Of a stretch of DNA of 64,000 bases, positions 1 through 64,000 are shown piece by piece (position 1 is the first letter of the stretch; the number at the start of each line of letters is the position of its first letter). The stretch is taken from NCBI GenBank assembly GCA_051294905.1, contig CM119371.1:14758001-14822000 (forward strand), in the 5' to 3' direction. The translations under genes were made by a program, and so were the position numbers. The notes below the pieces were generated by a model. The model saw only the letters and a program-made list of their open reading frames with translations, was not told the DNA's origin and searched no databases. This DNA is from Botryllus schlosseri. Taxonomy: Eukaryota.

Positions 1-747
1 CATGATGCGATGTTGGATTTCCCGGAGGAATTCACAGCTATTTCCCTGCACTCATATATTTATGTGTTTTGTGAAGCTAAATCTGTTCATCGGCTCAATT
101 TTCGGAGAAAAAATTCAAAATGGGAAAAGATGGATGATATGATTTGCGACCATGGTTTGTCTCCAAGCTCAGTTTGTTTAACTGGATCCATAATCGTTAT
201 CGGAGGAAGTAGTTTTACAGAAAAAGCTGACGTCGAAAAATTTGACCCATCTGTTAATCAATGGTTTCTACTGCCAAATAAACCGTCGGCCATTTCTAAT
301 GCAAGTCTCGTGTCATTGGATGGTTCCATCTATTGTATCGGAGGTTGGCGAGATGAAGTCGAAGTTTCTTCATTTTGCAGATTCACTCCATCATCATCAG
401 AGTGGATTGATCTCGAGCCCATGAGATATCCTGTATGTGAGAGTGGTGTTGTTGCAGTTGATCAAAAGATATTTGTGACCGGTGGGTGGAGTGAAGATGA
501 GTCCCTCAACAATGTAGAATGTTACGATGTCACTTCAGCTCAATGGACTTCATTACCATCTATGAATTCATGTCATGGCAAGAATACTGTTTATCGCATC
601 GGTGATTGGATTTTTGTAGTGGATGCATTTGACAGTTCTCATGTGATTGAGAAGTACGATTCAATGAACAAAAAATGGCATAGAGTGAAAGAAGCTGATA
701 AACCTCTCTATCTCTGCGGATCTGTCATGGTGAAGGAATATGGTTGA
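1..747 (+). CDS. Kelch-repeat C-terminal part of a BTB-BACK-Kelch protein; 5' end lies outside the window
   Basis: Frame is open from base 1 (HDAMLDF...). Kelch motifs IIVIGG, IYCIGG, IFVTGG, VECYD...W. Colinear with the C-terminal half of the 7716-9329 protein. Confidence 0.9.
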   Translation, partial: HDAMLDFPEEFTAISLHSYIYVFCEAKSVHRLNFRRKNSKWEKMDDMICDHGLSPSSVCLTGSIIVIGGSSFTEKADVEKFDPSVNQWFLLPNKPSAISNASLVSLDGSIYCIGGWRDEVEVSSFCRFTPSSSEWIDLEPMRYPVCESGVVAVDQKIFVTGGWSEDESLNNVECYDVTSAQWTSLPSMNSCHGKNTVYRIGDWIFVVDAFDSSHVIEKYDSMNKKWHRVKEADKPLYLCGSVMVKEYG

Positions 748-1001
748 CGGATGACGCAGTATATTGTAAAGTGAACTAACTACCTCTGTGAGTAGACTAA
801 TGTTTAAACATGCATTGTTGAGCTTGGAATAAGTCTCAGTTGTGCTGAAGCTTCAAAGTGATGTTTGACTGTGTTTGAAACACTGTTTTATTGTAGTATG
901 ATCTGGTTGTACATCTATTTGGAGACGGCTTTTTAAGTAAGAAAATTATTATTTGGTAATTAGCTAATGACCATTCGTCGTTGCAGCTGATGGGTCTGGC
1001 G

Positions 1002-2625
1002 CAGTGGTTCCCTACCTTTTTCGGTGTCAGGGCCAAATTTAGAATTTCAGAGTACAGTCGGGGCCGCACGAATACCAGGGCAATGAAACGGACCCAAAAT
1101 AGTCATCAAAATATGAAAATTGGCATTGTTCCGATCAATCGTTTGACGCCATTGGCCATTGTTATAGTCATTGGGTTGCTGCGCTTCAATTGTTCAGAAC
1201 AATCGACCTTTGGTGGCTATTTCGGAGTAGTTATATTGCCCTGGCGAGATTTCAATTAGTTTTTCGTAACAGTGTGACACTAGCTTTTGATAAAGACCGG
1301 ACCCATCAAACTATTCGGAAGCTTCGGTCGTGAGCTATAAGACTATACCAATTATGCTGCTTTCGGGTTGGTTTAGTAAGTTAGCTTTTATCGCCTATAG
1401 ACACGCGAAGCGCGAAGATTTTCTTTAATTCATGATTGAATCGGTCAATATGATCGGGAATTGCTGCCATCAATTTTTATCCTCTCTCTGCTCGCGTAAT
1501 CAGTTTTACAGGTCGAGCCGAGGGAGGTGTGTTTGAAAAGGTAGGCCCCCTCAATAATAATTAAACATCTTCGGGCGTATACCCGTTGGCAGGAACGAAA
1601 CAGCACTTCGTCAGCCCCCCTAAAAATATAAAAATAAAAATAAACTTGGGCCTTGGGCTCCCGTAGGGTGATAAACATACCCCTATCACCTTGTTCGCTT
1701 TTGCCACGAAACTAGCTGTACCGTTCAGTGAGCCAGCGCGAAGCGCGAAAATTTTCGATAATTCGCGATAAAATCGGTCAATATGATCGGGAATTGCATA
1801 TATATTGCTATCAATTTCTTGTCTTGGCTGCTCACGTAATCAGATTTACCGGTAGAGCTGGGTGAGGTGTCTTGGAAACTGTAAGGCCCGTTAGTATGAT
1901 TCCGTAACATGTTATTTCGTGACCTACTGTCTGCTATATCAAAAAATATAGAATCGCCCAAACGTAGGCTTCTAAACTAATAGACGCGCACGATTTCAAG
2001 TTGGTATTTTTTCCCTGCGGAATGGTATTTGTCTCGTGAGGTTTAGTTTGCCAAGACAGTATTTTGTATAACTAACGAAGTTTTCGGTCAGCATAAGTAG
2101 GGCAGTCCTGTTCGGCCGAGGTTTTCTCGCTGCCGATCGTTATGACACACGTCTTGGAGTCGCATACATGGCCAAAATCTTAATATGTTGTGGCGCAGCA
2201 ATGGCCAACGCTGATATGCCCAGTGCCCATTTCTATAAATCTTGCGCATTTTTTCTTGGGGATGAGTAGCCTGCCCAAAAATCAAGATATTTGGCAGCAT
2301 GAAATCACGCCTAGAGCAAAAAGAATGAAACAGATGCATAAATTTTCAAAATGCTCGTTCGAGCTCGCTCTCCATTTCCCTCCCTCCATATCTATAGCTA
2401 CTGCTCGTTCAACTGGAATGTAATGGCACATTGCATTGAAACAGCAGTGACGTAACCATAGCAGTCTACTCACGACTTCCCTGCAATCCTAATTAAAAAC
2501 TCCAGACTCCAAGCCAAGCAAGTGTATTTGATAAATATAAATTTTATTTTTTGTCATAACTCGATTTCCTAATATTTTTGGGGGCCGCAAGAAGGCTAGC
2601 TGGGGGCCGCGGTTGGGAATCACTG
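1002..2625. mobile_element. Non-autonomous hAT-type element
   Basis: Ends CAGTGGTTCCC...GGGAATCACTG; 8-bp TSD GTCTGGCG at 994-1001 and 2626-2633. Confidence 0.9.
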
Positions 2626-4335
2626 GTCTGGCGTCTCTGATTATAGCACAAGTTTGTGCAACTATTTTACAGCTTCCGGAACTTTCCTAAATACTCAGAA
2701 TTTATGTAGAATGATGTTTTAAGCTGTTTGAAGGAATTTTACATTGTAACTTTTTCTATTTTTCCATGCTACTTTTTACTCCAACTTTTATCAAGTATAG
2801 CGCAAAACGTAAACGCGTGATTTTAAAAACATGCGATGAAACTATTTCCAGTATGGATCTCTCTTTGAGCTATGTGATTGATTAGCTGCATCTCAATGTT
2901 GTCTATGACACAATGGCTTGTCAGCTAGAAGTTCAACTACACGTGCTAAGCACTACAGTGCCTGAACTATATGTAAATAGATCGATTGATTGATTCACCG
3001 TCGTTTAAATATGAGGCCCTTCCCCAATTGACAGACGCCCAGCCAAGACCGCCGAAAATCACATAATCACTGGTCCCCTTTACAAGCTATTGCCAACACT
3101 GAGTTTCACTGCAATGCCTTGGACAATTTATCAGAGCTAGGGGGTTTGGGATGTGGTATTTGACTTGTATGGGTTAGCGCTCTGCTGTTTGGCTTTTTGC
3201 GGAAAACTAGTCACGTTATTTTCTTGTTGCTTCTCCCGGCCTTATGTGAAAAGGCAAAGCACCAAATTCGTCAGCTCTGCTGGAGCTGACAGCGAAAAGC
3301 TGTCATATAGGTTGAAAACCGAAAGAACATAAAAGTGTATGCATGATCAGCTTATACTTAGCTCATACTGCATGCTTAACATGCTTAACATGATTAGCTT
3401 ATACTGGCATTATATAAAGAAAATGCGAGAGTTCATCAAAGCAGTGAAGCTTGTCTGATCCATGTATGATAAGGGTTTCCGCATGTAGTAATAAATGGAT
3501 GCTACCATGGTAAATTTGAAGTGTTTTTAAACTCGTTTTTTGATCCCCGTTCTTCTTGGCTGGGTAAACTCGTAATTTTGTCACCATATACAAGCGACTA
3601 AGTTATTGGTGATATTAAACGCTTGTAAGTCGGTTTAAAAGTAATTATGTAGCATTTACACAGCTTGTTTATGAACTCTGCCGCACTATGACGTTACCTG
3701 TTTTTGACATCATCAATCCCGCATTCGTATTGAAAATTAGCGTCCGACGCTTATGTAAAATAGTTACAAATTTTGATTTCGCAAGATGTATCCTCACCAC
3801 TAACGCAAAATGACCAATGACCAGGCATGTTTATTTTTGGCATATGCCAAAAATACCAATACCGTAATAGTTTATTTTTCAGATTTTGTTTTTGCTAATT
3901 TTGGCATCGCCATGGAATCACGTTTGTAAACCTGAATTAACCATGTAAAACGCTTTAGTTTGGGTTTTCTTATCTCACGATAGTCTGAAAACGTGCAGTA
4001 TCCAATCTGCGCCATCACACACCAAGATTAGAAACCAAATTAAAATGATATTGGAGAGCAAATTCATCTGATACAAAACGGACTGCTTCTGCGATATGTA
4101 ATATTAATAGTTGACTTGCTACGCATGCGAAATTACATCATTCACACAATTCACTATACCACTTGTGCTAGTAATTCAAAAGGGTTTTTGAAGCGTTTAG
4201 ATCACAGCATTCACTACGAAATGAATAGTTATCACGAGTGTCTTCAATACTAAATGTATTATGGAAAAATCTCCATCGGGCAAGGAAAATCGATGAATGA
4301 GCTTGCCTTGATCACAGTTTTTGCTTATTGTACAG

Positions 4336-7300
4336 TAGGGTTGTCCATAATTTGGAAAATCTTACAAATCCTCGGTTGTAATGTCTTATTCGATAGATTA
4401 TTGATAAAAAAACGACACTGAGCCTGAAAGAAGCTCACAGAAAGGCCGTTAAGATTTCGTGCAAAGCGTTTGAAAGTAGCTGCCGAAGAATGGGCGTGCC
4501 ACCGACCATAGAACGGCGAGAAGACTAGTAATCAAGAAACCACGGCTCTTGATTGGATAATCGGCTATGCTTCAATGACCACGTCAGCAGCAGCTTGCTG
4601 ATTAGGTGAACAAGGAGTCTGCTACTGGCGGCGATTCTGAAAGCGCATTGTATGTAGGTTGACAGATAATGATTTAGGATTGATTAAGGGTACGTTGAGG
4701 TACGAAATACATGATGAACAAACAACAGCTGCTTCACAAAAACGTCTAAAGCATGACTGCTTTATTGTGAAAGAAACCGCCGTAGCCTATATGCCTTGTT
4801 TTCAACGAGGGAAAGCATAGGCGCTTATGCAAGTGGCGACGGATTCCTAGTTTCAGAAATAATATATCATTATTGAATACAAAGATAAAGCTTAACAATG
4901 ACACTATAGTTTGTGTGATCTCATTGGGCTCAGGTTGTAGTACATAGTTGAAGTTTTGAAAGCTCTAAGGGTCGGCTGAATCAGCGGGTTATGCTTGGCA
5001 CTTGTCAGATGCTTGCATCAAACTGTATTCACTTGCAAGTGTTGTCAGAGTCCTTGATGATGACGCAGAAAAGAGGCGTAAAAGTAAGCACATAATATGC
5101 TGGATATGATATGTCAAATTCCTTAATAATCGCGCAGAAAAGGGGTGTAAAGGTAAACACAGACAATGCTGCATAGTGCATAGTATCCAGCATAGTTTGC
5201 ATATCATATCAAGCAGGGTCTGTGCTTGCATTTAAACCTCGTTTCTGCGACATCATTAGGGACTTTGAAAACATTTACAAGTGAATTCAATTTGCTGCAA
5301 ACATCTGATGAGTGCTAAGCCTAACCGTCTGGTTCAGCCGATCGCTAGAGCATTCAAAACTTCAACTATGTACTGCAACCTGAGCCCAATAAGATCACCT
5401 AACTTATAGTGTCATTGTTAAGCTTTATCTTTGTATTCAATAATGATATATTATTTCTGAAACTAGGAATCCGTCGCCACTTGCATAAGCGCCTATGATT
5501 TACCTCGTTGAAAACAAGGCATATAGGCTACAGCGGTTTCCTTCACAATGAAGCGGTCATGCTTCAGACGTTTTTGTGAAGCAGCTGTTGTTTGTACATC
5601 ATGTATTTCGTACCTCAAGATACCTTGAATCAATCCTAAATCATTATCTGTCAACCTACATATAATGCGCTTTCAGAATCGCCGCCAGTAGCAGACTCCT
5701 TGTTCACCTAATCAGCAAGCTGCTGCTGACGTGGTCATTGAAGCATGGCCGATTATCCAATCAAGAGCCGTGGTTTCTTGATTACTAGTCTTCTCGCCGT
5801 TCTATTGTCGGTGGCACGCCCATTCTTCGGCAGCTACTTTCAAACGCTTTGCACGAAATCTTAACGGCCATTCTGTGAGCTTCTTTCAGGCTCAGTGTCG
5901 TTTTTTATCAATAATCTATCGAATAAGACATTACAACCGAGGATTTGTAAGATTTTCCAAATTATGGACAACCCTAGTGAACAAGGAGTCTGCTACTGGC
6001 GGCGATTCTGAAAGCGCATTGTATGTAGGTTGACAGATAATGATTTAGGATTGATTCAAGGTATCTTGAGGTACGAAATACATGATGTACAAACAACAGC
6101 TGCTTCACAAAAACGTCTAAAGCATGACCGCTTCATTGTGAAGGAAACCGCTGTAGCCTATATGCCTTGTTTTCAACGAGGTAAAGCATAGGCGCTTATG
6201 CAAGTGGCGACGGATTCCTAGTTTCAGAAATAATATATCATTATTGAATACAAAGATAAAGCTTAACAATGACACTATAAGTTAGGTGATCTTATTGGGC
6301 TCAGGTTGCAGTACATAGTTGAAGTTTTGAATGCTCTAGCGATCGGCTGAACCAGACGGTTAGGCTTAGCACTCATCAGATGTTTGCAGCAAATTGAATT
6401 CACTTGTAAATGTTTTCAAAGTCCCTAATGATGTCGCAGAAACGAGGTTTAAATGCAAGCACAGACCCTGCTTGATATGATATGCAAACTATGCTGGATA
6501 CTATGCACTATGCAGCATTGTCTGTGTTTACCTTTACACCCCTTTTCTGCGCGATTATTAAGGAATTTGACATATCATATCCAGCATATTATGTGCTTAC
6601 TTTTACGCCTCTTTTGTGCGTCATCATCAAGGACTCTGACAACACTTGCAAGTGAATACAGTTTGATGCAAGCATCTGACAAGTGCCAAGCATAACCCGC
6701 TGATTCAGCCGACCCTTAGAGCTTTCAAACCTTCAACTATGTACTACAACCTGAGCCCAATGAGATCACACAAACTATAGTGTCATTGTTAAGCTTTATC
6801 TTTGTATTCAATAATGATATATTATTTCTGAAACTAGGAATCCGTCGCCACTTGCATAAGCGCCTATGCTTTCCCTCGTTGAAAACAAGGCATATAGGCT
6901 ACGGCGGTTTCTTTCACAATAAAGCAGTCATGCTTTAGACGTTTTTGTGAAGCAGCTGTTGTTTGTTCATCATGTATTTCGTACCTCAACGTACCCTTAA
7001 TCAATCCTAAATCATTATCTGTCAACCTACATACAATGCGCTTTCAGAATCGCCGCCAGTAGCAGACTCCTTGTTCACCTAATCAGCAAGCTGCTGCTGA
7101 CGTGGTCATTGAAGCATAGCCGATTATCCAATCAAGAGCCGTGGTTTCTTGATTACTAGTCTTCTCGCCGTTCTATGGTCGGTGGCACGCCCATTCTTCG
7201 GCAGCTACTTTCAAACGCTTTGCAGGAAATCTTAACGGCCTTTCTGTGAGCTTCTTTCAGGCTCAGTGTCGTTTTTTATCAATAATCTATCGAATAAGAC

Positions 7301-7347
7301 ATTACAACCGAGGATTTGTAAGATTTTCCAAATTATGGACAACCCTA
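4336..7347. mobile_element. hAT-type foldback element, present as a palindromic 3-kb composite
   Basis: Ends TAGGGTTGTCCATAATTTGG...CCAAATTATGGACAACCCTA; 8-bp TSD TTGTACAG at 4328-4335 and 7348-7355. Internal terminus at 5976; arms ~650 bp. A homologous empty site is present near 53730-53745. Confidence 0.92.
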
Positions 7348-7715
7348 TTGTACAGCTAGACGTTGGTCAATTATTTTGTATTCTACGTTTTCATGTCTGT
7401 ATTCAGGTAGATGTTTTCTGTAACCTGTCCAAGAGGCTAATGTTGATGATGTTTTTGTAATATTATAATTGACTAGCTTCTATTTAAAAGCTTCAATGAA
7501 TGTCTCTGCAATTTTCGAAAAATGTCTGAATGTATTCCACTGTGGAATTATCAATCAATATATATTAACGTGGTTGGTTACCGGCAGTTATCGATACAGG
7601 TTATTTTGTCGATGTGAATGATTTGTGTGTACTTAGACTCTAATCATGTGTATTTTAAAAACAGCACCATAGTCCTTAATATAGAAATATCCTTGACAAG
7701 TCATTGGTGACCATT

Positions 7716-9329
7716 ATGCAGGTTGTTTGTCAAGATGTGGCAAGACATGCTATGAGGATGCTCGAGGAATTACATCGAATGAAGCAAGATGATGATCATT
7801 GTGATTTCATCATCCAAGTCGGAGATGATGTCTATCGTACACACAAAAATGTATTGTCGGCTGGTTCCGCTTATTTTAGAGCCATGTTAAAGTATGACAC
7901 GAAGGAGAGTCGCGACAGAAAAGTTGTCTTGAAAGATGTGGATTCTCATTGTGTGAAAAATTGCATCGATTTCATATATTCGGGTAAATTTGAGATTCCT
8001 GATGGAAGTATCATTGAACTTCTTCACGCCGCAATGATGATGCAGCTGGATGACGTAAAGCAAGCCGTATCTAATATTTTGGAGGAATCAATTACCATTA
8101 AAAATTACTTCTCTACCAGAAATGTGAGTGATATTTATGGACTGGCTAATGTTTCTTTGAGATGCAGAATATTTTTACAAGATAACATCATAGAAATCTC
8201 AGACCAAGCGGGATTTGAAAGCATTGACAAAGACGACCTTCTCGGCCTTCTGAAGTCGGGAAAATTGAAATTATGGGAAGAAGAAAAACTTGCATTATCG
8301 CTCAAGTGGATTGACAAATCTCAAAGTAAAAGCGAATTTTTGCATGAATTTCTCGAAGTAATCAAGTTTGATCTAATATCCCCGGCATATTTGCAACAGA
8401 TTTTAGAAACTCACCCCCACATAAGTAATGACTCCGAGCTGTACAAGTTATTCACTAGTGATATCTGGAAAGCTTCTATTAAGGCAAAAGAAGATGATGA
8501 TGCTGACAAATTGATAATTCTTTTTGATGATGACTCAAAATGCCTCCGATCCTTCAATCCAATAACCGAGGAAATAGAAAAGTTTCATGATGCAAAGTTG
8601 GAGTTCTCAATGGATTTCACAGCGATTTCTCTGGACTCATATATTTATGTCTTTTGTAAAGCTAAATCTGTTCATCGACTCAATTTTCAGAGAAAAAATT
8701 CGAAATGGGAAAAGATGGATGATATGATATGCGACCATGGTTCATCTCCAAGCTCAGTTTGTTTAACCGGATCCATAATCGTTATCGGAGGAAGTGGTTT
8801 TACAGAAAAAGCTGATGTCGAAAGATTTGACCCATCTGTAAATCAATGGTTTTTACTGCCAAACAAACCGTCAGCAATTTCCAATGCTAGTCTCGTATCG
8901 TTGGATGGTTCCATCTATTGTATCGGAGGTTGGCGAGATGGTGCAGAAGTTTCTTCATTCTGCAGACTCACTCCATCCTCATCAGAGTGGGTTGATCTCG
9001 CGCCAATGAGATATCCTGCTGATGGCTGTGGTGTTGTTGCAGTTGACCAAAAGATATTTGTGACGAGTGGGATGACTGAAGATGATATCCTCAACAATGT
9101 AGAATGTTACAATGTTACTTCAGCTCAATGGACTTCGTTGTCATCTATGAATTTAACTCATGGCAACAATAGTGCTTATCGCATCAGTAATTGGATTTTT
9201 GTAGTCGATGAGTTTGGTGACTCTCATGACATTGAGAAGTACGATTTATGGAACAAAAAATGGTGTAACATGGAAAAAGAACCAAATCATTTGTTCGAAG
9301 TTTGCGGATCTGTAATGGTGAAGCTATAG
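7716..9329 (+). CDS. BTB-BACK-Kelch (KLHL-like) protein, intact, intronless CDS, 537 aa from first ATG
   Basis: BTB (CDFIIQV...HKNVLSAGSAYFRAML), BACK-like helical region (WEEEKL...KWI), Kelch repeats. ORF track starts at TTG 7704; first ATG is 7716. Confidence 0.93.
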   Translation: MQVVCQDVARHAMRMLEELHRMKQDDDHCDFIIQVGDDVYRTHKNVLSAGSAYFRAMLKYDTKESRDRKVVLKDVDSHCVKNCIDFIYSGKFEIPDGSIIELLHAAMMMQLDDVKQAVSNILEESITIKNYFSTRNVSDIYGLANVSLRCRIFLQDNIIEISDQAGFESIDKDDLLGLLKSGKLKLWEEEKLALSLKWIDKSQSKSEFLHEFLEVIKFDLISPAYLQQILETHPHISNDSELYKLFTSDIWKASIKAKEDDDADKLIILFDDDSKCLRSFNPITEEIEKFHDAKLEFSMDFTAISLDSYIYVFCKAKSVHRLNFQRKNSKWEKMDDMICDHGSSPSSVCLTGSIIVIGGSGFTEKADVERFDPSVNQWFLLPNKPSAISNASLVSLDGSIYCIGGWRDGAEVSSFCRLTPSSSEWVDLAPMRYPADGCGVVAVDQKIFVTSGMTEDDILNNVECYNVTSAQWTSLSSMNLTHGNNSAYRISNWIFVVDEFGDSHDIEKYDLWNKKWCNMEKEPNHLFEVCGSVMVKL

Positions 9330-9534
9330 ATCACTGGCTCATAAACTGTCTGATGTACTGATCTTAGGGGGTCGTGACATATACTAGCGTGGGCCAGAAA
9401 CTTACGTGTATAATGTTTAAACATGCATTTTTAAGATCGGAATAAGTTTACTTTCTGTTTAAACTTAAACATATTTGGCAATCGGATTTGAAGCTACATT
9501 GTGGCACTAGCAATCATGGTTGTATTCATTATAC

Positions 9535-10498
9535 CAGTGGTTCCCAACAGTTTTAGTCTTGTGGCCCCCTTGGCCGATATTTGAGCTACAATTTCCCCCA
9601 TATGAAAAATTTGCCTGTGACTAAAAAAGGGTGCTTTTTAATGCACAACCATTTGTTGACTGAGCAATTACTGGCCAAATATATTCAGATATGTCCGAAC
9701 TTTGTCGAATGCGGACCGCACTACACTTTGGTAGAGTACTGCTAAATTTGACCTGTTTTTTCCCGGTCGGGTAGTCGATGACGAAAAATATATCACCAAG
9801 TCCACTTGTTATGGCCTTGAGTCGAATCAATGAATTTGATATGTTTTATGTCGAATATGTTTTTCACGCTTGCTCATATGTCGGCTTAAAAAGGTAAAGA
9901 ATTTCACCAGCGGCCTTGTGCTGAATTTGGCTGGACTTTTTCCTGCTTAGTAGCAATTTGGTCAATAGGCTGTCGCGGGGCCCACGAAATCGTCCACGAG
10001 CCTCACTTTATAAGGGGGTGTAATATTTATGGAAGGCATTTTAAAATACACCCAGCTTAAAATCCACCAAAGAAACATTCAATTGTAAAGAACTAGTTTC
10101 TACTTAACAGTTATACCATGAAATTAAAAAAAAAAAGTTGAACCCAGTTTGTTTTTATTTTGAGGTGTACGTGGTGTGTGTTGACTAGCATGGTCATTTA
10201 CACTAGACCAATTTCCTTCATTTTATTATTCCGTAGCTGCCCACTGCTAGGCTTTTATAAGACACCGTGTACCCGTACACGGACGAGATGGCAAGGAGGA
10301 GCCTAGATAAACCCACACCACTTGGGTGGGAATTCTGGAGTCGGACTCGAGCCCACAACCCATTGGTGTTGCAGTAGTGGATTACACCACTGTGCTATCT
10401 CAACACACATTTTGAACCCAGTGTATCTTCCGATACAACGCCAAAGCCCAATTCCCCCCTTAAAATTTCCAAATTCCCCCCCCGGTTGGTAACCACTG
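9535..10498. mobile_element. Non-autonomous hAT-type element containing a SINE
   Basis: Ends CAGTGGTTCCCAAC...GTTGGTAACCACTG; TSD CATTATAC at 9527-9534 and 10499-10506. Confidence 0.9.
10149..10411 (-). mobile_element. tRNA-derived SINE
   Basis: Minus strand has A-box-like TAGCACAGTGG and B-box-like GGCTCGAGTCC plus an A-rich 3' end; direct repeat TTGAACCCAGT at 10138-10148 and 10412-10422. Confidence 0.8.
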
Positions 10499-10524
10499 CA
10501 TTATACTGAGTGACAGCTTGAATA

Positions 10525-11318
10525 CCGTAATTTTCCCTGTATAATGCGCACAATTTTCACGATTTTTTGCCCTAAAATATGGGGGTGCGCATTATACATG
10601 GGTATAACAAGCCTTGAAAAAAATCTCCCTCGATGAAAAACTTGAAATCACTCCTTTCTTCATGTTCGTTTCCAATTGCGCTTCGCTTTCAGCCATCGCA
10701 CACAGTAATCCGTATTACAGTGTAATGCGCTGCCAATTAGCAGGAAGCGTGTTGCGAATTAATGAGAGTCGTGTTCACAAGCACTCCTGCTGAGTTGGTT
10801 TGCCGTTTGTTCGCGAGCGAAATTAGGTCACTCGTAGGCAATCACGCGCAGCAATTCTCACGAATTCATTGTGTTAACAGCAACCCCGAACAATCGCATA
10901 TACATATACAAGAGGTCATGTGCGCAAGATATATTCGCTTGCGTAATCAGTCGCATCTCCAACAGACCTAGTGCGCACGACATAACCGTTCGTCTGAGCA
11001 ATAGCATATGTAATAGGCTTCGTGCGGTTTGTTGGCCTAATCTATCTAGCCGTCGACCTCTCAGGCTTTGGCTGCTTGTTATCTACTATCGTTTAAAGAC
11101 AATTCCGTTGATTGTATAATGATTAGCGATGGTCATGTCATGATTGTTCAACAGTGACATCGCAAAACAGAATGACATCGTGTACTAAATCGGAACTATT
11201 CATGTACTGAAATGCAAAGTGCGTACTATACATGGGTACAGGCTTTTTCCCAGAATTTGCATGCTATTTTAGGGGTGCGTATTATACACGGGGGCGCACT
11301 ATTATTGGAAAATAACGG
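10525..11318. mobile_element. Tc1/mariner (pogo/Tigger-like) MITE
   Basis: TA|CCGTAATTTTCC...GGAAAATAACGG|TA, with subterminal repeats GGTGCGCATTATAC. Second copy at 51258-53302. Confidence 0.85.
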
Positions 11319-11951
11319 TAATTATTAAAATAGTTTTGAGTGACAAATTTAAAAGTACAGTTTTGATCGTTTGAGTAAGCAAAGTAAAGTTCCTGCGATC
11401 TATTTGTATCAATCAACTGCTAAATCATATTCAATTTATCATGCCAACTTCATGTCACCTCTATCCGCAGGTTGTCAAAATAGTCAGCTTTGTTACTAAA
11501 AATAGAGGTTGAAATCTGCCATCAATATCCAAGACATGGCAATTCTATTTCAAACCAAAGTAGAAAACGAATGCATTACTGACCAATTCTGACCGCTGTT
11601 CTACACGATATAGCTCATTCAAAACAGGCAAAGTATTTGATGTTTTATTGTATTGTATTGCCTCTATTCCGACAGATGTTTTCAGTCCCCCGAAACAGAA
11701 GACAGAGTTGCTGATTTTGCTCCCTCTGGTTTATGCACGATATGTAGCAGTACGGCACCTTCGTAAACTTTTTGAGAAATTATCAATCAATGTAAATGTA
11801 GTTGGTTACCGATAGTTTTTGTCAATGCATGCTACTCCATCGATATGTGTGTATTTCCACTCTGTATTTCTCAATATCTGGTGATATAAATCAAATTTGC
11901 TTTCAAGACAGTACAATTATCTTAAATAGCCTTTAAAAGTGATTGGTGATC

Positions 11952-14295
11952 ATGGTCATTTGTCAGAATGTGGAGCAACATGCTGTGAATATGATGGTGG
12001 AACTAAATCGAATGAAGGAAGATAAGGATCATTGTGATTTTGCAATTGAAGTAGGAAACGACGTCTACTACGCCCGCAAAAATATATTGTCGGCTGGCTC
12101 TGATTATTTCAGAGCTATGTTGAAACATGACACCAAAGAGAGTCGAGAGAGTAGAGTAGTTTTTAAAGATGTCGATTCCGAATGTGTCAAAATCTGCATC
12201 GATTCTATATATTCCAGTAAAATTGAAATTTCGGATGGAAAAATGATTGAACTTCTTCACATCTCAATCTTGATGCAGTTGGAAGGTGTTAAGCATTCAA
12301 TATCCGGTATATTGGCTGATACAATTACCGTTGAGAATTATTTCTCCACAAGAAATGTTGGTGATATTTATGGACTGGGTGTTGTTTCTTCAAGATGCAG
12401 GATATTTTTACAAGAAAATATTATGGAAATCGCAAACCAAGCTGGATTTGACAGCATTGAAAAAAATGACATTATGAGTGTTTTGAAGTCGACGAAATCA
12501 AAGTTATTGGAAGAAGAAAAACTAGAGCTATCGCTCAAATGGGCCGAAAGATGTGAAAAGAAGAAGGAATATTTGTATGAATGTCTTGAATTTTTTGACT
12601 TCAATGAAATCTCCCCAACATTTTTGCAACATCTTCTAGAAAAGAACCCCAATATCAGGAATAATTATAAGTTGAATATGTTGATCAGAGGACATCTTCA
12701 GGAAGCATCGGTTGAACTGGTAAAAACAACCGAGGTTATAATTCTTTTTGATGAGGAAACAGATTGTATTCGGTCCTTTAATCCAATTTCGGAGAAAACA
12801 TCCAAGTTCCACAATGCTGGGTTTAGGCGTTTTAATTTTTTCACAGCAATTTACCTCGACTTCCATGTTTACATTTTATGCAAGGGTAAATCCGTTTATC
12901 GACTCAATGTTCAAAGAAAAATTCAAAATGGCAAAATATGGAAGACATGATTTGTGAACACGGGACGGATCCTTGCTCAGTGTCATTGTGCTGGTCAATA
13001 TTTGTCATTGGAGGAAGTGAAATAGGACAATATCGCATTGAAACTACTGATGTGTTGAGAATTATTTCTCTACAAGAAATGTTGCTGATGTTTATGGACT
13101 CGATGACATTTCTTCAGTGTGTAGAGAATTTCTACAAGAAAATATAAGAGAGATCGAAAACCAAGCTGAATTCGGTAGCGTTGACAAAAATGATATTATC
13201 AGTGTTTTGGAATCGGAGAAATCGATTTTGTGGGAGGAAGAAAAACTGAAGGTATTGCTCAAGTGGATTGAGACATGTCAAAAAAAGAAGGAATATTTGC
13301 ATGAATGTCTCGAATTGATAGAGTTTGACGGAATCTCACCAACATTTTTGCAGCATCTTCTAGAAACTCATCCCATTATCAGGAATGATGCCAAGTCATA
13401 TGAGTTGATCCACAGACATGACCTGGAAGTATCAGTTGAACGGGTCAACAAAAAAGAAATGATAATTCTTTTTGATTTGGACGCAGATTGTATGCGATCT
13501 TTTAATCCAGTTTCCGAGAAAATAACTAGGTTCCACGATGCGAAGTTTACGCATTTTAAATCTTTTACAACTATCGTTCTTGAGTCGTATGTTTACATTT
13601 TATGCGAGAATAGATCTGTTCATCGACTCGATTTTCGAAGAAAAAATTCAATATGGCAAAGGATGGAAGATATGTTATGTCGTCATGGTACATATCCTTC
13701 CTCGGTGTCATTGTGCGGATCAATATTTGTCCTTGGAGGAAGCTATGACCCGGAACTAAATTTTGTGGAACGGTTTGATCCTTCTTTAAATCGATGGTTT
13801 CTAATGGAAAACAACCATGCAGCAGATTATGGTGCAAGTCACGGGCCATTGGATGATCCTGTGTATTGTATCGGAGGTGGTGGTGAGGATTTTCAGCTTT
13901 CTGCAGTCTGCAGATTCACTCCATCCTCATCAGAGTGGGTTGACCTTGAACCGATGAGATATCATGTCTGTCATAGTGGTGTTGTTGCAGTTGATCGAAA
14001 GATATTTGTGACCGGCGGTTTGAGTGGAAAAGAGCTCATCAACAATGTAGAATGTTACGATGTCACATCAGCTCAGTGGTCTTCATTACCATCTATGAAT
14101 GTTTGTGATGAGGGCCATGCTGTTTATCACATCGGCAATTGGATTTATGCGGTGAATTGGTATCACGATTCCGATGACATTGAGAAGTACGATATATTGA
14201 ACAAGAAATGGTATAGCTTGAAAAAAGAAGAAAATGATTATGCTTATTGGACTTTGACTTTCGGACTCCGAGGATCTGCAATGGTGAGAGTATAG
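11952..14295 (+). pseudogene. Chimeric BTB-BACK-Kelch pseudogene: 5' part of one paralogue fused to the 3' part of the next
   Basis: BTB-BACK to ~12920, a 1-nt shorter A-run (frameshift), first Kelch repeat to ~13052, then an abrupt switch to BACK-coding sequence matching 38691 onward. 13117-14295 is open to the normal stop. Confidence 0.88.
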
Positions 14296-14473
14296 ATCAG
14301 TGGTACTTGAACTGAGGGCTCTTGAGAATATGTGATATTCTAACGTTGACTGAAAACCTCTTTGAATGATGTCTATGCATGCATTCTCGAGATTCGAGTA
14401 AGTTTCTGTTGTGCTGCAACATCAAAGTGATCTTACATATATATTTCTTGTTAAATGTTGGTTGGGTAGCAAG

Positions 14474-14663
14474 CAATGTTCCATCTAATTTTTTACGGGT
14501 CTGCCACACTCACCAACTCACTACGCAGACCCTTGGAAAACAGTGCGTAACGACAAAAAAGTTCATCACTTCGGATTTTTTGTGCGCAACTTGGATTTTC
14601 TGTGTGCAGAGACCGTGAAAGCACTGCGTATTTGCGCACATGCGCAGCTTAGAGGGAACATTG
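14474..14663. mobile_element. hAT-type MITE (190 bp)
   Basis: CAATGTTCCATCTAA...TTAGAGGGAACATTG; TSD GTAGCAAG/GTAGCGAG. Confidence 0.85.
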
Positions 14664-14793
14664 GTAGCGAGTAAAAGACATGACTGTGTGCCGTCGCTGA
14701 GTTGAGTGACAAAATTATTAATTTAATTTGCAGTATGGTATATCTAATGTAGCCTAGATAGTACTATTATTCATCCTTGAAGACTGGTTGGTG

Positions 14794-16407
14794 ATGATCA
14801 TGGTGCAGGTTGCTATTAAACGTGCAGAGAAACGTGCAGTGAAGATGATGCAGGAATTATATCGAATGAAGCAAGATCAAGATCATTGTGATTTCATAGT
14901 TCAAGTCGGGAATGATGTCTATCACGCTCACAGAAATATATTGTCAGCCGGTTCGGATTATTTCAGAGCTATGCTGAAGCATGATACAAAAGAGAGTCGC
15001 AAAGGAAGAGCTGTATTAGAAGATGTAGATTCCGAGTGTGTGAAAAGTTGCATCAATTTCATATACTCAAGCAAATTTGAGATTCCTGATGGCAAAATGC
15101 TCGAACTTCTTCACGTCGCAATCATGATGCAGTTAGAAGATGTAAAGGATGCGATATCCGATATTTTGATTGAATCAATTAGCACTGAGAATTACTTCTC
15201 TACAAGACATGTTGGTGATATTTATGGACTGGTAGATGTGTCTTCAGATTGCAGAGAATTTCTACGAGAAAATATCATGGAAATCGCAAACCAAGCTGGA
15301 TTCGGGAGCGTGGAAAAAGATGAACTTCTCGGTCTTTTGAAGTCGGGAAAATCCAAATTATGGGAAGAAGAAAAACTTATGTTATTACTCAAGTGGATCG
15401 ACAAATGCCACAGTAAAGGGGAATATTTGCGTGAAGGTCTTAAAGCGATCTACTTTGATAAAATATCTCCAGCGTATTTGCAACATGTTATACAAACTCA
15501 ACCCCTTATAAGCAAAGATTATGAATTGTACAAGATAATTGCTCGATATATTTTGAATGCTTCTAACAAGGCACAAGAAGAAAATGCTGCTTCTGAATTG
15601 ATTATTCTTTTTGATCGGGAAGGAGAATGCCTCCGATCCTTCAATCCAGTAACCGAGCAAATAGAAATGTTCCACGAAGCGAAGTTTCAGTCCTCGTTGA
15701 ATTTCACCGCAATTACATGCGACTCGTATATTTACGTTATATGCGAGACTAAATCTGTTTTTCGACTCCACTTTCATTGCAAAAAATCAAAATGGGAAAA
15801 GACCGACAGTATGATTTGTGACCATGGTATCTTTCCTCACTCTGTTTGTTCATCCGGGTGCATATTTGTCATTGGTGGCAGTTATCTTACAACAACCAGG
15901 GACGTGGAAAGATTCGACGCATCTGTAAATCAATGGTTCCAGCTGGAGAACAAACCTACAGTGATTTCTGATGCAGGTCTCGTATCATTGAATGATTACA
16001 TCTACTGTATCGGAGGTAAAGGGGAGGATGGCAATTTTGTTTCTTCATTCTGCAGATTCAGTCCATCGTCATCAGTGTGGGTTGACCTCGAGCCAATGAG
16101 ATATCCGCTTGATGACTGTGGTGTTGTTGCAGTTGATCAAAGAATATTTGTGAGCGGTAGTTGTAGTATTAATTCTGTCGAATGTTACGATGTCCTTTCA
16201 GCACAGTGGACTTCGTTGTCATCTATGATTCGTTGTCGTGGTTGGACTACTACATATCTAATTGGCAACTGGATTTATGCAGTAGATGAGTGTGGCCTTT
16301 CAGATAATATTGAGAAGTACGATTTATCGAAGAAGGAATGGTATGACATTCGTTTGAATGCAGGTCCGTCATTTTGTGTATGCGGAACTGTAATGGTTAA
16401 GGTATAG
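14794..16407 (+). CDS. BTB-BACK-Kelch protein, intact
   Basis: Full domain set in one ORF; closest paralogue is 41294-42922. The start ATG could be 14794 or 14800. Confidence 0.92.
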   Translation: MIMVQVAIKRAEKRAVKMMQELYRMKQDQDHCDFIVQVGNDVYHAHRNILSAGSDYFRAMLKHDTKESRKGRAVLEDVDSECVKSCINFIYSSKFEIPDGKMLELLHVAIMMQLEDVKDAISDILIESISTENYFSTRHVGDIYGLVDVSSDCREFLRENIMEIANQAGFGSVEKDELLGLLKSGKSKLWEEEKLMLLLKWIDKCHSKGEYLREGLKAIYFDKISPAYLQHVIQTQPLISKDYELYKIIARYILNASNKAQEENAASELIILFDREGECLRSFNPVTEQIEMFHEAKFQSSLNFTAITCDSYIYVICETKSVFRLHFHCKKSKWEKTDSMICDHGIFPHSVCSSGCIFVIGGSYLTTTRDVERFDASVNQWFQLENKPTVISDAGLVSLNDYIYCIGGKGEDGNFVSSFCRFSPSSSVWVDLEPMRYPLDDCGVVAVDQRIFVSGSCSINSVECYDVLSAQWTSLSSMIRCRGWTTTYLIGNWIYAVDECGLSDNIEKYDLSKKEWYDIRLNAGPSFCVCGTVMVKV

Positions 16408-19400
16408 TCACCGAGCTGGTAAAAGTTGTCCGCGTTACGGGTCCATTAGAGATCACACCACATATTTACACTCTGTCCATTTTCGACGTATCAGCACTAC
16501 GATTATTCAAATTAACTTGAAAAGGTACATTAAGTCGAGATGGGCTGTAACTTTTAAATGTATCTTCGACTGCTTAAAATGACTGATGACACTTGAAATT
16601 GATGAAGATTTACCTACGATAACACGGGCTACTTCTAGGCCTAAGATAATCACACCCACAGAAGCTTTGCAGACTCATCACAAAACTAGCTGAAATATTT
16701 CATTACGTACCAGCGAAGTATAGTTTTACCCCAAAACTTGTAAAGTAAGATTGGTCTTGAAAACATCACCGCTTGGATGAGTAGTGCACATTGAGAGAAC
16801 CTACTTGAGTTCTTCAAAAATATTAAGTAGTTCGTTTTGATGACTTCCGACTTTTAGCATATATCACTCTGTATGGGCCGTAGTAGATTGTTATGAATGA
16901 TATGGAAATCGCTTTCGGAGTGCTTGAAAGATTTGTATATAACGTTTCTTTTCCTAACACCAGTCTTCCCAGCAATTTCAATGTTTCATAATAAATTGCA
17001 ACTCTGCGATCACGGTTTCTGTTGAACTCCTGTCGATGTGTCCGTGAACAGGGCTTTCACAATGAAATATTTACATATACATGTACACATGCCAGGTTAG
17101 AGTTGGCAAGGCTTGAAGCTGACTGAAGAGTTTGCCTTGGTGATGATAGTGGTGCTCAACATTTTAGCTTGTGGAATGGTAAAATTACAAAAGAACTTCA
17201 AACAATCAAAATCGAATCAGAAAGACAAAAGCACGCAGGCAGACTTGGGTAACTGGATAATTGTAGTCTAATTGCACTAAATTAGAGCGAAGTGCCAGTA
17301 ATCTAATTCTGATCCAATTTGGAAAAGCTGAAAATTTTCTAGTTGTCCATAAGTCTGTACGCAGGAGTGTAGATCCGGATTGTGATTTCGCATTGAAAGT
17401 AGAAGATTAGCAGGATTTTCCACTGAAGTATGAGAAATTAGTATGATGTCAGACGACCTTTTTTGGACTCTAAAAACCCTTCATCCAAAATTTTTCGGAC
17501 ACTGAATTTCAAATGGCAAGGTGGAGCCGGTTGGATTCGGAAATTTGCGAATGAGACCATCTCTGCTCTCCGGTGCCTCAACCGTTATTAACTGTTTTAT
17601 CAGTTAAGCGTCTATACTATATTTGGTATCATATTTGCTTTCACTGTGTTGCTGTAATCATAGCCATGCCGCAATCATTGATTTACTCGCTGGTTGATTA
17701 ACTAATGAATTCTCTCTTTATCTCTATCTCCCTCTCTCACTCGCTCGACAATAAACAATAACATTGAGTAGGAGAACACGCTTCTACTTGATGGTATCGA
17801 GTTGTAATGTTTATTCGACAGCCAATCGATGTTTATGGTGACTTGTAGTAGTTTTTTCTTGTAGATATAATATCCTTGTAGTAAATGAAGCGATGAACGT
17901 ACGGGCCGCAAGTCATGTCGTAGCGTGAGACGGAGACAAACCCTGTACCGTGAGTCGGTAAAAAACCAAAAACTGCAATAAAAGTCTGTAAAGTAAAGAC
18001 ACCTTCCCAGATTCCAGTCAGTGACAACGAGTGAGGGATAGATTACAAGTATACGATATCTGCATACGAGAAAATATAGAGTAAACAGAGCTCACGGTCT
18101 ACTTATGTTTTATCCTATTTCAAGATGTTGCAAGTTTTATATACTAAACTGTCTGAAAGCCAGCCTACAACTCGTTAACGACGTTTAGGACCAATAATAT
18201 ATGAAAACTAGACATATTTTTAGGCAAAATTTGACGAAATATTTCGCTTATAGCACTATTTGGTAGTGAAGTAGATTATATCAAAGTCAAATTTATTCAA
18301 GAAGAAATCCAATAGTCCAAATCAAGTTGTGGTGAATTAAATGGAACTAGGCCTTGCAGAAACTTTAATAGAACAATGTGTAACAGGAATCTTCAGTCAT
18401 ATTTGCAGTCTGGGTTGACTTTGGAGGAGAACCACTAGTAGGCCTACGTATTGTTGGAAATTATTAGACTACTTGTATTTTTACTTGGCATTACATTGTA
18501 ACAGCGATAGGCTATTTGTAGGGGCGTATCTAGCCGAAAAAAATGAGGGGTACCTTCAGAATAGGGGGTGTTTTTAAAAGGACAGTGTGTTCCTAGTTCT
18601 AACCAATTGATCAGCTTGAATGTATGCAGAAATGCAGATATTACTACGGTCAGATAATCTTACTGGTTTTTATGACTGCCTCTTCGCGTATACAAAATTA
18701 AGTACAACTAAACATAACATTGTAACCCGTAAGCGAAGATAACAGCATAAAGAGAGACTGCGAGGTATCTTGACCTTAATTACCAAAGCGAGGATGTTAT
18801 CACAAAAGTGCGCGCAGATCATATCACAGCACATCGGGAGATCTCTCCATGTTGCACTCATATACGAACACTCGAACAGTGAAGATACGCAAATGAATGT
18901 TTTCGTTTGTATCAATTGTTCAGCCTGTTTTTGCACATGATCTCGAATAATTTTGTTCTAAATCAATATGATATCTACTGCATGCCAATATTTTTGTGTG
19001 TGGAGATGTTGAAGACCAATTAACGATTGAGCTTGTGCGATTGCATCACATGAATAACAGTGGCCCGGCGCAGGCTTAGGCTCGCATTCAAAATGCATTC
19101 CTAAATGTGTTTGCGGTTCAAAAGTGACAATGCGAATTGTAGAGACAAAGACTATAGCTTTGCGTTATTACAACATTACGTTGCACAATGATGTAGAACT
19201 ATTATGCGCCGCAAATCACAAAGCGGCCTAGCCTCCAATGTTTTTACTACTGACTAAGCGCGGCAGACTAGATCACTACTGTAAAATCACAGGGATACCA
19301 TCATGAACATAATTATTTACGGTCAAAACCCTTGAAATTTCACTCTCTAGCACTATATACTTGCAATAAAACGTTTGTATACTTTACATTGGGCTGATTT

Positions 19401-19989
19401 CCATTTTTGAAAGTCCACCGGTCCGCCAAATATTTTTCGAAATTTTACCGGTCCGCGAGGTCAAAAAGGTTGAGAACCACTGATCTAGACTTTAATAACC
19501 GCTTCAGATTACCATACTTCGTTATTGGCCCTCTCTGGCTAGATGCTCATTGAGCCGTTAGCCAACATTATTAGAAGCATGTCAGCCACAATTGGACTTT
19601 GCTTTACTATGTGTTATCTGTAATTTCCAGTTTTTGCTTAATTTATTCTCATTGAGTACACACTCTCAGCGTATGTACTTCTGTTAGTACATGATGAGTT
19701 TTCTTTTGCATAACGTGTTGGGTCTTGTGTTGTCAGATTTGAATTGTATGTATTGTTTATTTCATTTGTTTCTTGTTACAGAGTTCGGTGAATAAGTCCT
19801 ATCTCTAGGTCAGGGGTCGGCAACCTTTTGGTAGTTACGGGCCAAATTTCGAGTGTACAACTTTTTCGCGGGCCGGAATTTTTCATAATACTATATTTTA
19901 TGCTCACTTCGGTATATTATCCTACATTGCTGCAATCTCAATCATACCTTTAACAAAACACATTTATTTACACTTCAACAACGCAGAAT

Positions 19990-20870
19990 AAATGTGACAA
20001 TTGACGAAGCTTGCTTTGTGAAAGGTTTTCAACTTCTGGTAACAAGTCAGATGAAGCAAGAATCTGACCATATTTTAAATGGGCATCCGAAATAGTGATC
20101 TTAGCTTGCTCTTCGTGAATTTCATTGTTGAAAGCTATTGTTTAATGCGTACGTGCTACCAAATATCGATGCACTTTCTTTTGCATTGTTGGTCGAGCTG
20201 GGATAAAGACCAATTTCAAGAAGGTACTCTAAGTAAAGTCATGCAGCGATATGCTCTTTGTATGAAATTTGTCATTCAATTCAACTGCATCGCATTTAAA
20301 AATGGCCCATTTGAAATTTTCAGGCATTGGTATTGGCGTCCACATTAAACGGAGTACTGAATAGTCGGAATTTATTTTGTAGAGAAGGAATTTAGGAGAA
20401 GCGGGTGAATATTCAGTAATTAAATTTCGTATCACAGTTACAAATGTAGTGTTGGTACTAGGTTTTCTCTCCTCCGGTATAGGAAATCGTGAGCGTAATT
20501 TCTTTGTCTTGTTGACCTTCCCAGGGTCGCAGATTTGTTTCGAATGCGCATCAACATCTCATGTATTCAGCTGTTTTCCCCCCAAGTTGCAAATTCAATT
20601 TGCTCAGATGTGACGTTAAATGTACAAGGAAAGCAAGATTAGATAACCATTTTCGATTACAAGATTATGAGTCGGCGATATTTATGTTTTCGAGGAGAGT
20701 TGCTATTTCATTTCTCGGTTCGTACACTCGTGCAAGCATAGCTGCTCGACTTGATGCGCCAACATAGCAGATATACAGGACATTGCCATATTAATTCTCT
20801 GCTTCTAATATTATCTGGCATAAATGTTGGTGATTCAGTTTGTGAGACCAAATCATATAAACAGTTTTCA
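19990..20870 (-). pseudogene. Degenerate hAT transposase (GTF2IRD2/SPIN-like), C-terminal part
   Basis: Hand translation of the minus strand gives SRAAMLARVYEPRNEIATLLE, WLSNLAFLVHLTSHLSKLNLQL, IFGSTY and MKFTKSKLRS...RQLSH, with stops and frameshifts. Confidence 0.8.
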
Positions 20871-20972
20871 TCATTGTGGCCAAAACACTATTCAGGTTTG
20901 TTTTCTTGGCGCACAATGTTTTCTTGGCGCACAATGCCTTCTGGTGAATTTAACTATAAATAACTAACCTAC

Positions 20973-21107
20973 TGTAGTAGCGTGACTGACGGTCTGTCTA
21001 ATATACGAGACGTGAGTTCTCAAGCAGCCATGTATTCAGTGACGACCAAGCACCGAAGCACCTGCGATGTCGTCACACCCTAGTGGCGCCATAGAGCTAC
21101 CACTACA
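20973..21107 (-). repeat. 3' LTR (135 bp)
   Basis: TGTAGTAGCG...CTACCACTACA; no difference from 25469-25603 seen by eye. Confidence 0.97.
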
Positions 21108-21698
21108 TCTCCCTTCTCGGGACAAGCACAAATGCTTATAAGCAGCACAAACATATACAACGCAAGCACAGAATGAAGACAATAAACAATCCGAATTGAG
21201 GCAGTTAGCGGTACAAAGGTATGAAGCAATTGGCAGGCAAGAGGTGAATGAAGAACACAACATATTTACACACACTACTCCTATAACTACATCAGTACTC
21301 CTCGATGTATCTACGAGGTGCGGTTCTGTTCCGATCCGACCGTCGGACTATCGCCGCCTCATGATGGTCATCACGATCGACACTAGTAGCGCTCGAACTG
21401 CTATCTCATCCCTGATCGGGAAATTTGAAGAATTCAGCTGCCTCACTGGCGGTAATGTCGACGCCTTCTTGCGGGGCATTCTCCGTCTGGTATCTCCGCA
21501 CCATTCGGCGATTTCTTCTGAAGGTGCCACGCCCAGTTCTGATAACCAAGGATCTGGGTTGAGTGTCAGTGTCAAGTTTTTCCACAACACCTTGCGATTT
21601 GCAGTCCGGAATCCAAACGCGATCTCCCACCTTGAACCTCCAGGTACTACTCTGTGTCTTTTGTTGTAATCACGAGTAACTCTGCGTCGGTAATCTGC

Positions 21699-24600
21699 TT
21701 AAGCTTTCTTCACGGCGGTTCGGTTGACAGACTTGGGCAGAAGATCGTCTGGATGACACGGTACTCTTGTTATTAGTTTGCGGCCCATGCTCAATTCTGC
21801 CGGCGAGTAGCCGATAGCCAATGGCGTGTTGCGGTATGTGAGTAGCGCCAGATATTCATCGTCACATTTTCGCAGAAGGTTTTTGATGGTCTGAACGGCA
21901 GGCTCAGCCTCCGAGTTCCCCTGTGGATATCTAGGTGAGGACATGATATGTTCAATTTTCCAGCTTTCGCAAAATGACGCAAAGTCGCGGGAAGAGAACA
22001 TAGGTGCTCCATCGGTGACCAAAGTCTCGCAGATGCCATGCCTACTGAAAATCTTCTTGAATTTCAGAATCGTCTCTGCTGCGTTCACTGTTTTGGAGAC
22101 TATGCAAATCTCAATGTCCCTGGAGTAGTAGTCAACGGCTAGCAGGTACATGGAATTCTGGTATTGAAAGAAGTCGGCACCAACACGGGACCAGGGTCTC
22201 TCTGGGAAGGATGCTGACAGCATCGGTTCAACCTTTTCTCGCTGATGCTCCGTGCACTTTTCGCAATTTCTGACGGTTTCTTCAATGTCCTTAGAAATTC
22301 CAGGCCACCAGCATGACTGTGATGCATTGAGTCGGGATTTTGTCACCCCTTGGTGAGCATCATGAAGGTATCTTAAAACGTCTTGTCTCAGCGTACAGGG
22401 GATCACCAAGCGATTCCCTTTAAGCAGCAGTCCTTCATAAGTAGATAAACAGGCTCTATCATTCCAGTATGGCCTAAGTGGGCCATGCAGCGTCTCTTTG
22501 CATTTCAGCCACCCTGAGGATACATATTGCATCACTGTGCGCAATACGTCATCTTTCTGGAGCTCTGAGCGAATTCCATCCAACTGTTTACAAGACGCAG
22601 GAAGGCTGGATGTGACGGCATTGACATAGGCTTCTGTCTCATTATGAAGGCCATCAACGTCCTCGAAAGTTGGCAACGGACAACGAGACAATGCGTCAGC
22701 GGTATATAGCAGTTTCCCAGGAACATGAGATATGGTGAAGTTGAACTTCATCAGCCGCATTCGAAATCGTTGCACTCTGAGCGGAAGCTCATCAAGAGTC
22801 TTTGTTGACAAAAGTGGAACTAATGGTTGGTGATCAGTCTCCACGCGAAGTTGATGCAAGCCGATCAGGAGTTCCTTCCATCTCTCCATAGACCACGTTA
22901 TAGCAAGGGCCTCCTTCTCGATTTGAGCGTATCGTCTCTCTGTCTCAGTCAGCGATCTGCTAGCATAAGCGACAGGGCGTAGAGAGTTGTCTACCTGACG
23001 TTGCATCAGCACAGCTCCAAGTCCATAACTGCTGGAGTCGGCAGAGATAACAGTTTCCTTATCCGGGCTGTACATAGCAAGAGTCACATCCGAGGACAGC
23101 TCTGCCTTAACCTGGTCGAAGGCCAGCTGTTGTTCAGCACCCCAGAGCCACGAAGTGTTTTTCTTCAGTAGATCCCTCAGAGGCTTTGTAAGCTCAGCCA
23201 GGTTGGGTGAGAATTTCATGAGTTGATTGGTCATTCCCAGAAACCTTCTCAGTTCCGGGACGTCTGAGGGAGCGGAGAACTTGGCAATCGCCTCAACCTT
23301 TTTAGGATCCTTGCCGATGCCATCTTTACCAACAACATGTCCAAGGTATTCCAGTTTAGTCGCTGAAAAGACACATTTGTCTCTATTCAATGTAATTCCC
23401 TCATCTCGGAGTCTATCCAGTACAAGTCCGAGGGTGGTATTGTAATCCTGTGGTGAGCTAGCAATTATGATGTCATCCATGTGACATATCACATTGGGGA
23501 TGCCAGCAAGCACCTGATTCATTTTCCGTTGGTAGACTTCGGGTGCGCTGGCGATACCGTATGGAAGCCTCTTGAATCTGAACCTCCCATCAGGGGTGAT
23601 GAATGTAGTTAACTTACGACACTCCGGTTCAAGTTCTATTTGATAAAATCCACTATTTGCATCCAGTTTGGTGTAAACAGTTCCTTCGGCAATCTTCCCC
23701 AGGGTGCTCTCAACTGTCGGCATAGGGTAGAGTTCCCTATCAACAGAATCATTTAGTTTCGTTAGATCCACACACATGCGTATTTCAGAGTTTTTCTTTG
23801 GTACCACAACGATCGGTGCGCACCAGTCTGTTGGCTCGTTGACAGGCTCAATTATGTCCGCCTTTTGCAATTTATTTAGCTCAGCAGTCAAACTACCAAG
23901 CAAAGGAATGGGAACTCTGCGAGGTACTTTCAGGCTAAACGGTTTAGCATTCGCCTTCAGTTTGATAGAGTACTGTCCTTTCATTTTTCCAACTCCTTGA
24001 AAGAGTTCAGGGTAAGCTTTCATGACCTCTTCCTTAGACCGAAGCGAGGGAGTTACTGCACAGTCTACTGCACGGATGCTAACTGTACCCGGCACATCTT
24101 GCAGGAGTCCGATTTTGAATGCCCCTGGGATACCCAAGAGTAGTTTAGGCGTATCCCGGACAACGTAGACCTTTTCCACAACGGAGTTATCCTCAAACCC
24201 GAGCGTCATAGCGACATAGCCAAGGGTGGAAAGTTCCTTATTCCCTGCAGTCATCAAACGTTTGTCGGAGGGTCTGATGGATCCATATTGACGCTTGTAT
24301 ATGTGCAAGGGCATGACTGATACTTGTGCGCCAGTATCAACGCACCATGTAAGCAGGTCAAGGGCAACCTTGAGCTTGACAAACCAGCCAATATCTTCCG
24401 CTGGTTCCACCGTGCTAATGGTCAGCCCCTGGTGTGGGATTTCAGGCTCCATGTTAACTGTATCGGTATTGGGAGCACTATCCAAATCTACAGCAGCAAT
24501 CACGGATCCCACAAAGACTGGTGCGATGGGACTTGAGCGTCCGTCCACATCGTCTTCACCAACAGTATCGGATTCCACGGAGCGTATATTTGTCTGAGCA

Positions 24601-25415
24601 GAAGCACGGCAGACAGTTTCGAAATGTCCTGTTTTCTCACACACCGAGCAATTGTAATCGGCAGCAGGACAGAAAAATCTACCAAACTGGTGCTTCTTAC
24701 CACAGTATTTGCATTTTATCAGCGACGTCTTGGCATCCTTTCCATCCTTCTGTCGAGCAGTAGATCCTGTTTTTAGTGGAGGTTTCTTTGTGACTGTATC
24801 AATCGTAGCAGATTTATAGGACGCGACACCCTGTTTGACGTATTCGCGTTTATCGATGATCGATTCAACTTTGCTCAGTGTCAAGGTTTTCGGATCCTCG
24901 GCGAAGAGTTCTGACAAGGTACCGGTGTCCATACAGCACAGAAGGAGTTTATCCATAATAACTTCCTCAAGACACCTCTGCGGATGATAGCAGCACTTGG
25001 CTGCAGCTTCGCGAACACGGAGTGACCATTGCAAAAAAGACTCGTCCTCCTCCCGTTTCAAGAATAGCCAAAATTTCCTTCGCATTCTGAAGCGATCATC
25101 ACGAAGCTCAAAGCACGCATCAAATTTCTCAATGACTAGTTTGTAGTCATTTTTATCCTCAGCAGGAATGTCTTGATCATTTTCTCGTCGAGCAGGAAGC
25201 CACGTGAGATTCTTGTAAATTGACTTTCCCTCCGGACCAATAAGACTCAGGAGGTGTCCTACCTTGACGCAGTCATCCTTTTGTGATAATTCTGCAGCAC
25301 AGAGATACGTTTCAAAGTCTTCCTTCCAATCAACCCACGCTTGAGGCGGGTTGGTTCCAGCCAGTGATAATGGCTTCGGGTGCAGTCCTTGCAAGGCAGT
25401 ATATCCACTAGCCAT
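21699..25415 (-). CDS. Gag-Pol polyprotein (Gag with two Cys-His knuckles, protease, RT, RNase H, integrase), truncated near the integrase C-terminus
   Basis: CKYCGKKH...CSVCEKTGHFETVC; VDTGAQVS; MCVDLTKLN, KLDANSGFYQI, CHMDD; ADSSSYGLGAVL, YAQIEKEALA, TDHQPL; HDAHQG...CEKC; VDYYS, VTDGAP. Confidence 0.96.
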   Translation of the reverse strand: MASGYTALQGLHPKPLSLAGTNPPQAWVDWKEDFETYLCAAELSQKDDCVKVGHLLSLIGPEGKSIYKNLTWLPARRENDQDIPAEDKNDYKLVIEKFDACFELRDDRFRMRRKFWLFLKREEDESFLQWSLRVREAAAKCCYHPQRCLEEVIMDKLLLCCMDTGTLSELFAEDPKTLTLSKVESIIDKREYVKQGVASYKSATIDTVTKKPPLKTGSTARQKDGKDAKTSLIKCKYCGKKHQFGRFFCPAADYNCSVCEKTGHFETVCRASAQTNIRSVESDTVGEDDVDGRSSPIAPVFVGSVIAAVDLDSAPNTDTVNMEPEIPHQGLTISTVEPAEDIGWFVKLKVALDLLTWCVDTGAQVSVMPLHIYKRQYGSIRPSDKRLMTAGNKELSTLGYVAMTLGFEDNSVVEKVYVVRDTPKLLLGIPGAFKIGLLQDVPGTVSIRAVDCAVTPSLRSKEEVMKAYPELFQGVGKMKGQYSIKLKANAKPFSLKVPRRVPIPLLGSLTAELNKLQKADIIEPVNEPTDWCAPIVVVPKKNSEIRMCVDLTKLNDSVDRELYPMPTVESTLGKIAEGTVYTKLDANSGFYQIELEPECRKLTTFITPDGRFRFKRLPYGIASAPEVYQRKMNQVLAGIPNVICHMDDIIIASSPQDYNTTLGLVLDRLRDEGITLNRDKCVFSATKLEYLGHVVGKDGIGKDPKKVEAIAKFSAPSDVPELRRFLGMTNQLMKFSPNLAELTKPLRDLLKKNTSWLWGAEQQLAFDQVKAELSSDVTLAMYSPDKETVISADSSSYGLGAVLMQRQVDNSLRPVAYASRSLTETERRYAQIEKEALAITWSMERWKELLIGLHQLRVETDHQPLVPLLSTKTLDELPLRVQRFRMRLMKFNFTISHVPGKLLYTADALSRCPLPTFEDVDGLHNETEAYVNAVTSSLPASCKQLDGIRSELQKDDVLRTVMQYVSSGWLKCKETLHGPLRPYWNDRACLSTYEGLLLKGNRLVIPCTLRQDVLRYLHDAHQGVTKSRLNASQSCWWPGISKDIEETVRNCEKCTEHQREKVEPMLSASFPERPWSRVGADFFQYQNSMYLLAVDYYSRDIEICIVSKTVNAAETILKFKKIFSRHGICETLVTDGAPMFSSRDFASFCESWKIEHIMSSPRYPQGNSEAEPAVQTIKNLLRKCDDEYLALLTYRNTPLAIGYSPAELSMGRKLITRVPCHPDDLLPKSVNRTAVKKA

Positions 25416-25468
25416 AATTCTGAGTAGCTAAGTAATTGCTATCAGCTGCTTTTATACTGCTGCCACCA

Positions 25469-25603
25469 TGTAGTAGCGTGACTGACGGTCTGTCTAATAT
25501 ACGAGACGTGAGTTCTCAAGCAGCCATGTATTCAGTGACGACCAAGCACCGAAGCACCTGCGATGTCGTCACACCCTAGTGGCGCCATAGAGCTACCACT
25601 ACA
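25469..25603 (-). repeat. 5' LTR (135 bp)
   Basis: Direct repeat of 20973-21107, adjacent to the PBS. Confidence 0.97.
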
Positions 25604-26067
25604 CCTACAGAGGCTAGTTATCTATAATTAAACAGTGTAAGTTTGAGATTTTGTCATTGCGTCTGAGATGTTCCAAGGGTTTTTGGCGGGGGGGCATAGC
25701 GTATAGTGGTGACGATGAGCGCCTACCAATCCGGCGGTCCGGCTCGATTCCCGTCGGAGGTTTATCTGGTGTCCTCTTCCCCCGCCGTCGTCGTTCTTAC
25801 GACGACAAAAAAGTCCAGAAAAAGACCCGAGAGAAGAAAGAAAGCACTCACTAGGTATGGAAAGAACTAGTAGAAAGGGCCGCGACTTCAACAAGATCAA
25901 CATAGAAAAGAACTGTGATATCCGGCACTCTAGGCCGGGGTGGATGTTAGAATGATAGGATCGCAACTGCGTGTCGTTCGACATCCTCCTATCTGTTCAT
26001 GACATCGCATTGTGTCTTATCGCATTGCACATTGTGTATGACTTGTTCAGATGAAAATATAACTCAA

Positions 26068-26068
<1 letters not shown>

Positions 26069-26120
<52 letters not shown>
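26069..26120. repeat. (GATT)n microsatellite
   Basis: About 13 perfect GATT units. Confidence 0.95.
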
Positions 26121-26503
26121 CCAGCAAGCAGAGGAAGGACACCTTTATTGTCACACCCCATCAGAGTGGTAAACCATTTAAAAAGTATGGTACACCTTCG
26201 GTTGCGAGATACACCCGATTGATAAGTAGCCTACTGATGTAGTCTACTCTGCAGACAATCTCCATCTCCTACTTCAACCACCTTCGTTTTATGGCGTAAC
26301 AATAGACTAATACCACGTAGTCTACTTATATCGTAGCAATGCCGCATTCTTTCCAAGCAGTGCTGCACTGCAGATTGAAACTCATTATGAAATGGCGGGC
26401 CGTATTCTTGTGATAACTAATTATGATGTCGCGGGCCGGACGATTTCGCTTAGCGGGCCGGATCCGGCCCGCGGGCCGTAGGTTGCCGACCCTTGCTCTA
26501 GGT

Positions 26504-27830
26504 CAAAACAATTTATTAAAGTTAGCCGATATTCATGATTATGACCTTGTCATTGGTGCTTTGAAGGAGCTCAATGTGAAATAGAAGAACACCACTGCGG
26601 CTAGGCATGGATTGTTGACTTGAAAACAACTGCCTGGCGAGACTATGGACAGTTCTGTCATTCTACTGCAAAGAATGTGGGTGTCGGGCAGTTTCTGCTG
26701 AACAAGACCGGTTGGAGGTAATTTGCGATGCGTTGATCGCGTGATTGCAATCTGCACCAATTCACGAGAGACTTCTGGAAGAAAGCGCGTTGACTTTCGG
26801 TGATGCCTACAAGAAGACACAAACAATGGAAATCACTTCTAGGGATTCCGATGCTTACCAAACTACTTCGTCATGTGCGACAAGTCTACATGTGCCGAGA
26901 CGACAAGGTTGTAATGAAACCCAGCATGAAGATCAGAGCCCTCGTCGAAAACCAACCTCTTCAAAGCCGCTTTGTTATTTTTGTGGAGACGCTATGCATC
27001 CTCGTGTGAATTGCTTGGCAACAGATGTCGTATGCAGATATTGTCAGATCACTGGCCATAACAATCTCGCATTCGAAATCTTCCCTTTATGAATACGGTA
27101 AGCGCCTCAATACAAGCACACGGGAAATAGAATTTGACCCGCAAACAACTCGATCAGCTACGGATCGATCAGTATGCAATGTTAAGGTTGTCAATTTAAA
27201 CGCTTCTTCAATCTTCATTGACGGATACTGGTCCTGGGGAATGTTTCATGTATCAACAATTTGGTGATGAATATAGAAAAAAATTGCATTGCTCATTGCT
27301 CATTGAATTCTCGACATCTTCCCCGCGGCCATTGGGAGGATGTGTTACTGGACGCTCTGCTTTCTATTCGGTTGCACTCCTCACGTGAGAATGTTTTGTC
27401 ACTCACACTGGTCGACAAATGGCACCTCCATTCCGTCGTGGTTGTAAAAGCTTGAAACCATGTCCTATTTACGTCAAGCGACATGAAGGATGAGTCCTTG
27501 GTGGACAATGCGGAGCTTCTCAAACCATACCCTGCTTACGCCCATGTCCGACTTAACGTTGGCAGATAAGCTATGGTATCGGTTCGGTATATGTCACCAC
27601 GCAGTACCACCGTCGAAACTGGGAGAGCAGAATTCGGTAACTACGGCGAAGATTGTCCGGTTGGACAACTCCCTAGCAAATACGCCGCGATTTGTAATGA
27701 CGCTATTGCCACCAGCACCGAGGGCGGGAATAACGAAAATCCGCAACCGAACATTGAGCATGAAAGACCACTGTTTCGTCCTTCAACGCGTGCTCGGAAG
27801 GCAGCAGATCAATACGAGGCAGTATGTATC
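26504..27830 (+). pseudogene. Decayed, internally deleted Gypsy-like element (gag plus integrase C-terminal remnants)
   Basis: DYDLVIGALKEL...ARHGLLT*KQLPGET; IHERLLEESALT; knuckles CYFCGDAMHPRVNC...CRYCQITGH; WEDVLLDALLSIR; YAHVRLNVGR*AMVSVRYMSP. No RT seen. Confidence 0.72.
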
Positions 27831-29651
27831 TATTATTGACAGCGTATCACATCCCAGTAATTGGTTCCTACTAAGTACGCACACCAAACGTATGTAGTCA
27901 CTTTAGTACGTGAGCAGTAGGGCAAGTTTTTTTTACCTGAAAACGATATATATTGTGGTATTGTGAACAAATCAAAACTTTAACGTTTTAGACTTTAAAA
28001 AACATGATTTCAAGGTAATTTTGACCTAAAAAACGACAAATTTTACATGATTACACTTTATTGTAAGGAAATCTGGACCTACGAAGAATTCCAATAGTTC
28101 CTACATGACACGTTGTGTCGTTGTGGTGGAAATTATCAACATTTATTGTAGTACAACAAAAGATACTTTCCTGCATTCATGGGTAGAAAGTGTCCGTCCT
28201 TAATAAGTAGCTTGCCAAGAAGAGAGTAAGAACGTTCAACAGCAGCAGTTGTTGGCTGGCAACTCTGAAGTTGTGGGTACAATGCTGGTGACACGCCGTG
28301 TTGCTTCATTCTAACAATGTTGTCTCCTCAACATCACAATTCTCCATCATGCCCTTATTGATATAAGAACCAATGCCCACACAGTCTTGCTTCAGGTAGG
28401 TTAGGATATTGCAGTACGATGAGCATAACACCGTGTCAACCTATTTGTTCCATTTGACCGTTTATGATTCACAATGTCCGCACAATGGGCCGGGAGCACA
28501 ATAAAGTAGGTTACAAGCTGTAAAATTTCAAATCATAATTTCACCGACTATGACAAAAGCAAGATACTGGTTGCAAAAAAATGGAGTTGTAAACAATTTT
28601 GATCTAACGCTACAATTTATGACTTTTTTGGACATGTCAAAAAAATCGCCGTATTGATGAGTTGCCTGGTGCTTTAGATGTCAGGTCTTGCATTGTTGCA
28701 GGCCTATATCATTTGTGTGTTGTTACAGAATAAGTTTTATAAAGCCAATCTCTTGGTCAGAACATGTGCTTTCAATTTGAACTATTTTGGAATAACCTGA
28801 GCAAAAAGCGGATGAGATATCCGAATCTACTGTCGATTCTATTGTGCTCGTGAAATCTTGCGAATTTACTTTTTATAACTCTTTTATAACTTGATGTTTA
28901 TTTCATGTTGTAGTTTAATGTTTGACTGTTTTGTATTATCTGTCATGTGTTCTTCATCTTTGTGAGCAGTTTTTGGCGATGAACCTTCTTTCACACTCGT
29001 ACACCTTCTTCAATTCGACGGTGTTGTCTCACTGCGTTCCCCTTCCTGAATTGCAGATCCAAATTCTGTTTCATTTCTATTCGTATTCTCACAGGAATTA
29101 AAACTAGCGATATTCTAGTGTAAAAACGTGTGCTTGAAACGGAAACAGGAGCATGCGGAGATGTCATAGGTCAACTTTCATAACTGATTGGCTTTATTAG
29201 TCTTCGTTTTTCCAACACATGGTGGATTGCCCATCTTATCGCAGTAGCTGGTCTGTCTTTAAGCCATGGTAATAACTGTAATTAGCTGCCGAAGATATCG
29301 ACAGCGCCCTGCTCTGAAATTTTTTGATTTTGACATGGCACCATGGTAAATAAGTGTCTACAGTGTCTATCCGCTTCCACCAGGCTCCCTAAAGCTGGTT
29401 TTTACTGCAAATCTAGACATTTTGATTAGCACCCAGAAGTCGGTTTTGACCATTTTCTTGTCCATTCCTTAGCTCTATGCTACATGCATCACTATATCGT
29501 AATGTTCCAGTTCATATATACAGTTCATATTGATTTGGCCTATTCTAACTGATTTCATGTGATACGTGTGATTATTCATGTTTGCTGTCAAAACAGATTA
29601 TGTCTTCAATTCTCTTTTATACAGCATATGCTTAATTAGTGACCAGCGATC

Positions 29652-31259
29652 ATGGTGCGAAAGGTATGTTTGGATGCAGAAAAGCATGGAGTGTCTATGA
29701 TGGCTGAATTACATCAAATGAAGCAACATAACGATCATTGTGATTTCATAATCCAAGTCGGAGATGATGTGTATCCTACCCACAAAAATGTATTGTCGGC
29801 TGGTTCCGCATATTTTAGAGCGATGCTGAAACACGACACAGAAGAGAGTCACGGAGGAAGAGTCGTTTTAAAAGATGTGGATTCAGAATGTGTCAAAAGC
29901 TGCATTGATGTTATATATTCGAGTAAATTTGAGATCCCAGATGGAAAAATCATTGAACTTTTTCACGTCGCTATTATGATGCAGTTGGAAGATATGAGAG
30001 ATGCAATATCCGATATTTTGGCAGAATCAATTACTGCTGTTGAGAATTACTTCTCTACAAGAAATGCTGGTGATATTTATGGACTGATTGATGTCACATC
30101 AAGATGCAGAATATTTTTAGAAGAAAATAGCATGGAAATCGCAAATGAGGCTGGATTTGGAAGCGTTGAAAGAAGTGACTTCTTGAATCTCTTGAAATCG
30201 TCAAAATCAAAGTTATGGGAAGAAGATAAATTAGTTTTAACGCTCAAGTGGATTGAGGGATGCGAAAAGAAGGAATGTTTGTATGAATGTCTAGAATTGA
30301 TCGAATTTGTCGAAATTTCTCCTGTGTTTTTGCAAGAACTTCTAGAAACTCACTCCATTTTCAAGCGTGACTCCGAGTTGGACAATTTGATCAGGAGCCA
30401 TATTCAAAAAGCATCGGTTGAACAGGTAAAGAAAAGGGAATTGATACTCCTTTTTGATGGGGACACCGACTGTATTCGATCCTTTGATCCAATTTCAGAG
30501 AAAATAACCAAGTTTCACGATGCAAAGTTTCGGCATTTCAATCAATTTGCAATAATTGTTCTCGACCTCTACATTTACATTTTATGTCAGGATAGATCCG
30601 TTCACCGACTCAATTTTAAGAAAAAAAAATCAAATTGGCAAAAGATGAAAGATATGATTTTTGACCATGGGTCACTCCCTTGCTCAGTGTCATTGTCAGG
30701 ATTCATATTTGTCATCGGCAGTGGATGTTTTCACCAAGCATCAAACGATGTGGAAAGATTTGACACATCTGCAAATCAATGGATTCAACTTCAAAAAAGG
30801 CCTACAGCAATTTGTGATGCAAGCCTTGTATCACTGGATGATTCCATTTATTGTATAGGAGGCTGGCGAGATCGTGTCGAACTTTCTTCATTCTGCAGAT
30901 TCACTCCATCTTCGTCACAATGGGTTGACCTTGAACCATTGGGATATACTGTGTCTAACTCTGGTGCTGTTGCAATTGATCAAAAGATATTTGTGATAGG
31001 TGGGTTGAGGTACTTTTCTACCGTTGATATTGTACAATGTTACGATGTCACCTCGGCTCAATGGACTTCATTGCCATCTTTGCATTGTGGAATTTGCAGC
31101 GCAGCTTATCACATCAACAACTGGATTTATATAATGGATGGGTACGTCAAATCTTATTACTTTGGGAAGTACGATTTGATAAAGCGGAAATGGTATACAG
31201 TGGATGACGGTACTGACCCAACTTTCCGACTTCACGGATCTGCGATGGTGAAAGTATAG
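29652..31259 (+). CDS. BTB-BACK-Kelch protein, intact, 535 aa
   Basis: Single ORF with all domains, preceded by a pyrimidine tract + CAG (29610-29625). Confidence 0.93.
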   Translation: MVRKVCLDAEKHGVSMMAELHQMKQHNDHCDFIIQVGDDVYPTHKNVLSAGSAYFRAMLKHDTEESHGGRVVLKDVDSECVKSCIDVIYSSKFEIPDGKIIELFHVAIMMQLEDMRDAISDILAESITAVENYFSTRNAGDIYGLIDVTSRCRIFLEENSMEIANEAGFGSVERSDFLNLLKSSKSKLWEEDKLVLTLKWIEGCEKKECLYECLELIEFVEISPVFLQELLETHSIFKRDSELDNLIRSHIQKASVEQVKKRELILLFDGDTDCIRSFDPISEKITKFHDAKFRHFNQFAIIVLDLYIYILCQDRSVHRLNFKKKKSNWQKMKDMIFDHGSLPCSVSLSGFIFVIGSGCFHQASNDVERFDTSANQWIQLQKRPTAICDASLVSLDDSIYCIGGWRDRVELSSFCRFTPSSSQWVDLEPLGYTVSNSGAVAIDQKIFVIGGLRYFSTVDIVQCYDVTSAQWTSLPSLHCGICSAAYHINNWIYIMDGYVKSYYFGKYDLIKRKWYTVDDGTDPTFRLHGSAMVKV

Positions 31260-33129
31260 ATCACTGATTCTTCAACTGAATGCCGTGCCTCTCCAAGGAG
31301 GACGTTGTATATTCCAACATGAACTAAATCCTTTGTGTAAATAATATTCATTGAGCATGGAATAACTTTAGTTGTGCTAAAACTTCTAACTGATTTGAAA
31401 TCACATTGTGTTCCGTTCAATCTGATTGCATACTAGATGAGATCTCATTTGCATGACAAAATTGGTGTTTTTCAGGTCGTACATGTAAAAGTACAGTTTA
31501 AATCGTTAGAATAACAGAAATGAAGCAGTTTTCGAGTAAGACTTGGCTATGTTATATTGTTGGCCTTATAAATCGAGTCCTACATCTAACCCTTATCCAA
31601 CCTCTATAAACCTAACCTCATCAAAATGGCGAATCCGAATTCATAATCCTGCCCATATTTTTCATTGACTCTTAATCGTTTCAAGTGTTTACCGTTTATT
31701 CCATGTGTTGTATACCCACGTTTCGTTTTGACCAACTTCAGAGCTTGGAGCCACAATAAAAAATTCTGAATCACACTCAGCGTTCTGCATGTTGTCTATC
31801 TAACAGATTACCTATTTGTTCAACACTGACTTCGACAAATAGATAATTCTAGTTGTCTAATGTCACTAAATTAGAGCGAAATGCCAGTAGTCTAATTTGG
31901 AAAAGCTTAAAATTTTCTAGTGGTCCAAGTCTATGGTTCAACAGAGCTTAACAAAGTTAGGTATGAATTATATTTGAAATGGCTATACTGCAGCCATGCT
32001 GTTCAGTCGAATGTGGCGAAGTTTAGAAATCGCTCCGATTTCACGGCGGTCTATAAGTGTGGAATTTGATGCGCGAGATATTTCGTGGAGTTGCACTTGC
32101 ATCGGATTGTAGCCGCTAAAGCAGAGATTGTCAGTAACACCTTATTTCTAATTTTTGGGAGAACTCAATTAGGTTCTGCACAATTGCACCACTTACCGTA
32201 CTCAAGTTCGTGTGATGTTAGATTCCTCGCCGACTAAATTTCTAGACAAAACTATTGTATGAATTTTAGATTTTGTGACGTAGATTGTAATTTTGCGGTA
32301 TGTTCCCATCGCCTGTATGAGTAAAATACCAACTGGGCTATGCCGACTGCATCACGGAATATAGTGATTTTTGAAAATTGCAGCGATTTGTAGTTATTTT
32401 GCAGTAATCGTGAATATATTCCCTGTAATTTTGAAAGAACCCTCCTCCTCGTTGAGATAATTCGAGCACTCAATCAAATATATTTTATTCAGTACTCAAG
32501 GCCCTAATTGGTTATTTTTCTAACAACCATTTTTTACTTCCACTTGAAGCTGTTTGACAACCTTTGAATTAAACGTCGTTACTTATATTTTTCTTATGCG
32601 GGAAAACTCTTAACGTCCCTTCTACTTGAGTACCAGGGATGAGTAATGCACGGCAGCATAAACGAAGTGTGCTGCCAGATACATCGACAGCGATGTAACC
32701 TTGGTCCATAATGAGTAATGACCAAGGCTTGTTGACAACCTGCACTGTTGATATGAGCAGGTGCAGGAATAACGCCCCCAGCAGACTTGTACAAACTACC
32801 GCTTGGTTGACGGTCACCTAACTACTTTATTTTTGAGCATGGCAGTCCTCAACTAGTTCTTCTCTACTTCTTGCACTACCTAGTAAATCAATTTTTTCGA
32901 TACATCTACTGGTTCTAATGTGTTGTGATTTACACTCTTTTCGCTATTTAAAGTTTGTAAAGTAGAAGTATTATATTCTTCCATTGCGAATGCAAAGTTA
33001 GAGAGAGAGAGAGGCAGGGACACAGCGAGACAATGGGATTTAGAGACTGATATTGTGGGGTACCAACACTTATTTACTTCTCCCAAAAGTTAAGTAACGT
33101 CCTAAAATTTCGTCGTGTTCCGCGTGAAA

Positions 33130-33640
33130 TAGAATATTTCAATGACTTCTTTACCTCTGAATCAAAAGCGCACAAGTACAATACACGCGCGTCCACGTCG
33201 TCCAAATATCACATGATCGACCGGAAAGATCATCGCTCCATCAAATATGCCGGACCTGATGTGTGGAACAGTATCCCGCCGGCCATCCGACAGTCGACGA
33301 GCATGTCCACATTCAAGTCGAAATACAAGCAATTACTCCAAAATAAATACAGTCCATCCTCAAGATTACCGGACCACGACTGACCTATCGATCTCGCTTC
33401 CCATGACATGCCGCCCTATTTCTTGTCGCTTTCTTTTTCTATACTATCTTCTTTACTTTCATTCAGTGTGCATGCCGCCTCTTTACATCGCCTAGGCCAA
33501 GGTTGGTGTCCGATTCCATAGACAACTCCTAGTCGCTTCGACATCTTCCTTTCTCTTCATTGGATCGCATTTTTGTGGTGTATTGAACTGATAAAATTGC
33601 TAATAAACCAATGATGATGATGATGATGATGATGATGGAT
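33130..33640 (+). mobile_element. 5'-truncated CR1/L2-type LINE 3' end
   Basis: Translates FNDFF...HKYNTR...SIKYAGPDVWNSIPPAIRQSTSMSTFKSKYKQLL, a typical ORF2 C-terminus. Followed by a 3' UTR and a (GAT)n tail at ~33611-33637. Confidence 0.82.
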
Positions 33641-34184
33641 TATGGAATGACAAATACGTTTTCACGGTTACGTGATTCTTTTCATACTGTACCGTTCTTT
33701 AAACCTTATCGCGCGTTCTATCGCAGTCAATACGACCCAGTGAAACGGTCGTAACTATTGTATCTGGGAAATAAGTAAATTTTCTGCAGCAAGACGCTGG
33801 TACGATAAATTCACGCCATCAGTTGGCGGGAGTAAGCCACAGACAAACACGGGAGTTCCCCTACCCGGTCGGACCTTCTTTCTTGCTTCAACGTCAGATT
33901 ATAGAGTATGACTGGAGTGACGACTCGATTGTTCTCCCATTGTTAGCCGGCAGAATGGTCACGGTCAGATGGATCCACCCAAAACAGGATCGCTCAGTGC
34001 TTGTTTCAATGGAGTTCAAGGCGATTCTTCGTGTATTTCTTGAAGTTGCGTCGGAATTAGTTAGACAGTTCAACATTTAGGCAGCGGTGGCGAGTCGTTG
34101 TGACTAGTGAATAATACCGTGTAGCCTCTGTTATATTTTTCGCCAGATTTAGATCATATTTCGTCACGGATAGAAATCGGTATC

Positions 34185-35215
34185 ATGACTGATTTAGCTG
34201 CATCACTTTGGGATGACTGGGAGGGACTGACTGAAATGGAAATTGAAGAATGTTTCGAAGGACTCGATAACTGGAAAGGTGTGATTTGTGAGGAATGCGA
34301 AGCATCCTTTCCGACTGTGAAAGCTCTGAAAAAACATTACAAAAATCATAAAGTTCCCACCACTACTTGGGATATATCCGAGGATGCTGTAATTGCTGTT
34401 TTGAATAGGACTTGTGTAAATACCAAAAAATACTTTGAATGCGCCCCATCATTCGAGGAACTAGACGTGATCAAAGCTGTTCCATTGGTGAAACAACTCC
34501 ATTCTGAATATTGCAAACTTGGTGTTGACGGATTTTATCAACATTATTCTAATATCTGTCACCAAGCTAACAAGTTGCTGGGTTTGCCGCAATTGCCAGC
34601 TTCAGCATTACTTTTGAAGATGTTTGATTCTCTCGTGTGCGGTAAAGAACAGGATCCAATCACAGAGATTGGGGGAGTCAACAGCAAGGAATCTGGTAAG
34701 TAAATAGCCTTTGATACTTTGCCTTTCCATGGAAAAACTTTGACATGTTTTTAGACATACTTGAATATATTGGTGGAGTGCTTTTGGGAGCCATTTCTAA
34801 GCAAGCTAACGAAGCAATTGCCACATGCCTAACATCTGCAGCGCCATCGGGAAACCTCATTAAAGTGATGCAGAAGAAAGTCGATGGATTGAAGAGCCCG
34901 TCTGAACAGTTTCATGGCATGGTTCTCCGCTTTTATGTTATCCACAGTAAAGAAATGGCAAAACCCCTGAAAAAGATCAATTTTTTCAGGGTACTTGACG
35001 CAATTCACTGTGATCCATTCTTTAACAAATTAATTCATACTGTGTCACTTCAATCTGGCTCAGACCTAAATGAGGTTGAGGATGTCATGGATAAGGCAAT
35101 GAGACACTTGAATAACATCTTGTCTCACAATTTTGCGAAGTTTGCATTGCATGAGAAGCAAAAAAAGTCCTCCAAATTTTCCAAAAGTTTGCGAGATGGC
35201 TTGAAAAAAAAATGA
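34185..35215 (+). CDS. Predicted two-exon C2H2 zinc-finger protein, 323 aa (exons 34185-34695 and 34755-35215)
   Basis: CEECEASFPTVKALKKHYKNH finger. A 59-nt GTAAGT...TTTTTAG intron joins the two ORFs in frame (KES-D-ILEYIGG). Basic C-terminal tail. Confidence 0.8.
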
Positions 35216-35502
35216 ACAATATGCTCTTTTAGTATGGTAGTTTTTTCTCTCTGTGGCAAATGCTGCCTATCCACATTGAGGTTCCCTACCTAAAAAAGGA
35301 AACCAATGCATTGGTCGAAACCTTGACGTGGTGCATTGGCTTACTACTAATGTCGACCGGCAGACGTCTTCCTGTGTTCTTGCCAATGAAAACGAATTCC
35401 CTTCAAGTGCGATTTTGCACACTTTCAAGAAGTAAGCTCTGGCTATTGTGAGTCGGGCTCAAGCAGAACATTAACATTACACAAGGCTCTTGTTCTAGTC
35501 AT

Positions 35503-36815
35503 CAGGGCCGTAACCGCACTTCGTCAGCCCCCCCCCCAAAACGTTGGTCATGGGCCCCCCATAGGGTGATAAACCGAACTTCTGGGGGCCTCGCCCCCCA
35601 GACCCCCCATTGGCTATACGCTGTGTACCGCTACTCATCATCTGTGTTCACCGTCCGTTTAGTGGGGCAGCTTTGGTCGTCCACACGCGCAAAGCGCAAA
35701 AAATTTCAAAATTCATGATTTAACCGGTCAATATGATTGGGAATTGAATATATATTGTTATCAATTTTTATCCTCTCTCTGCCCACGTAATCTGAATGAA
35801 CGGTAGACCTGAGTGAGGTGTGTTTGAAATGGTAGGAGCCCTCAATAATAATTGAACATCTTCGGGCGTATACCCGTTCGCAGGAACGAAACAGCACTTG
35901 GCCAGCCCCCCCCCAATAAAACTTGGGTCTTGGGCTCCCATAGGGTGATAAACCGCCCCCCCCCATCACGTTGTTCGCTTTTGTCACGAAATAAGGGCCA
36001 CAGTTTAGTGAGTCAGCTCAAAGCGCGAAAATATTCGATAATTCATGATAAAATCGGTCAATAATATTGGGAATTGCATATATATTGCTATCAATTTCTT
36101 GTTCACGTTGTCAGATTTACCGGTAGAGCTGAATGAGGTGGCTTGGAAACTGTAGGGCCCCTAAATAATAATTAAACATATTCGGGCGGGCGGCCCCGTT
36201 GGTATGACTTCGTTTCATGATGTCATTTCGTGATCTCCTGTCTGTTATATAAAAAAATACAGAATCGCTTAAATGTACTAGACTAACGACGAACGTGATT
36301 TCAAATTGGTATTTCTTTATGGGCAATGGGCATACAATTTTTCCCTGTGGATTATGGTATTTGTCTTCTGAGGTTCAGATTGCCAAGACAGGAACATTCG
36401 GCGCCAGTCATTTAGGCGCCTATGGAAAATTATACCTATATGCATTTTGCATATATAACGAAGTTTTCGGTCAGCGTAAGCGGGCAGTCCTTTTTGGCCC
36501 AGGTTTTCTCGCTGCCGATCGTTCTGGCACACTTCTTGGAGTCGCATGTTACATGTTCTAAAACTTTGAATGTCTCGCCGATATGTCCATTTCGATAAAT
36601 TTTGCGTATTTTGTCTTGGGGAAGAGTAGGCTACCAAATAACTAAGAAAGTTGGCAACTTGAAATCACACGCAGCGCGAAAATTTTTTGAAAAAGTTGCA
36701 TAAATTTTTGAAAAATACTCAATAATTTATGCTAATTCGCGAAATAATTTTGGGCCCCCTTCGAGCTCGCCCCCCCCCCAATTGGGGGGTTTGGGGTGCG
36801 GCAGTTACGGTCCTG
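35503..36815. mobile_element. Non-autonomous hAT-type element nested in the long-TIR element
   Basis: CAGGGCCGTAAC...GTTACGGTCCTG; TSD CTAGTCAT at 35495-35502 and 36816-36823. Confidence 0.9.
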
Positions 36816-37505
36816 CTAGTCATACTCAGTTTCTGCGGTTATCTGACAGGCATTATATAAGACTACAAGACAGTTGCAATATTATTTGTTATATTCATAC
36901 TCGAGTTTCTGCAGTTAATATAGGACATATTTTCAATCAACGATATCGTGAATTGCATATCGGTATAGTTCAAGATCTTTCCACTTGTTCACTTTGTAGT
37001 ATTCTTCAGTCTTTCTTTCCATGAATTCATCTCACAATAGCCAATGCACACGAACCAGCTATTCTATATAGAATCTATACCTTCTGTCATTATATTCATA
37101 TACGTAGCAAACTCTACAAAGGATCAAAGCCACAATATCACATCAATCTCGTGAGAAATGTAACATAGGCTGCACAGTATTATTCACTAGTCATAACGAC
37201 TCGCCACCGCTACCTAAATGTTGAACTGTCTAACTAATTCCGACGCAACTTCAAGAAATACACGACGAATCGCCTTGAACGCCATTGAAACAAGCACTGA
37301 GCGATCCTGTTTTGGGTGGATCCATCTGACCGTGACCATTCTGCCGGCTAACAATGGGAGAACAATCGAGTCGTCACTCCAGTCATACTCTATAGTCAGA
37401 TTAGCATTAGCATCCATCTGCAGAGGATGCTGGAGGCGCTAGCCAACATCTGAGCGTATTATTGTCAATTTTCTGTTCAGTTATTTGTTATGTACCAGCT
37501 TACAG

Positions 37506-37969
37506 CCGGGTTGTAACCAAGTCAGAAGACTCCGAATCACAAGTCAATCTCACTTTTACAGTTTTGTCTCGAGTCAAGTCGAGTCATTTTCAATTCACCA
37601 CCGAGTCAAGTCCTTGTGTTGACTGCTCAGCTCCCAGTTAACGTGTTGTTACACCCACTTTTTATAATTCTGTTTAGCGATATCGAAGGGTTCCCATTTA
37701 TACTAATTTTTCTCACTTTTAGCAGTTTTGGTCGAATTTTGAAATACAGTATCAAACCAATAGACGGAATATCAATAGTGCAGTTACTTTACTATTCTCA
37801 GACATTATAATGAAATGTCGGTCTTAGCCGTCTGATTCTCGAGTCATATGACTTGGTTTGAGTCATGCGCAATGACTTGAGTCCAAGTCAAGTTTTGTGA
37901 AACTGACTAGAGTCAAGGTAAACCATCAGAAAATCGTGACTCGTCATGACTCGAGTCATTACAACCCTG
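37506..37969. mobile_element. hAT-type MITE rich in GACTC/GAGTC repeats
   Basis: CCGGGTTGTAA...TTACAACCCTG; TSD GCTTACAG at 37498-37505 and 37970-37977. Related copies near 46516-46946, 51137-53500, 56350-56527, 60060-60405 and 61505-62020. Confidence 0.88.
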
Positions 37970-38063
37970 GCTTACAGCACTGACTGATACAACATCATAA
38001 GTATATTTAATTTTGAAGCAGTACTTATCTCTATTGTATATAGTTTACATGTCATTGTTGATC

Positions 38064-38183
38064 ATGGTGCAAATTGTTTTGCAACATGTGAAGGAACGTG
38101 CAGTTAGTATGATGAAGGAGTTACATCAGATGAAGCAAGATCAAGATCATTGCGATTTCATAGTTCCAGTCTGAAAGGATGTG
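38064..38183 (+). pseudogene. N-terminal fragment of another BTB-Kelch paralogue
   Basis: MVQIVLQHVKERAVSMMKELHQMKQDQDHCDFIVPV*KDV, then joins sequence resembling the upstream flank of the other paralogues. Confidence 0.85.
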
Positions 38184-38301
38184 ATATTAATTATGTGTGT
38201 ATTTTGACTCCTATTGATTCAATATCTGCTATCTTTACTTTTGCAGCATATCTTTTGTAGCCTAGATTGTACTATTATTTATTCTTGAAGACTGGTTGGT
38301 G

Positions 38302-39934
38302 ATGATGATGGTGCCGGTTGCTATTAAAGATACAGAGAAACGTACAGTGAAGATGATGGAGGAATTATATCGAATGAAGCAAGGTCAAGATCATTGTGAT
38401 TTCATAGTTCAAGTCGGAAATGATGTCTATCACACCTACAAAAATATAATATTGACTGGTTCGGATTATTTCAAAGCCATGTTAAAACATGATACGAAAG
38501 AAAGTCAAGAAAATAGAGTTGTACTTCAAGATGTAGACTCCGAATGTGTCAAAAACTGCATCGATTTTATATATTTCAGTAAATTTGAGGTTCTTGATGA
38601 AAAAATCATTGAACTTCTTCACGTCGCAATCATTATGCAGTTGGAAGATCTGACGCATGCAATATGCGAAATCTTGATAGATTCAATATCTGTTGAGAAT
38701 TATTTCTCTACAAGAAATGTTGCTGATGTTTATGGACTCGATGACATTTCTTCAGTGTGTAGAGAATTTCTACAAGAAAATATCAGAGAGATCGAAAACC
38801 AAGCTGGATTCGGTAGCGTTGACAAAAATGATATTATCAGTGTTTTGGAATCGGAGAAATCGATTTTGTGGGAGGAAGAAAAACTGAAGGTATTGCTCAA
38901 GTGGATTGAGACATGTCAAAAAAAGAAGGAATATTTGCATGAGTGCCTCGAATTGATAGAGTTTGACGGAATCTCACCAACATTTTTGCAGCATCTTGTA
39001 GAAACTCACCCCATTATCAGGAATGATGCCAAGTCATATGAGTTGATCCACAGACATTACTTGGAAGTATCAGTTGAACGGGTCAACAAAAAAGAAAGGA
39101 TAATTCTTTTTGATTTGGACGCAGATTGTATGCGATCTTTTAATCCGGTTTCCGAGAAAAATAACTAGGTTCCACGATGCGAAGTTTACGCATTTTAAAT
39201 CTTTTACAACCATCGTTCTCAAGTCGTATGTTTACATTTTATGCGAGAATAGATCTGTTCATCGACTCGATTTTCGAAGAAAAAATTCAAAATGGCAAAG
39301 GATGGATGATATGTTATGTCGCCATGGTACATATCCTTCCTCGGTGTCATTGTGCGGATCAATATTTGTCCTCGGAGGAAGTTACGACCCGGAACTAAAT
39401 TTTGTGGAACGGTTTGATCCTTCTTTAAATCGATGGTTTCTAATAGAAAACAACCATGCAGCAGATTATGGTGCAAGTCACGTGTCATTGGATGATTCAG
39501 TGTATTGTATTGGAGGTGGTGATGAGAATTTCCAGGTTTCTGCATTCTGCAGATTCACTCCATCCTCATCAGAGTGGGTTGACGTTGAACCGATGAGATA
39601 TCCTGTGTGTGATAGTGGTGTCCTTGCAGTTGATCGAAAGATATTTGTGACCGGCGGTTTGAGTTGAAAGGAGCTCATCAACAATGTAGAATGTTACGAT
39701 GTCACATCAGCACAGTGGTCTTCATTACCATCTATGAATGTTTGTGATGAGGGTCATGCTGTTTATCACATCTGCAATTGGCTTTTTGCGGTGAATTGGT
39801 TGAACGATTCTGATGACATTGAGAAGTACGATATATTGAACAAGAAATGGTATAGCTTGAAAAAAGAAGAAAATGATTATGGTTATGGGACTTTGACTTT
39901 CGGACTCCAAGGATCTGCAATGGTGAGAGTATAG
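38302..39934 (+). pseudogene. BTB-BACK-Kelch pseudogene
   Basis: One extra A at ~39157-39161 relative to 13511-13530, and a TGA at 39665-39667 where the paralogue has GGA. Confidence 0.88.
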
Positions 39935-40112
39935 ATCAGTGGTTCTTAAACTGAGGGCTCTTGAGAATATGTGATACTCTAGCGTTGACTGAAAACCTCT
40001 GTGAATAATGTTTAAACATGCATTCTCAAGATTCGAGAAAGTTTCTGGTGTGCTGCAACTTCAAAGTGATCTTACATATATATTTGTTGTTAAATAATGG
40101 TCGGGTAGCAAG

Positions 40113-40302
40113 GAATGTTCCCTCTAATTTTGACGGGTCTGCGCACACTCACCAACTCACTGCGCAGACCCTTGGAAAACAGTGCGTAACGACAAAAAAG
40201 TTCATCACTTCGGATTTTTTGTACGCAACTTAGATTTTCTATGCGCAGAGACCGTGAAAGCACTGCGTATTTGCACACATGCGCAGCTTAGAGGGAACAT
40301 TG
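40113..40302. mobile_element. hAT-type MITE, duplicate of 14474-14663
   Basis: Same TIRs and the same GTAGCAAG/GTAGCGAG flanks. Confidence 0.85.
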
Positions 40303-40454
40303 GTAGCGAGTAACTGCGACATGACTGTGTACCGAGGCTCAGTTAAGTGATAAAATTATGAATTTTTTTTGACACATTTGAAAGTACTGTTTTAATGGCT
40401 TGTGGGTCTGAAGTAAACTTGTTTCGCGTTACACATTATGATTGTTGTTGCCTT

Positions 40455-40990
40455 TTCCTTTTTTACTACCTGTATCTACTTTTCATTCAGTGTGCACACC
40501 TCGTTTTTACATCGCCTAGCACAGGTGGGTGTCTGATTTCAAAGATTATTCCAAGTCGTTTTGACAAAATCCTATCTTTTCATTGTATCGTAGTATCGTG
40601 GTGTATTAAAATGATGACCTTGCTTATAATAAACTGAATTGGGATATTATTGTCATTTTACACACATTTGGTTTCATTCAAACTACTAGCTGATATTTTT
40701 GTAAGTAAGAAATTGACGAATGAAACGCAAATTGGATATGAATTTTGTGATTTGGTATGCTAACCTGCATAGATAGTCTTTTCTTTCATCATTGATTTTA
40801 CTTACCACTTGCTAACACATGTATCTCGCGTTTGTTATCAGGTCAACCATTTATTATTTTACATCGCCTAGGACAGGTAGGTGTCTGATTTCAAAGACTA
40901 CTCCAAGTCGTTTCGACACCTTTCTATCTTCTTGTATCACAGTCTTCTGGTGTGTTGACATGTTTAGATTGTAAATAATAAATTGAATTG
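40455..40990 (+). repeat. Two short copies of the LINE 3' UTR seen at 33430-33610
   Basis: Shared TTTACATCGCCTAG...GGTGTC.GATT.CA...AGTCG.TT.GACA at ~40505 and ~40858; a smaller piece near 43713-43790. Confidence 0.7.
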
Positions 40991-41293
40991 AATTCATATA
41001 AGTTGATAATTTTTTTACCCTGATAATAAAACATATCTTATTTGAAGTTTAGACTCATTGTCGCTCCGACTGGGGTAAGATATGTAGCAGTTCTAACCAA
41101 CCTGCCCTGTTTGGGAAATTATCATTCAATGTTAATGCAATTGGTTATCTGTATTTTTTCAATGCTGGTACTCTAGTGATAATAATTATGTCTGTATTTT
41201 TACTCCTAGTGATTCAATATCTGCTATCTTTACTTGTGCAGTATATCTATTGTAGCCTAGATAGTGCTATTATTTATCCGTGAAGACGGATTG

Positions 41294-42922
41294 ATGATGA
41301 TCATGGTGCAAGTTGCTATTAAACGTGCAGAGAAACGTGCAGTGAAGATGATGGAGGAATTATATCGAATGAAGCAAGATCAAGATCATTGTGATTTCAT
41401 AGTTCAAGTGGGGAATGATGTCTATCACGCTCACAGAAATATATTGCCAGCAGGTTCGGATTATTTCAGAGCTATGCTAAAGCATGATACAAAAGAGAGT
41501 CGCCAAGGAAGAGTTGTATTAGAAGATGTAGATTCCGAGTGTGTCAAAAGTTGCATCAATTTCATATATTCAAGCAAATTTGAGATTCCTGATGGCAAAA
41601 TGCTCGAACTTCTTCACGTCGCAATCATGATGCAGTTAGAAGATGTAAAGTATGCGATATCCGATATTTTGATTGAATCAATTACCACTGAGAATTACTT
41701 CTCTACAAGAAATGTTGGTGATATTTATGGACTGGTAGGTGTGTCTTCAGATTGCAGAGAATTTTTACAAGAAAATATCATGGAAATCTCAAACCAAGCT
41801 GGATTCGGGAGCGTGGAAAAAGATGAACTTCTCGGTCTTTTTAAGTCGGGAAAATCCAAATTATGGGAAGAAGAAAAACTTATGTTATTACTCAAGTGGA
41901 TCGACAAATGCCACAGTAAAGAGGAATATTTGCATGAAGGTCTCAAAGTGATTCACTTTGATAAAATCTCTCCGGCGTATTTGCAACATGTTTTACAAAC
42001 TCAACCCCATATAAGCAACGACTATGAATTGTACAAGTTAATTGCTGGATATATTTTGAATGCTTCTAACAAGGCAAAAGAAGAAAATGCTGCTACTGAA
42101 TTGATTATTCTCTTTGATAGGAAAGGAGAATGCCTCCGATCCTTCAATCCAGTAACAGAGCAAATAGAAATGTTCCATGAAGCGAAATTTCAGTCCTCGT
42201 TGAATTTCGCTGCAATTACCTTCGACTCGTATATTTACGTTCTATGCGAGACTAAATCTGTTTTTCGACTCAACTTTCATTGCAAAAATTCGAAATGGGA
42301 AAAGACCGACAGTATGATTTGTGACCATGGTATCTTTCCTCACTCAGTTTGTTCATCCAGATACATATTCGTTATCGGTGGCAGTTATCTTACAACAACC
42401 AAAGACGTGGAAAGATTCGACGCATCTGTAAATCAATGGTTTCAACTGGAGAACAAACCTGCATTGATATCTGATGTAGGTCTCGTATCATTGAACGGTT
42501 ACATCTATTGTATCGGAGGTAAAGGGGAGGATGGCGATTTTGTTTCTTCATTCTGCAGATTCAGTCCATCCTCGTCTGTATGGGTTGACCTCGAGCCAAT
42601 GAGATATCCGCTTGATGACTGTGGTGTTGTTGCAGTTGATCAAAGAATATTTGTGAGCGGTGGTTGGAGTGAAGGAGACGCTATTAATACTGTTGAATGT
42701 TATGATGTCCTTTCAGCACAGTGGACTTCGTTGCCATCTATGATTCATTGTCGTGGTTGGACTACCACATATCTAATTGGCAACTGGATTTATGCAGTAG
42801 ATGAGTGTGGCCTTTCAGATAATATTGAGAAGTATGATTTATCGAACAACGAATGGTATGAAATTCGTTTGAATGCAGGTCCATCATTTTCTGTATGTGG
42901 AACTGTAATGGTTAAGGTATAG
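41294..42922 (+). CDS. BTB-BACK-Kelch protein, intact
   Basis: Single ORF with all domains; near-identical to the 14794-16407 protein. Confidence 0.93.
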   Translation: MMIMVQVAIKRAEKRAVKMMEELYRMKQDQDHCDFIVQVGNDVYHAHRNILPAGSDYFRAMLKHDTKESRQGRVVLEDVDSECVKSCINFIYSSKFEIPDGKMLELLHVAIMMQLEDVKYAISDILIESITTENYFSTRNVGDIYGLVGVSSDCREFLQENIMEISNQAGFGSVEKDELLGLFKSGKSKLWEEEKLMLLLKWIDKCHSKEEYLHEGLKVIHFDKISPAYLQHVLQTQPHISNDYELYKLIAGYILNASNKAKEENAATELIILFDRKGECLRSFNPVTEQIEMFHEAKFQSSLNFAAITFDSYIYVLCETKSVFRLNFHCKNSKWEKTDSMICDHGIFPHSVCSSRYIFVIGGSYLTTTKDVERFDASVNQWFQLENKPALISDVGLVSLNGYIYCIGGKGEDGDFVSSFCRFSPSSSVWVDLEPMRYPLDDCGVVAVDQRIFVSGGWSEGDAINTVECYDVLSAQWTSLPSMIHCRGWTTTYLIGNWIYAVDECGLSDNIEKYDLSNNEWYEIRLNAGPSFSVCGTVMVKV

Positions 42923-44689
42923 TCACCGAGCTGGTAAAAGTAGTCTGTGTTACTGGTCGAGTACAGACGACGGCACAAACTTACACTCAGTGTCAATTTT
43001 CGACATATCAGCACTATGATTATTCAAATTGACGACCCACGTGATTAACTTGGAAAGGTAGATTAGGTCGAGGTGGGTTGTCATTTTCAAACGTATCTTC
43101 CACTGCTTAAATGACTTATAACACTAAAATTGATGAAGATTAAGCTACGGTAACACAGCTACTTCTAGGCCCAATATAATCACACCCACAGAAGCGTTGC
43201 AAACCCATCACAGAACTAGCTGAAATATTTCATAACGTACAAGCCAAGTATAGTTTTACCCCAAAAATTGTAAAGTAAGAGTGGTCTTGAAAACATCACC
43301 GCTTGGATGAGTAGTGCACTTCGAGAGAACCTACTCGAGTACTTCAAAAATATTAAGTACTTCGTTTTGATAACTTCCGGCTTCTACCATACATCACTTT
43401 TGTATGGGGTGTAGTAGATTGTTATGAATGATCTAGAAATCGCTTTCAGAGTGTTTGAAAGATTTGTATATAACGTTTCTTTGCACAATCTTTACCTAAC
43501 ACCTTCTTTCCAGCAATTTCAATGTTTCATAATAAATTGTAACTCTGCGATCACGGTTTCTTTCGAACTTCTGACGATGTGTTCATGAACAGGGCTTTTA
43601 CAATGACATATTTACATGCACACATGCCAGGTTAGAGTTGGCAAGGCTTGAAGCTGACCGAAGAGTTTGCCTTGCTAACAATAGTGATGCTCAACATTTT
43701 CAACATTAAATTGTTTCGACACCTTCCTATCTTTTCATTGTATCGCAGTCTTGTGATGTTTTGAAACGATGAAAATATTAATAAACCTGATTGATAGCAT
43801 GTGGACTGGTAAAATTACAAAACAACTTTCAACAATCAAAATCGAATCAGAAGACAAAAGCACGCTGGCAGACTCGGACAACTAGATAATTGTAGTCTAA
43901 TTGCACTAAATAAGAGCGAAATGCCAGTAATCTAATTCCAATCTAATCTGGTAAAGCTGAAAATTTTCTAGTTGTCCAAGTCTGTACGCAGGAGTGTATT
44001 TTGTCGAATGGATCCGGATCGTGATTTCGCATTGAAAATAGAAGATTAGCAGGATTTTCCTCTTAAGTATGACAAATTAGTATCATTTCAGCCGGCCTTA
44101 TTTGGACTCTAAACCCTTCGTCCAAAATGTTTCGGATACTGAATTTCAAATGGCAAGCCGGAGCCGGGTGGATTCGGAAATTTGCGAATGAGACCATCTC
44201 TGCTCTACGGTGTCTCAACCGTTATTAACTGTTTTATCAGTTAAGCGTTTATACTATATTTGTTATTACATTTGCTTTCACTGTGTTGCTGTAATCATAG
44301 CAATACCGCATGTCAAATGAAGCGAAGCGGCTGACCTACTCTCACGCTTCAGTAGTAAAAGTTCCGAGATCTGCCGAGTGATTTGCAAGTTGGGTTTTCA
44401 CATGACGCATTGACAACCGCTATCATCGTAGCACGATTTTCATATAAACGGAAGTAAAAATTGATCCACCATGAACATGAACATAGCAATGCAAAATGTG
44501 ATAAATATAGAGTAGAAGTACTAATATAAATGTTTCTCTACTAGGATATAGCTTACAAAATTAGTAGTCTATCGCTTTAAGTCAATGGAAACCACATTTA
44601 CCTCGAAAAAAGTCATGTATGAATTGCGCTGAGGACTAGCACGTCTACACCTTTTTCAAATTTCAACTAATGTCATCCAGGGCCGTTTC

Positions 44690-45250
44690 CCGAGGACCAC
44701 TCTGATTTTAATACACTCATCTAAGATTCTATACCACGAGATAAAAGCAAATTTAAATCTTTCTAGGTCCGACACGAACACTATGTCCAACTATCACTTT
44801 GAAATTGGCTTATCATTACGCGTAAATTGCGATTACCAGCAGCGCGTGTGTACCATTTTCAAAGTTAATTTAGTGTCACCCAAAACAGTTTCACGAGCAC
44901 CAATCTTGTTTTAATATACTCCAATGATCATATACTGCGATATAAAAGTAAATTAAGACAGTTCTAGGTGCGAGACGACGTCCAACTATCACTTTGAAAT
45001 TGGCTTATCCATATGCGTATATTGCGATTACCAGCCGCGCCTATGTACCATTTTCAAAGTTAATTGAACTTCACCGAGAACAGTTTCCCGATGACCACTC
45101 TAGTTTTAATATACTCATCTGATTCTATAGCCTACTGTGACATGAAAGTAAATTAAAATCTGTCTAGGTTTGACACGATGTCCAACTATCACTTTTAAAT
45201 TGCCGTATCATTACGCGTAAATTGCGATTACCAGCAGCGCGTATGTACCA
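44690..45250. repeat. Tandem repeat, ~195-200-bp unit, about 3 copies
   Basis: GTCCAACTATCACTTT...GCGATTACCAGC.GCGC recurs at ~44786, ~44980 and ~45180. Confidence 0.85.
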
Positions 45251-45269
45251 TTTACTCGCTGCTTGATAG

Positions 45270-45490
45270 ATGGTGACTCCGGTCCGTGGACATATGAGCA
45301 TGCGACATTACAGCATGCGACACTTCGGCATGCGACAATTTGGCATGCGACACATGAGCATGTGGGTTAAATTACGGGTCAGGGGTAGGTTAGGTTAGGT
45401 TTCTGGTTGGGTTAGGGTTAGGGTTTAGGTTAGGTTAGGCTAAAGAAAATGTATACTATTGGACGTGAATGTTTGTGGACATTGCCTATA
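45270..45490. mobile_element. Possible non-autonomous Helentron/HINE-like repeat
   Basis: 15-bp tandem units containing GCATGCGACA, followed by a GGTTA/GGGTTA tract; absent from duplication copy 1. Confidence 0.5.
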
Positions 45491-48305
45491 CTACATTTCA
45501 TGGTTAACGAATAAAAGAATTCTCTCTCGCTTGACTAATAAATGAATTCTCTCTTTATATCTATCTCCCTCTCTCACGCGCTCGACAATAAACAATAACA
45601 TTGAGTAGGAGAACACGCTGCTAGCTGATGGTATCGAGTTGTAATGTTTATTCGAAAGCCAATCGATGTTTATGGTGGCTTGTAGATATAATGGCCTTGA
45701 GTAAATGAAGCGATGAACGTACAGGCCGCATATCACAGGTACCGTCGTAGTGTGAGACGGAGACAGACCCTGTACCGTGAGTCGGTAAAAAACCAAAAAC
45801 TGCAAGAAAGTCTGTAAAGACACCTTCCCAGATTCCAGTCAGTGTCAACGAGTGAGGGATAGATTACAAGTATACGATATCTGCATACGAGAAAAAAAGG
45901 TTAAATTCAACCTATTTAAGCTTGAAGGCTGTGAATGTAGAACACTCCTTAGTGTGATATAGAGTCAACAGAGCTCACGGTCTACTTTCGTTTTATCCTA
46001 TTTCAAGATGTTGCAAGTGTTATACTAAACTGTCTGAAAGCCAGCCTACAACTCGTTATCGACGTTTAGGACCAATAATATATGAAAACTAGACATATTC
46101 TTAGGCAAAATTTGACGAAATATTTCGCTTTCAGCACTATTTGGTAGTGAAGTAGATTATATCAAAGTCGAATTTATTTAAGAAGAAATCCAATTGTCCA
46201 AATCAAGTTGGTGGTGAATTAAATAGAACTTGGCCTTGCTGAAACTTTAATAGAACAATGTGTATCAGGATGCTGCAGGTATATTTGCAGTCTGGGTTGA
46301 CTTTGGAGGAGAACCACTAGTAGGCCTACGTATTGTTAGAAATTATTAGACTGCTTGTATTTTTACTTGGTATTACATTGTAACAGTGATAGGCTATTTG
46401 AATATTTAAATGTTGTTGAATCAGTCTAATATTGAATATGAACCCAGTCCGATGTGGTGTAGGCTAACATGTGAAAATTATTCATGTTTAATGTTCAATC
46501 TTTAGGCCTTCCAATCAGGGCTGTGGAGTCATGACTCCATTCGAGTGGCAAATTTTTAGTGACTCGACTTAACTCGAGTCATTTTCTCAAGAGATGGAAA
46601 ATGACGCGACTCAACCTGAGTCAATCTGTGCATTGACTCGAGGTGTAGGCTACTCGAGTCATTGCACATGCCTCAGACCAAGTCATATGACTCGAGTCTC
46701 GAACGGCCAATACTGACATTACCACGCCATTGCTATTTTATCTACCAGTACTGGTAAATGAGACTGCGACCAGAAACAGTTAAGAGTGTTGAAAACTTGT
46801 ATATTATCAACGAGAAGCATTCGATAACAACAGGCAAAGTAGTAAAAACTGGGTGTCAAGTATTAACTCGAAACTGAACAGTCAACACAATGAGTTGGAC
46901 CCGGAATTGATGCTGAATTTAAAATGACTCAACTCGATTGACCCTAATCACATAGGACCAGACATGGGGTGATTACTTCATGGATGTAATCGATTGCGAT
47001 TACGATTACTTCGGAATCACGCGATTACGATTACAGCAAAATCAGGAAGTAGTCGATTACGAATACGATTACATTGGAAAAGTAATCATGATTACTCACG
47101 ATTACATTTATTTTGCATCTCAGTAGTTATATTGGAAGACAATACATGGATTGCGCTGAAAACGCTTAATGAGATAACATATTTCTTTAAAACAGATGCG
47201 ACATTTGCTTGCTACGTCATATTGTACAATGTACATATTGCCCATTTTATAAAGGACGATTTATCGCACCCAATGATTCGCATTCTTGCCAGGTCCATAA
47301 CTGCTGCACCCCAAATTCCCCAGTAGGGTGGGGAGCGTGCTCGGAGGGGACTCAAAAGTATTTCGTGAACGAACATAAATTATAGAGTATTCTCGTCAGA
47401 TTTCATTAAGTTGAAAATTCTCTTTGAGCTTTGCCATTTAAATGTCTCTAGATAGCTTGATTTCGAAATGCAAACGTCTCCCCTCAAGAAATAAAGGATG
47501 CATAACTCATAGTAATAGGCATTTTGGTGCCAGTCAATACCGCGCCCCGACACACCAAAAGACATATGCAGTTTCGGCCAACATGCGACTCTACGAAGTG
47601 TGCTATCAAAGAAAGACGTTGGCCGAAATTTGGGGTATGTGTCCATTGTCAATAGCCAAGCTGGGTGGGCGTGACTAACAGTCCGGTCCTTCCAATCTGA
47701 GCCTACGATGCAAATGCCACGCAGGCACCCACAGAGCATTAGACATGACAATTTGTGTGTGCGTCTCACGAAAGTTTTTCTTTTAGTCTGCTAAGTTTGG
47801 GGCACTACAATATCTTTTGACTATATAACAGACCGGAGGTCACGAATTAACAACATGCACTACAGTAATTATTGCAATATACCAGATGTTATAATTATGG
47901 ATTACGCGCCCCCTGCTCTTCAGGTAAGTCTGACCATCGGGGGCTGAGATAGGATTAATAATGCAATATAATGGAATTAACAATGTTATTGACAAAATTA
48001 AATCTTCAAGTTAAAAATTGACTACCCTTTGGGGGCCCAAGCCCAACGTTTAGAGTGGAGGACGATTTTGCTGTTTTGATCCTGATTCTATCTACAACCC
48101 ATGCTAACATGGTAAATAAGCCGATGGCTATGACGGCAGGTCCAAATCTTCAGTAAAGAATTGTGAAATAGCAATTGACGCCCGTTTTGAGTAGAATAAT
48201 ATGAGAATAAGAGAAGGTGAAAATAAAATTCTGCCTTCAACTTGATACAGATAATGTAATGCAAGCTGCCATTACGAGAAACGGCAAAAAACGGCGCGGT
48301 TATGA

Positions 48306-49406
48306 TAGGGTTGCCATACGTCCAGAATTTCCCGGACATGTCCGGAATTTCACTAAAAAATCTGCGTCCGGGAGGAATTTCTAAAATATGCCTAAATGTT
48401 TGGAATTTTGAAGGGTTGAAGTAGGCTCAAAAGTTTTTCGTAAATCAACAGAAACAATATTTTTTTCAAGCAGATTTATGATATTCGAAATTCTTCTTCG
48501 CGCTGCGCGTGAGGTAATGCAACGTATATTGATATTAGTATGGGCACCAGGCACCGCATTCGCCAAAATATGCAATCAAAATAAATATAAATTACCATCA
48601 TTTACTGAAATAAGTCCAATGGTAATCGCAATTATAAGCAAACGGTATAGTACTAGAGTTGGTCAAGGCTAATTGGATGCTTTAGTCACGGATAGTGGCT
48701 CCAAATCTTCGGGTCGTTTACCTTTATCTGGGGATCGCGATGATGTTGGACGTAATCACCGTCCTAGGCCGGGAGTAAGTTTGGGCAAGTTGAATTTTTT
48801 CAGTAATCAGCTTATCAAGTTTTTATCTAGGCCACGGAACAATTTTAAGTTTGAAATGAGGTCGCGACTATTAAAGGTTGGAAATCACCGGATGAGCAAC
48901 CTGCTGGTGCATTTTATAGTAGCCTAATGGAAGAATCAATATTATTGAAGAATTCACTCATAAAATTTCACAGCCAAATGCTTATAGTAATTGCCTAAGA
49001 AGTTGCATCGATTACCCTATGGTGGGTTAGAGATCAGTGCTGTTTTTGGACGGAAGGGGGCGGAAAAAATGTTGTTTCGGACCTGATTAAAATAAAAACA
49101 CACAAAACAGTATAGCAGGGCTGCCAAACACAATCCCGACAGGCCAAACACGGTCCGCCAGACGATTTCATCCGGCCAGTGGAGAAATCTATTGCACACC
49201 ATAGCAAGTAGCAATCACCAGAGCTCACATTACAGAGGGCCAAGTTCATGACCTATGTTCCACTCCATTCCTGTATACAGTCGTTTGTCAATGCTTTGCG
49301 AGTGTGACGTCATATTGTCACTCAATGTGTAATACCTCGTTTTTAAATCCGCTAGTGGGCGCTAAGGAGTGTCCGGAATTTGCTTCACAAAAATATGGTA
49401 ACCCTA
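48306..49406. mobile_element. Nested hAT-type element
   Basis: TAGGGTTGCCATA...TATGGTAACCCTA; TSD GGTTATGA at 48298-48305 and 49407-49414. Confidence 0.9.
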
Positions 49407-49739
49407 GGTTATGATATATATCAGCAGCTGTTGATTTTTAATGCTTCGTTGTGGAAACTGTAATATTTTATTTGACGAGTACAAAATTTCAAACCTTTGT
49501 CTGGTGTACGTTTGTACCAGCACATAGGCCTACTGCTCGCCAAGCAACAACGATCAAATTGCGTTTAACTGAGCATAACCAAACATCAATACAAAAGTTG
49601 CTGTTCTAAACTAGGCAGAGAGGTGATTAATTATCCTGCAGCGAGGTAGTGGCGTCTGAAATGTATTGATGACCCGATATACTGAACGGTGGGTGTTTTA
49701 CAATCACACTAATGTACATCGAATATCTATTCACTATTG

Positions 49740-50754
49740 CAGGGTTGCCATACCGTCCTTATTTCTAAGATTTGTCCTTATTTTGAAGGGCCACGTCTTA
49801 GAAAACTCAACTGTCCTTATTTCTAAGAAATGTCCTTATTTTCGACTTGTGTCCTTATTTTGTCTTATTTTCAACCATTACAGAACTTCGATCGTTTTAC
49901 TCTGGTATATGTGTTATAATAATATTCTAAAATTACGCTTTTGCGTCGAGATTTTATGACAACATAAAGGAAAGGAACTCTCGTGGCGTGCACACCATAA
50001 AATTTGACTTCCAAGTGGTGAGATAGCTAGGGCAGTGAGTGGTTTCGTCTGTATACCACGCTACCATACCGGACGTCATTTTAGCAGTAAACAGCAGTAC
50101 CAGGTTCCTGCTGTTCGGTCTACAACAGAATAAGCTCAGGCTATGGGGAAGGCAGCATTTAGTGCGTAGTGAAAAAAGGCGCAGTGCAGTCGACACATTG
50201 GTTAAAAAGTAGTAAAGCTATTAATCATTGCTAAATATTTCTAAATTATATTGCCCTTGCGCACATAGTTTTAGCTACTAATAAGGCTAAATCTGATTAG
50301 TTAAAATAAGCAGGCGCAAGAACGTTTTTCGTGATGATTATGAGACATAATTCAAAAGTATCAAATGAAGCTTGAAGGGCGAGTGTTTCGCACATTGCAA
50401 TATCTGCAATTGTAACATTAACTTGGAGGCCATAGGAAAGACCGCTATTTCATTTCACATTGATACCCCAAAACACAAAAAATATGTTATAATGATTAAT
50501 TTGAGCCAGTCGATGAATAATTTTCCCATACGTCGATCAGCACCGGCGGCCACATACGACAAGGCAGTTGCTGCAGAGGGTACCTGGGCATTCCGTACTG
50601 TCAAACATTGGCAATCATTCCTCACCAACGATTGCACATCGCAATTGTTCAAACTCAAAGCAATATTATCCGATCCAAACATCGGGGAATATTCTCATGC
50701 TAATTTAATTTTTCGACCGTCCTTATTTTTGGGTCCATGTCGATGGCAACCCTG
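49740..50754 (+). mobile_element. Internally deleted hAT element with a transposase N-terminal remnant
   Basis: CAGGGTTGCCAT...ATGGCAACCCTG with GTCCTTATTT repeats. ORF 50372-50755 has a BED-like CNIC...H...KH and AAEGTWAF. No TSD recognised. Confidence 0.7.
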
Positions 50755-51257
50755 AAAGTGTGGAATGTGGAAAATTTTTACGCAAAGACGAGCAAAACTA
50801 ATAGTCTACTTCTGACGTAATAATGAGCAATGGTATTTGAAAATCAGACGTTTGTGACTCAATAACTTATATAATATCTCTTGCTTGTTAACGAATGTTC
50901 AGTTTATGTCACAGTCGTCGTACAAATAAAAGTAATCGTTCTTTCACAAAGAAATCGATTAAATATGCGAAGTAGTCGATTACGATTACGATTACTTCGG
51001 AATTTTTTCGAATGTAATCGATTACGATTACTTGAAAATGCTGTAATCGTCGTAATCGATTACGATTACTAATCGCGACTACCCCATGTCTGCATAGGAC
51101 ATAAGATGTTGCCATGTCCAATGTTCACTTGAAACCCAGGGTTGTAATGACTCGAGTCATTTTCTGAAAATATGGAAATGACTCGACTCTATTTAATCCG
51201 TGTATTGACTTGACTTGGACTCGAGTCATTGCGCATGACTCGAACCAAGTCATATTA

Positions 51258-53302
51258 CCGTAATTTTCCATGTATAATCCGCAAAATTTTCACGATTTTT
51301 TTGCCCTAAAATCAGGTGGTGCGTATTATACATGGGAGCAACACGCTTGAAAAAAATCTCCCTCGATAAAAAACTTGAAAGCACACCTTTCTTCATGTTC
51401 GTTTCCAATCGCGCATCACTTTCAGCCATCGTGCCCAGTAATTCGTATTATCAGTGTAACGCGCTACCAATTAGCAAAAAGCGTGTTGCCAATTAACGAG
51501 AGTCGTCTGCACAGCACGCAATCTCCTGCCTAGTTGGTTTGCCGTTTGCACGCGAGCGAAATTAGGTCATTCATTGATTGCTGAACGCGCGCACGGCAAT
51601 CCTCGCTGATTCATCGACAGGCCATGTGCGCAAAATATATTCGCTTGCGTAATCAGTCGCACCTCCAACAGGCGTGGTGTGCACGACATGACCGTTGGCC
51701 TGAGCAATCGCATCTGACCTCGTGCGCAAGATGTCGCGTCGCCGGCCTCGCAGGCTTTGGCTGCTATCTACTATCGTACAGAGGCAATACCTTTACTTGT
51801 ATAATGATTAGCAATCGCATCTGTAATAGGCCTCGTGCGCAAGACGTCGCGTCGCTGGCCCGAACTGTCGCGTCGCCAGCCTCGCAGGCTTTGGCTGCTC
51901 TGTACTATCGTTTAGAGCAGGGGTGGGCAAACTACGGCCCGCGGGCCGCATGCGGCCCTCCACACTGTTCTGTGCGGCCCGCGAGAGTCTAAAGAAACTT
52001 AATAAAAAATATTGATAAAATGCGTACTAAAAATCTAATTAATGCAGGGACTTGATTAAACTTTTTAGTATATTTCACCATGATAGTTTTAAGGAAGTGG
52101 TTCTTAAACTAGGGGGCGTCCCCCCCTTGAGGGCGTGAAAGCATCTGAAGAGGCGTGCGAAGCTGAGATCAACTGAAAAATTTTTTCGCGCTCGGCGCGA
52201 TTTACGTTCGTTTCACAGTTATTGCTCTGTATTTAGTTTGAATTTCACATTTCAAAATCCCTCATCCACAGTAGTAGCCTTCCATGCCACCTAACTACCC
52301 GTTAGGTTGGCTAGCATCCTGGTTGCGTTTTGTGATATGACGATAAGGGGGACGCGAAATCTTTCACCATCATAAGGGGGCGTGAGTTGTAAAGTTGAGG
52401 ACCACTTTTCTAGGATAAATAATGCACATATTATATTTTATGTTTAATGTCTGGTGCGACAGCCTGATATTAAAGCCCACGTAGCTTGAAAGGTTTCAAC
52501 TGCTAAACATCACAGAAATTCTGAACGAGATTGACGCAATTCGGATCACGAGTGTGATTTCAGATTGGCTAGTCCAGTTTTAATTATTTCAGTGATATGC
52601 TTGTAAAAAACGATTCGCACGTGTATTAGGTAGATTTGTTCTCTGTATTCGTAGAGTTAGGGTATTTATATTTTATCTACACACAGAAGAAGCGTGTTTG
52701 AGGCTAACATGGCTATGATGCTGTCAGCATTGTGTGTCCTGGAGCTGAACCAAAAATGGAATTGGCAAATCTATGAACAGATCGCTGCTGACAGATTTAA
52801 ATTTCAATCCTGTTCTAAGAATCGGGACCACCGACTTTCATCTCTATAGTTTTAACAAATTGGTCATTGAAGTCGACCAGCCTATGAAATCTCGCCACTG
52901 TTACTGACGCATGTACGACAATAGCAAAGCAATGCTTGGTTTCTTTTAAATAAGCATCTCCATGTCCTCATTATATAATCAAATACCAACATTGCGTTTT
53001 CGTTTATAATCCCAATTTTATGTAGTGCGGCCCGGGAATGAATTCGTATGTTGAATGCGGCCCGCGAACTCAAAAGTCTGCCCACCCCTGGTTTAGAGAC
53101 AATGCCGTTAATTGCATAATGATTAGCGATGGTTATGTCATGATTGTTCGCCAGTGACATCGCAAAACAGAACAACATCGCGTACTAAAACACAGCTATT
53201 CATGTACTGTGAATGCAGGGTGCGTACTATACATGGGTACAGGCTTTTTCCCAGAATTTGCATGCCATTTTAAGGGGGCGTACTATACTTGGAAAATTAC
53301 GG
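51258..53302. mobile_element. pogo/Tigger-like MITE (same family as 10525-11318) with a nested hAT
   Basis: TA|CCGTAATTTTCC...GGAAAATTACGG|TA; colinear with the first copy outside the insert. Confidence 0.88.
51918..53090. mobile_element. Nested hAT-type element
   Basis: CAGGGGTGGGCA...TGCCCACCCCTG; TSD GTTTAGAG at 51910-51917 and 53091-53098. Empty site GTTTAAAG at 11091-11098. Confidence 0.92.
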
Positions 53303-55632
53303 TACTCGAGACTCAGACGGCCAAGACCGACATTTCCTTGTGATTTCGAGGAGAAGTCAAGTAACCACACTCTTGGGATTTCGTCTATTGGTACTGGTAC
53401 TTGAAAATGCGACCAGAAACTGCTAAACGTAAAGAAAATTAGTATATTATAAATTCGAACGAATCGATATCACCAAACAATTATAAAAAGTGGGTTTAAA
53501 AGGACTTAAAGTGGAACTGCTAGCGTGCAAACTTACGGCATTTACACAATTTACTATACCACTTGTGATAGTATTTCGAAAGGGTTAATGAAACGTTTGG
53601 ATCACAGCATTCACTACCAAACGAATAGTTAGAAATCACAAACGTAGCTTCAATACTCAATGTATGATGGGAAAATGTCCATCGGTCAAAGAAAAATCGA
53701 AGAATGATCTTGCCTCGATCATATTTTATGCTTCTTCTACAGCTAGGTAACTCAACCCTGGCTATAAGTATTTTATGTTTTCTGTTTTCATTTCCTCATT
53801 CAGGTAGATGCTTTCTGTAACCAGTCGAAGAGGCTAATGTTAATGCTTTTGTTCTACTCTTAGAATTGACTGACTTCTATTTGAAAATTTCGAAAATGTG
53901 TGATTGTATTCCACGGAAATTATCATTATTAACGTAGGTGGTTACCGGCAGTTATTAGTGCAGGTTATTTTGTCGATATGAATGATTTGTGTGCGCTTTG
54001 ACTCTAACCATGTGTATTTTAAAAACAGCACTATAATCTATAAAAATATCCTTGACAAGTTATTGGTTACCATTATGCAGGTTGTTTATCAAGATGTGGC
54101 AAGGCATGCTATGAGGATGCTCGAGGAATTACATCGAATGAAGCAAGATCATGATCATTGTGATTTCATAATCCAAGTCAGAGATGATGTCTATCGTACA
54201 CACAAAAATGTATTGTCGGCTGGTTCCGCTTATTTTAGAGCCATGTTGAAGTATGACACGAAAGAGAGTCGCGACAGAAAAGTTGTTTTGAAAGATGTGG
54301 ATTCTCAGTGTGTGAAAAATTGCATCGATTTCATATATTCGGGTAAATTTGAGATTCCTGATGGAAGAATCATTGAACTTCTTCACGTCGCAATGATGAT
54401 GCAGCTGGATGATGTAAAGCAAGCCGTATCCGATATTATGGAGGAATCAATCACCATTGAAAATTTCTTCTCTACCAGAAATGTTGGTGATATTTATGGA
54501 CTGGTTGATGTTTCTTCGAGATGCAGTATATTTTTACAAGAAAATATCATGGAAATCTCAGACCAAGCTGGATTTGTAAGCATTGAAAAAGATGACCTTC
54601 TCAGTCTTTTGAAGTCAGGGAAACTGAAATTATGGGAAGAAGAAAAACTTGCATTATCGCTCAAATGGATCGAGAAATGTCAAAGTAAAAGCAAATATTT
54701 ACACGAATTTCTCAAAGTAATCAAGTTTTATCTAATATCCCCGCCATATTTACAACAGATTTTAGAAACTGACCCCCGTCTAAGGCCCTTTTCATACCGG
54801 ATTTACGAAACTCTTTCGGGAACAAGTTCCGAAACAGGCGATGTTCACATAGAGAAAAAATTACCGAAACAGTTCCGGGAAAAAGGCGCGTTCATACCTA
54901 TTTAGAGTTACCGCGAACTTATGTTCATACAGGTCGTTTTTTCGGTAAATTCTCGGGAAATTATGGCCAGTATGAACGCGATTCTCCGTAAGTGTTGATA
55001 GTTACGAAACCATGTCTGTGGGGTGTTCCAGTTGTAATATGCTTGTGGAAAACAATGTGGGAGAGGCATATACGTGAGATGCGGAGAAGTTGGCTCCAAC
55101 TTTTAGCTATGGGATGTTGCGGATATGCCTTCTCGAAGTGTATGGGGCTCTATACTCAATATCTGTATCAGTAATAGAGCCCGAGCATGTTCCTGCCGCT
55201 GGCTTGTATATTATCAACCGAAGCTGAGAGCAGAAACTGAAAGCCAGCAAAGAGGATAGAGTCCTGGAATGAAAAGAACCACCGATCACATCTGGGTACG
55301 ACTGTTACGAGGTACGACAAAGTCAGTTTATCTTTGTGATTGCTGTATAATGGTTTAGGTAAATCTAATCTTATGTACACTGTACAGAGAAACCAGGGAA
55401 ATCAAGAAATTCGTGAGAGAAACATTTGGTATATTCTGCGACGAGCTTCGAGACCATAACGAAAAGCAACAAGCAAATTACACGAACTCAATTTCTCTTG
55501 CTTGCTGAGTAGCTGTCGCTCTTTGGAGGCTAGCCAATGAAGCCAATCGTTTATAGATCCAGGTAAACATCAGATGTGTTTTAAGAAGGCAACTGTCACA
55601 AGTTGATTTTAATAAAAATTGCTGGTGCCTAG

Positions 55633-56147
55633 TAGGGCTAGCCACAATGATTCGATTCGAGTACTCGAATCTGAATCGAGTATCAACTTTATTGATTCGA
55701 GGCTAGTCGTAAAATACTACTTTTCGAGTAGTCTACTGAAATTATACTGAAAGTTGATTTACTAACTAGAATTATACCGTAGTTTTGATAAACTTTTCCA
55801 CTGAGTAAACCTTGAAACCTTGATTGGCCGTGTCGCAACATACGAGATATAGTACAAAGCTACGAACGTTGCTGGAAATAACACATTTCCGAAGTCATGG
55901 CCATCCCATATAACACTGTCAAGCAGTGCAATGAAAACGGTATGGTCGAAAAAACATTGAAGTATCTTTAATGTGACGGACAATAGGCGTTATGTTCTTT
56001 ATGGTGGCATAAAAGGTAGCCTACACATTTGAATTTTGGCATGGTACATTGTGTTGTGATGTCATCATGATGATACTCGACTCGACTCGAAGCGTAATAA
56101 GTGATTCAGAATCGAATCACTCAGGTACTCTATTTTGCCCAGCCGTA
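55633..56147. mobile_element. hAT-type MITE nested in the Harbinger element
   Basis: TAGGGCTAGCC...GCCCAGCCGTA; imperfect TSD GTGCCTAG/GTGCATAG; ATTCGA/CTCGA repeats. Confidence 0.7.
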
Positions 56148-56742
56148 GTGCATAGTAATATTTCTATATTTGTCATGGCGGAATGTCAGCCAGTTTTTGA
56201 GTAGCATACCACTGCAAAAAGGTCAGACAAATTTGGTCTTGAATCATTATGTCAGAAAAAGAAGTCTGAAAGACCAATTGTTCTTGCCAAGTAGGCTACT
56301 TTCTGTCTCAAAAGTAAGACCCAAATTGATGGAAAATAGACTTAAACTGGAAACTGAGCAATCAACACAATGACTTTGACTCGAGTCATAAAACCATGAC
56401 TCGAACTTGACGCTCTGCTCGATGAGTTGGACTCGGATTTGACTCGGTGATAAATTGAAAGTGACTCGACTTGAATCAAGTCAAAACTATTGAAGTGGGA
56501 TCGACTTGTGACTTGGTTACAACCCTGCTCACTTGACTGAAATTGAGACCAAATTTGTATATTTTTTGTAGTGTAGTCAGACATGTACATCAACCTACTT
56601 ATTTATTTACTTATAGTTACTAAAACTATGTAGTTCTAGTTGTGGATTTCAAAAAATACAGTTTCTGGTTCTAGTTGCGGATATTTGAAAGTGAGTAGTT
56701 CTAGTTCTAATAGTAGATTTTGAAAAGTTGATAGTTCTAGTT

Positions 56743-57397
56743 CAAGGCCGGCCAACCCGTGGCCCGCGAGTTAATTTCCGAAATCAGTAGTATTATCAAA
56801 AATGGATTGCACAGATTGTGAACTTGCAAGGCCAATCAAAAATTTGATTAGTCTGGCCGCAGCACTTGAGATGTGATGACTGAAATATCAGTTCCGACGC
56901 ATTGATAGGTCTATGAGCCAGTCACATATTGGTATATCTTCATACACTACAATAAAGCAGAATACTTTGCGATAGATTAATCAAAAGTAAAAAATTTCTA
57001 CACGCTTAGCGCAACATCCTGTCACTCGATTTCTTGCTTTTAATATTGTTACCCCTTTGTGAAAATGAAAGAACGCCTAATCTATCAGATTGAGTCTAAC
57101 TATATATATATTCGCAACCTCCTGTTTGCGCTCGCAGAAAGACCGCCGACTATGAAACCCAGGCACAAAATGATTGCCGCATGTTGGACGAAGGTGATAT
57201 CGATATGTCCAGGTGCCGAATAGTCCAGTCCTTGCAAACTGAGCCCAGCGATATACAGCAAGCTTACAATATAGTCAAGTGACAATATTATTTATTTATC
57301 AACTTCAAAAAATTTTCGTGCTTTGCGCGGCTAGTGGCTGGTGGAATAGTTCGTCAATCGAATGTGGTGATTTGGCTGAAAAGGTTGGCCACCGCTG
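56743..57397. mobile_element. hAT-type MITE within a TAGTTC-rich repeat inside the Harbinger element
   Basis: CAAGGCCGGCCAACC...GGTTGGCCACCGCTG; imperfect TSD TTCTAGTT/TTTTAGTT. Confidence 0.6.
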
Positions 57398-60300
57398 TTT
57401 TAGTTGCTAGTTTAAAAAATTCAGTAGTTCTAGTTGAAGTTGCGCATTTTGAAATTCCATTTTGAAATTCCAGTACTTTGTACAAGTCTGAGTGTTGTGG
57501 GTGGATAAAAAATTACCACAGCAACATTTGTACCAAACATGCATTTGCTGCATTCAAGTTTTTTCAGGATGACTTCATGATTGGGAGCCAGAGGGTTCCG
57601 TACTAGCCTTTTAGCCTACATAACTGATGACGCAGCCTATCCCTTTCAGCCCCGGCTCATGGAGCCTTTTCCCTGAAACACAAACAAAGCATAAGCTAAA
57701 GCTAATTTCAAATATGTAATACGAATTTCCTTTCTGCTGCCCTTAAAATTCACAATTGCTTTTTCAGAAACTTGGCAAAGCACACATGAAGGTTGAAAGA
57801 TTTTGGTCGACTGAAGGCGCGGTGCTCAGCTTTTCTCATAAACTGCAATCCGCTAAGGCCAGAAGATACAGAGGATGGTATACGCAATGAAGACAAGACC
57901 TGGTGGTGATCTAAGTATCGCTGGCCCAGACGTCGGAAATGCCCTGTGTGACTTTCTCAATAAACAATGCTCTTGCTTAACCAGATGTGTTTGTGCTGTT
58001 TCATTTTATTCATGAGAGAAACTATAACTTAATGCACACTTGCACAGTTCCGCCTTTTCACCTTTTTCATCAGTATCCTCCATCTAGACCTGCGAAAAGA
58101 TCAAATTAAGTTACACTTGCCTAACCTTGCATGACAAAGGAATGACTTGATTGTTTTCCTTTGTTATGCAACAAGAAAATGAAGGCATAGGTGAAAACCA
58201 AATTATGGCTTGGATGATGTACGATGGCTTACCAGCCAGTTGGTACAATTTGAATTTTGGTTAGTGAGTCAGAGCTAAGGACATCATTCTCTGCTGTGCT
58301 GCCACTATCAAAGCAGATGTTACTAAATCCCCTTTTCAGTAGGCGTATATGACGGTGAGTCGGTGACTAACCTACACACAGCATATCCGTGGTTAGAAAC
58401 TTCCCTTTGATGTAACAAATTTGGTAAGGGTTAAGATCACCTACCAAATTAGTGTTGAAGTGCTAACATTTTCAGGCAACTCACCCAATGCTGCATCATT
58501 TGGAGATGGTGTTCTACCTTTTAAGCCGTGCTCTGTTTACAAAACCACAGAAAAAAGAAGCCGACTAGTAGTCAGTGACTACGTATTGTGAGCACTGAGC
58601 ATACAGAATATAAATCCAAGAATAATGCATTCCCAACACCATTACCAAGAAGATCAAAATGCCGCAGGTATCTGACCTCGAAATACAAGCAGCCTGAATG
58701 AACAGCGCGTTACGGTAACTAAAAGTTTGATTGACAGCGTCCCTGGAACCCAGCTGCGCCATTCGTGTTCATACTCAGTCGGTCCCGTAAAAATCTCCGA
58801 AAATAAGCGCGTTCATACCGCCCCGAATCACCAGTGTTATGTTCACATAGAGGGGTTCCGGTAAACATTTTCGAGAAATGTTATTCCCGGAACCCCGGTA
58901 TGAAAAGGGCCTAAGTAACGACTTCGAGCTGTACAAGGTATTCAATGATCATATTATGAAAGCCTCCGTTAAGGCAAAAGAAGATAATGACGCTGACAAA
59001 ATGATAATTCTTTTTGATGATGTCGCAGAATGCCTCCGATCCTTTAATCCAATAACCGAGGAAATAGAAAAGTTCCATGATGCGGAGTTGCATTTCTCGT
59101 TGCATTTCACAGCGATTTCCCATGACTCATATATTTATGTCTTTTCTGAAGCTAAATCTTTTCATCGACTCAATTTCCAGAGAAAAAATTCAAAATGGGA
59201 AAAGATGGATGATATGATTTGTGACCATGGTATGTCTCCAAGCTCGGTTTATTTAACTGGATCCATAATCGTTATTGGAGGAAGTGGTTATGCAGAAAAA
59301 GCTGATGTCGAAAGATTTGACCCATCTGTAAATCAATGGTTTCTACTTCGAAACAAACCTACAGCAATTTCTGATGCAACTCTCGTGTCGTTGGATGGTT
59401 CCATCTATTATATCGGTGGTTGGCGAGATGGTGTCGAAGTTTCTTCATTCTGCAAATTCACTCCATCCTCATCAGAGTGGGTTGATCTCGAGCCAATGAG
59501 ATATCATGCTGATAGCTGTGGTGTTGTTGCAGTTGATCAAAAGATATTTGTAACCGGTGGGTATAGTGAAGAAGATACTGTCAACAATGTAGAATGTTAC
59601 GATGTTACTTCATCTCAATGGACTTCATTGCCATCTATGAATTCATGTCATGGTCGCAATACTGCTTTTTGCATCGGCAATTGGATATTTGTAGTGGACT
59701 GGCTTGGCAAATCCGATGACATTGAGAAGTACGATTTACTGAACAAAGAATGGCATGGCATTAAAAAAAATGAAGATCAATCTTTCGTAGTTGGCGGATC
59801 TGCAATGGTGAAGATATAAATGACTGGTTCTGAAACTAAATACCGCCATCACTTCTTAACGACATGACATATTGTAACATGAACTAAAAACCTCTGGTAT
59901 AATGTCCAAACAATAACGCTTGAGCTTGGAACAAGTTTCAGATGTGCTATCCTAATACATTTGATGTATTTCCTTGATGACCATTTCTCTTGAGCGACTT
60001 TTACGTCAAATTAGTCAGTCTTAGTACTCAAAGTAAAAAAAGTAGAAAATGCCTGGGTTCTAACCTAGTCACAAGGTTCCGAGTTTCAAGTCAATCTCAA
60101 GTCTGACTCGTAGCGTTTTGACTGAAATCCAACTCATTGTTTTGACTGTTCAGTTTCGAGTTGATCTTGGTAAATCCACTTTTCACAAATCTGCTTGGTG
60201 TTATCCAATGCTTTCATTCATAATATACCAATGTACCTCACTTTTACCAATTTCTGGTCTAACAGTACTAAATTACTAATAGATAAAATACCAATAGTGT

Positions 60301-60936
60301 GGTAACTTCACTATTCTTCAAAATTACGATGAAATATCGATCTTGGCCGCCTGAGTCTCGATTCGTATGACTTGGTCCAAGTCGTGCGCGATGAGTCGAG
60401 TCAATATACAGATTTATTGAACAAAAAATTGCATAGCATGAAAAAGGAAGCAGGCGTAGATTACTCCTTCATTTTTGTTACAGTTTATTGCTTGACTGTT
60501 TTTATAAACTCTGTCATTTGTCATTCATCTTTGCCAGCTGTTTTTTTGCATCCGATCCGAGTTGCGATAATGTTAACGTTCATCTACACTCGTTGACTTG
60601 CAATAATTTGATGGTGTTGTCTCACTGCGTTGCTCTTTCTAGACTGGCAAGTCCAATTTTTTTTCATTTGTATTCGTTCCGATGTATGATTGCGATTCTC
60701 CAATGTATTATTTGAAACAGAATTTTCAGATTGTTGGATAAGTTACTCATGAGTAAAATGTATTATCGTTGCGATACTCAGGTGTCGGACAGATTCAGAT
60801 TCTCAAGAACCTGCCTGCCCTTTAACACGGTAACAAGAGCAAACGGAGCTGCCATAAGTCAACTTTCAAATCCTATAGGCTTTCTTTGTCTTTGTTTTAT
60901 AGAGGATAGAGGATTGCCCATTTGGTAACACTAGCT

Positions 60937-62429
60937 CAGTGGTTCCCAACGGGGGAGGAATTCCCCCCTCGGGGGTAATTTTGCAATTTTTAGGGAGGAA
61001 TTCCACTTTAGAATTGTAACGTATTTCCCAAATTGTTCATGTCCGAACTGTCATGTAGTCAACCATGTTATATTTGAACGTATGCTCCTTATGCCTGTTT
61101 TTTGTTTGCTGAAAGTATGTTCAAATGTTATTTGAAATCTCTTTTTCACATACAAATCCCCCCTTTCAAACTAGTTCAGATTTTCTGCAATTTTGTAGGC
61201 CAGCGACGGCCTCTCAATCAAATATATCCTAAGCGAGCAAATGTCGTGCCGAATCTATCACAAGGCCTCTAGTGAAAAAAAAAATTTTATATTTTCAAGT
61301 CAACATTTTCAGACAGTGACAAAATATTCCAACGTCATCGATTCAAGTCAAAGAGATCGCTAGCCTTGCTTTATTTTTAGTGAACAGCAACCTGATCGAA
61401 AAAAGACATGTTAAACTCGGTGCAATGTTGCCGAAACGTAATGGATGTTTTAAATTTCAATGAGCTCCAGCAGGGAGTCTGATCACGTGTACGTTATGTA
61501 TCAATGCTGTAACCAACTCCCGAGTCTCACTTTCATAATTTTGACTCGAGTCAATTCGAATCACTTTCAATTCACCATTGGGTCAAGTCCGAGTACAAGT
61601 CACCGAGCACAGGGTAGAGTCCGAGTCATGGTATTATGACTCGAGTCCAAGTCCAAGTCACACTCAAGTCAACACTGTTTGGTGGTATTGAATGATTTGG
61701 ATTCGTTATATACTAATTTTCCTCACTTTGAGCAGTTTCTTGTCGCATTGTCAAGTACCAAGATCACTAAATAAAATTCCGATAGGGTGGTCACTTTACT
61801 GTTCTTCGAAATTACAATGACATGTCGGTCTTGGTCGTCTTATAGTCTCGAGTCATATGGCTTGGTTCGAGTCATGCACAATGACTCGAGTTCAAGTCGA
61901 GTCAATACCCAGATTGTCTCGAGTCGAGTCGTTTCCGCATTTTGAGAAAATGACTCGAGTCAAATCGAGTCATCAGAAAATGGTGACTCGATGAGTCAGA
62001 CTCGAGTCTGGTCAACCCTGCCATATGTGAAAGTACCAATATTATTGGACAAATGCATACGCAAGCTTGAGAAAAAAATCGCGAGACCAGTAAACTTATG
62101 CATACTGATTTTTCACAGCAGTTGTTTTAGCGATTGGTGCATATAGTAAGCCTAAAACAAAAATGGAAGTGTGGGAGTCTGTCGAGTCAAGCCTTCCAGA
62201 ATTTGTTTGATTGAGACCAAGACCAGTGTTTTTGGAGGTCTGCAAAGTGTTATTACAGCACTGCTAGAAACAAACACTCGGTACAGCCCGTCTTATTCTC
62301 TCGGTCAACAGGTGTTTGCGCGGTAAAAATGATCTTTTTTAATCATCGGGCAGATTTATCCTAAGGGGGGAATTTTGGCTTAAATTCCGGCCAAGGAAGG
62401 CACGAGATGAAAAAGGTTGGGAACCACTG
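60937..62429. mobile_element. hAT-type element with a nested GACTC-rich MITE
   Basis: CAGTGGTTCCCAAC...GTTGGGAACCACTG; TSD CACTAGCT at 60929-60936 and 62430-62437. Confidence 0.9.
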
Positions 62430-62644
62430 CACTAGCTGATCTGACATTAAGTCAGGTAAAAACTCTGGAATTAGCCGAATATATTGGCTAGGACTTTTAG
62501 ATTCCCAGCAAACACTCGATGTCCAGTTGACTTCCGGTGGAATAGCTGGCAGGACATCCGGTTACTTCCGGCCGTTACCTCCCTGGAGTGAGTTTGTCGA
62601 CAACTAGAGACGTCCTGTCCACTCGCTGAGTACGTCCGCAATGA

Positions 62645-62800
62645 CGTGCTGTGGACATGGAGAGACTCGTCATGGACGCGTCTGACCTAGCCTGGACGTC
62701 ACGTGGTTACCTATGGACGCGCCTGACGTACTGTGGACATGACGTCACTCCCTATGGACACGCCTGACGTACTGTGGACATGACGCCACTCCCTATGGAA
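62645..62800. repeat. 41-bp tandem repeat, probably subterminal to a transposon end starting CCCAGCAAACAC at 62504
   Basis: CTATGGAC.CGCCTGACGTACTGTGGACATGACG.CACTCC at 62711 and 62752, partial at 62793, with degenerate units upstream. Confidence 0.75.
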
Positions 62801-64000
62801 CTGTCATTCGCCCCCTTTATCATCTACACTCCATACCTGGTTCAACGCCTCACGACTAACAACATGGGATACAACATCATATCAGCTCACACACAGCGTA
62901 TATTGGGCGAGTGGGGAATGAAACTGGCAAAATACAAATACGATATTGGTTATTATCAACGAAACTACAACTATCTAATTTACGAAACACAAAATGTGAA
63001 ATAAGGCGAGAACTACTACCACTCAACACAGTCAAGGCTGAAGTAAAAAATCATATTGCGACAAGCAATCACAGAAAATGTGTTTTAGCAAACAGCAACT
63101 GCTAATACCACTCAAACTAATGACAAATAGTCAAAGTAAAAAAGCATTAATTACATAAAAAAAGGTGTCACAGGAATATAAGACACTGCAACTGTTGGGA
63201 CAACTTGAAGCTAATGGAACAGTCCATGTGCAAAAGATTGATGAAATGAAAGAATGGTATCGCAGGAATAAAGTAACCGCAACAATTTAAAACGAGCATT
63301 ACAAAAAGCGTTCAGTAAAAATTCACTCTGCAAGAATTAAATCAATGCACCGTTTGCAGATGTCGAGTGCCTATTCTTTTTCTTCGTCAATCACAAGTGG
63401 CTGCACCAAAACGTTTTTTCTCGGCGCTTGTGGCTGAAATATATACAGCAATGTCAGTGAATTCCGCATGTTGCCTATTTCTGCTCGAAGTAGTTATACA
63501 ACGCCTTGGAAAGTGCTACATATGCTTCACTACAGATTTACGTTACTTACCGGTACATGTCTGCTTGAGAACTAACTCCTGTTCGACGGAGACCACTTCT
63601 CGAGTACTTATCAACTTATATTTCTACTTCCACTTGAAATAATCTTGACATACCTTGAAAATTGCTACATCTACTTCAGTTGAAATTTATGATGTTACTT
63701 CTACTTCATCAGCTTAAGTACCAAAAACGACTACTTTTACTTCGGCTACCCATGTTCGGACCATTACATGGTAAAAGAATGAAACATTACAACCCAATCT
63801 ACCATTTCCAAACAACTCGAGTACCTTTCAACTTCAATTTCAACTTGGAGTAGTTTTAACATACTTCGTAAATCATTACATACTCCAGTATAAATTCCTG
63901 TTACTTCTACTTCCACTAGAGTCCCAACGTTGAATACTTTAATTTGTTAAATGCCACTTACGGTTATATGCAAAAATCAAGCGACACCTCGACCAAATTT

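Follow-up and report, generated by a model that had tools for sequence, protein, structure and literature searches.

A tandem family of BTB-BACK-Kelch genes in a styelid sea squirt: putative CUL3 substrate receptors with positively selected pocket loops

The closest described systems to the genes of this study are the KLHL/KBTBD adaptors of vertebrates (KEAP1, KLHL22, KBTBD2, and KLHL12) and the F-box as well as the MATH-BTB families of nematodes and plants. In the latter, Thomas reportedly found (in 2006) a conserved cullin-binding part and a positively selected substrate-binding part. These are lineage-specific cullin adaptors evolving by birth and death, for which a function in pathogen defence was hypothesised on indirect evidence, according to PMC1866355. 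In the orthologue sets of KEAP1, KLHL2, KLHL3, and KLHL12, the DA/BC pocket is described as the most conserved part (PMC6650413). The sea-squirt family described here shares with the vertebrate adaptors the BTB-BACK-six-blade Kelch architecture, and a contact with helices 2 and 5 of CUL3 is predicted for it, but it is an orthologue of none of them (only ~20% identity), and differs in having more than 100 tandem copies with single-exon coding regions, in the Thr at the hydrophobic position of the CUL3-binding motif, and in the pocket, which is the fastest-changing and not the most conserved part. Like the F-box/MATH-BTB families, it has expanded strongly in tandem within one lineage and contains many dead copies, and it combines a conserved part, predicted to bind cullin, with a substrate-binding part under positive selection; it differs from them in its substrate module, a Kelch propeller, in its chordate host, and in the selected positions, ~23 codons ringing one pocket. 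Pfam found neither an F-box nor a MATH domain in the window copies scanned; the Kelch family would work like these families without being a member of them.

The window (the whole stretch of DNA analysed; 64,000 nt) contained nine BTB-BACK-Kelch gene bodies, all on the + strand, in a tblastn search with four intact copies (referred to as W1 to W9). Each body was collinear with the intact copies, so that coding introns were absent, and the preliminary description of at least nine paralogous + strand genes without coding introns was borne out. Five copies were intact and four were broken, by two truncations, one frameshift plus stop, and one 4.1-kb transposon insertion. W1 (1..747) was the Kelch half of an intact 538-aa gene starting 869 bases before the window (full frame, L059), and belonged to the same subfamily as W2 (7716..9329; intact, 537 aa) and W9. 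W3 (11952..13020; broken) carried a frameshift near 12900-12950 and stopped in blade 3 at the start of W4 (13051..14295; broken), from which nearly the whole BTB domain was missing. W5 (14794..16407; 537 aa) had an intact frame with a deletion that shortened the BC loop of blade 5 by four codons; W6 (29652..31259; 535 aa) and W8 (41294..42922; 542 aa) were also intact, and W7 (38302..39934) was broken, its reading frame shifting near 39160 and being interrupted by an in-frame stop near 39665. A 5' family fragment of ~46 codons was detected by tblastn at 38040..38183 (+). W9 was split into a 5' part (54075..54783; BTB and most of BACK) and a 3' part (58912..59819; the last portion of BACK plus the Kelch propeller) by a 4.1-kb DNA transposon (54784..58911), the terminal inverted repeats of which begin with GGCCC and which is flanked by a TAA target duplication. 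These repeats and the duplication led us to reject an intron as the explanation of the gap; the element, presumably PIF/Harbinger-like, contained no open frame of 95 aa or more. Young transposons surround the array, among them an LTR element whose LTRs are 99% identical.

The BTB (PF00651), BACK (PF07707), and Kelch (PF01344) domains were above the Pfam cut-off in all four intact window copies scanned. Two pairs, W5/W8 and W4/W7, were recent block duplicates (90.9% and 94.5% identity by self-BLAST, respectively). Each loop motif quoted in the preliminary description was present at the kind of place given for it; the claim that the loops differ in nearly every copy did not hold, since the copies at 14794 and 41294 shared PLDDC and RGWTT and those at 13051 and 38302 shared DEGHA. 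The framework, described as almost invariant, was conserved but not invariant, each exact string quoted for it occurring in one to three copies.

Exact matches to a BTB motif in the genome (0 in the control) gave at least 126 copies of this styelid family, mostly in four clusters on one chromosome, on which 134 of the 150 matches listed were located. A frame of at least 530 aa was found in 98 of these 150 listed matches, while 52 had no full frame, which, together with the four broken copies among the nine in the window, agreed with the birth-and-death evolution proposed earlier: genes were duplicated in tandem and as blocks of several genes, and frameshift, deletion, or transposon insertion killed many copies. 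In a quick tree, 35 of the 36 genome copies included formed one clade with the homologue P0001 (SH-aLRT 95), and L094 was placed just outside. A lineage-specific expansion was also supported, because the closest named relatives were Styela clava proteins (P0139, P0141, P0142, and P0144; E 1e-117 to 1e-94), several paralogues of 515-548 aa with 28-31% identity to the basal member L094, the names of which (kelch-like 28, 38, and 12) are automatic annotation; the best vertebrate match was weaker (E 5e-46), and the range outside styelids is based on word-limited homology searches. The terms 'kelch', 'BTB', and 'KLHL' did not occur in the main text of the S. clava genome paper (PMC7540406; term search), and no published description of the family was found in the literature searched. 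An Atlas search with P0001 returned generic KLHL clusters only (mollusc, chordate, and poxvirus), to be read as a lead, and an Rfam search gave no match.

An AlphaFold2 model of W8 formed a six-bladed propeller with 24 propeller strands, closed by the C-terminal one (mean pLDDT 90.8), and contained no signal or membrane segment. Its best structural matches were KBTBD2 (8h37/8h36) and KLHL22 (8khp), both in CUL3 complexes, with a target TM-score of ~0.8 against the Kelch domains of KLHL12 and KEAP1; the best PDB sequence matches included KEAP1 (6wcq) and KLHL22 (8khp). The predicted complex of W8 with CUL3 scored 0.75 against 0.00 for the best control, but because this is a textbook pair with solved relatives, and a stand-in CUL3 was used (P0042; 94% identity to the CUL3 exon of this genome), the score measures likeness and not binding. 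Among microbial pairs, 51 of 78 solved ones and 2 of 108 mismatched ones attained the mark for a complex, which this score passed; among eukaryotic pairs, 71 of 105 solved ones and 2 of 126 unrelated ones did so. The runs agreed in at least 74% of contacts (pLDDT of the partner, 86) and docked the BTB/3-box on CUL3 helices 2 and 5. The CUL3 interface expected from the preliminary description was thus predicted, and its residues were conserved: Tyr57, Ala60, Met61, and Glu68 (Y57, A60, M61, and E68) did not vary in any of the 98 copies, and ω at the interface was 0.17. T66-K-E68 was found in 96 of 98 copies, with Thr at the hydrophobic position preceding the conserved Glu of the CUL3-binding motif.

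Positive selection was concentrated in the loops of the pocket face beyond chance, an excess that the preliminary description had proposed to look for with codon models. In cluster A, the largest (46 copies), the comparison of M8 with M8a gave a 2ΔL of 548 (ω 3.6 on 6.5% of sites), in agreement with the F61 model (530), and the value was still 413 after the removal of codons near indels. The DA/BC loops (108 of 539 codons) contained 23 of the 28 selected sites (Fisher p 5e-13), and a second tally of selected sites put 15 of 17 in DA/BC loops. ω was 1.0-1.4 in the BC loops against 0.40-0.42 in the loops of the opposite face, and purifying selection was found in the BTB domain (0.19-0.21) and propeller strands (0.29). 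In a non-circular check, the window's cluster (1.65-1.86), the 36-Mb cluster (2.2-2.5), and a set of 18 other copies (2.1) all gave ω values above 1 at the 23 codons defined in cluster A. The window's cluster alone gave a 2ΔL of 42 (ω 1.8), which fell to 8.1, near the range of the cluster A mosaic nulls, without codons near indels. Approximately 23 positions of the predicted binding face change at a rate above neutral, a pattern that a recognition repertoire chasing its targets would be expected to show.

In null simulations, 2ΔL stayed at or below 2.9 in 12 runs on one tree, 14.1 in 12 runs on segment trees, for which the scale grid reached its edge, and 29.3 in 10 runs with fully shuffled mosaics of 20 or 60 codons; Kelch segments each on their own tree gave 119-151. 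The tree-free pN/pS ratio at the 23 codons was above 1 in two of five sets, one more being borderline: it was 1.74 (1.30-2.24) for the W2 type, and its range spanned 1 in the W6 type (0.88-1.84) and in the 36-Mb cluster (0.99-1.45). Synonymous divergence was not raised in the BC loops (pS 0.224 vs 0.239 overall), and the synonymous rate at the 28 picked codons was somewhat raised (alpha 1.8). Picked sites outside the pocket were N-terminal codon 7 and BACK codons 204 and 211; the latter two and loop codon 390 were CpG-rich, and hypermutation may therefore inflate their signal. A FUBAR-like grid flagged 68 sites, many of them outside the loops, but was uncalibrated and used for mean rates only, and M8 site counts are meaningless when ω is near 1, as seen in null runs.

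The W5/W8 type comprised five recent copies, two of them in the window, with a nearly identical pocket and an ω of 0.48; its tree-free ratio, 0.44 (0.11-0.84), indicated no diversification. Because the five copies were in tandem blocks on one scaffold, uncollapsed alleles were rejected as an explanation of the set, while a single pair may still be alleles. These copies may represent one specificity that was kept or raised in dose. A uniform reading of the earlier idea of a diversified repertoire is opposed by this subfamily and by the modest signal of the window's cluster taken alone.

RNA reads covered one copy, W6, at low depth (~1-2x) and were near zero on W7 and W8. An acceptor-like site was found ~27 bases before the ATG of W6, and 62 of 98 copies had a pyrimidine-rich stretch plus NCAG at a distance of 12-110 bases ahead of the start codon (shuffled control: mean 14.9, max 27; 200 shuffles). 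Since this signal was in excess over the shuffles, the transcripts of the array genes are probably not intron-free, and the conserved upstream acceptor may be that of a 5'-UTR intron or a spliced leader. No spliced reads linking a 5' exon to W6 were seen among the joints shown, and no shared upstream block at a fixed distance was found across the copies.

The genes are compact, with single-exon coding regions, and have multiplied through tandem copying and the duplication of multi-gene blocks, many copies dying; their products likely serve a Cullin-3 ubiquitin ligase as interchangeable substrate receptors. The BTB domain and propeller strands are held by purifying selection, while ~23 DA/BC loop codons are under positive selection; by analogy with KLHL biology, the pocket of each copy may take up a short target motif specific to that copy and bring the target to CUL3-RBX1 for ubiquitination and degradation. 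The targets would be proteins of viruses or other intracellular parasites, and the array would then have an immune function. That the genes encode CUL3 substrate receptors with a pocket repeatedly changed by selection, likely to recognise fast-changing foreign intracellular proteins, is in our judgement an evenly balanced proposition.

Genomic drift, namely neutral growth and decay of genes with tolerant surface loops, in which gene conversion and alignment error mimic selection, appears very improbable as the overall explanation, and is largely refuted for cluster A. The many broken copies, the low expression, the sharing of only 7-17 of 43 splits between the segment trees and full tree, and the loss of most of the window cluster's signal without indel-near codons are consistent with it, and drift was argued likewise for plant F-box genes (PMC3030570). 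However, ω in the loops differed between the two faces of the propeller (0.40-0.42 on the opposite face, 1.0-1.4 in the BC loops), mosaic nulls reached 29 against the 548 observed, the same 23 codons had ω above 1 in independent copy sets (tree-free in two of five), and the scaffold and CUL3 surface were under purifying selection in 98 intact copies.

Selection in itself fits any arms race, and the opponent may be internal: the adaptors would clear transposon proteins, or those of other selfish elements, from the germ line, or take part in conflicts between cell lineages of fused colonies. The array lies among young transposons, and its sparse coverage in bulk RNA would be compatible with expression confined to a rare cell type; allorecognition is polymorphic in botryllid colonies (PMC12582321), and a Kelch gene labelled KLHL10, not linked to this family, was strongly up in fertile colonies (PMC4523013). 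On the other hand, transposons next to gene arrays are common and uninformative on targets, and the adaptors cannot be the surface receptors of allorecognition because the fold has no signal or membrane segment, and we regard an internal opponent as unlikely. It is less probable still, although not negligible, that the pocket changes to escape and not to catch: the copies would protect or control host proteins, or be decoys, and would diversify because proteins of pathogens bind to or imitate what they target. Selection at such a face would be silent on which side chases, and some selected sites (codon 7, BACK 204 and 211) are outside the pocket; poxviruses also have BTB-Kelch proteins (Atlas clusters near P0001), and this ligase is therefore contested. 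Such an escape would, however, usually need one or a few genes, not ~100 different pockets, two of the outside sites are CpG-rich, and a viral origin left no sign in the quick tree of non-viral rows.

Returning to receptors of foreign proteins, it is possible, if tentative, that the sea squirt has ~100 germline-encoded intracellular receptors that couple recognition to degradation, each pocket with its own specificity, against viruses and parasites or the foreign cell lineages of fused colonies, and that some specificities turn over fast while others (W5/W8) are kept constant and amplified. The adaptor-defence idea from nematodes and plants becomes testable here in Kelch form, in an invertebrate closely related to vertebrates and belonging to a group that laboratories keep, because the coding regions are single exons, 23 pocket codons have been mapped, and the constant-pocket subfamily is an internal control. 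The family would also constitute a natural library of ~100 different Kelch pockets on one predicted CUL3-docking scaffold.

Six-frame reading and tblastn revealed nine paralogous gene bodies (W1-W9, numbered 5' to 3') and one short 5' fragment in the window, all on the + strand, with BTB, BACK, and Kelch domains (Pfam). Since every gene body was collinear with intact copies, there were no coding introns, in agreement with the preliminary description, which had claimed at least nine intronless + strand paralogs. W1 (1-747; start codon 869 bases upstream of the window), W2 (7716-9329), W5 (14794-16407), W6 (29652-31259), and W8 (41294-42922) were intact. The others were broken: W3 carried a frameshift and ended in blade 3; W4 began at the BTB-domain end, directly after W3; W7 had a frameshift and a stop; and W9 was interrupted by an element of 4,128 bases bearing terminal inverted repeats together with a TAA duplication. 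Judging from the sequence, the end of W3 and the start of W4 look like a single deletion. W4-W5 and W7-W8 were one block in two copies (94.5% and 90.9% identity). The pocket-loop motifs quoted previously were all present, but the claim that they differ in nearly every copy held only in part: W5 and W8 shared two, and W4 and W7 one. W6 contained three extra bases at 30034 (one additional residue at the BTB-domain end), absent in three other runs (contigs or reads) and likely an allele difference.

A Kelch query of the genome (495.5 Mb; the window is G000:C1:14758001-14822000) yielded 368 candidates, of which 150 were scored, giving 151 matches. Among the 150 matches listed, 134 were on scaffold C1 and 98 had an open frame of at least 530 aa. 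Four clusters were found on C1: 6.5-8.2 Mb (at least 62 listed matches, 49 intact), 13.8-14.1 Mb (at least 16, 7 intact), 14.6-15.8 Mb, containing the window (at least 38, 21 intact), and 35.8-36.3 Mb (at least 11, 9 intact). A tight BTB pattern, which fits 91 of the 98 intact copies, had 126 exact matches genome-wide (control, 0). The drop in size from scaffold C16 (22.6 Mb) to C17 (3.0 Mb) suggests 16 chromosome-scale scaffolds. The genome also carried a cellulose-synthase-type exon; among animals, cellulose synthase is a tunicate trait. The window's cluster was made of repeated multi-gene blocks, and an inverted run of its gene types (W6, W4/W7, and W5/W8, repeated) at G000:C1:15.09-15.20 Mb (copies L062-L069) points to block duplication and inversion.

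The median identity among fetched intact copies was 61%. A quick tree with 45 rows grouped 35 genome copies with an unnamed homologue (P0001) in one clade (SH-aLRT 95), leaving the basal member L094 and three other unnamed proteins just outside; this group and its near outsiders were placed far from named KLHLs. The family's closest named relatives were Styela clava proteins, which, along with the cellulose-synthase-type exon, identifies the genome as that of a styelid ascidian. Two remoter single-frame Kelch regions (L095 and L096 on C5 and C16; 24-30% identity), in which no BTB match was found within the 8 kb fetched, are possibly a sister family.

Selection was analyzed using our own GY94 site models on fixed trees, whose M0 likelihoods equaled those of IQ-TREE. 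Cluster A consisted of 46 intact copies located at 6.59-7.55 Mb, with a median identity of 79%; here, M8 versus M8a gave a 2ΔL of 548 and assigned ω 3.6 to 6.5% of codons, while the comparison of M1a with M2a gave 657. In cluster B (20 intact copies from the window's cluster, excluding the divergent L057), the values were 42 (ω 1.8) and 44, respectively. The DA and BC loops, one fifth of the codons, held 23 of 28 selected sites in cluster A and 15 of 17 in cluster B; they were labelled whole via motif anchors after the site map had been seen, and thus not blind, while the strands of the predicted model agreed with the labels. A site-level dN/dS analysis, of the kind proposed in the preliminary description, yielded sites with ω>1, mostly in these loops, in both clusters. 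In cluster A, single-ratio ω was 0.19 for BTB and 0.29 for the strands; among the loops it was 0.42 on the opposite face, 0.94 in DA, and 1.40 in BC. In a PDB alignment, selected positions lay at the DA-loop tip and directly after the GG motif, where KEAP1 contacts NRF2 (e.g., R415 and Y572). According to PMC6650413, the substrate pocket is built from DA and BC loops; in sets of orthologues of KEAP1, KLHL2, KLHL3, and KLHL12, it is more conserved than any other part.

Null data reached a 2ΔL of at most 2.9 with one tree (12 runs) and 14.1 with five segment trees (12 runs; the scale grid had reached its limit). Mosaic nulls in which leaves were reshuffled at intervals of 20 or 60 codons (10 runs; ω ≤1.39) gave no more than 29.3, versus 548 in cluster A. 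When codons near indels were removed, 2ΔL was 413 in cluster A and dropped to 8.1 in cluster B. The 23 pocket-loop codons picked in cluster A were cross-checked on copies outside the picking, and ω was well above 1 in each set (2ΔL 36-111): 1.65-1.86 in cluster B, 2.24-2.51 among 8 copies from the 36-Mb cluster, and 2.14 in a set of 18 others. The tree-free ratio (pN at the 23 codons over gene-wide pS) was 1.74 (1.30-2.24) for copies of the W2 type and 1.34 (0.88-1.84) for those of the W6 type; C14 copies had 1.45 (1.03-1.92) and the 36-Mb copies 1.22 (0.99-1.45). Synonymous divergence was normal in the BC loops as a whole, but the picked codons, a few of which were CpG-rich, had a somewhat higher value.

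Subfamilies of the window's cluster behaved unlike one another at these codons: ω was 2.4 in the W2 type and 2.2 in the W6 type, whereas five W5/W8-type copies were almost identical (ω 0.48; tree-free ratio 0.44, 0.11-0.84). The latter ω was not different from 1 (2ΔL 3.4) and far from 2.2 (2ΔL about 20), with power limited by the youth of the copies; the data fit one specificity kept during amplification.

An AlphaFold2 model (pLDDT 90.8, pTM 0.55) combined a BTB-BACK body with a six-bladed propeller, and its top Foldseek matches were KBTBD2 and KLHL22 in CUL3 complexes. A CUL3 gene was present on C14; the complex was predicted using an unnamed stand-in CUL3, 94% identical to the genome's own CUL3 exon. 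W8 residues 1-262 were placed on CUL3 residues 34-51 and 103-118, with at least 74% of contacts agreeing between runs (partner pLDDT 86). The complex scored 0.75 and the highest-scoring of three controls 0.00, a pass indicating likeness rather than binding because similar complexes are already solved. Among microbial pairs, 51 of 78 solved ones attained the pass mark, as did 2 of 108 mismatched ones; among eukaryotic pairs, the figures were 71 of 105 solved and 2 of 126 unrelated. The 24 predicted interface residues had ω 0.17, and four were invariant in 98 of 98 copies.

RNA reads were mapped at 93% likeness, and close paralogs may have added to the coverage. The W6 coding region was covered about 1-2x in two bulk runs, in which its unique flanks were empty, and at most 5x in a single-cell run; W7 and W8 were nearly without reads, and a fourth RNA run gave one read in total. 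W6 was likewise covered by another (third) bulk run and by contigs from three older ones. In 62 of 98 copies, an acceptor-like signal lay ahead of the start codon (mean in shuffles, 14.9), suggesting a 5'-UTR intron or spliced-leader addition, the latter being known in B. schlosseri (PMC3691228). Of 12 cluster A genes (upstream sequences L110-L121), about 10 shared a block of ~600-900 bases, in gene orientation and lying 1-8 kb upstream; it is a candidate promoter or first exon and was absent from the window.

The window also contained mobile elements. A DNA transposon (19811-26495; 8-base target duplication), presumably hAT-like, enclosed an LTR retrotransposon (20973-25603) with 99% identical LTRs, a 5-base target duplication, and a single 1242-aa frame on the - strand encoding RT, RNase H, and integrase. 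A 3-kb fold-back element (4336-7347; 8-base target duplication) had two 1.3-kb arms, 99% complementary and each itself palindromic. Two neighbouring frames at 34125-35215 encoded 192 aa (weak C2H2 finger) and 166 aa (no Pfam match); RNA reads from two runs skipped 34694-34754 (GT..AG ends), which marks this as a spliced transcript of a gene or transposon.

Duplication and copy death have shaped the family, whose scaffold is conserved while its pocket diversifies; its fold and CUL3 docking are predicted. The architecture is that of KLHL proteins, and on that ground the family is KLHL-type. It is not a member of the expansions of F-box as well as MATH-BTB adaptors of nematodes and plants (described in PMC1866355), the working of which appears similar on present evidence. 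No description of this Kelch expansion was found in search listings of non-subscription papers or in the main text of tunicate genome papers. Selfish elements as targets, or a role in lineage conflict, are a less probable reading of the diversifying pocket, escape or decoy roles are improbable, and drift is very unlikely. Each copy would hand CUL3-RBX1 a target of its own to be degraded, and we consider the chances about even that these targets are proteins of intracellular parasites.

Follow-up and report, generated by a model that had tools for sequence, protein, structure and literature searches.

Elements of the PIF/Harbinger superfamily are known to excise precisely (PMC4561436, PMC4065317). 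In rice mPing/Rurm1 (mutable slender glume; PMC4065317), an element of this family sits in a coding exon and the resulting knockout is restorable by exact excision, a configuration like that of the locus described here. The rice element has a known active partner and its reversion has been observed, whereas here the host is an animal, the interrupted gene has many paralogues and reversion is only possible. Elements of the superfamily have also been described as introners. Supplement file 8 of PMC12130899 labels 12 families as PIF-Harbinger introners, e.g. Panicum virgatum fam10; those 12 come from a grass, two fungi and dinoflagellates, with no animal among them. In these introners, as in the Micromonas IE1-type (PMC11282704), the GC donor lies in or near the terminal inverted repeat (TIR), the AG acceptor comes from the duplicated target, and the exon is exactly restored; all of this holds for the geometry of the present locus. 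The tabulated families comprise several spliced genic copies of roughly 0.1-1.1 kb by table coordinates, in contrast to the one 4.1-kb copy with weak sites found here. Thus, clean reversion and PIF/Harbinger introners are both already known.

The window analysed, 64,000 nucleotides from Botryllus schlosseri, contains a kelch-like gene in two parts. The 5' part (54075..54783, plus strand), which is intronless and encodes the BTB and BACK domains, ends with a TAA triplet; the 3' part (58915..59819, plus strand) carries the Kelch repeats up to the stop codon. In silico removal of the 4,131 nt comprising the intervening element and one TAA yields an ORF of 537 amino acids (54075..59819) without stops, in agreement with the original prediction. 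The restoration of the frame is exact because the element is removed together with one copy of its target-site duplication (TSD), and the length of the element is irrelevant. The product matches Pfam PF00651 (E 2e-21), PF07707 (E 5e-15) and PF01344 (E 1e-27), and the order BTB, BACK, Kelch repeats places it among the KLHL (BTB-BACK-Kelch) proteins, with which it shares these three domains. Unlike KLHL proteins in general, it is lineage-specific, encoded by a single exon, part of a tandem birth-and-death array and devoid of a close named orthologue. The best match among named proteins, kelch-like 12 of Styela clava, shares 30% identity with the paralogue at 7716-9329.

That paralogue (7716..9329, plus strand) is the nearest intact one. 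The restored ORF aligns with it colinearly over 1614/1614 nt, gap-free and with 88.9% identity, and it carries the empty-site sequence, a single TAA (TAAG) at the homologous insertion site. The array as a whole is a tandem one of about nine paralogues that evolves by birth and death. Of the eight copies that the window contains in full, 4 remain intact, a frameshift or truncation affects 3, and the last is the interrupted copy. Since 3 other copies of the 8 are broken, the loss of a kelch copy is routine in this array. Each intact paralogue is one long ORF that has no intron at the insertion site.

The intervening element (54784..58911, 4,128 bp) is bounded by perfect 17-bp TIRs at 54784..54800 (plus strand) and 58895..58911 (minus strand), the left one being followed by short subterminal repeats to about 54980. 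It is flanked by the duplicated target TAA at 54781..54783 and 58912..58914. Chance does not account for such an insertion. The 3-bp duplication of the TAA/TTA type and the GG..CC ends of the TIRs are those of PIF/Harbinger elements, and Harbinger transposons as presented in PMC9179366 share with this element both of these traits and two oppositely oriented, spliced transcription units. The element departs from that description in that its perfect TIR is 17 bp, below the quoted 25-50 bp, in being decayed and internally deleted with an unrecognisable Myb/SANT gene, and in harbouring nested MITEs with 8-bp TSDs. Its sequence marks it as a non-autonomous derivative of PIF/Harbinger in which likely remnants of a transposase can be matched by eye. 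A scan of metagenome contigs for the TIR gave 85 chance 17-mer loci, 1 of them after TAA and none matching the element over more than 25 nt; Rfam gave 0 matches on 52000-62000. An inverted repeat around the whole gene (53306-53454/60216-60361), which suggested a larger element, was rejected as a dispersed repeat with other copies near 37.7, 46.8 and 61.8 kb.

The segment 55419..55535 (plus strand), with one internal stop, is likely a remnant of the N-terminal region of a Harbinger transposase. Compared by eye with a fish Harbinger transposase from the supplement of PMC9179366, it shows 16/39 identical residues without gaps, a figure without statistical confirmation; 6 of the 16 belong to the search motif, leaving 10/33 independent identities. 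A weak by-eye resemblance to sequences from the same source suggests that 57768..57830 (plus strand) is probably a frameshifted remnant of the region of the last catalytic motif. Pfam gave no transposase match in 21 short ORFs or 12 read-through frames of the element and no Myb/SANT match in the latter, and the Myb/SANT domain may have been deleted. A phmmer search with a transposase-like fragment retrieved 1 protein, which tblastn did not support and which was rejected as an artefact of tandem repeats.

Members of the element family are transcribed, as RNA reads attest. A plus-strand GT-AG intron (55563..57767), whose joint is found in 72 RNA reads with about 55 starts, contains all the nested MITEs; another probable one (55322..55387, plus strand) is suggested by loose read ends, with no listed joint. 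A minus-strand transcript carries a GT-AG intron at 58090..58484 (106 RNA reads, about 58 starts), a location that fits a second, convergent gene. These introns have GT donors (GTAAAC, GTGAGT) and pyrimidine-rich acceptors. The decay and the nested MITEs noted in the original prediction are real: one MITE with degraded TIRs and an 8-bp duplication (7/8 match) lies at 55633..56147 and another, also with an 8-bp duplication (7/8 match), at 56743..57397, in addition to a fragment (about 56345..56527) belonging to a dispersed repeat family, of which the window contains several more copies.

Could the repeat have been misplaced inside the gene by the assembly? Neither filled junction is bridged among the contigs listed (24 of about 75,800). 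However, an exact TIR-bounded insert flanked by a duplication of the very triplet present in the paralogue is a product of transposition, not of misassembly, and some window-specific element bases are found at single-copy depth (8-14) in run X1. An artefact is thus extremely improbable.

The original prediction also pointed out that both junctions read CTAAG and that the segment 54785-58915 begins with GC and finishes with AG, so that its splicing would restore the frame exactly. These observations stand. In the left CTAAG the G, and in the right CTAAG the C, belong to the TIRs, and the GC..AG ends follow automatically because a TIR starting with GGC landed at TAA-G; only a G after the target is needed. 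In the window, 345 of the 2,285 plus-strand T(T/A)A sites (15%) are followed by G. The geometry is a by-product of the insertion and not independent information, being the default at that share of the sites.

The predicted weakness of the hypothetical GC..AG intron (54785..58915, plus strand) is borne out by a simple consensus count, no trained model being involved. The donor AAG|GCCCTT agrees with 5/9 consensus positions, none of them at +3 to +5, and is equalled by 16% of the 2,783 GC sites in the window, although GC donors are usually closer to consensus than GT donors (PMC2490688). The purine-rich acceptor has a pyrimidine fraction of 0.35, below 81% of 3,598 AG sites, and another AG lies 8 nt upstream. 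Despite the dinucleotides, by this count the element ends lack usable splice sites of the kind that introners have. In the single raw RNA run X23 (6% of the run), the depth of the kelch exon is 0-4; no 54784/58916 joint is among the 15 of 185 joints listed, which is uninformative either way since kelch depth there is 0-3.7.

It is very unlikely that the 4.1-kb insert is spliced as a GC-AG intron, with a TIR donor and a duplicated-target acceptor, to give a full-length protein in the manner of an introner-like Harbinger. The exactness of the geometry speaks for it, as does its recurrence in a PIF-Harbinger introner of switchgrass that has GG/CC termini, a 3-bp TSD and mostly GC donors; long, kilobase-sized introners are moreover reported in the tunicate Styela clava (both from PMC12130899). 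An intact frame would also be improbable were the insertion as old as the divergence of this copy. Yet the donor and acceptor are at or under the strength of random sites, strong same-strand donors and acceptors inside the element compete with them, the geometry is expected by default, and the intact paralogues have no intron at the site. In a wider form of this idea, the symmetric GGC..GCC ends would make T(T/A)A-G insertions in either orientation seamless GC-AG introns, the high-copy family would be a conditional animal introner, and the kelch gene would be alive through splicing of the 4.1-kb copy. This too is very doubtful. If true, it would explain the intact frame despite the 1.6-3% drift of the copy from its family, and, if junction reads appeared, the locus would offer a view of a large animal PIF/Harbinger intron at its origin, for which the empty allele could serve as comparison.

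Spliced introns located after a stop codon favour nonsense-mediated decay (NMD) of the transcript. In the unspliced kelch reading, the first in-frame stop is at 54903..54905 (plus strand), giving a product of 276 amino acids made of BTB-BACK and about 40 element-derived residues. This raises the possibility that the filled allele yields an altered product, either a stable dominant-negative stub that would dimerise and bind Cullin-3 but lack a substrate arm, or, through cryptic in-frame splicing, a protein with TIR codons. Open frames do run across both element termini (53982-54905 and 58851-59819), and two weak GC donors, at 54838 and 54886, are in frame with a better acceptor at 58875, whose pyrimidine fraction is 0.65. 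However, these donors are GC sites with a 6-7/9 match, and the spliced introns of the element would expose the transcript to decay. An altered product is accordingly unlikely.

The family is high-copy. In run X1, summed contig depth is about 14,000-22,000 over the element body versus 24-27 in two unique flank bins, a ratio that is not a copy number. Two contigs of run X8, record 19 (55259-55677, depth 50.5) and record 21 (57220-57900, depth 54.1), span body and MITE at family depth, that of a body-only contig being 70.8. The common form of the family thus already bears the nested MITEs. Therefore, the decay of the element is older than this insertion, and a decayed element in an intact gene is largely no paradox: of the puzzle raised originally, the observation holds and the paradox mostly dissolves. 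The idea that the numerous runs whose share is about 0.25 carry kelch mRNA was rejected, the share in X5 and X8 coming mostly from repeats.

This copy diverges from the dominant family contigs by 28/1,772 nt (X5) and 43/1,483 nt (X8), plus indels. Under simulated neutral drift in place, the 537-codon frame survives in 1-6% of cases at 1.6% divergence and in 0.6% at 3%. A recent knockout therefore requires that most of the divergence preceded the jump, which cut-and-paste transposition permits.

A further X8 contig, record 22 (190 nt, depth 8.2), which comes from another sample, covers 58912-59082, where it shows 13 differences, and begins exactly at the right TAA; its remaining 19 letters do not match the element. 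The nearest paralogue shows 21 differences over the same interval. Hence an empty-site allele or an unseen close paralogue exists in the X8 sample, and the contig may represent the paralogue rather than an allele. In X1, record 4 (54642-54779, depth 12.5) has 1 difference and 3 unmatched last letters, which hints at a second haplotype differing beside the junction, filled or empty undistinguished.

These data bear on a functional reversible knockout, in which frequent precise excision in soma or germline would re-activate the kelch copy and selection on revertants would keep its frame. The TIRs are perfect and the TSDs match, a situation in which PIF/Pong/Harbinger excision is precise as a rule (PMC4561436); the exonic mPing of rice Rurm1 reverts somatically (PMC4065317), and members of the present family are transcribed. 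Against this, no autonomous partner is seen, this copy carries a broken transposase, the redundancy of the paralogues removes the need for a switch, and the empty-site sequence, being 7% diverged, is no fresh excision product. Such a switch is highly improbable.

We favour, with a probability of roughly 0.85, a recent and probably polymorphic insertion that is an ordinary knockout of a kelch gene by a Harbinger-type element. This was the fallback of the original prediction, and it is the best supported by the TIRs, the TSD, the gap-free colinearity with the paralogue and the high-copy family. The decayed, composite, non-autonomous element, which a transposase encoded elsewhere would have moved in trans, inserted at a TAA in the only coding exon of a kelch gene that has about eight tandem paralogues, and duplicated this TAA. 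Its decay and nested MITEs came along with it, and a recent, probably unfixed insertion would account for the unbroken halves of the gene. A transcript starting at the kelch promoter would continue into the element, where its reading frame ends after 40 codons of foreign sequence. The encoded BTB-BACK stub would have no Kelch repeats, and the transcript, whose stop is followed by introns that the element splices, is a likely NMD target. Given an active partner, precise excision could restore the gene, with no sign of its use as a switch.

On this likeliest reading, the insertion is of little import, being a further case of a transposon disabling a member of a redundant gene array. It nevertheless provides a tidy case of Harbinger ends imitating GC-AG introns by default, and illustrates why the age of an insertion is not to be read from the decay inside the element.

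The 4,128-bp segment 54784-58911 ends in perfect 17-bp inverted repeats and has a TAA on either side. As originally predicted, its deletion together with one TAA yields a stop-free 537-amino-acid frame from 54075 to 59819, with the BTB and BACK domains encoded 5' of the break and the Kelch repeats 3' of it. The restored gene aligns with the nearest intact paralogue (7716-9329) at 88.9% identity over 1,614 nt with zero gaps (dN/dS = 0.46), and the target site in that paralogue is a single TAAG. The gap-free alignment, the target-site duplication (TSD) and the restored frame together establish that the segment was inserted into a coding exon; an assembly artefact is the least probable of the readings considered. 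In the unspliced kelch reading, an in-frame stop at 54903-54905 leaves 276 amino acids. That these survive as a stable truncated stub, or that a cryptic in-frame splice intervenes, is unlikely.

Both the TAA duplication and the GG..CC ends are as expected of PIF/Harbinger. In 21 short ORFs and 12 read-through frames of the element, Pfam gave no relevant hit, and no Myb domain, and a phmmer search with an element fragment returned one protein only, a spurious repeat protein. By eye, 55419-55535 matches a fish Harbinger transposase (supplement of PMC9179366) at 16/39 residues without gaps, 6 of these identities being the search motif itself and the independent ones numbering 10/33. Near 57768-57830 there is a weaker, frameshifted likeness to the region of the last catalytic motif. 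The element is accordingly filed as a non-autonomous Harbinger derivative with a putative transposase remnant matched by eye. Harbinger elements normally carry two genes, as described in PMC9179366, and RNA reads reveal two convergent, spliced transcription units within the element, with GT-AG introns at 55563-57767 (+ strand, 72 reads) and 58090-58484 (- strand, 106 reads). These reads derive from other family copies, since they consistently differ from the window copy (e.g. 148/148 at 55434). Across 54950-58760 the family is transcribed from both strands and cleanly spliced at GT-AG sites despite its decayed coding remnants. All nested MITEs sit in the + strand intron and are removed by splicing.

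The element clearly belongs to a large family. Four of the 24 listed sequencing runs (X1, X5, X8 and RNA run X23) supplied the contig and read data used here. In DNA run X1, summed contig depth, which is not a copy number, is about 14,000-22,000 over the element body versus 24-27 in two unique flank bins. In a second run, X8, one contig (55259-55677, depth 50.5) spans the body into MITE 1 (55633-56147) and another (57220-57900, depth 54.1) spans MITE 3 (56743-57397) into the body, while a body-only contig has depth 70.8. Because contigs at family depth bridge body and MITEs, the latter belong to the form that was amplified, where they lie within an intron of the element itself; MITEs 1 and 3 are each flanked by an 8-bp duplication matching at 7/8 positions. 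The decay came along with the element, and the contrast originally drawn between a decayed element and an intact gene is therefore weak.

The window copy differs from the dominant family contigs at 28 of 1,772 nt in run X5 and 43 of 1,483 nt in X8. In simulations, a neutral frame survives in 43% of cases at 0.5% divergence, 19% at 1%, 1-6% at 1.6% and 0.6% at 3%. If accrued in place, this divergence would make an intact neutral frame improbable, which keeps GC-AG splicing and the other rival readings alive. It does not date the insertion, because cut-and-paste transposition brings a copy's own mutations along.

An element-free version of the locus, either allelic or from a close but unseen paralogue, is present in another sample. 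A 190-nt X8 contig (record 22, depth 8.2) covers 58912-59082 with 13 differences; its match begins precisely with the right TAA, and the other 19 letters find no match on the element. Record 23, equally deep, shows 22 differences in 329 nt. At these positions the nearest paralogue shows 21 and 89 differences, respectively. The element-free version suits a recent or polymorphic insertion. As for the base before the target TAA (54780), it is A, not C, in the three most similar aligned paralogues, and two contigs lose their match there; the filled haplotype may have acquired its C at this position as a derived change.

PIF/Pong/Harbinger elements are known to excise precisely and leave no footprint, by TSD microhomology (PMC4561436), in line with the original prediction that such excision is often footprint-free, and in rice Rurm1 an exonic mPing insertion reverts, a textbook reversible knockout (PMC4065317). 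A selected reversible switch is nevertheless very improbable here, the element-free X8 sequence being too diverged for a fresh excision product.

CTAAG stands at both junctions, and the segment 54785-58915 begins with GC and finishes with AG, just as first noted. These intron-like ends are largely built in. The terminal inverted repeat (TIR) opens with GGC and closes with GCC. Whichever way round a copy inserts, a G next to its T(T/A)A target will therefore give AG|GC..AG, and on the + strand of the window 345 (15%) of the 2,285 T(T/A)A sites have that G. The old sequence is always restored when an element and one TSD are removed. The caveat that donor and acceptor are poor is borne out by simple consensus and pyrimidine counts, made with no trained model. 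The donor AAG|GCCCTT agrees with the consensus at 5/9 positions but at none of +3 to +5, and its score is equalled or exceeded by 16% of the 2,783 GC sites in the window; genuine GC donors are closer to consensus than GT donors (PMC2490688). The acceptor has a pyrimidine fraction of 0.35, below 81% of 3,598 AG sites, and a competing AG 8 nt upstream. In contrast, the proven introns within the element combine GT donors with acceptors rich in pyrimidines. RNA depth over the kelch exons is 0-3.7 in 6% of RNA run X23 (15 of 185 joints inspected), too shallow to show or exclude splicing across the insert. With such sites, and a geometry expected at 15% of targets anyway, true GC-AG splicing of the insert is quite improbable.

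PMC11282704 and bioRxiv 10.1101/2022.06.06.494994 (median family lengths 30-654 nt in the latter) review introners whose GC or GT comes from the TIR and whose AG comes from the TSD, in line with the original claim that TSD bases are co-opted as splice sites. PMC12130899 reports at least 12 PIF-Harbinger introner families, none of those listed being from an animal; one, in switchgrass, has GG/CC termini, a 3-bp TSD and mostly GC-AG sites. It also reports two kilobase-sized families (hAT, Pao) in Styela clava. Given these precedents, reversible knockouts and introner-like elements are both already described kinds. Among the titles searched in one library, none concerned a Harbinger introner in an animal, and that this element works as a conditional introner in its animal host would be a long shot.

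An ordinary recent knockout of a redundant kelch paralogue by Harbinger insertion, the fallback reading of the original prediction, is graded the most likely explanation (probability about 85%). The element would have been mobilised in trans and inserted recently, and the split copy would lose function, with probable nonsense-mediated decay (NMD).

Positions 1-59819 hold at least nine BTB-BACK-Kelch genes in tandem, with coding frames of one exon, the ninth copy being cut by the window start. Of the eight lying wholly in the window, four are intact (7716, 14803, 29664, 41306), three are frameshifted or truncated (11949, 13054, 38317) and one is split by the element. At 11949-14295 a frameshifted 5' copy runs straight into another partial copy from which residues 1-127 are missing, an arrangement suggestive of deletion or unequal crossing-over between paralogues. 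The nearest database protein to the array has only 52% identity; among 21 matches to the paralogue 7716-9329, the best named relative is a Styela clava kelch-like protein (30%), which makes a tunicate host probable. Inside the array, an unbroken 1,242-amino-acid frame (21699-25427, - strand) with reverse transcriptase (RT), RNase H and integrase domains in Ty3/Gypsy order is apparently a young LTR retrotransposon. Two adjoining short frames at 34125-35215, one with a C2H2 zinc finger and both unrelated to kelch, may be what is left of another mobile element. An inverted pair of dispersed repeats flanking the split gene was dismissed as coincidence, since the window has several further copies (family members at 53304-53499, 56345-56527, 60055-60402, 37508-37900, 46540-46900 and 61508-61990). 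The kelch array is in a birth-and-death state, and loss of the split copy would be tolerated through paralogue redundancy.
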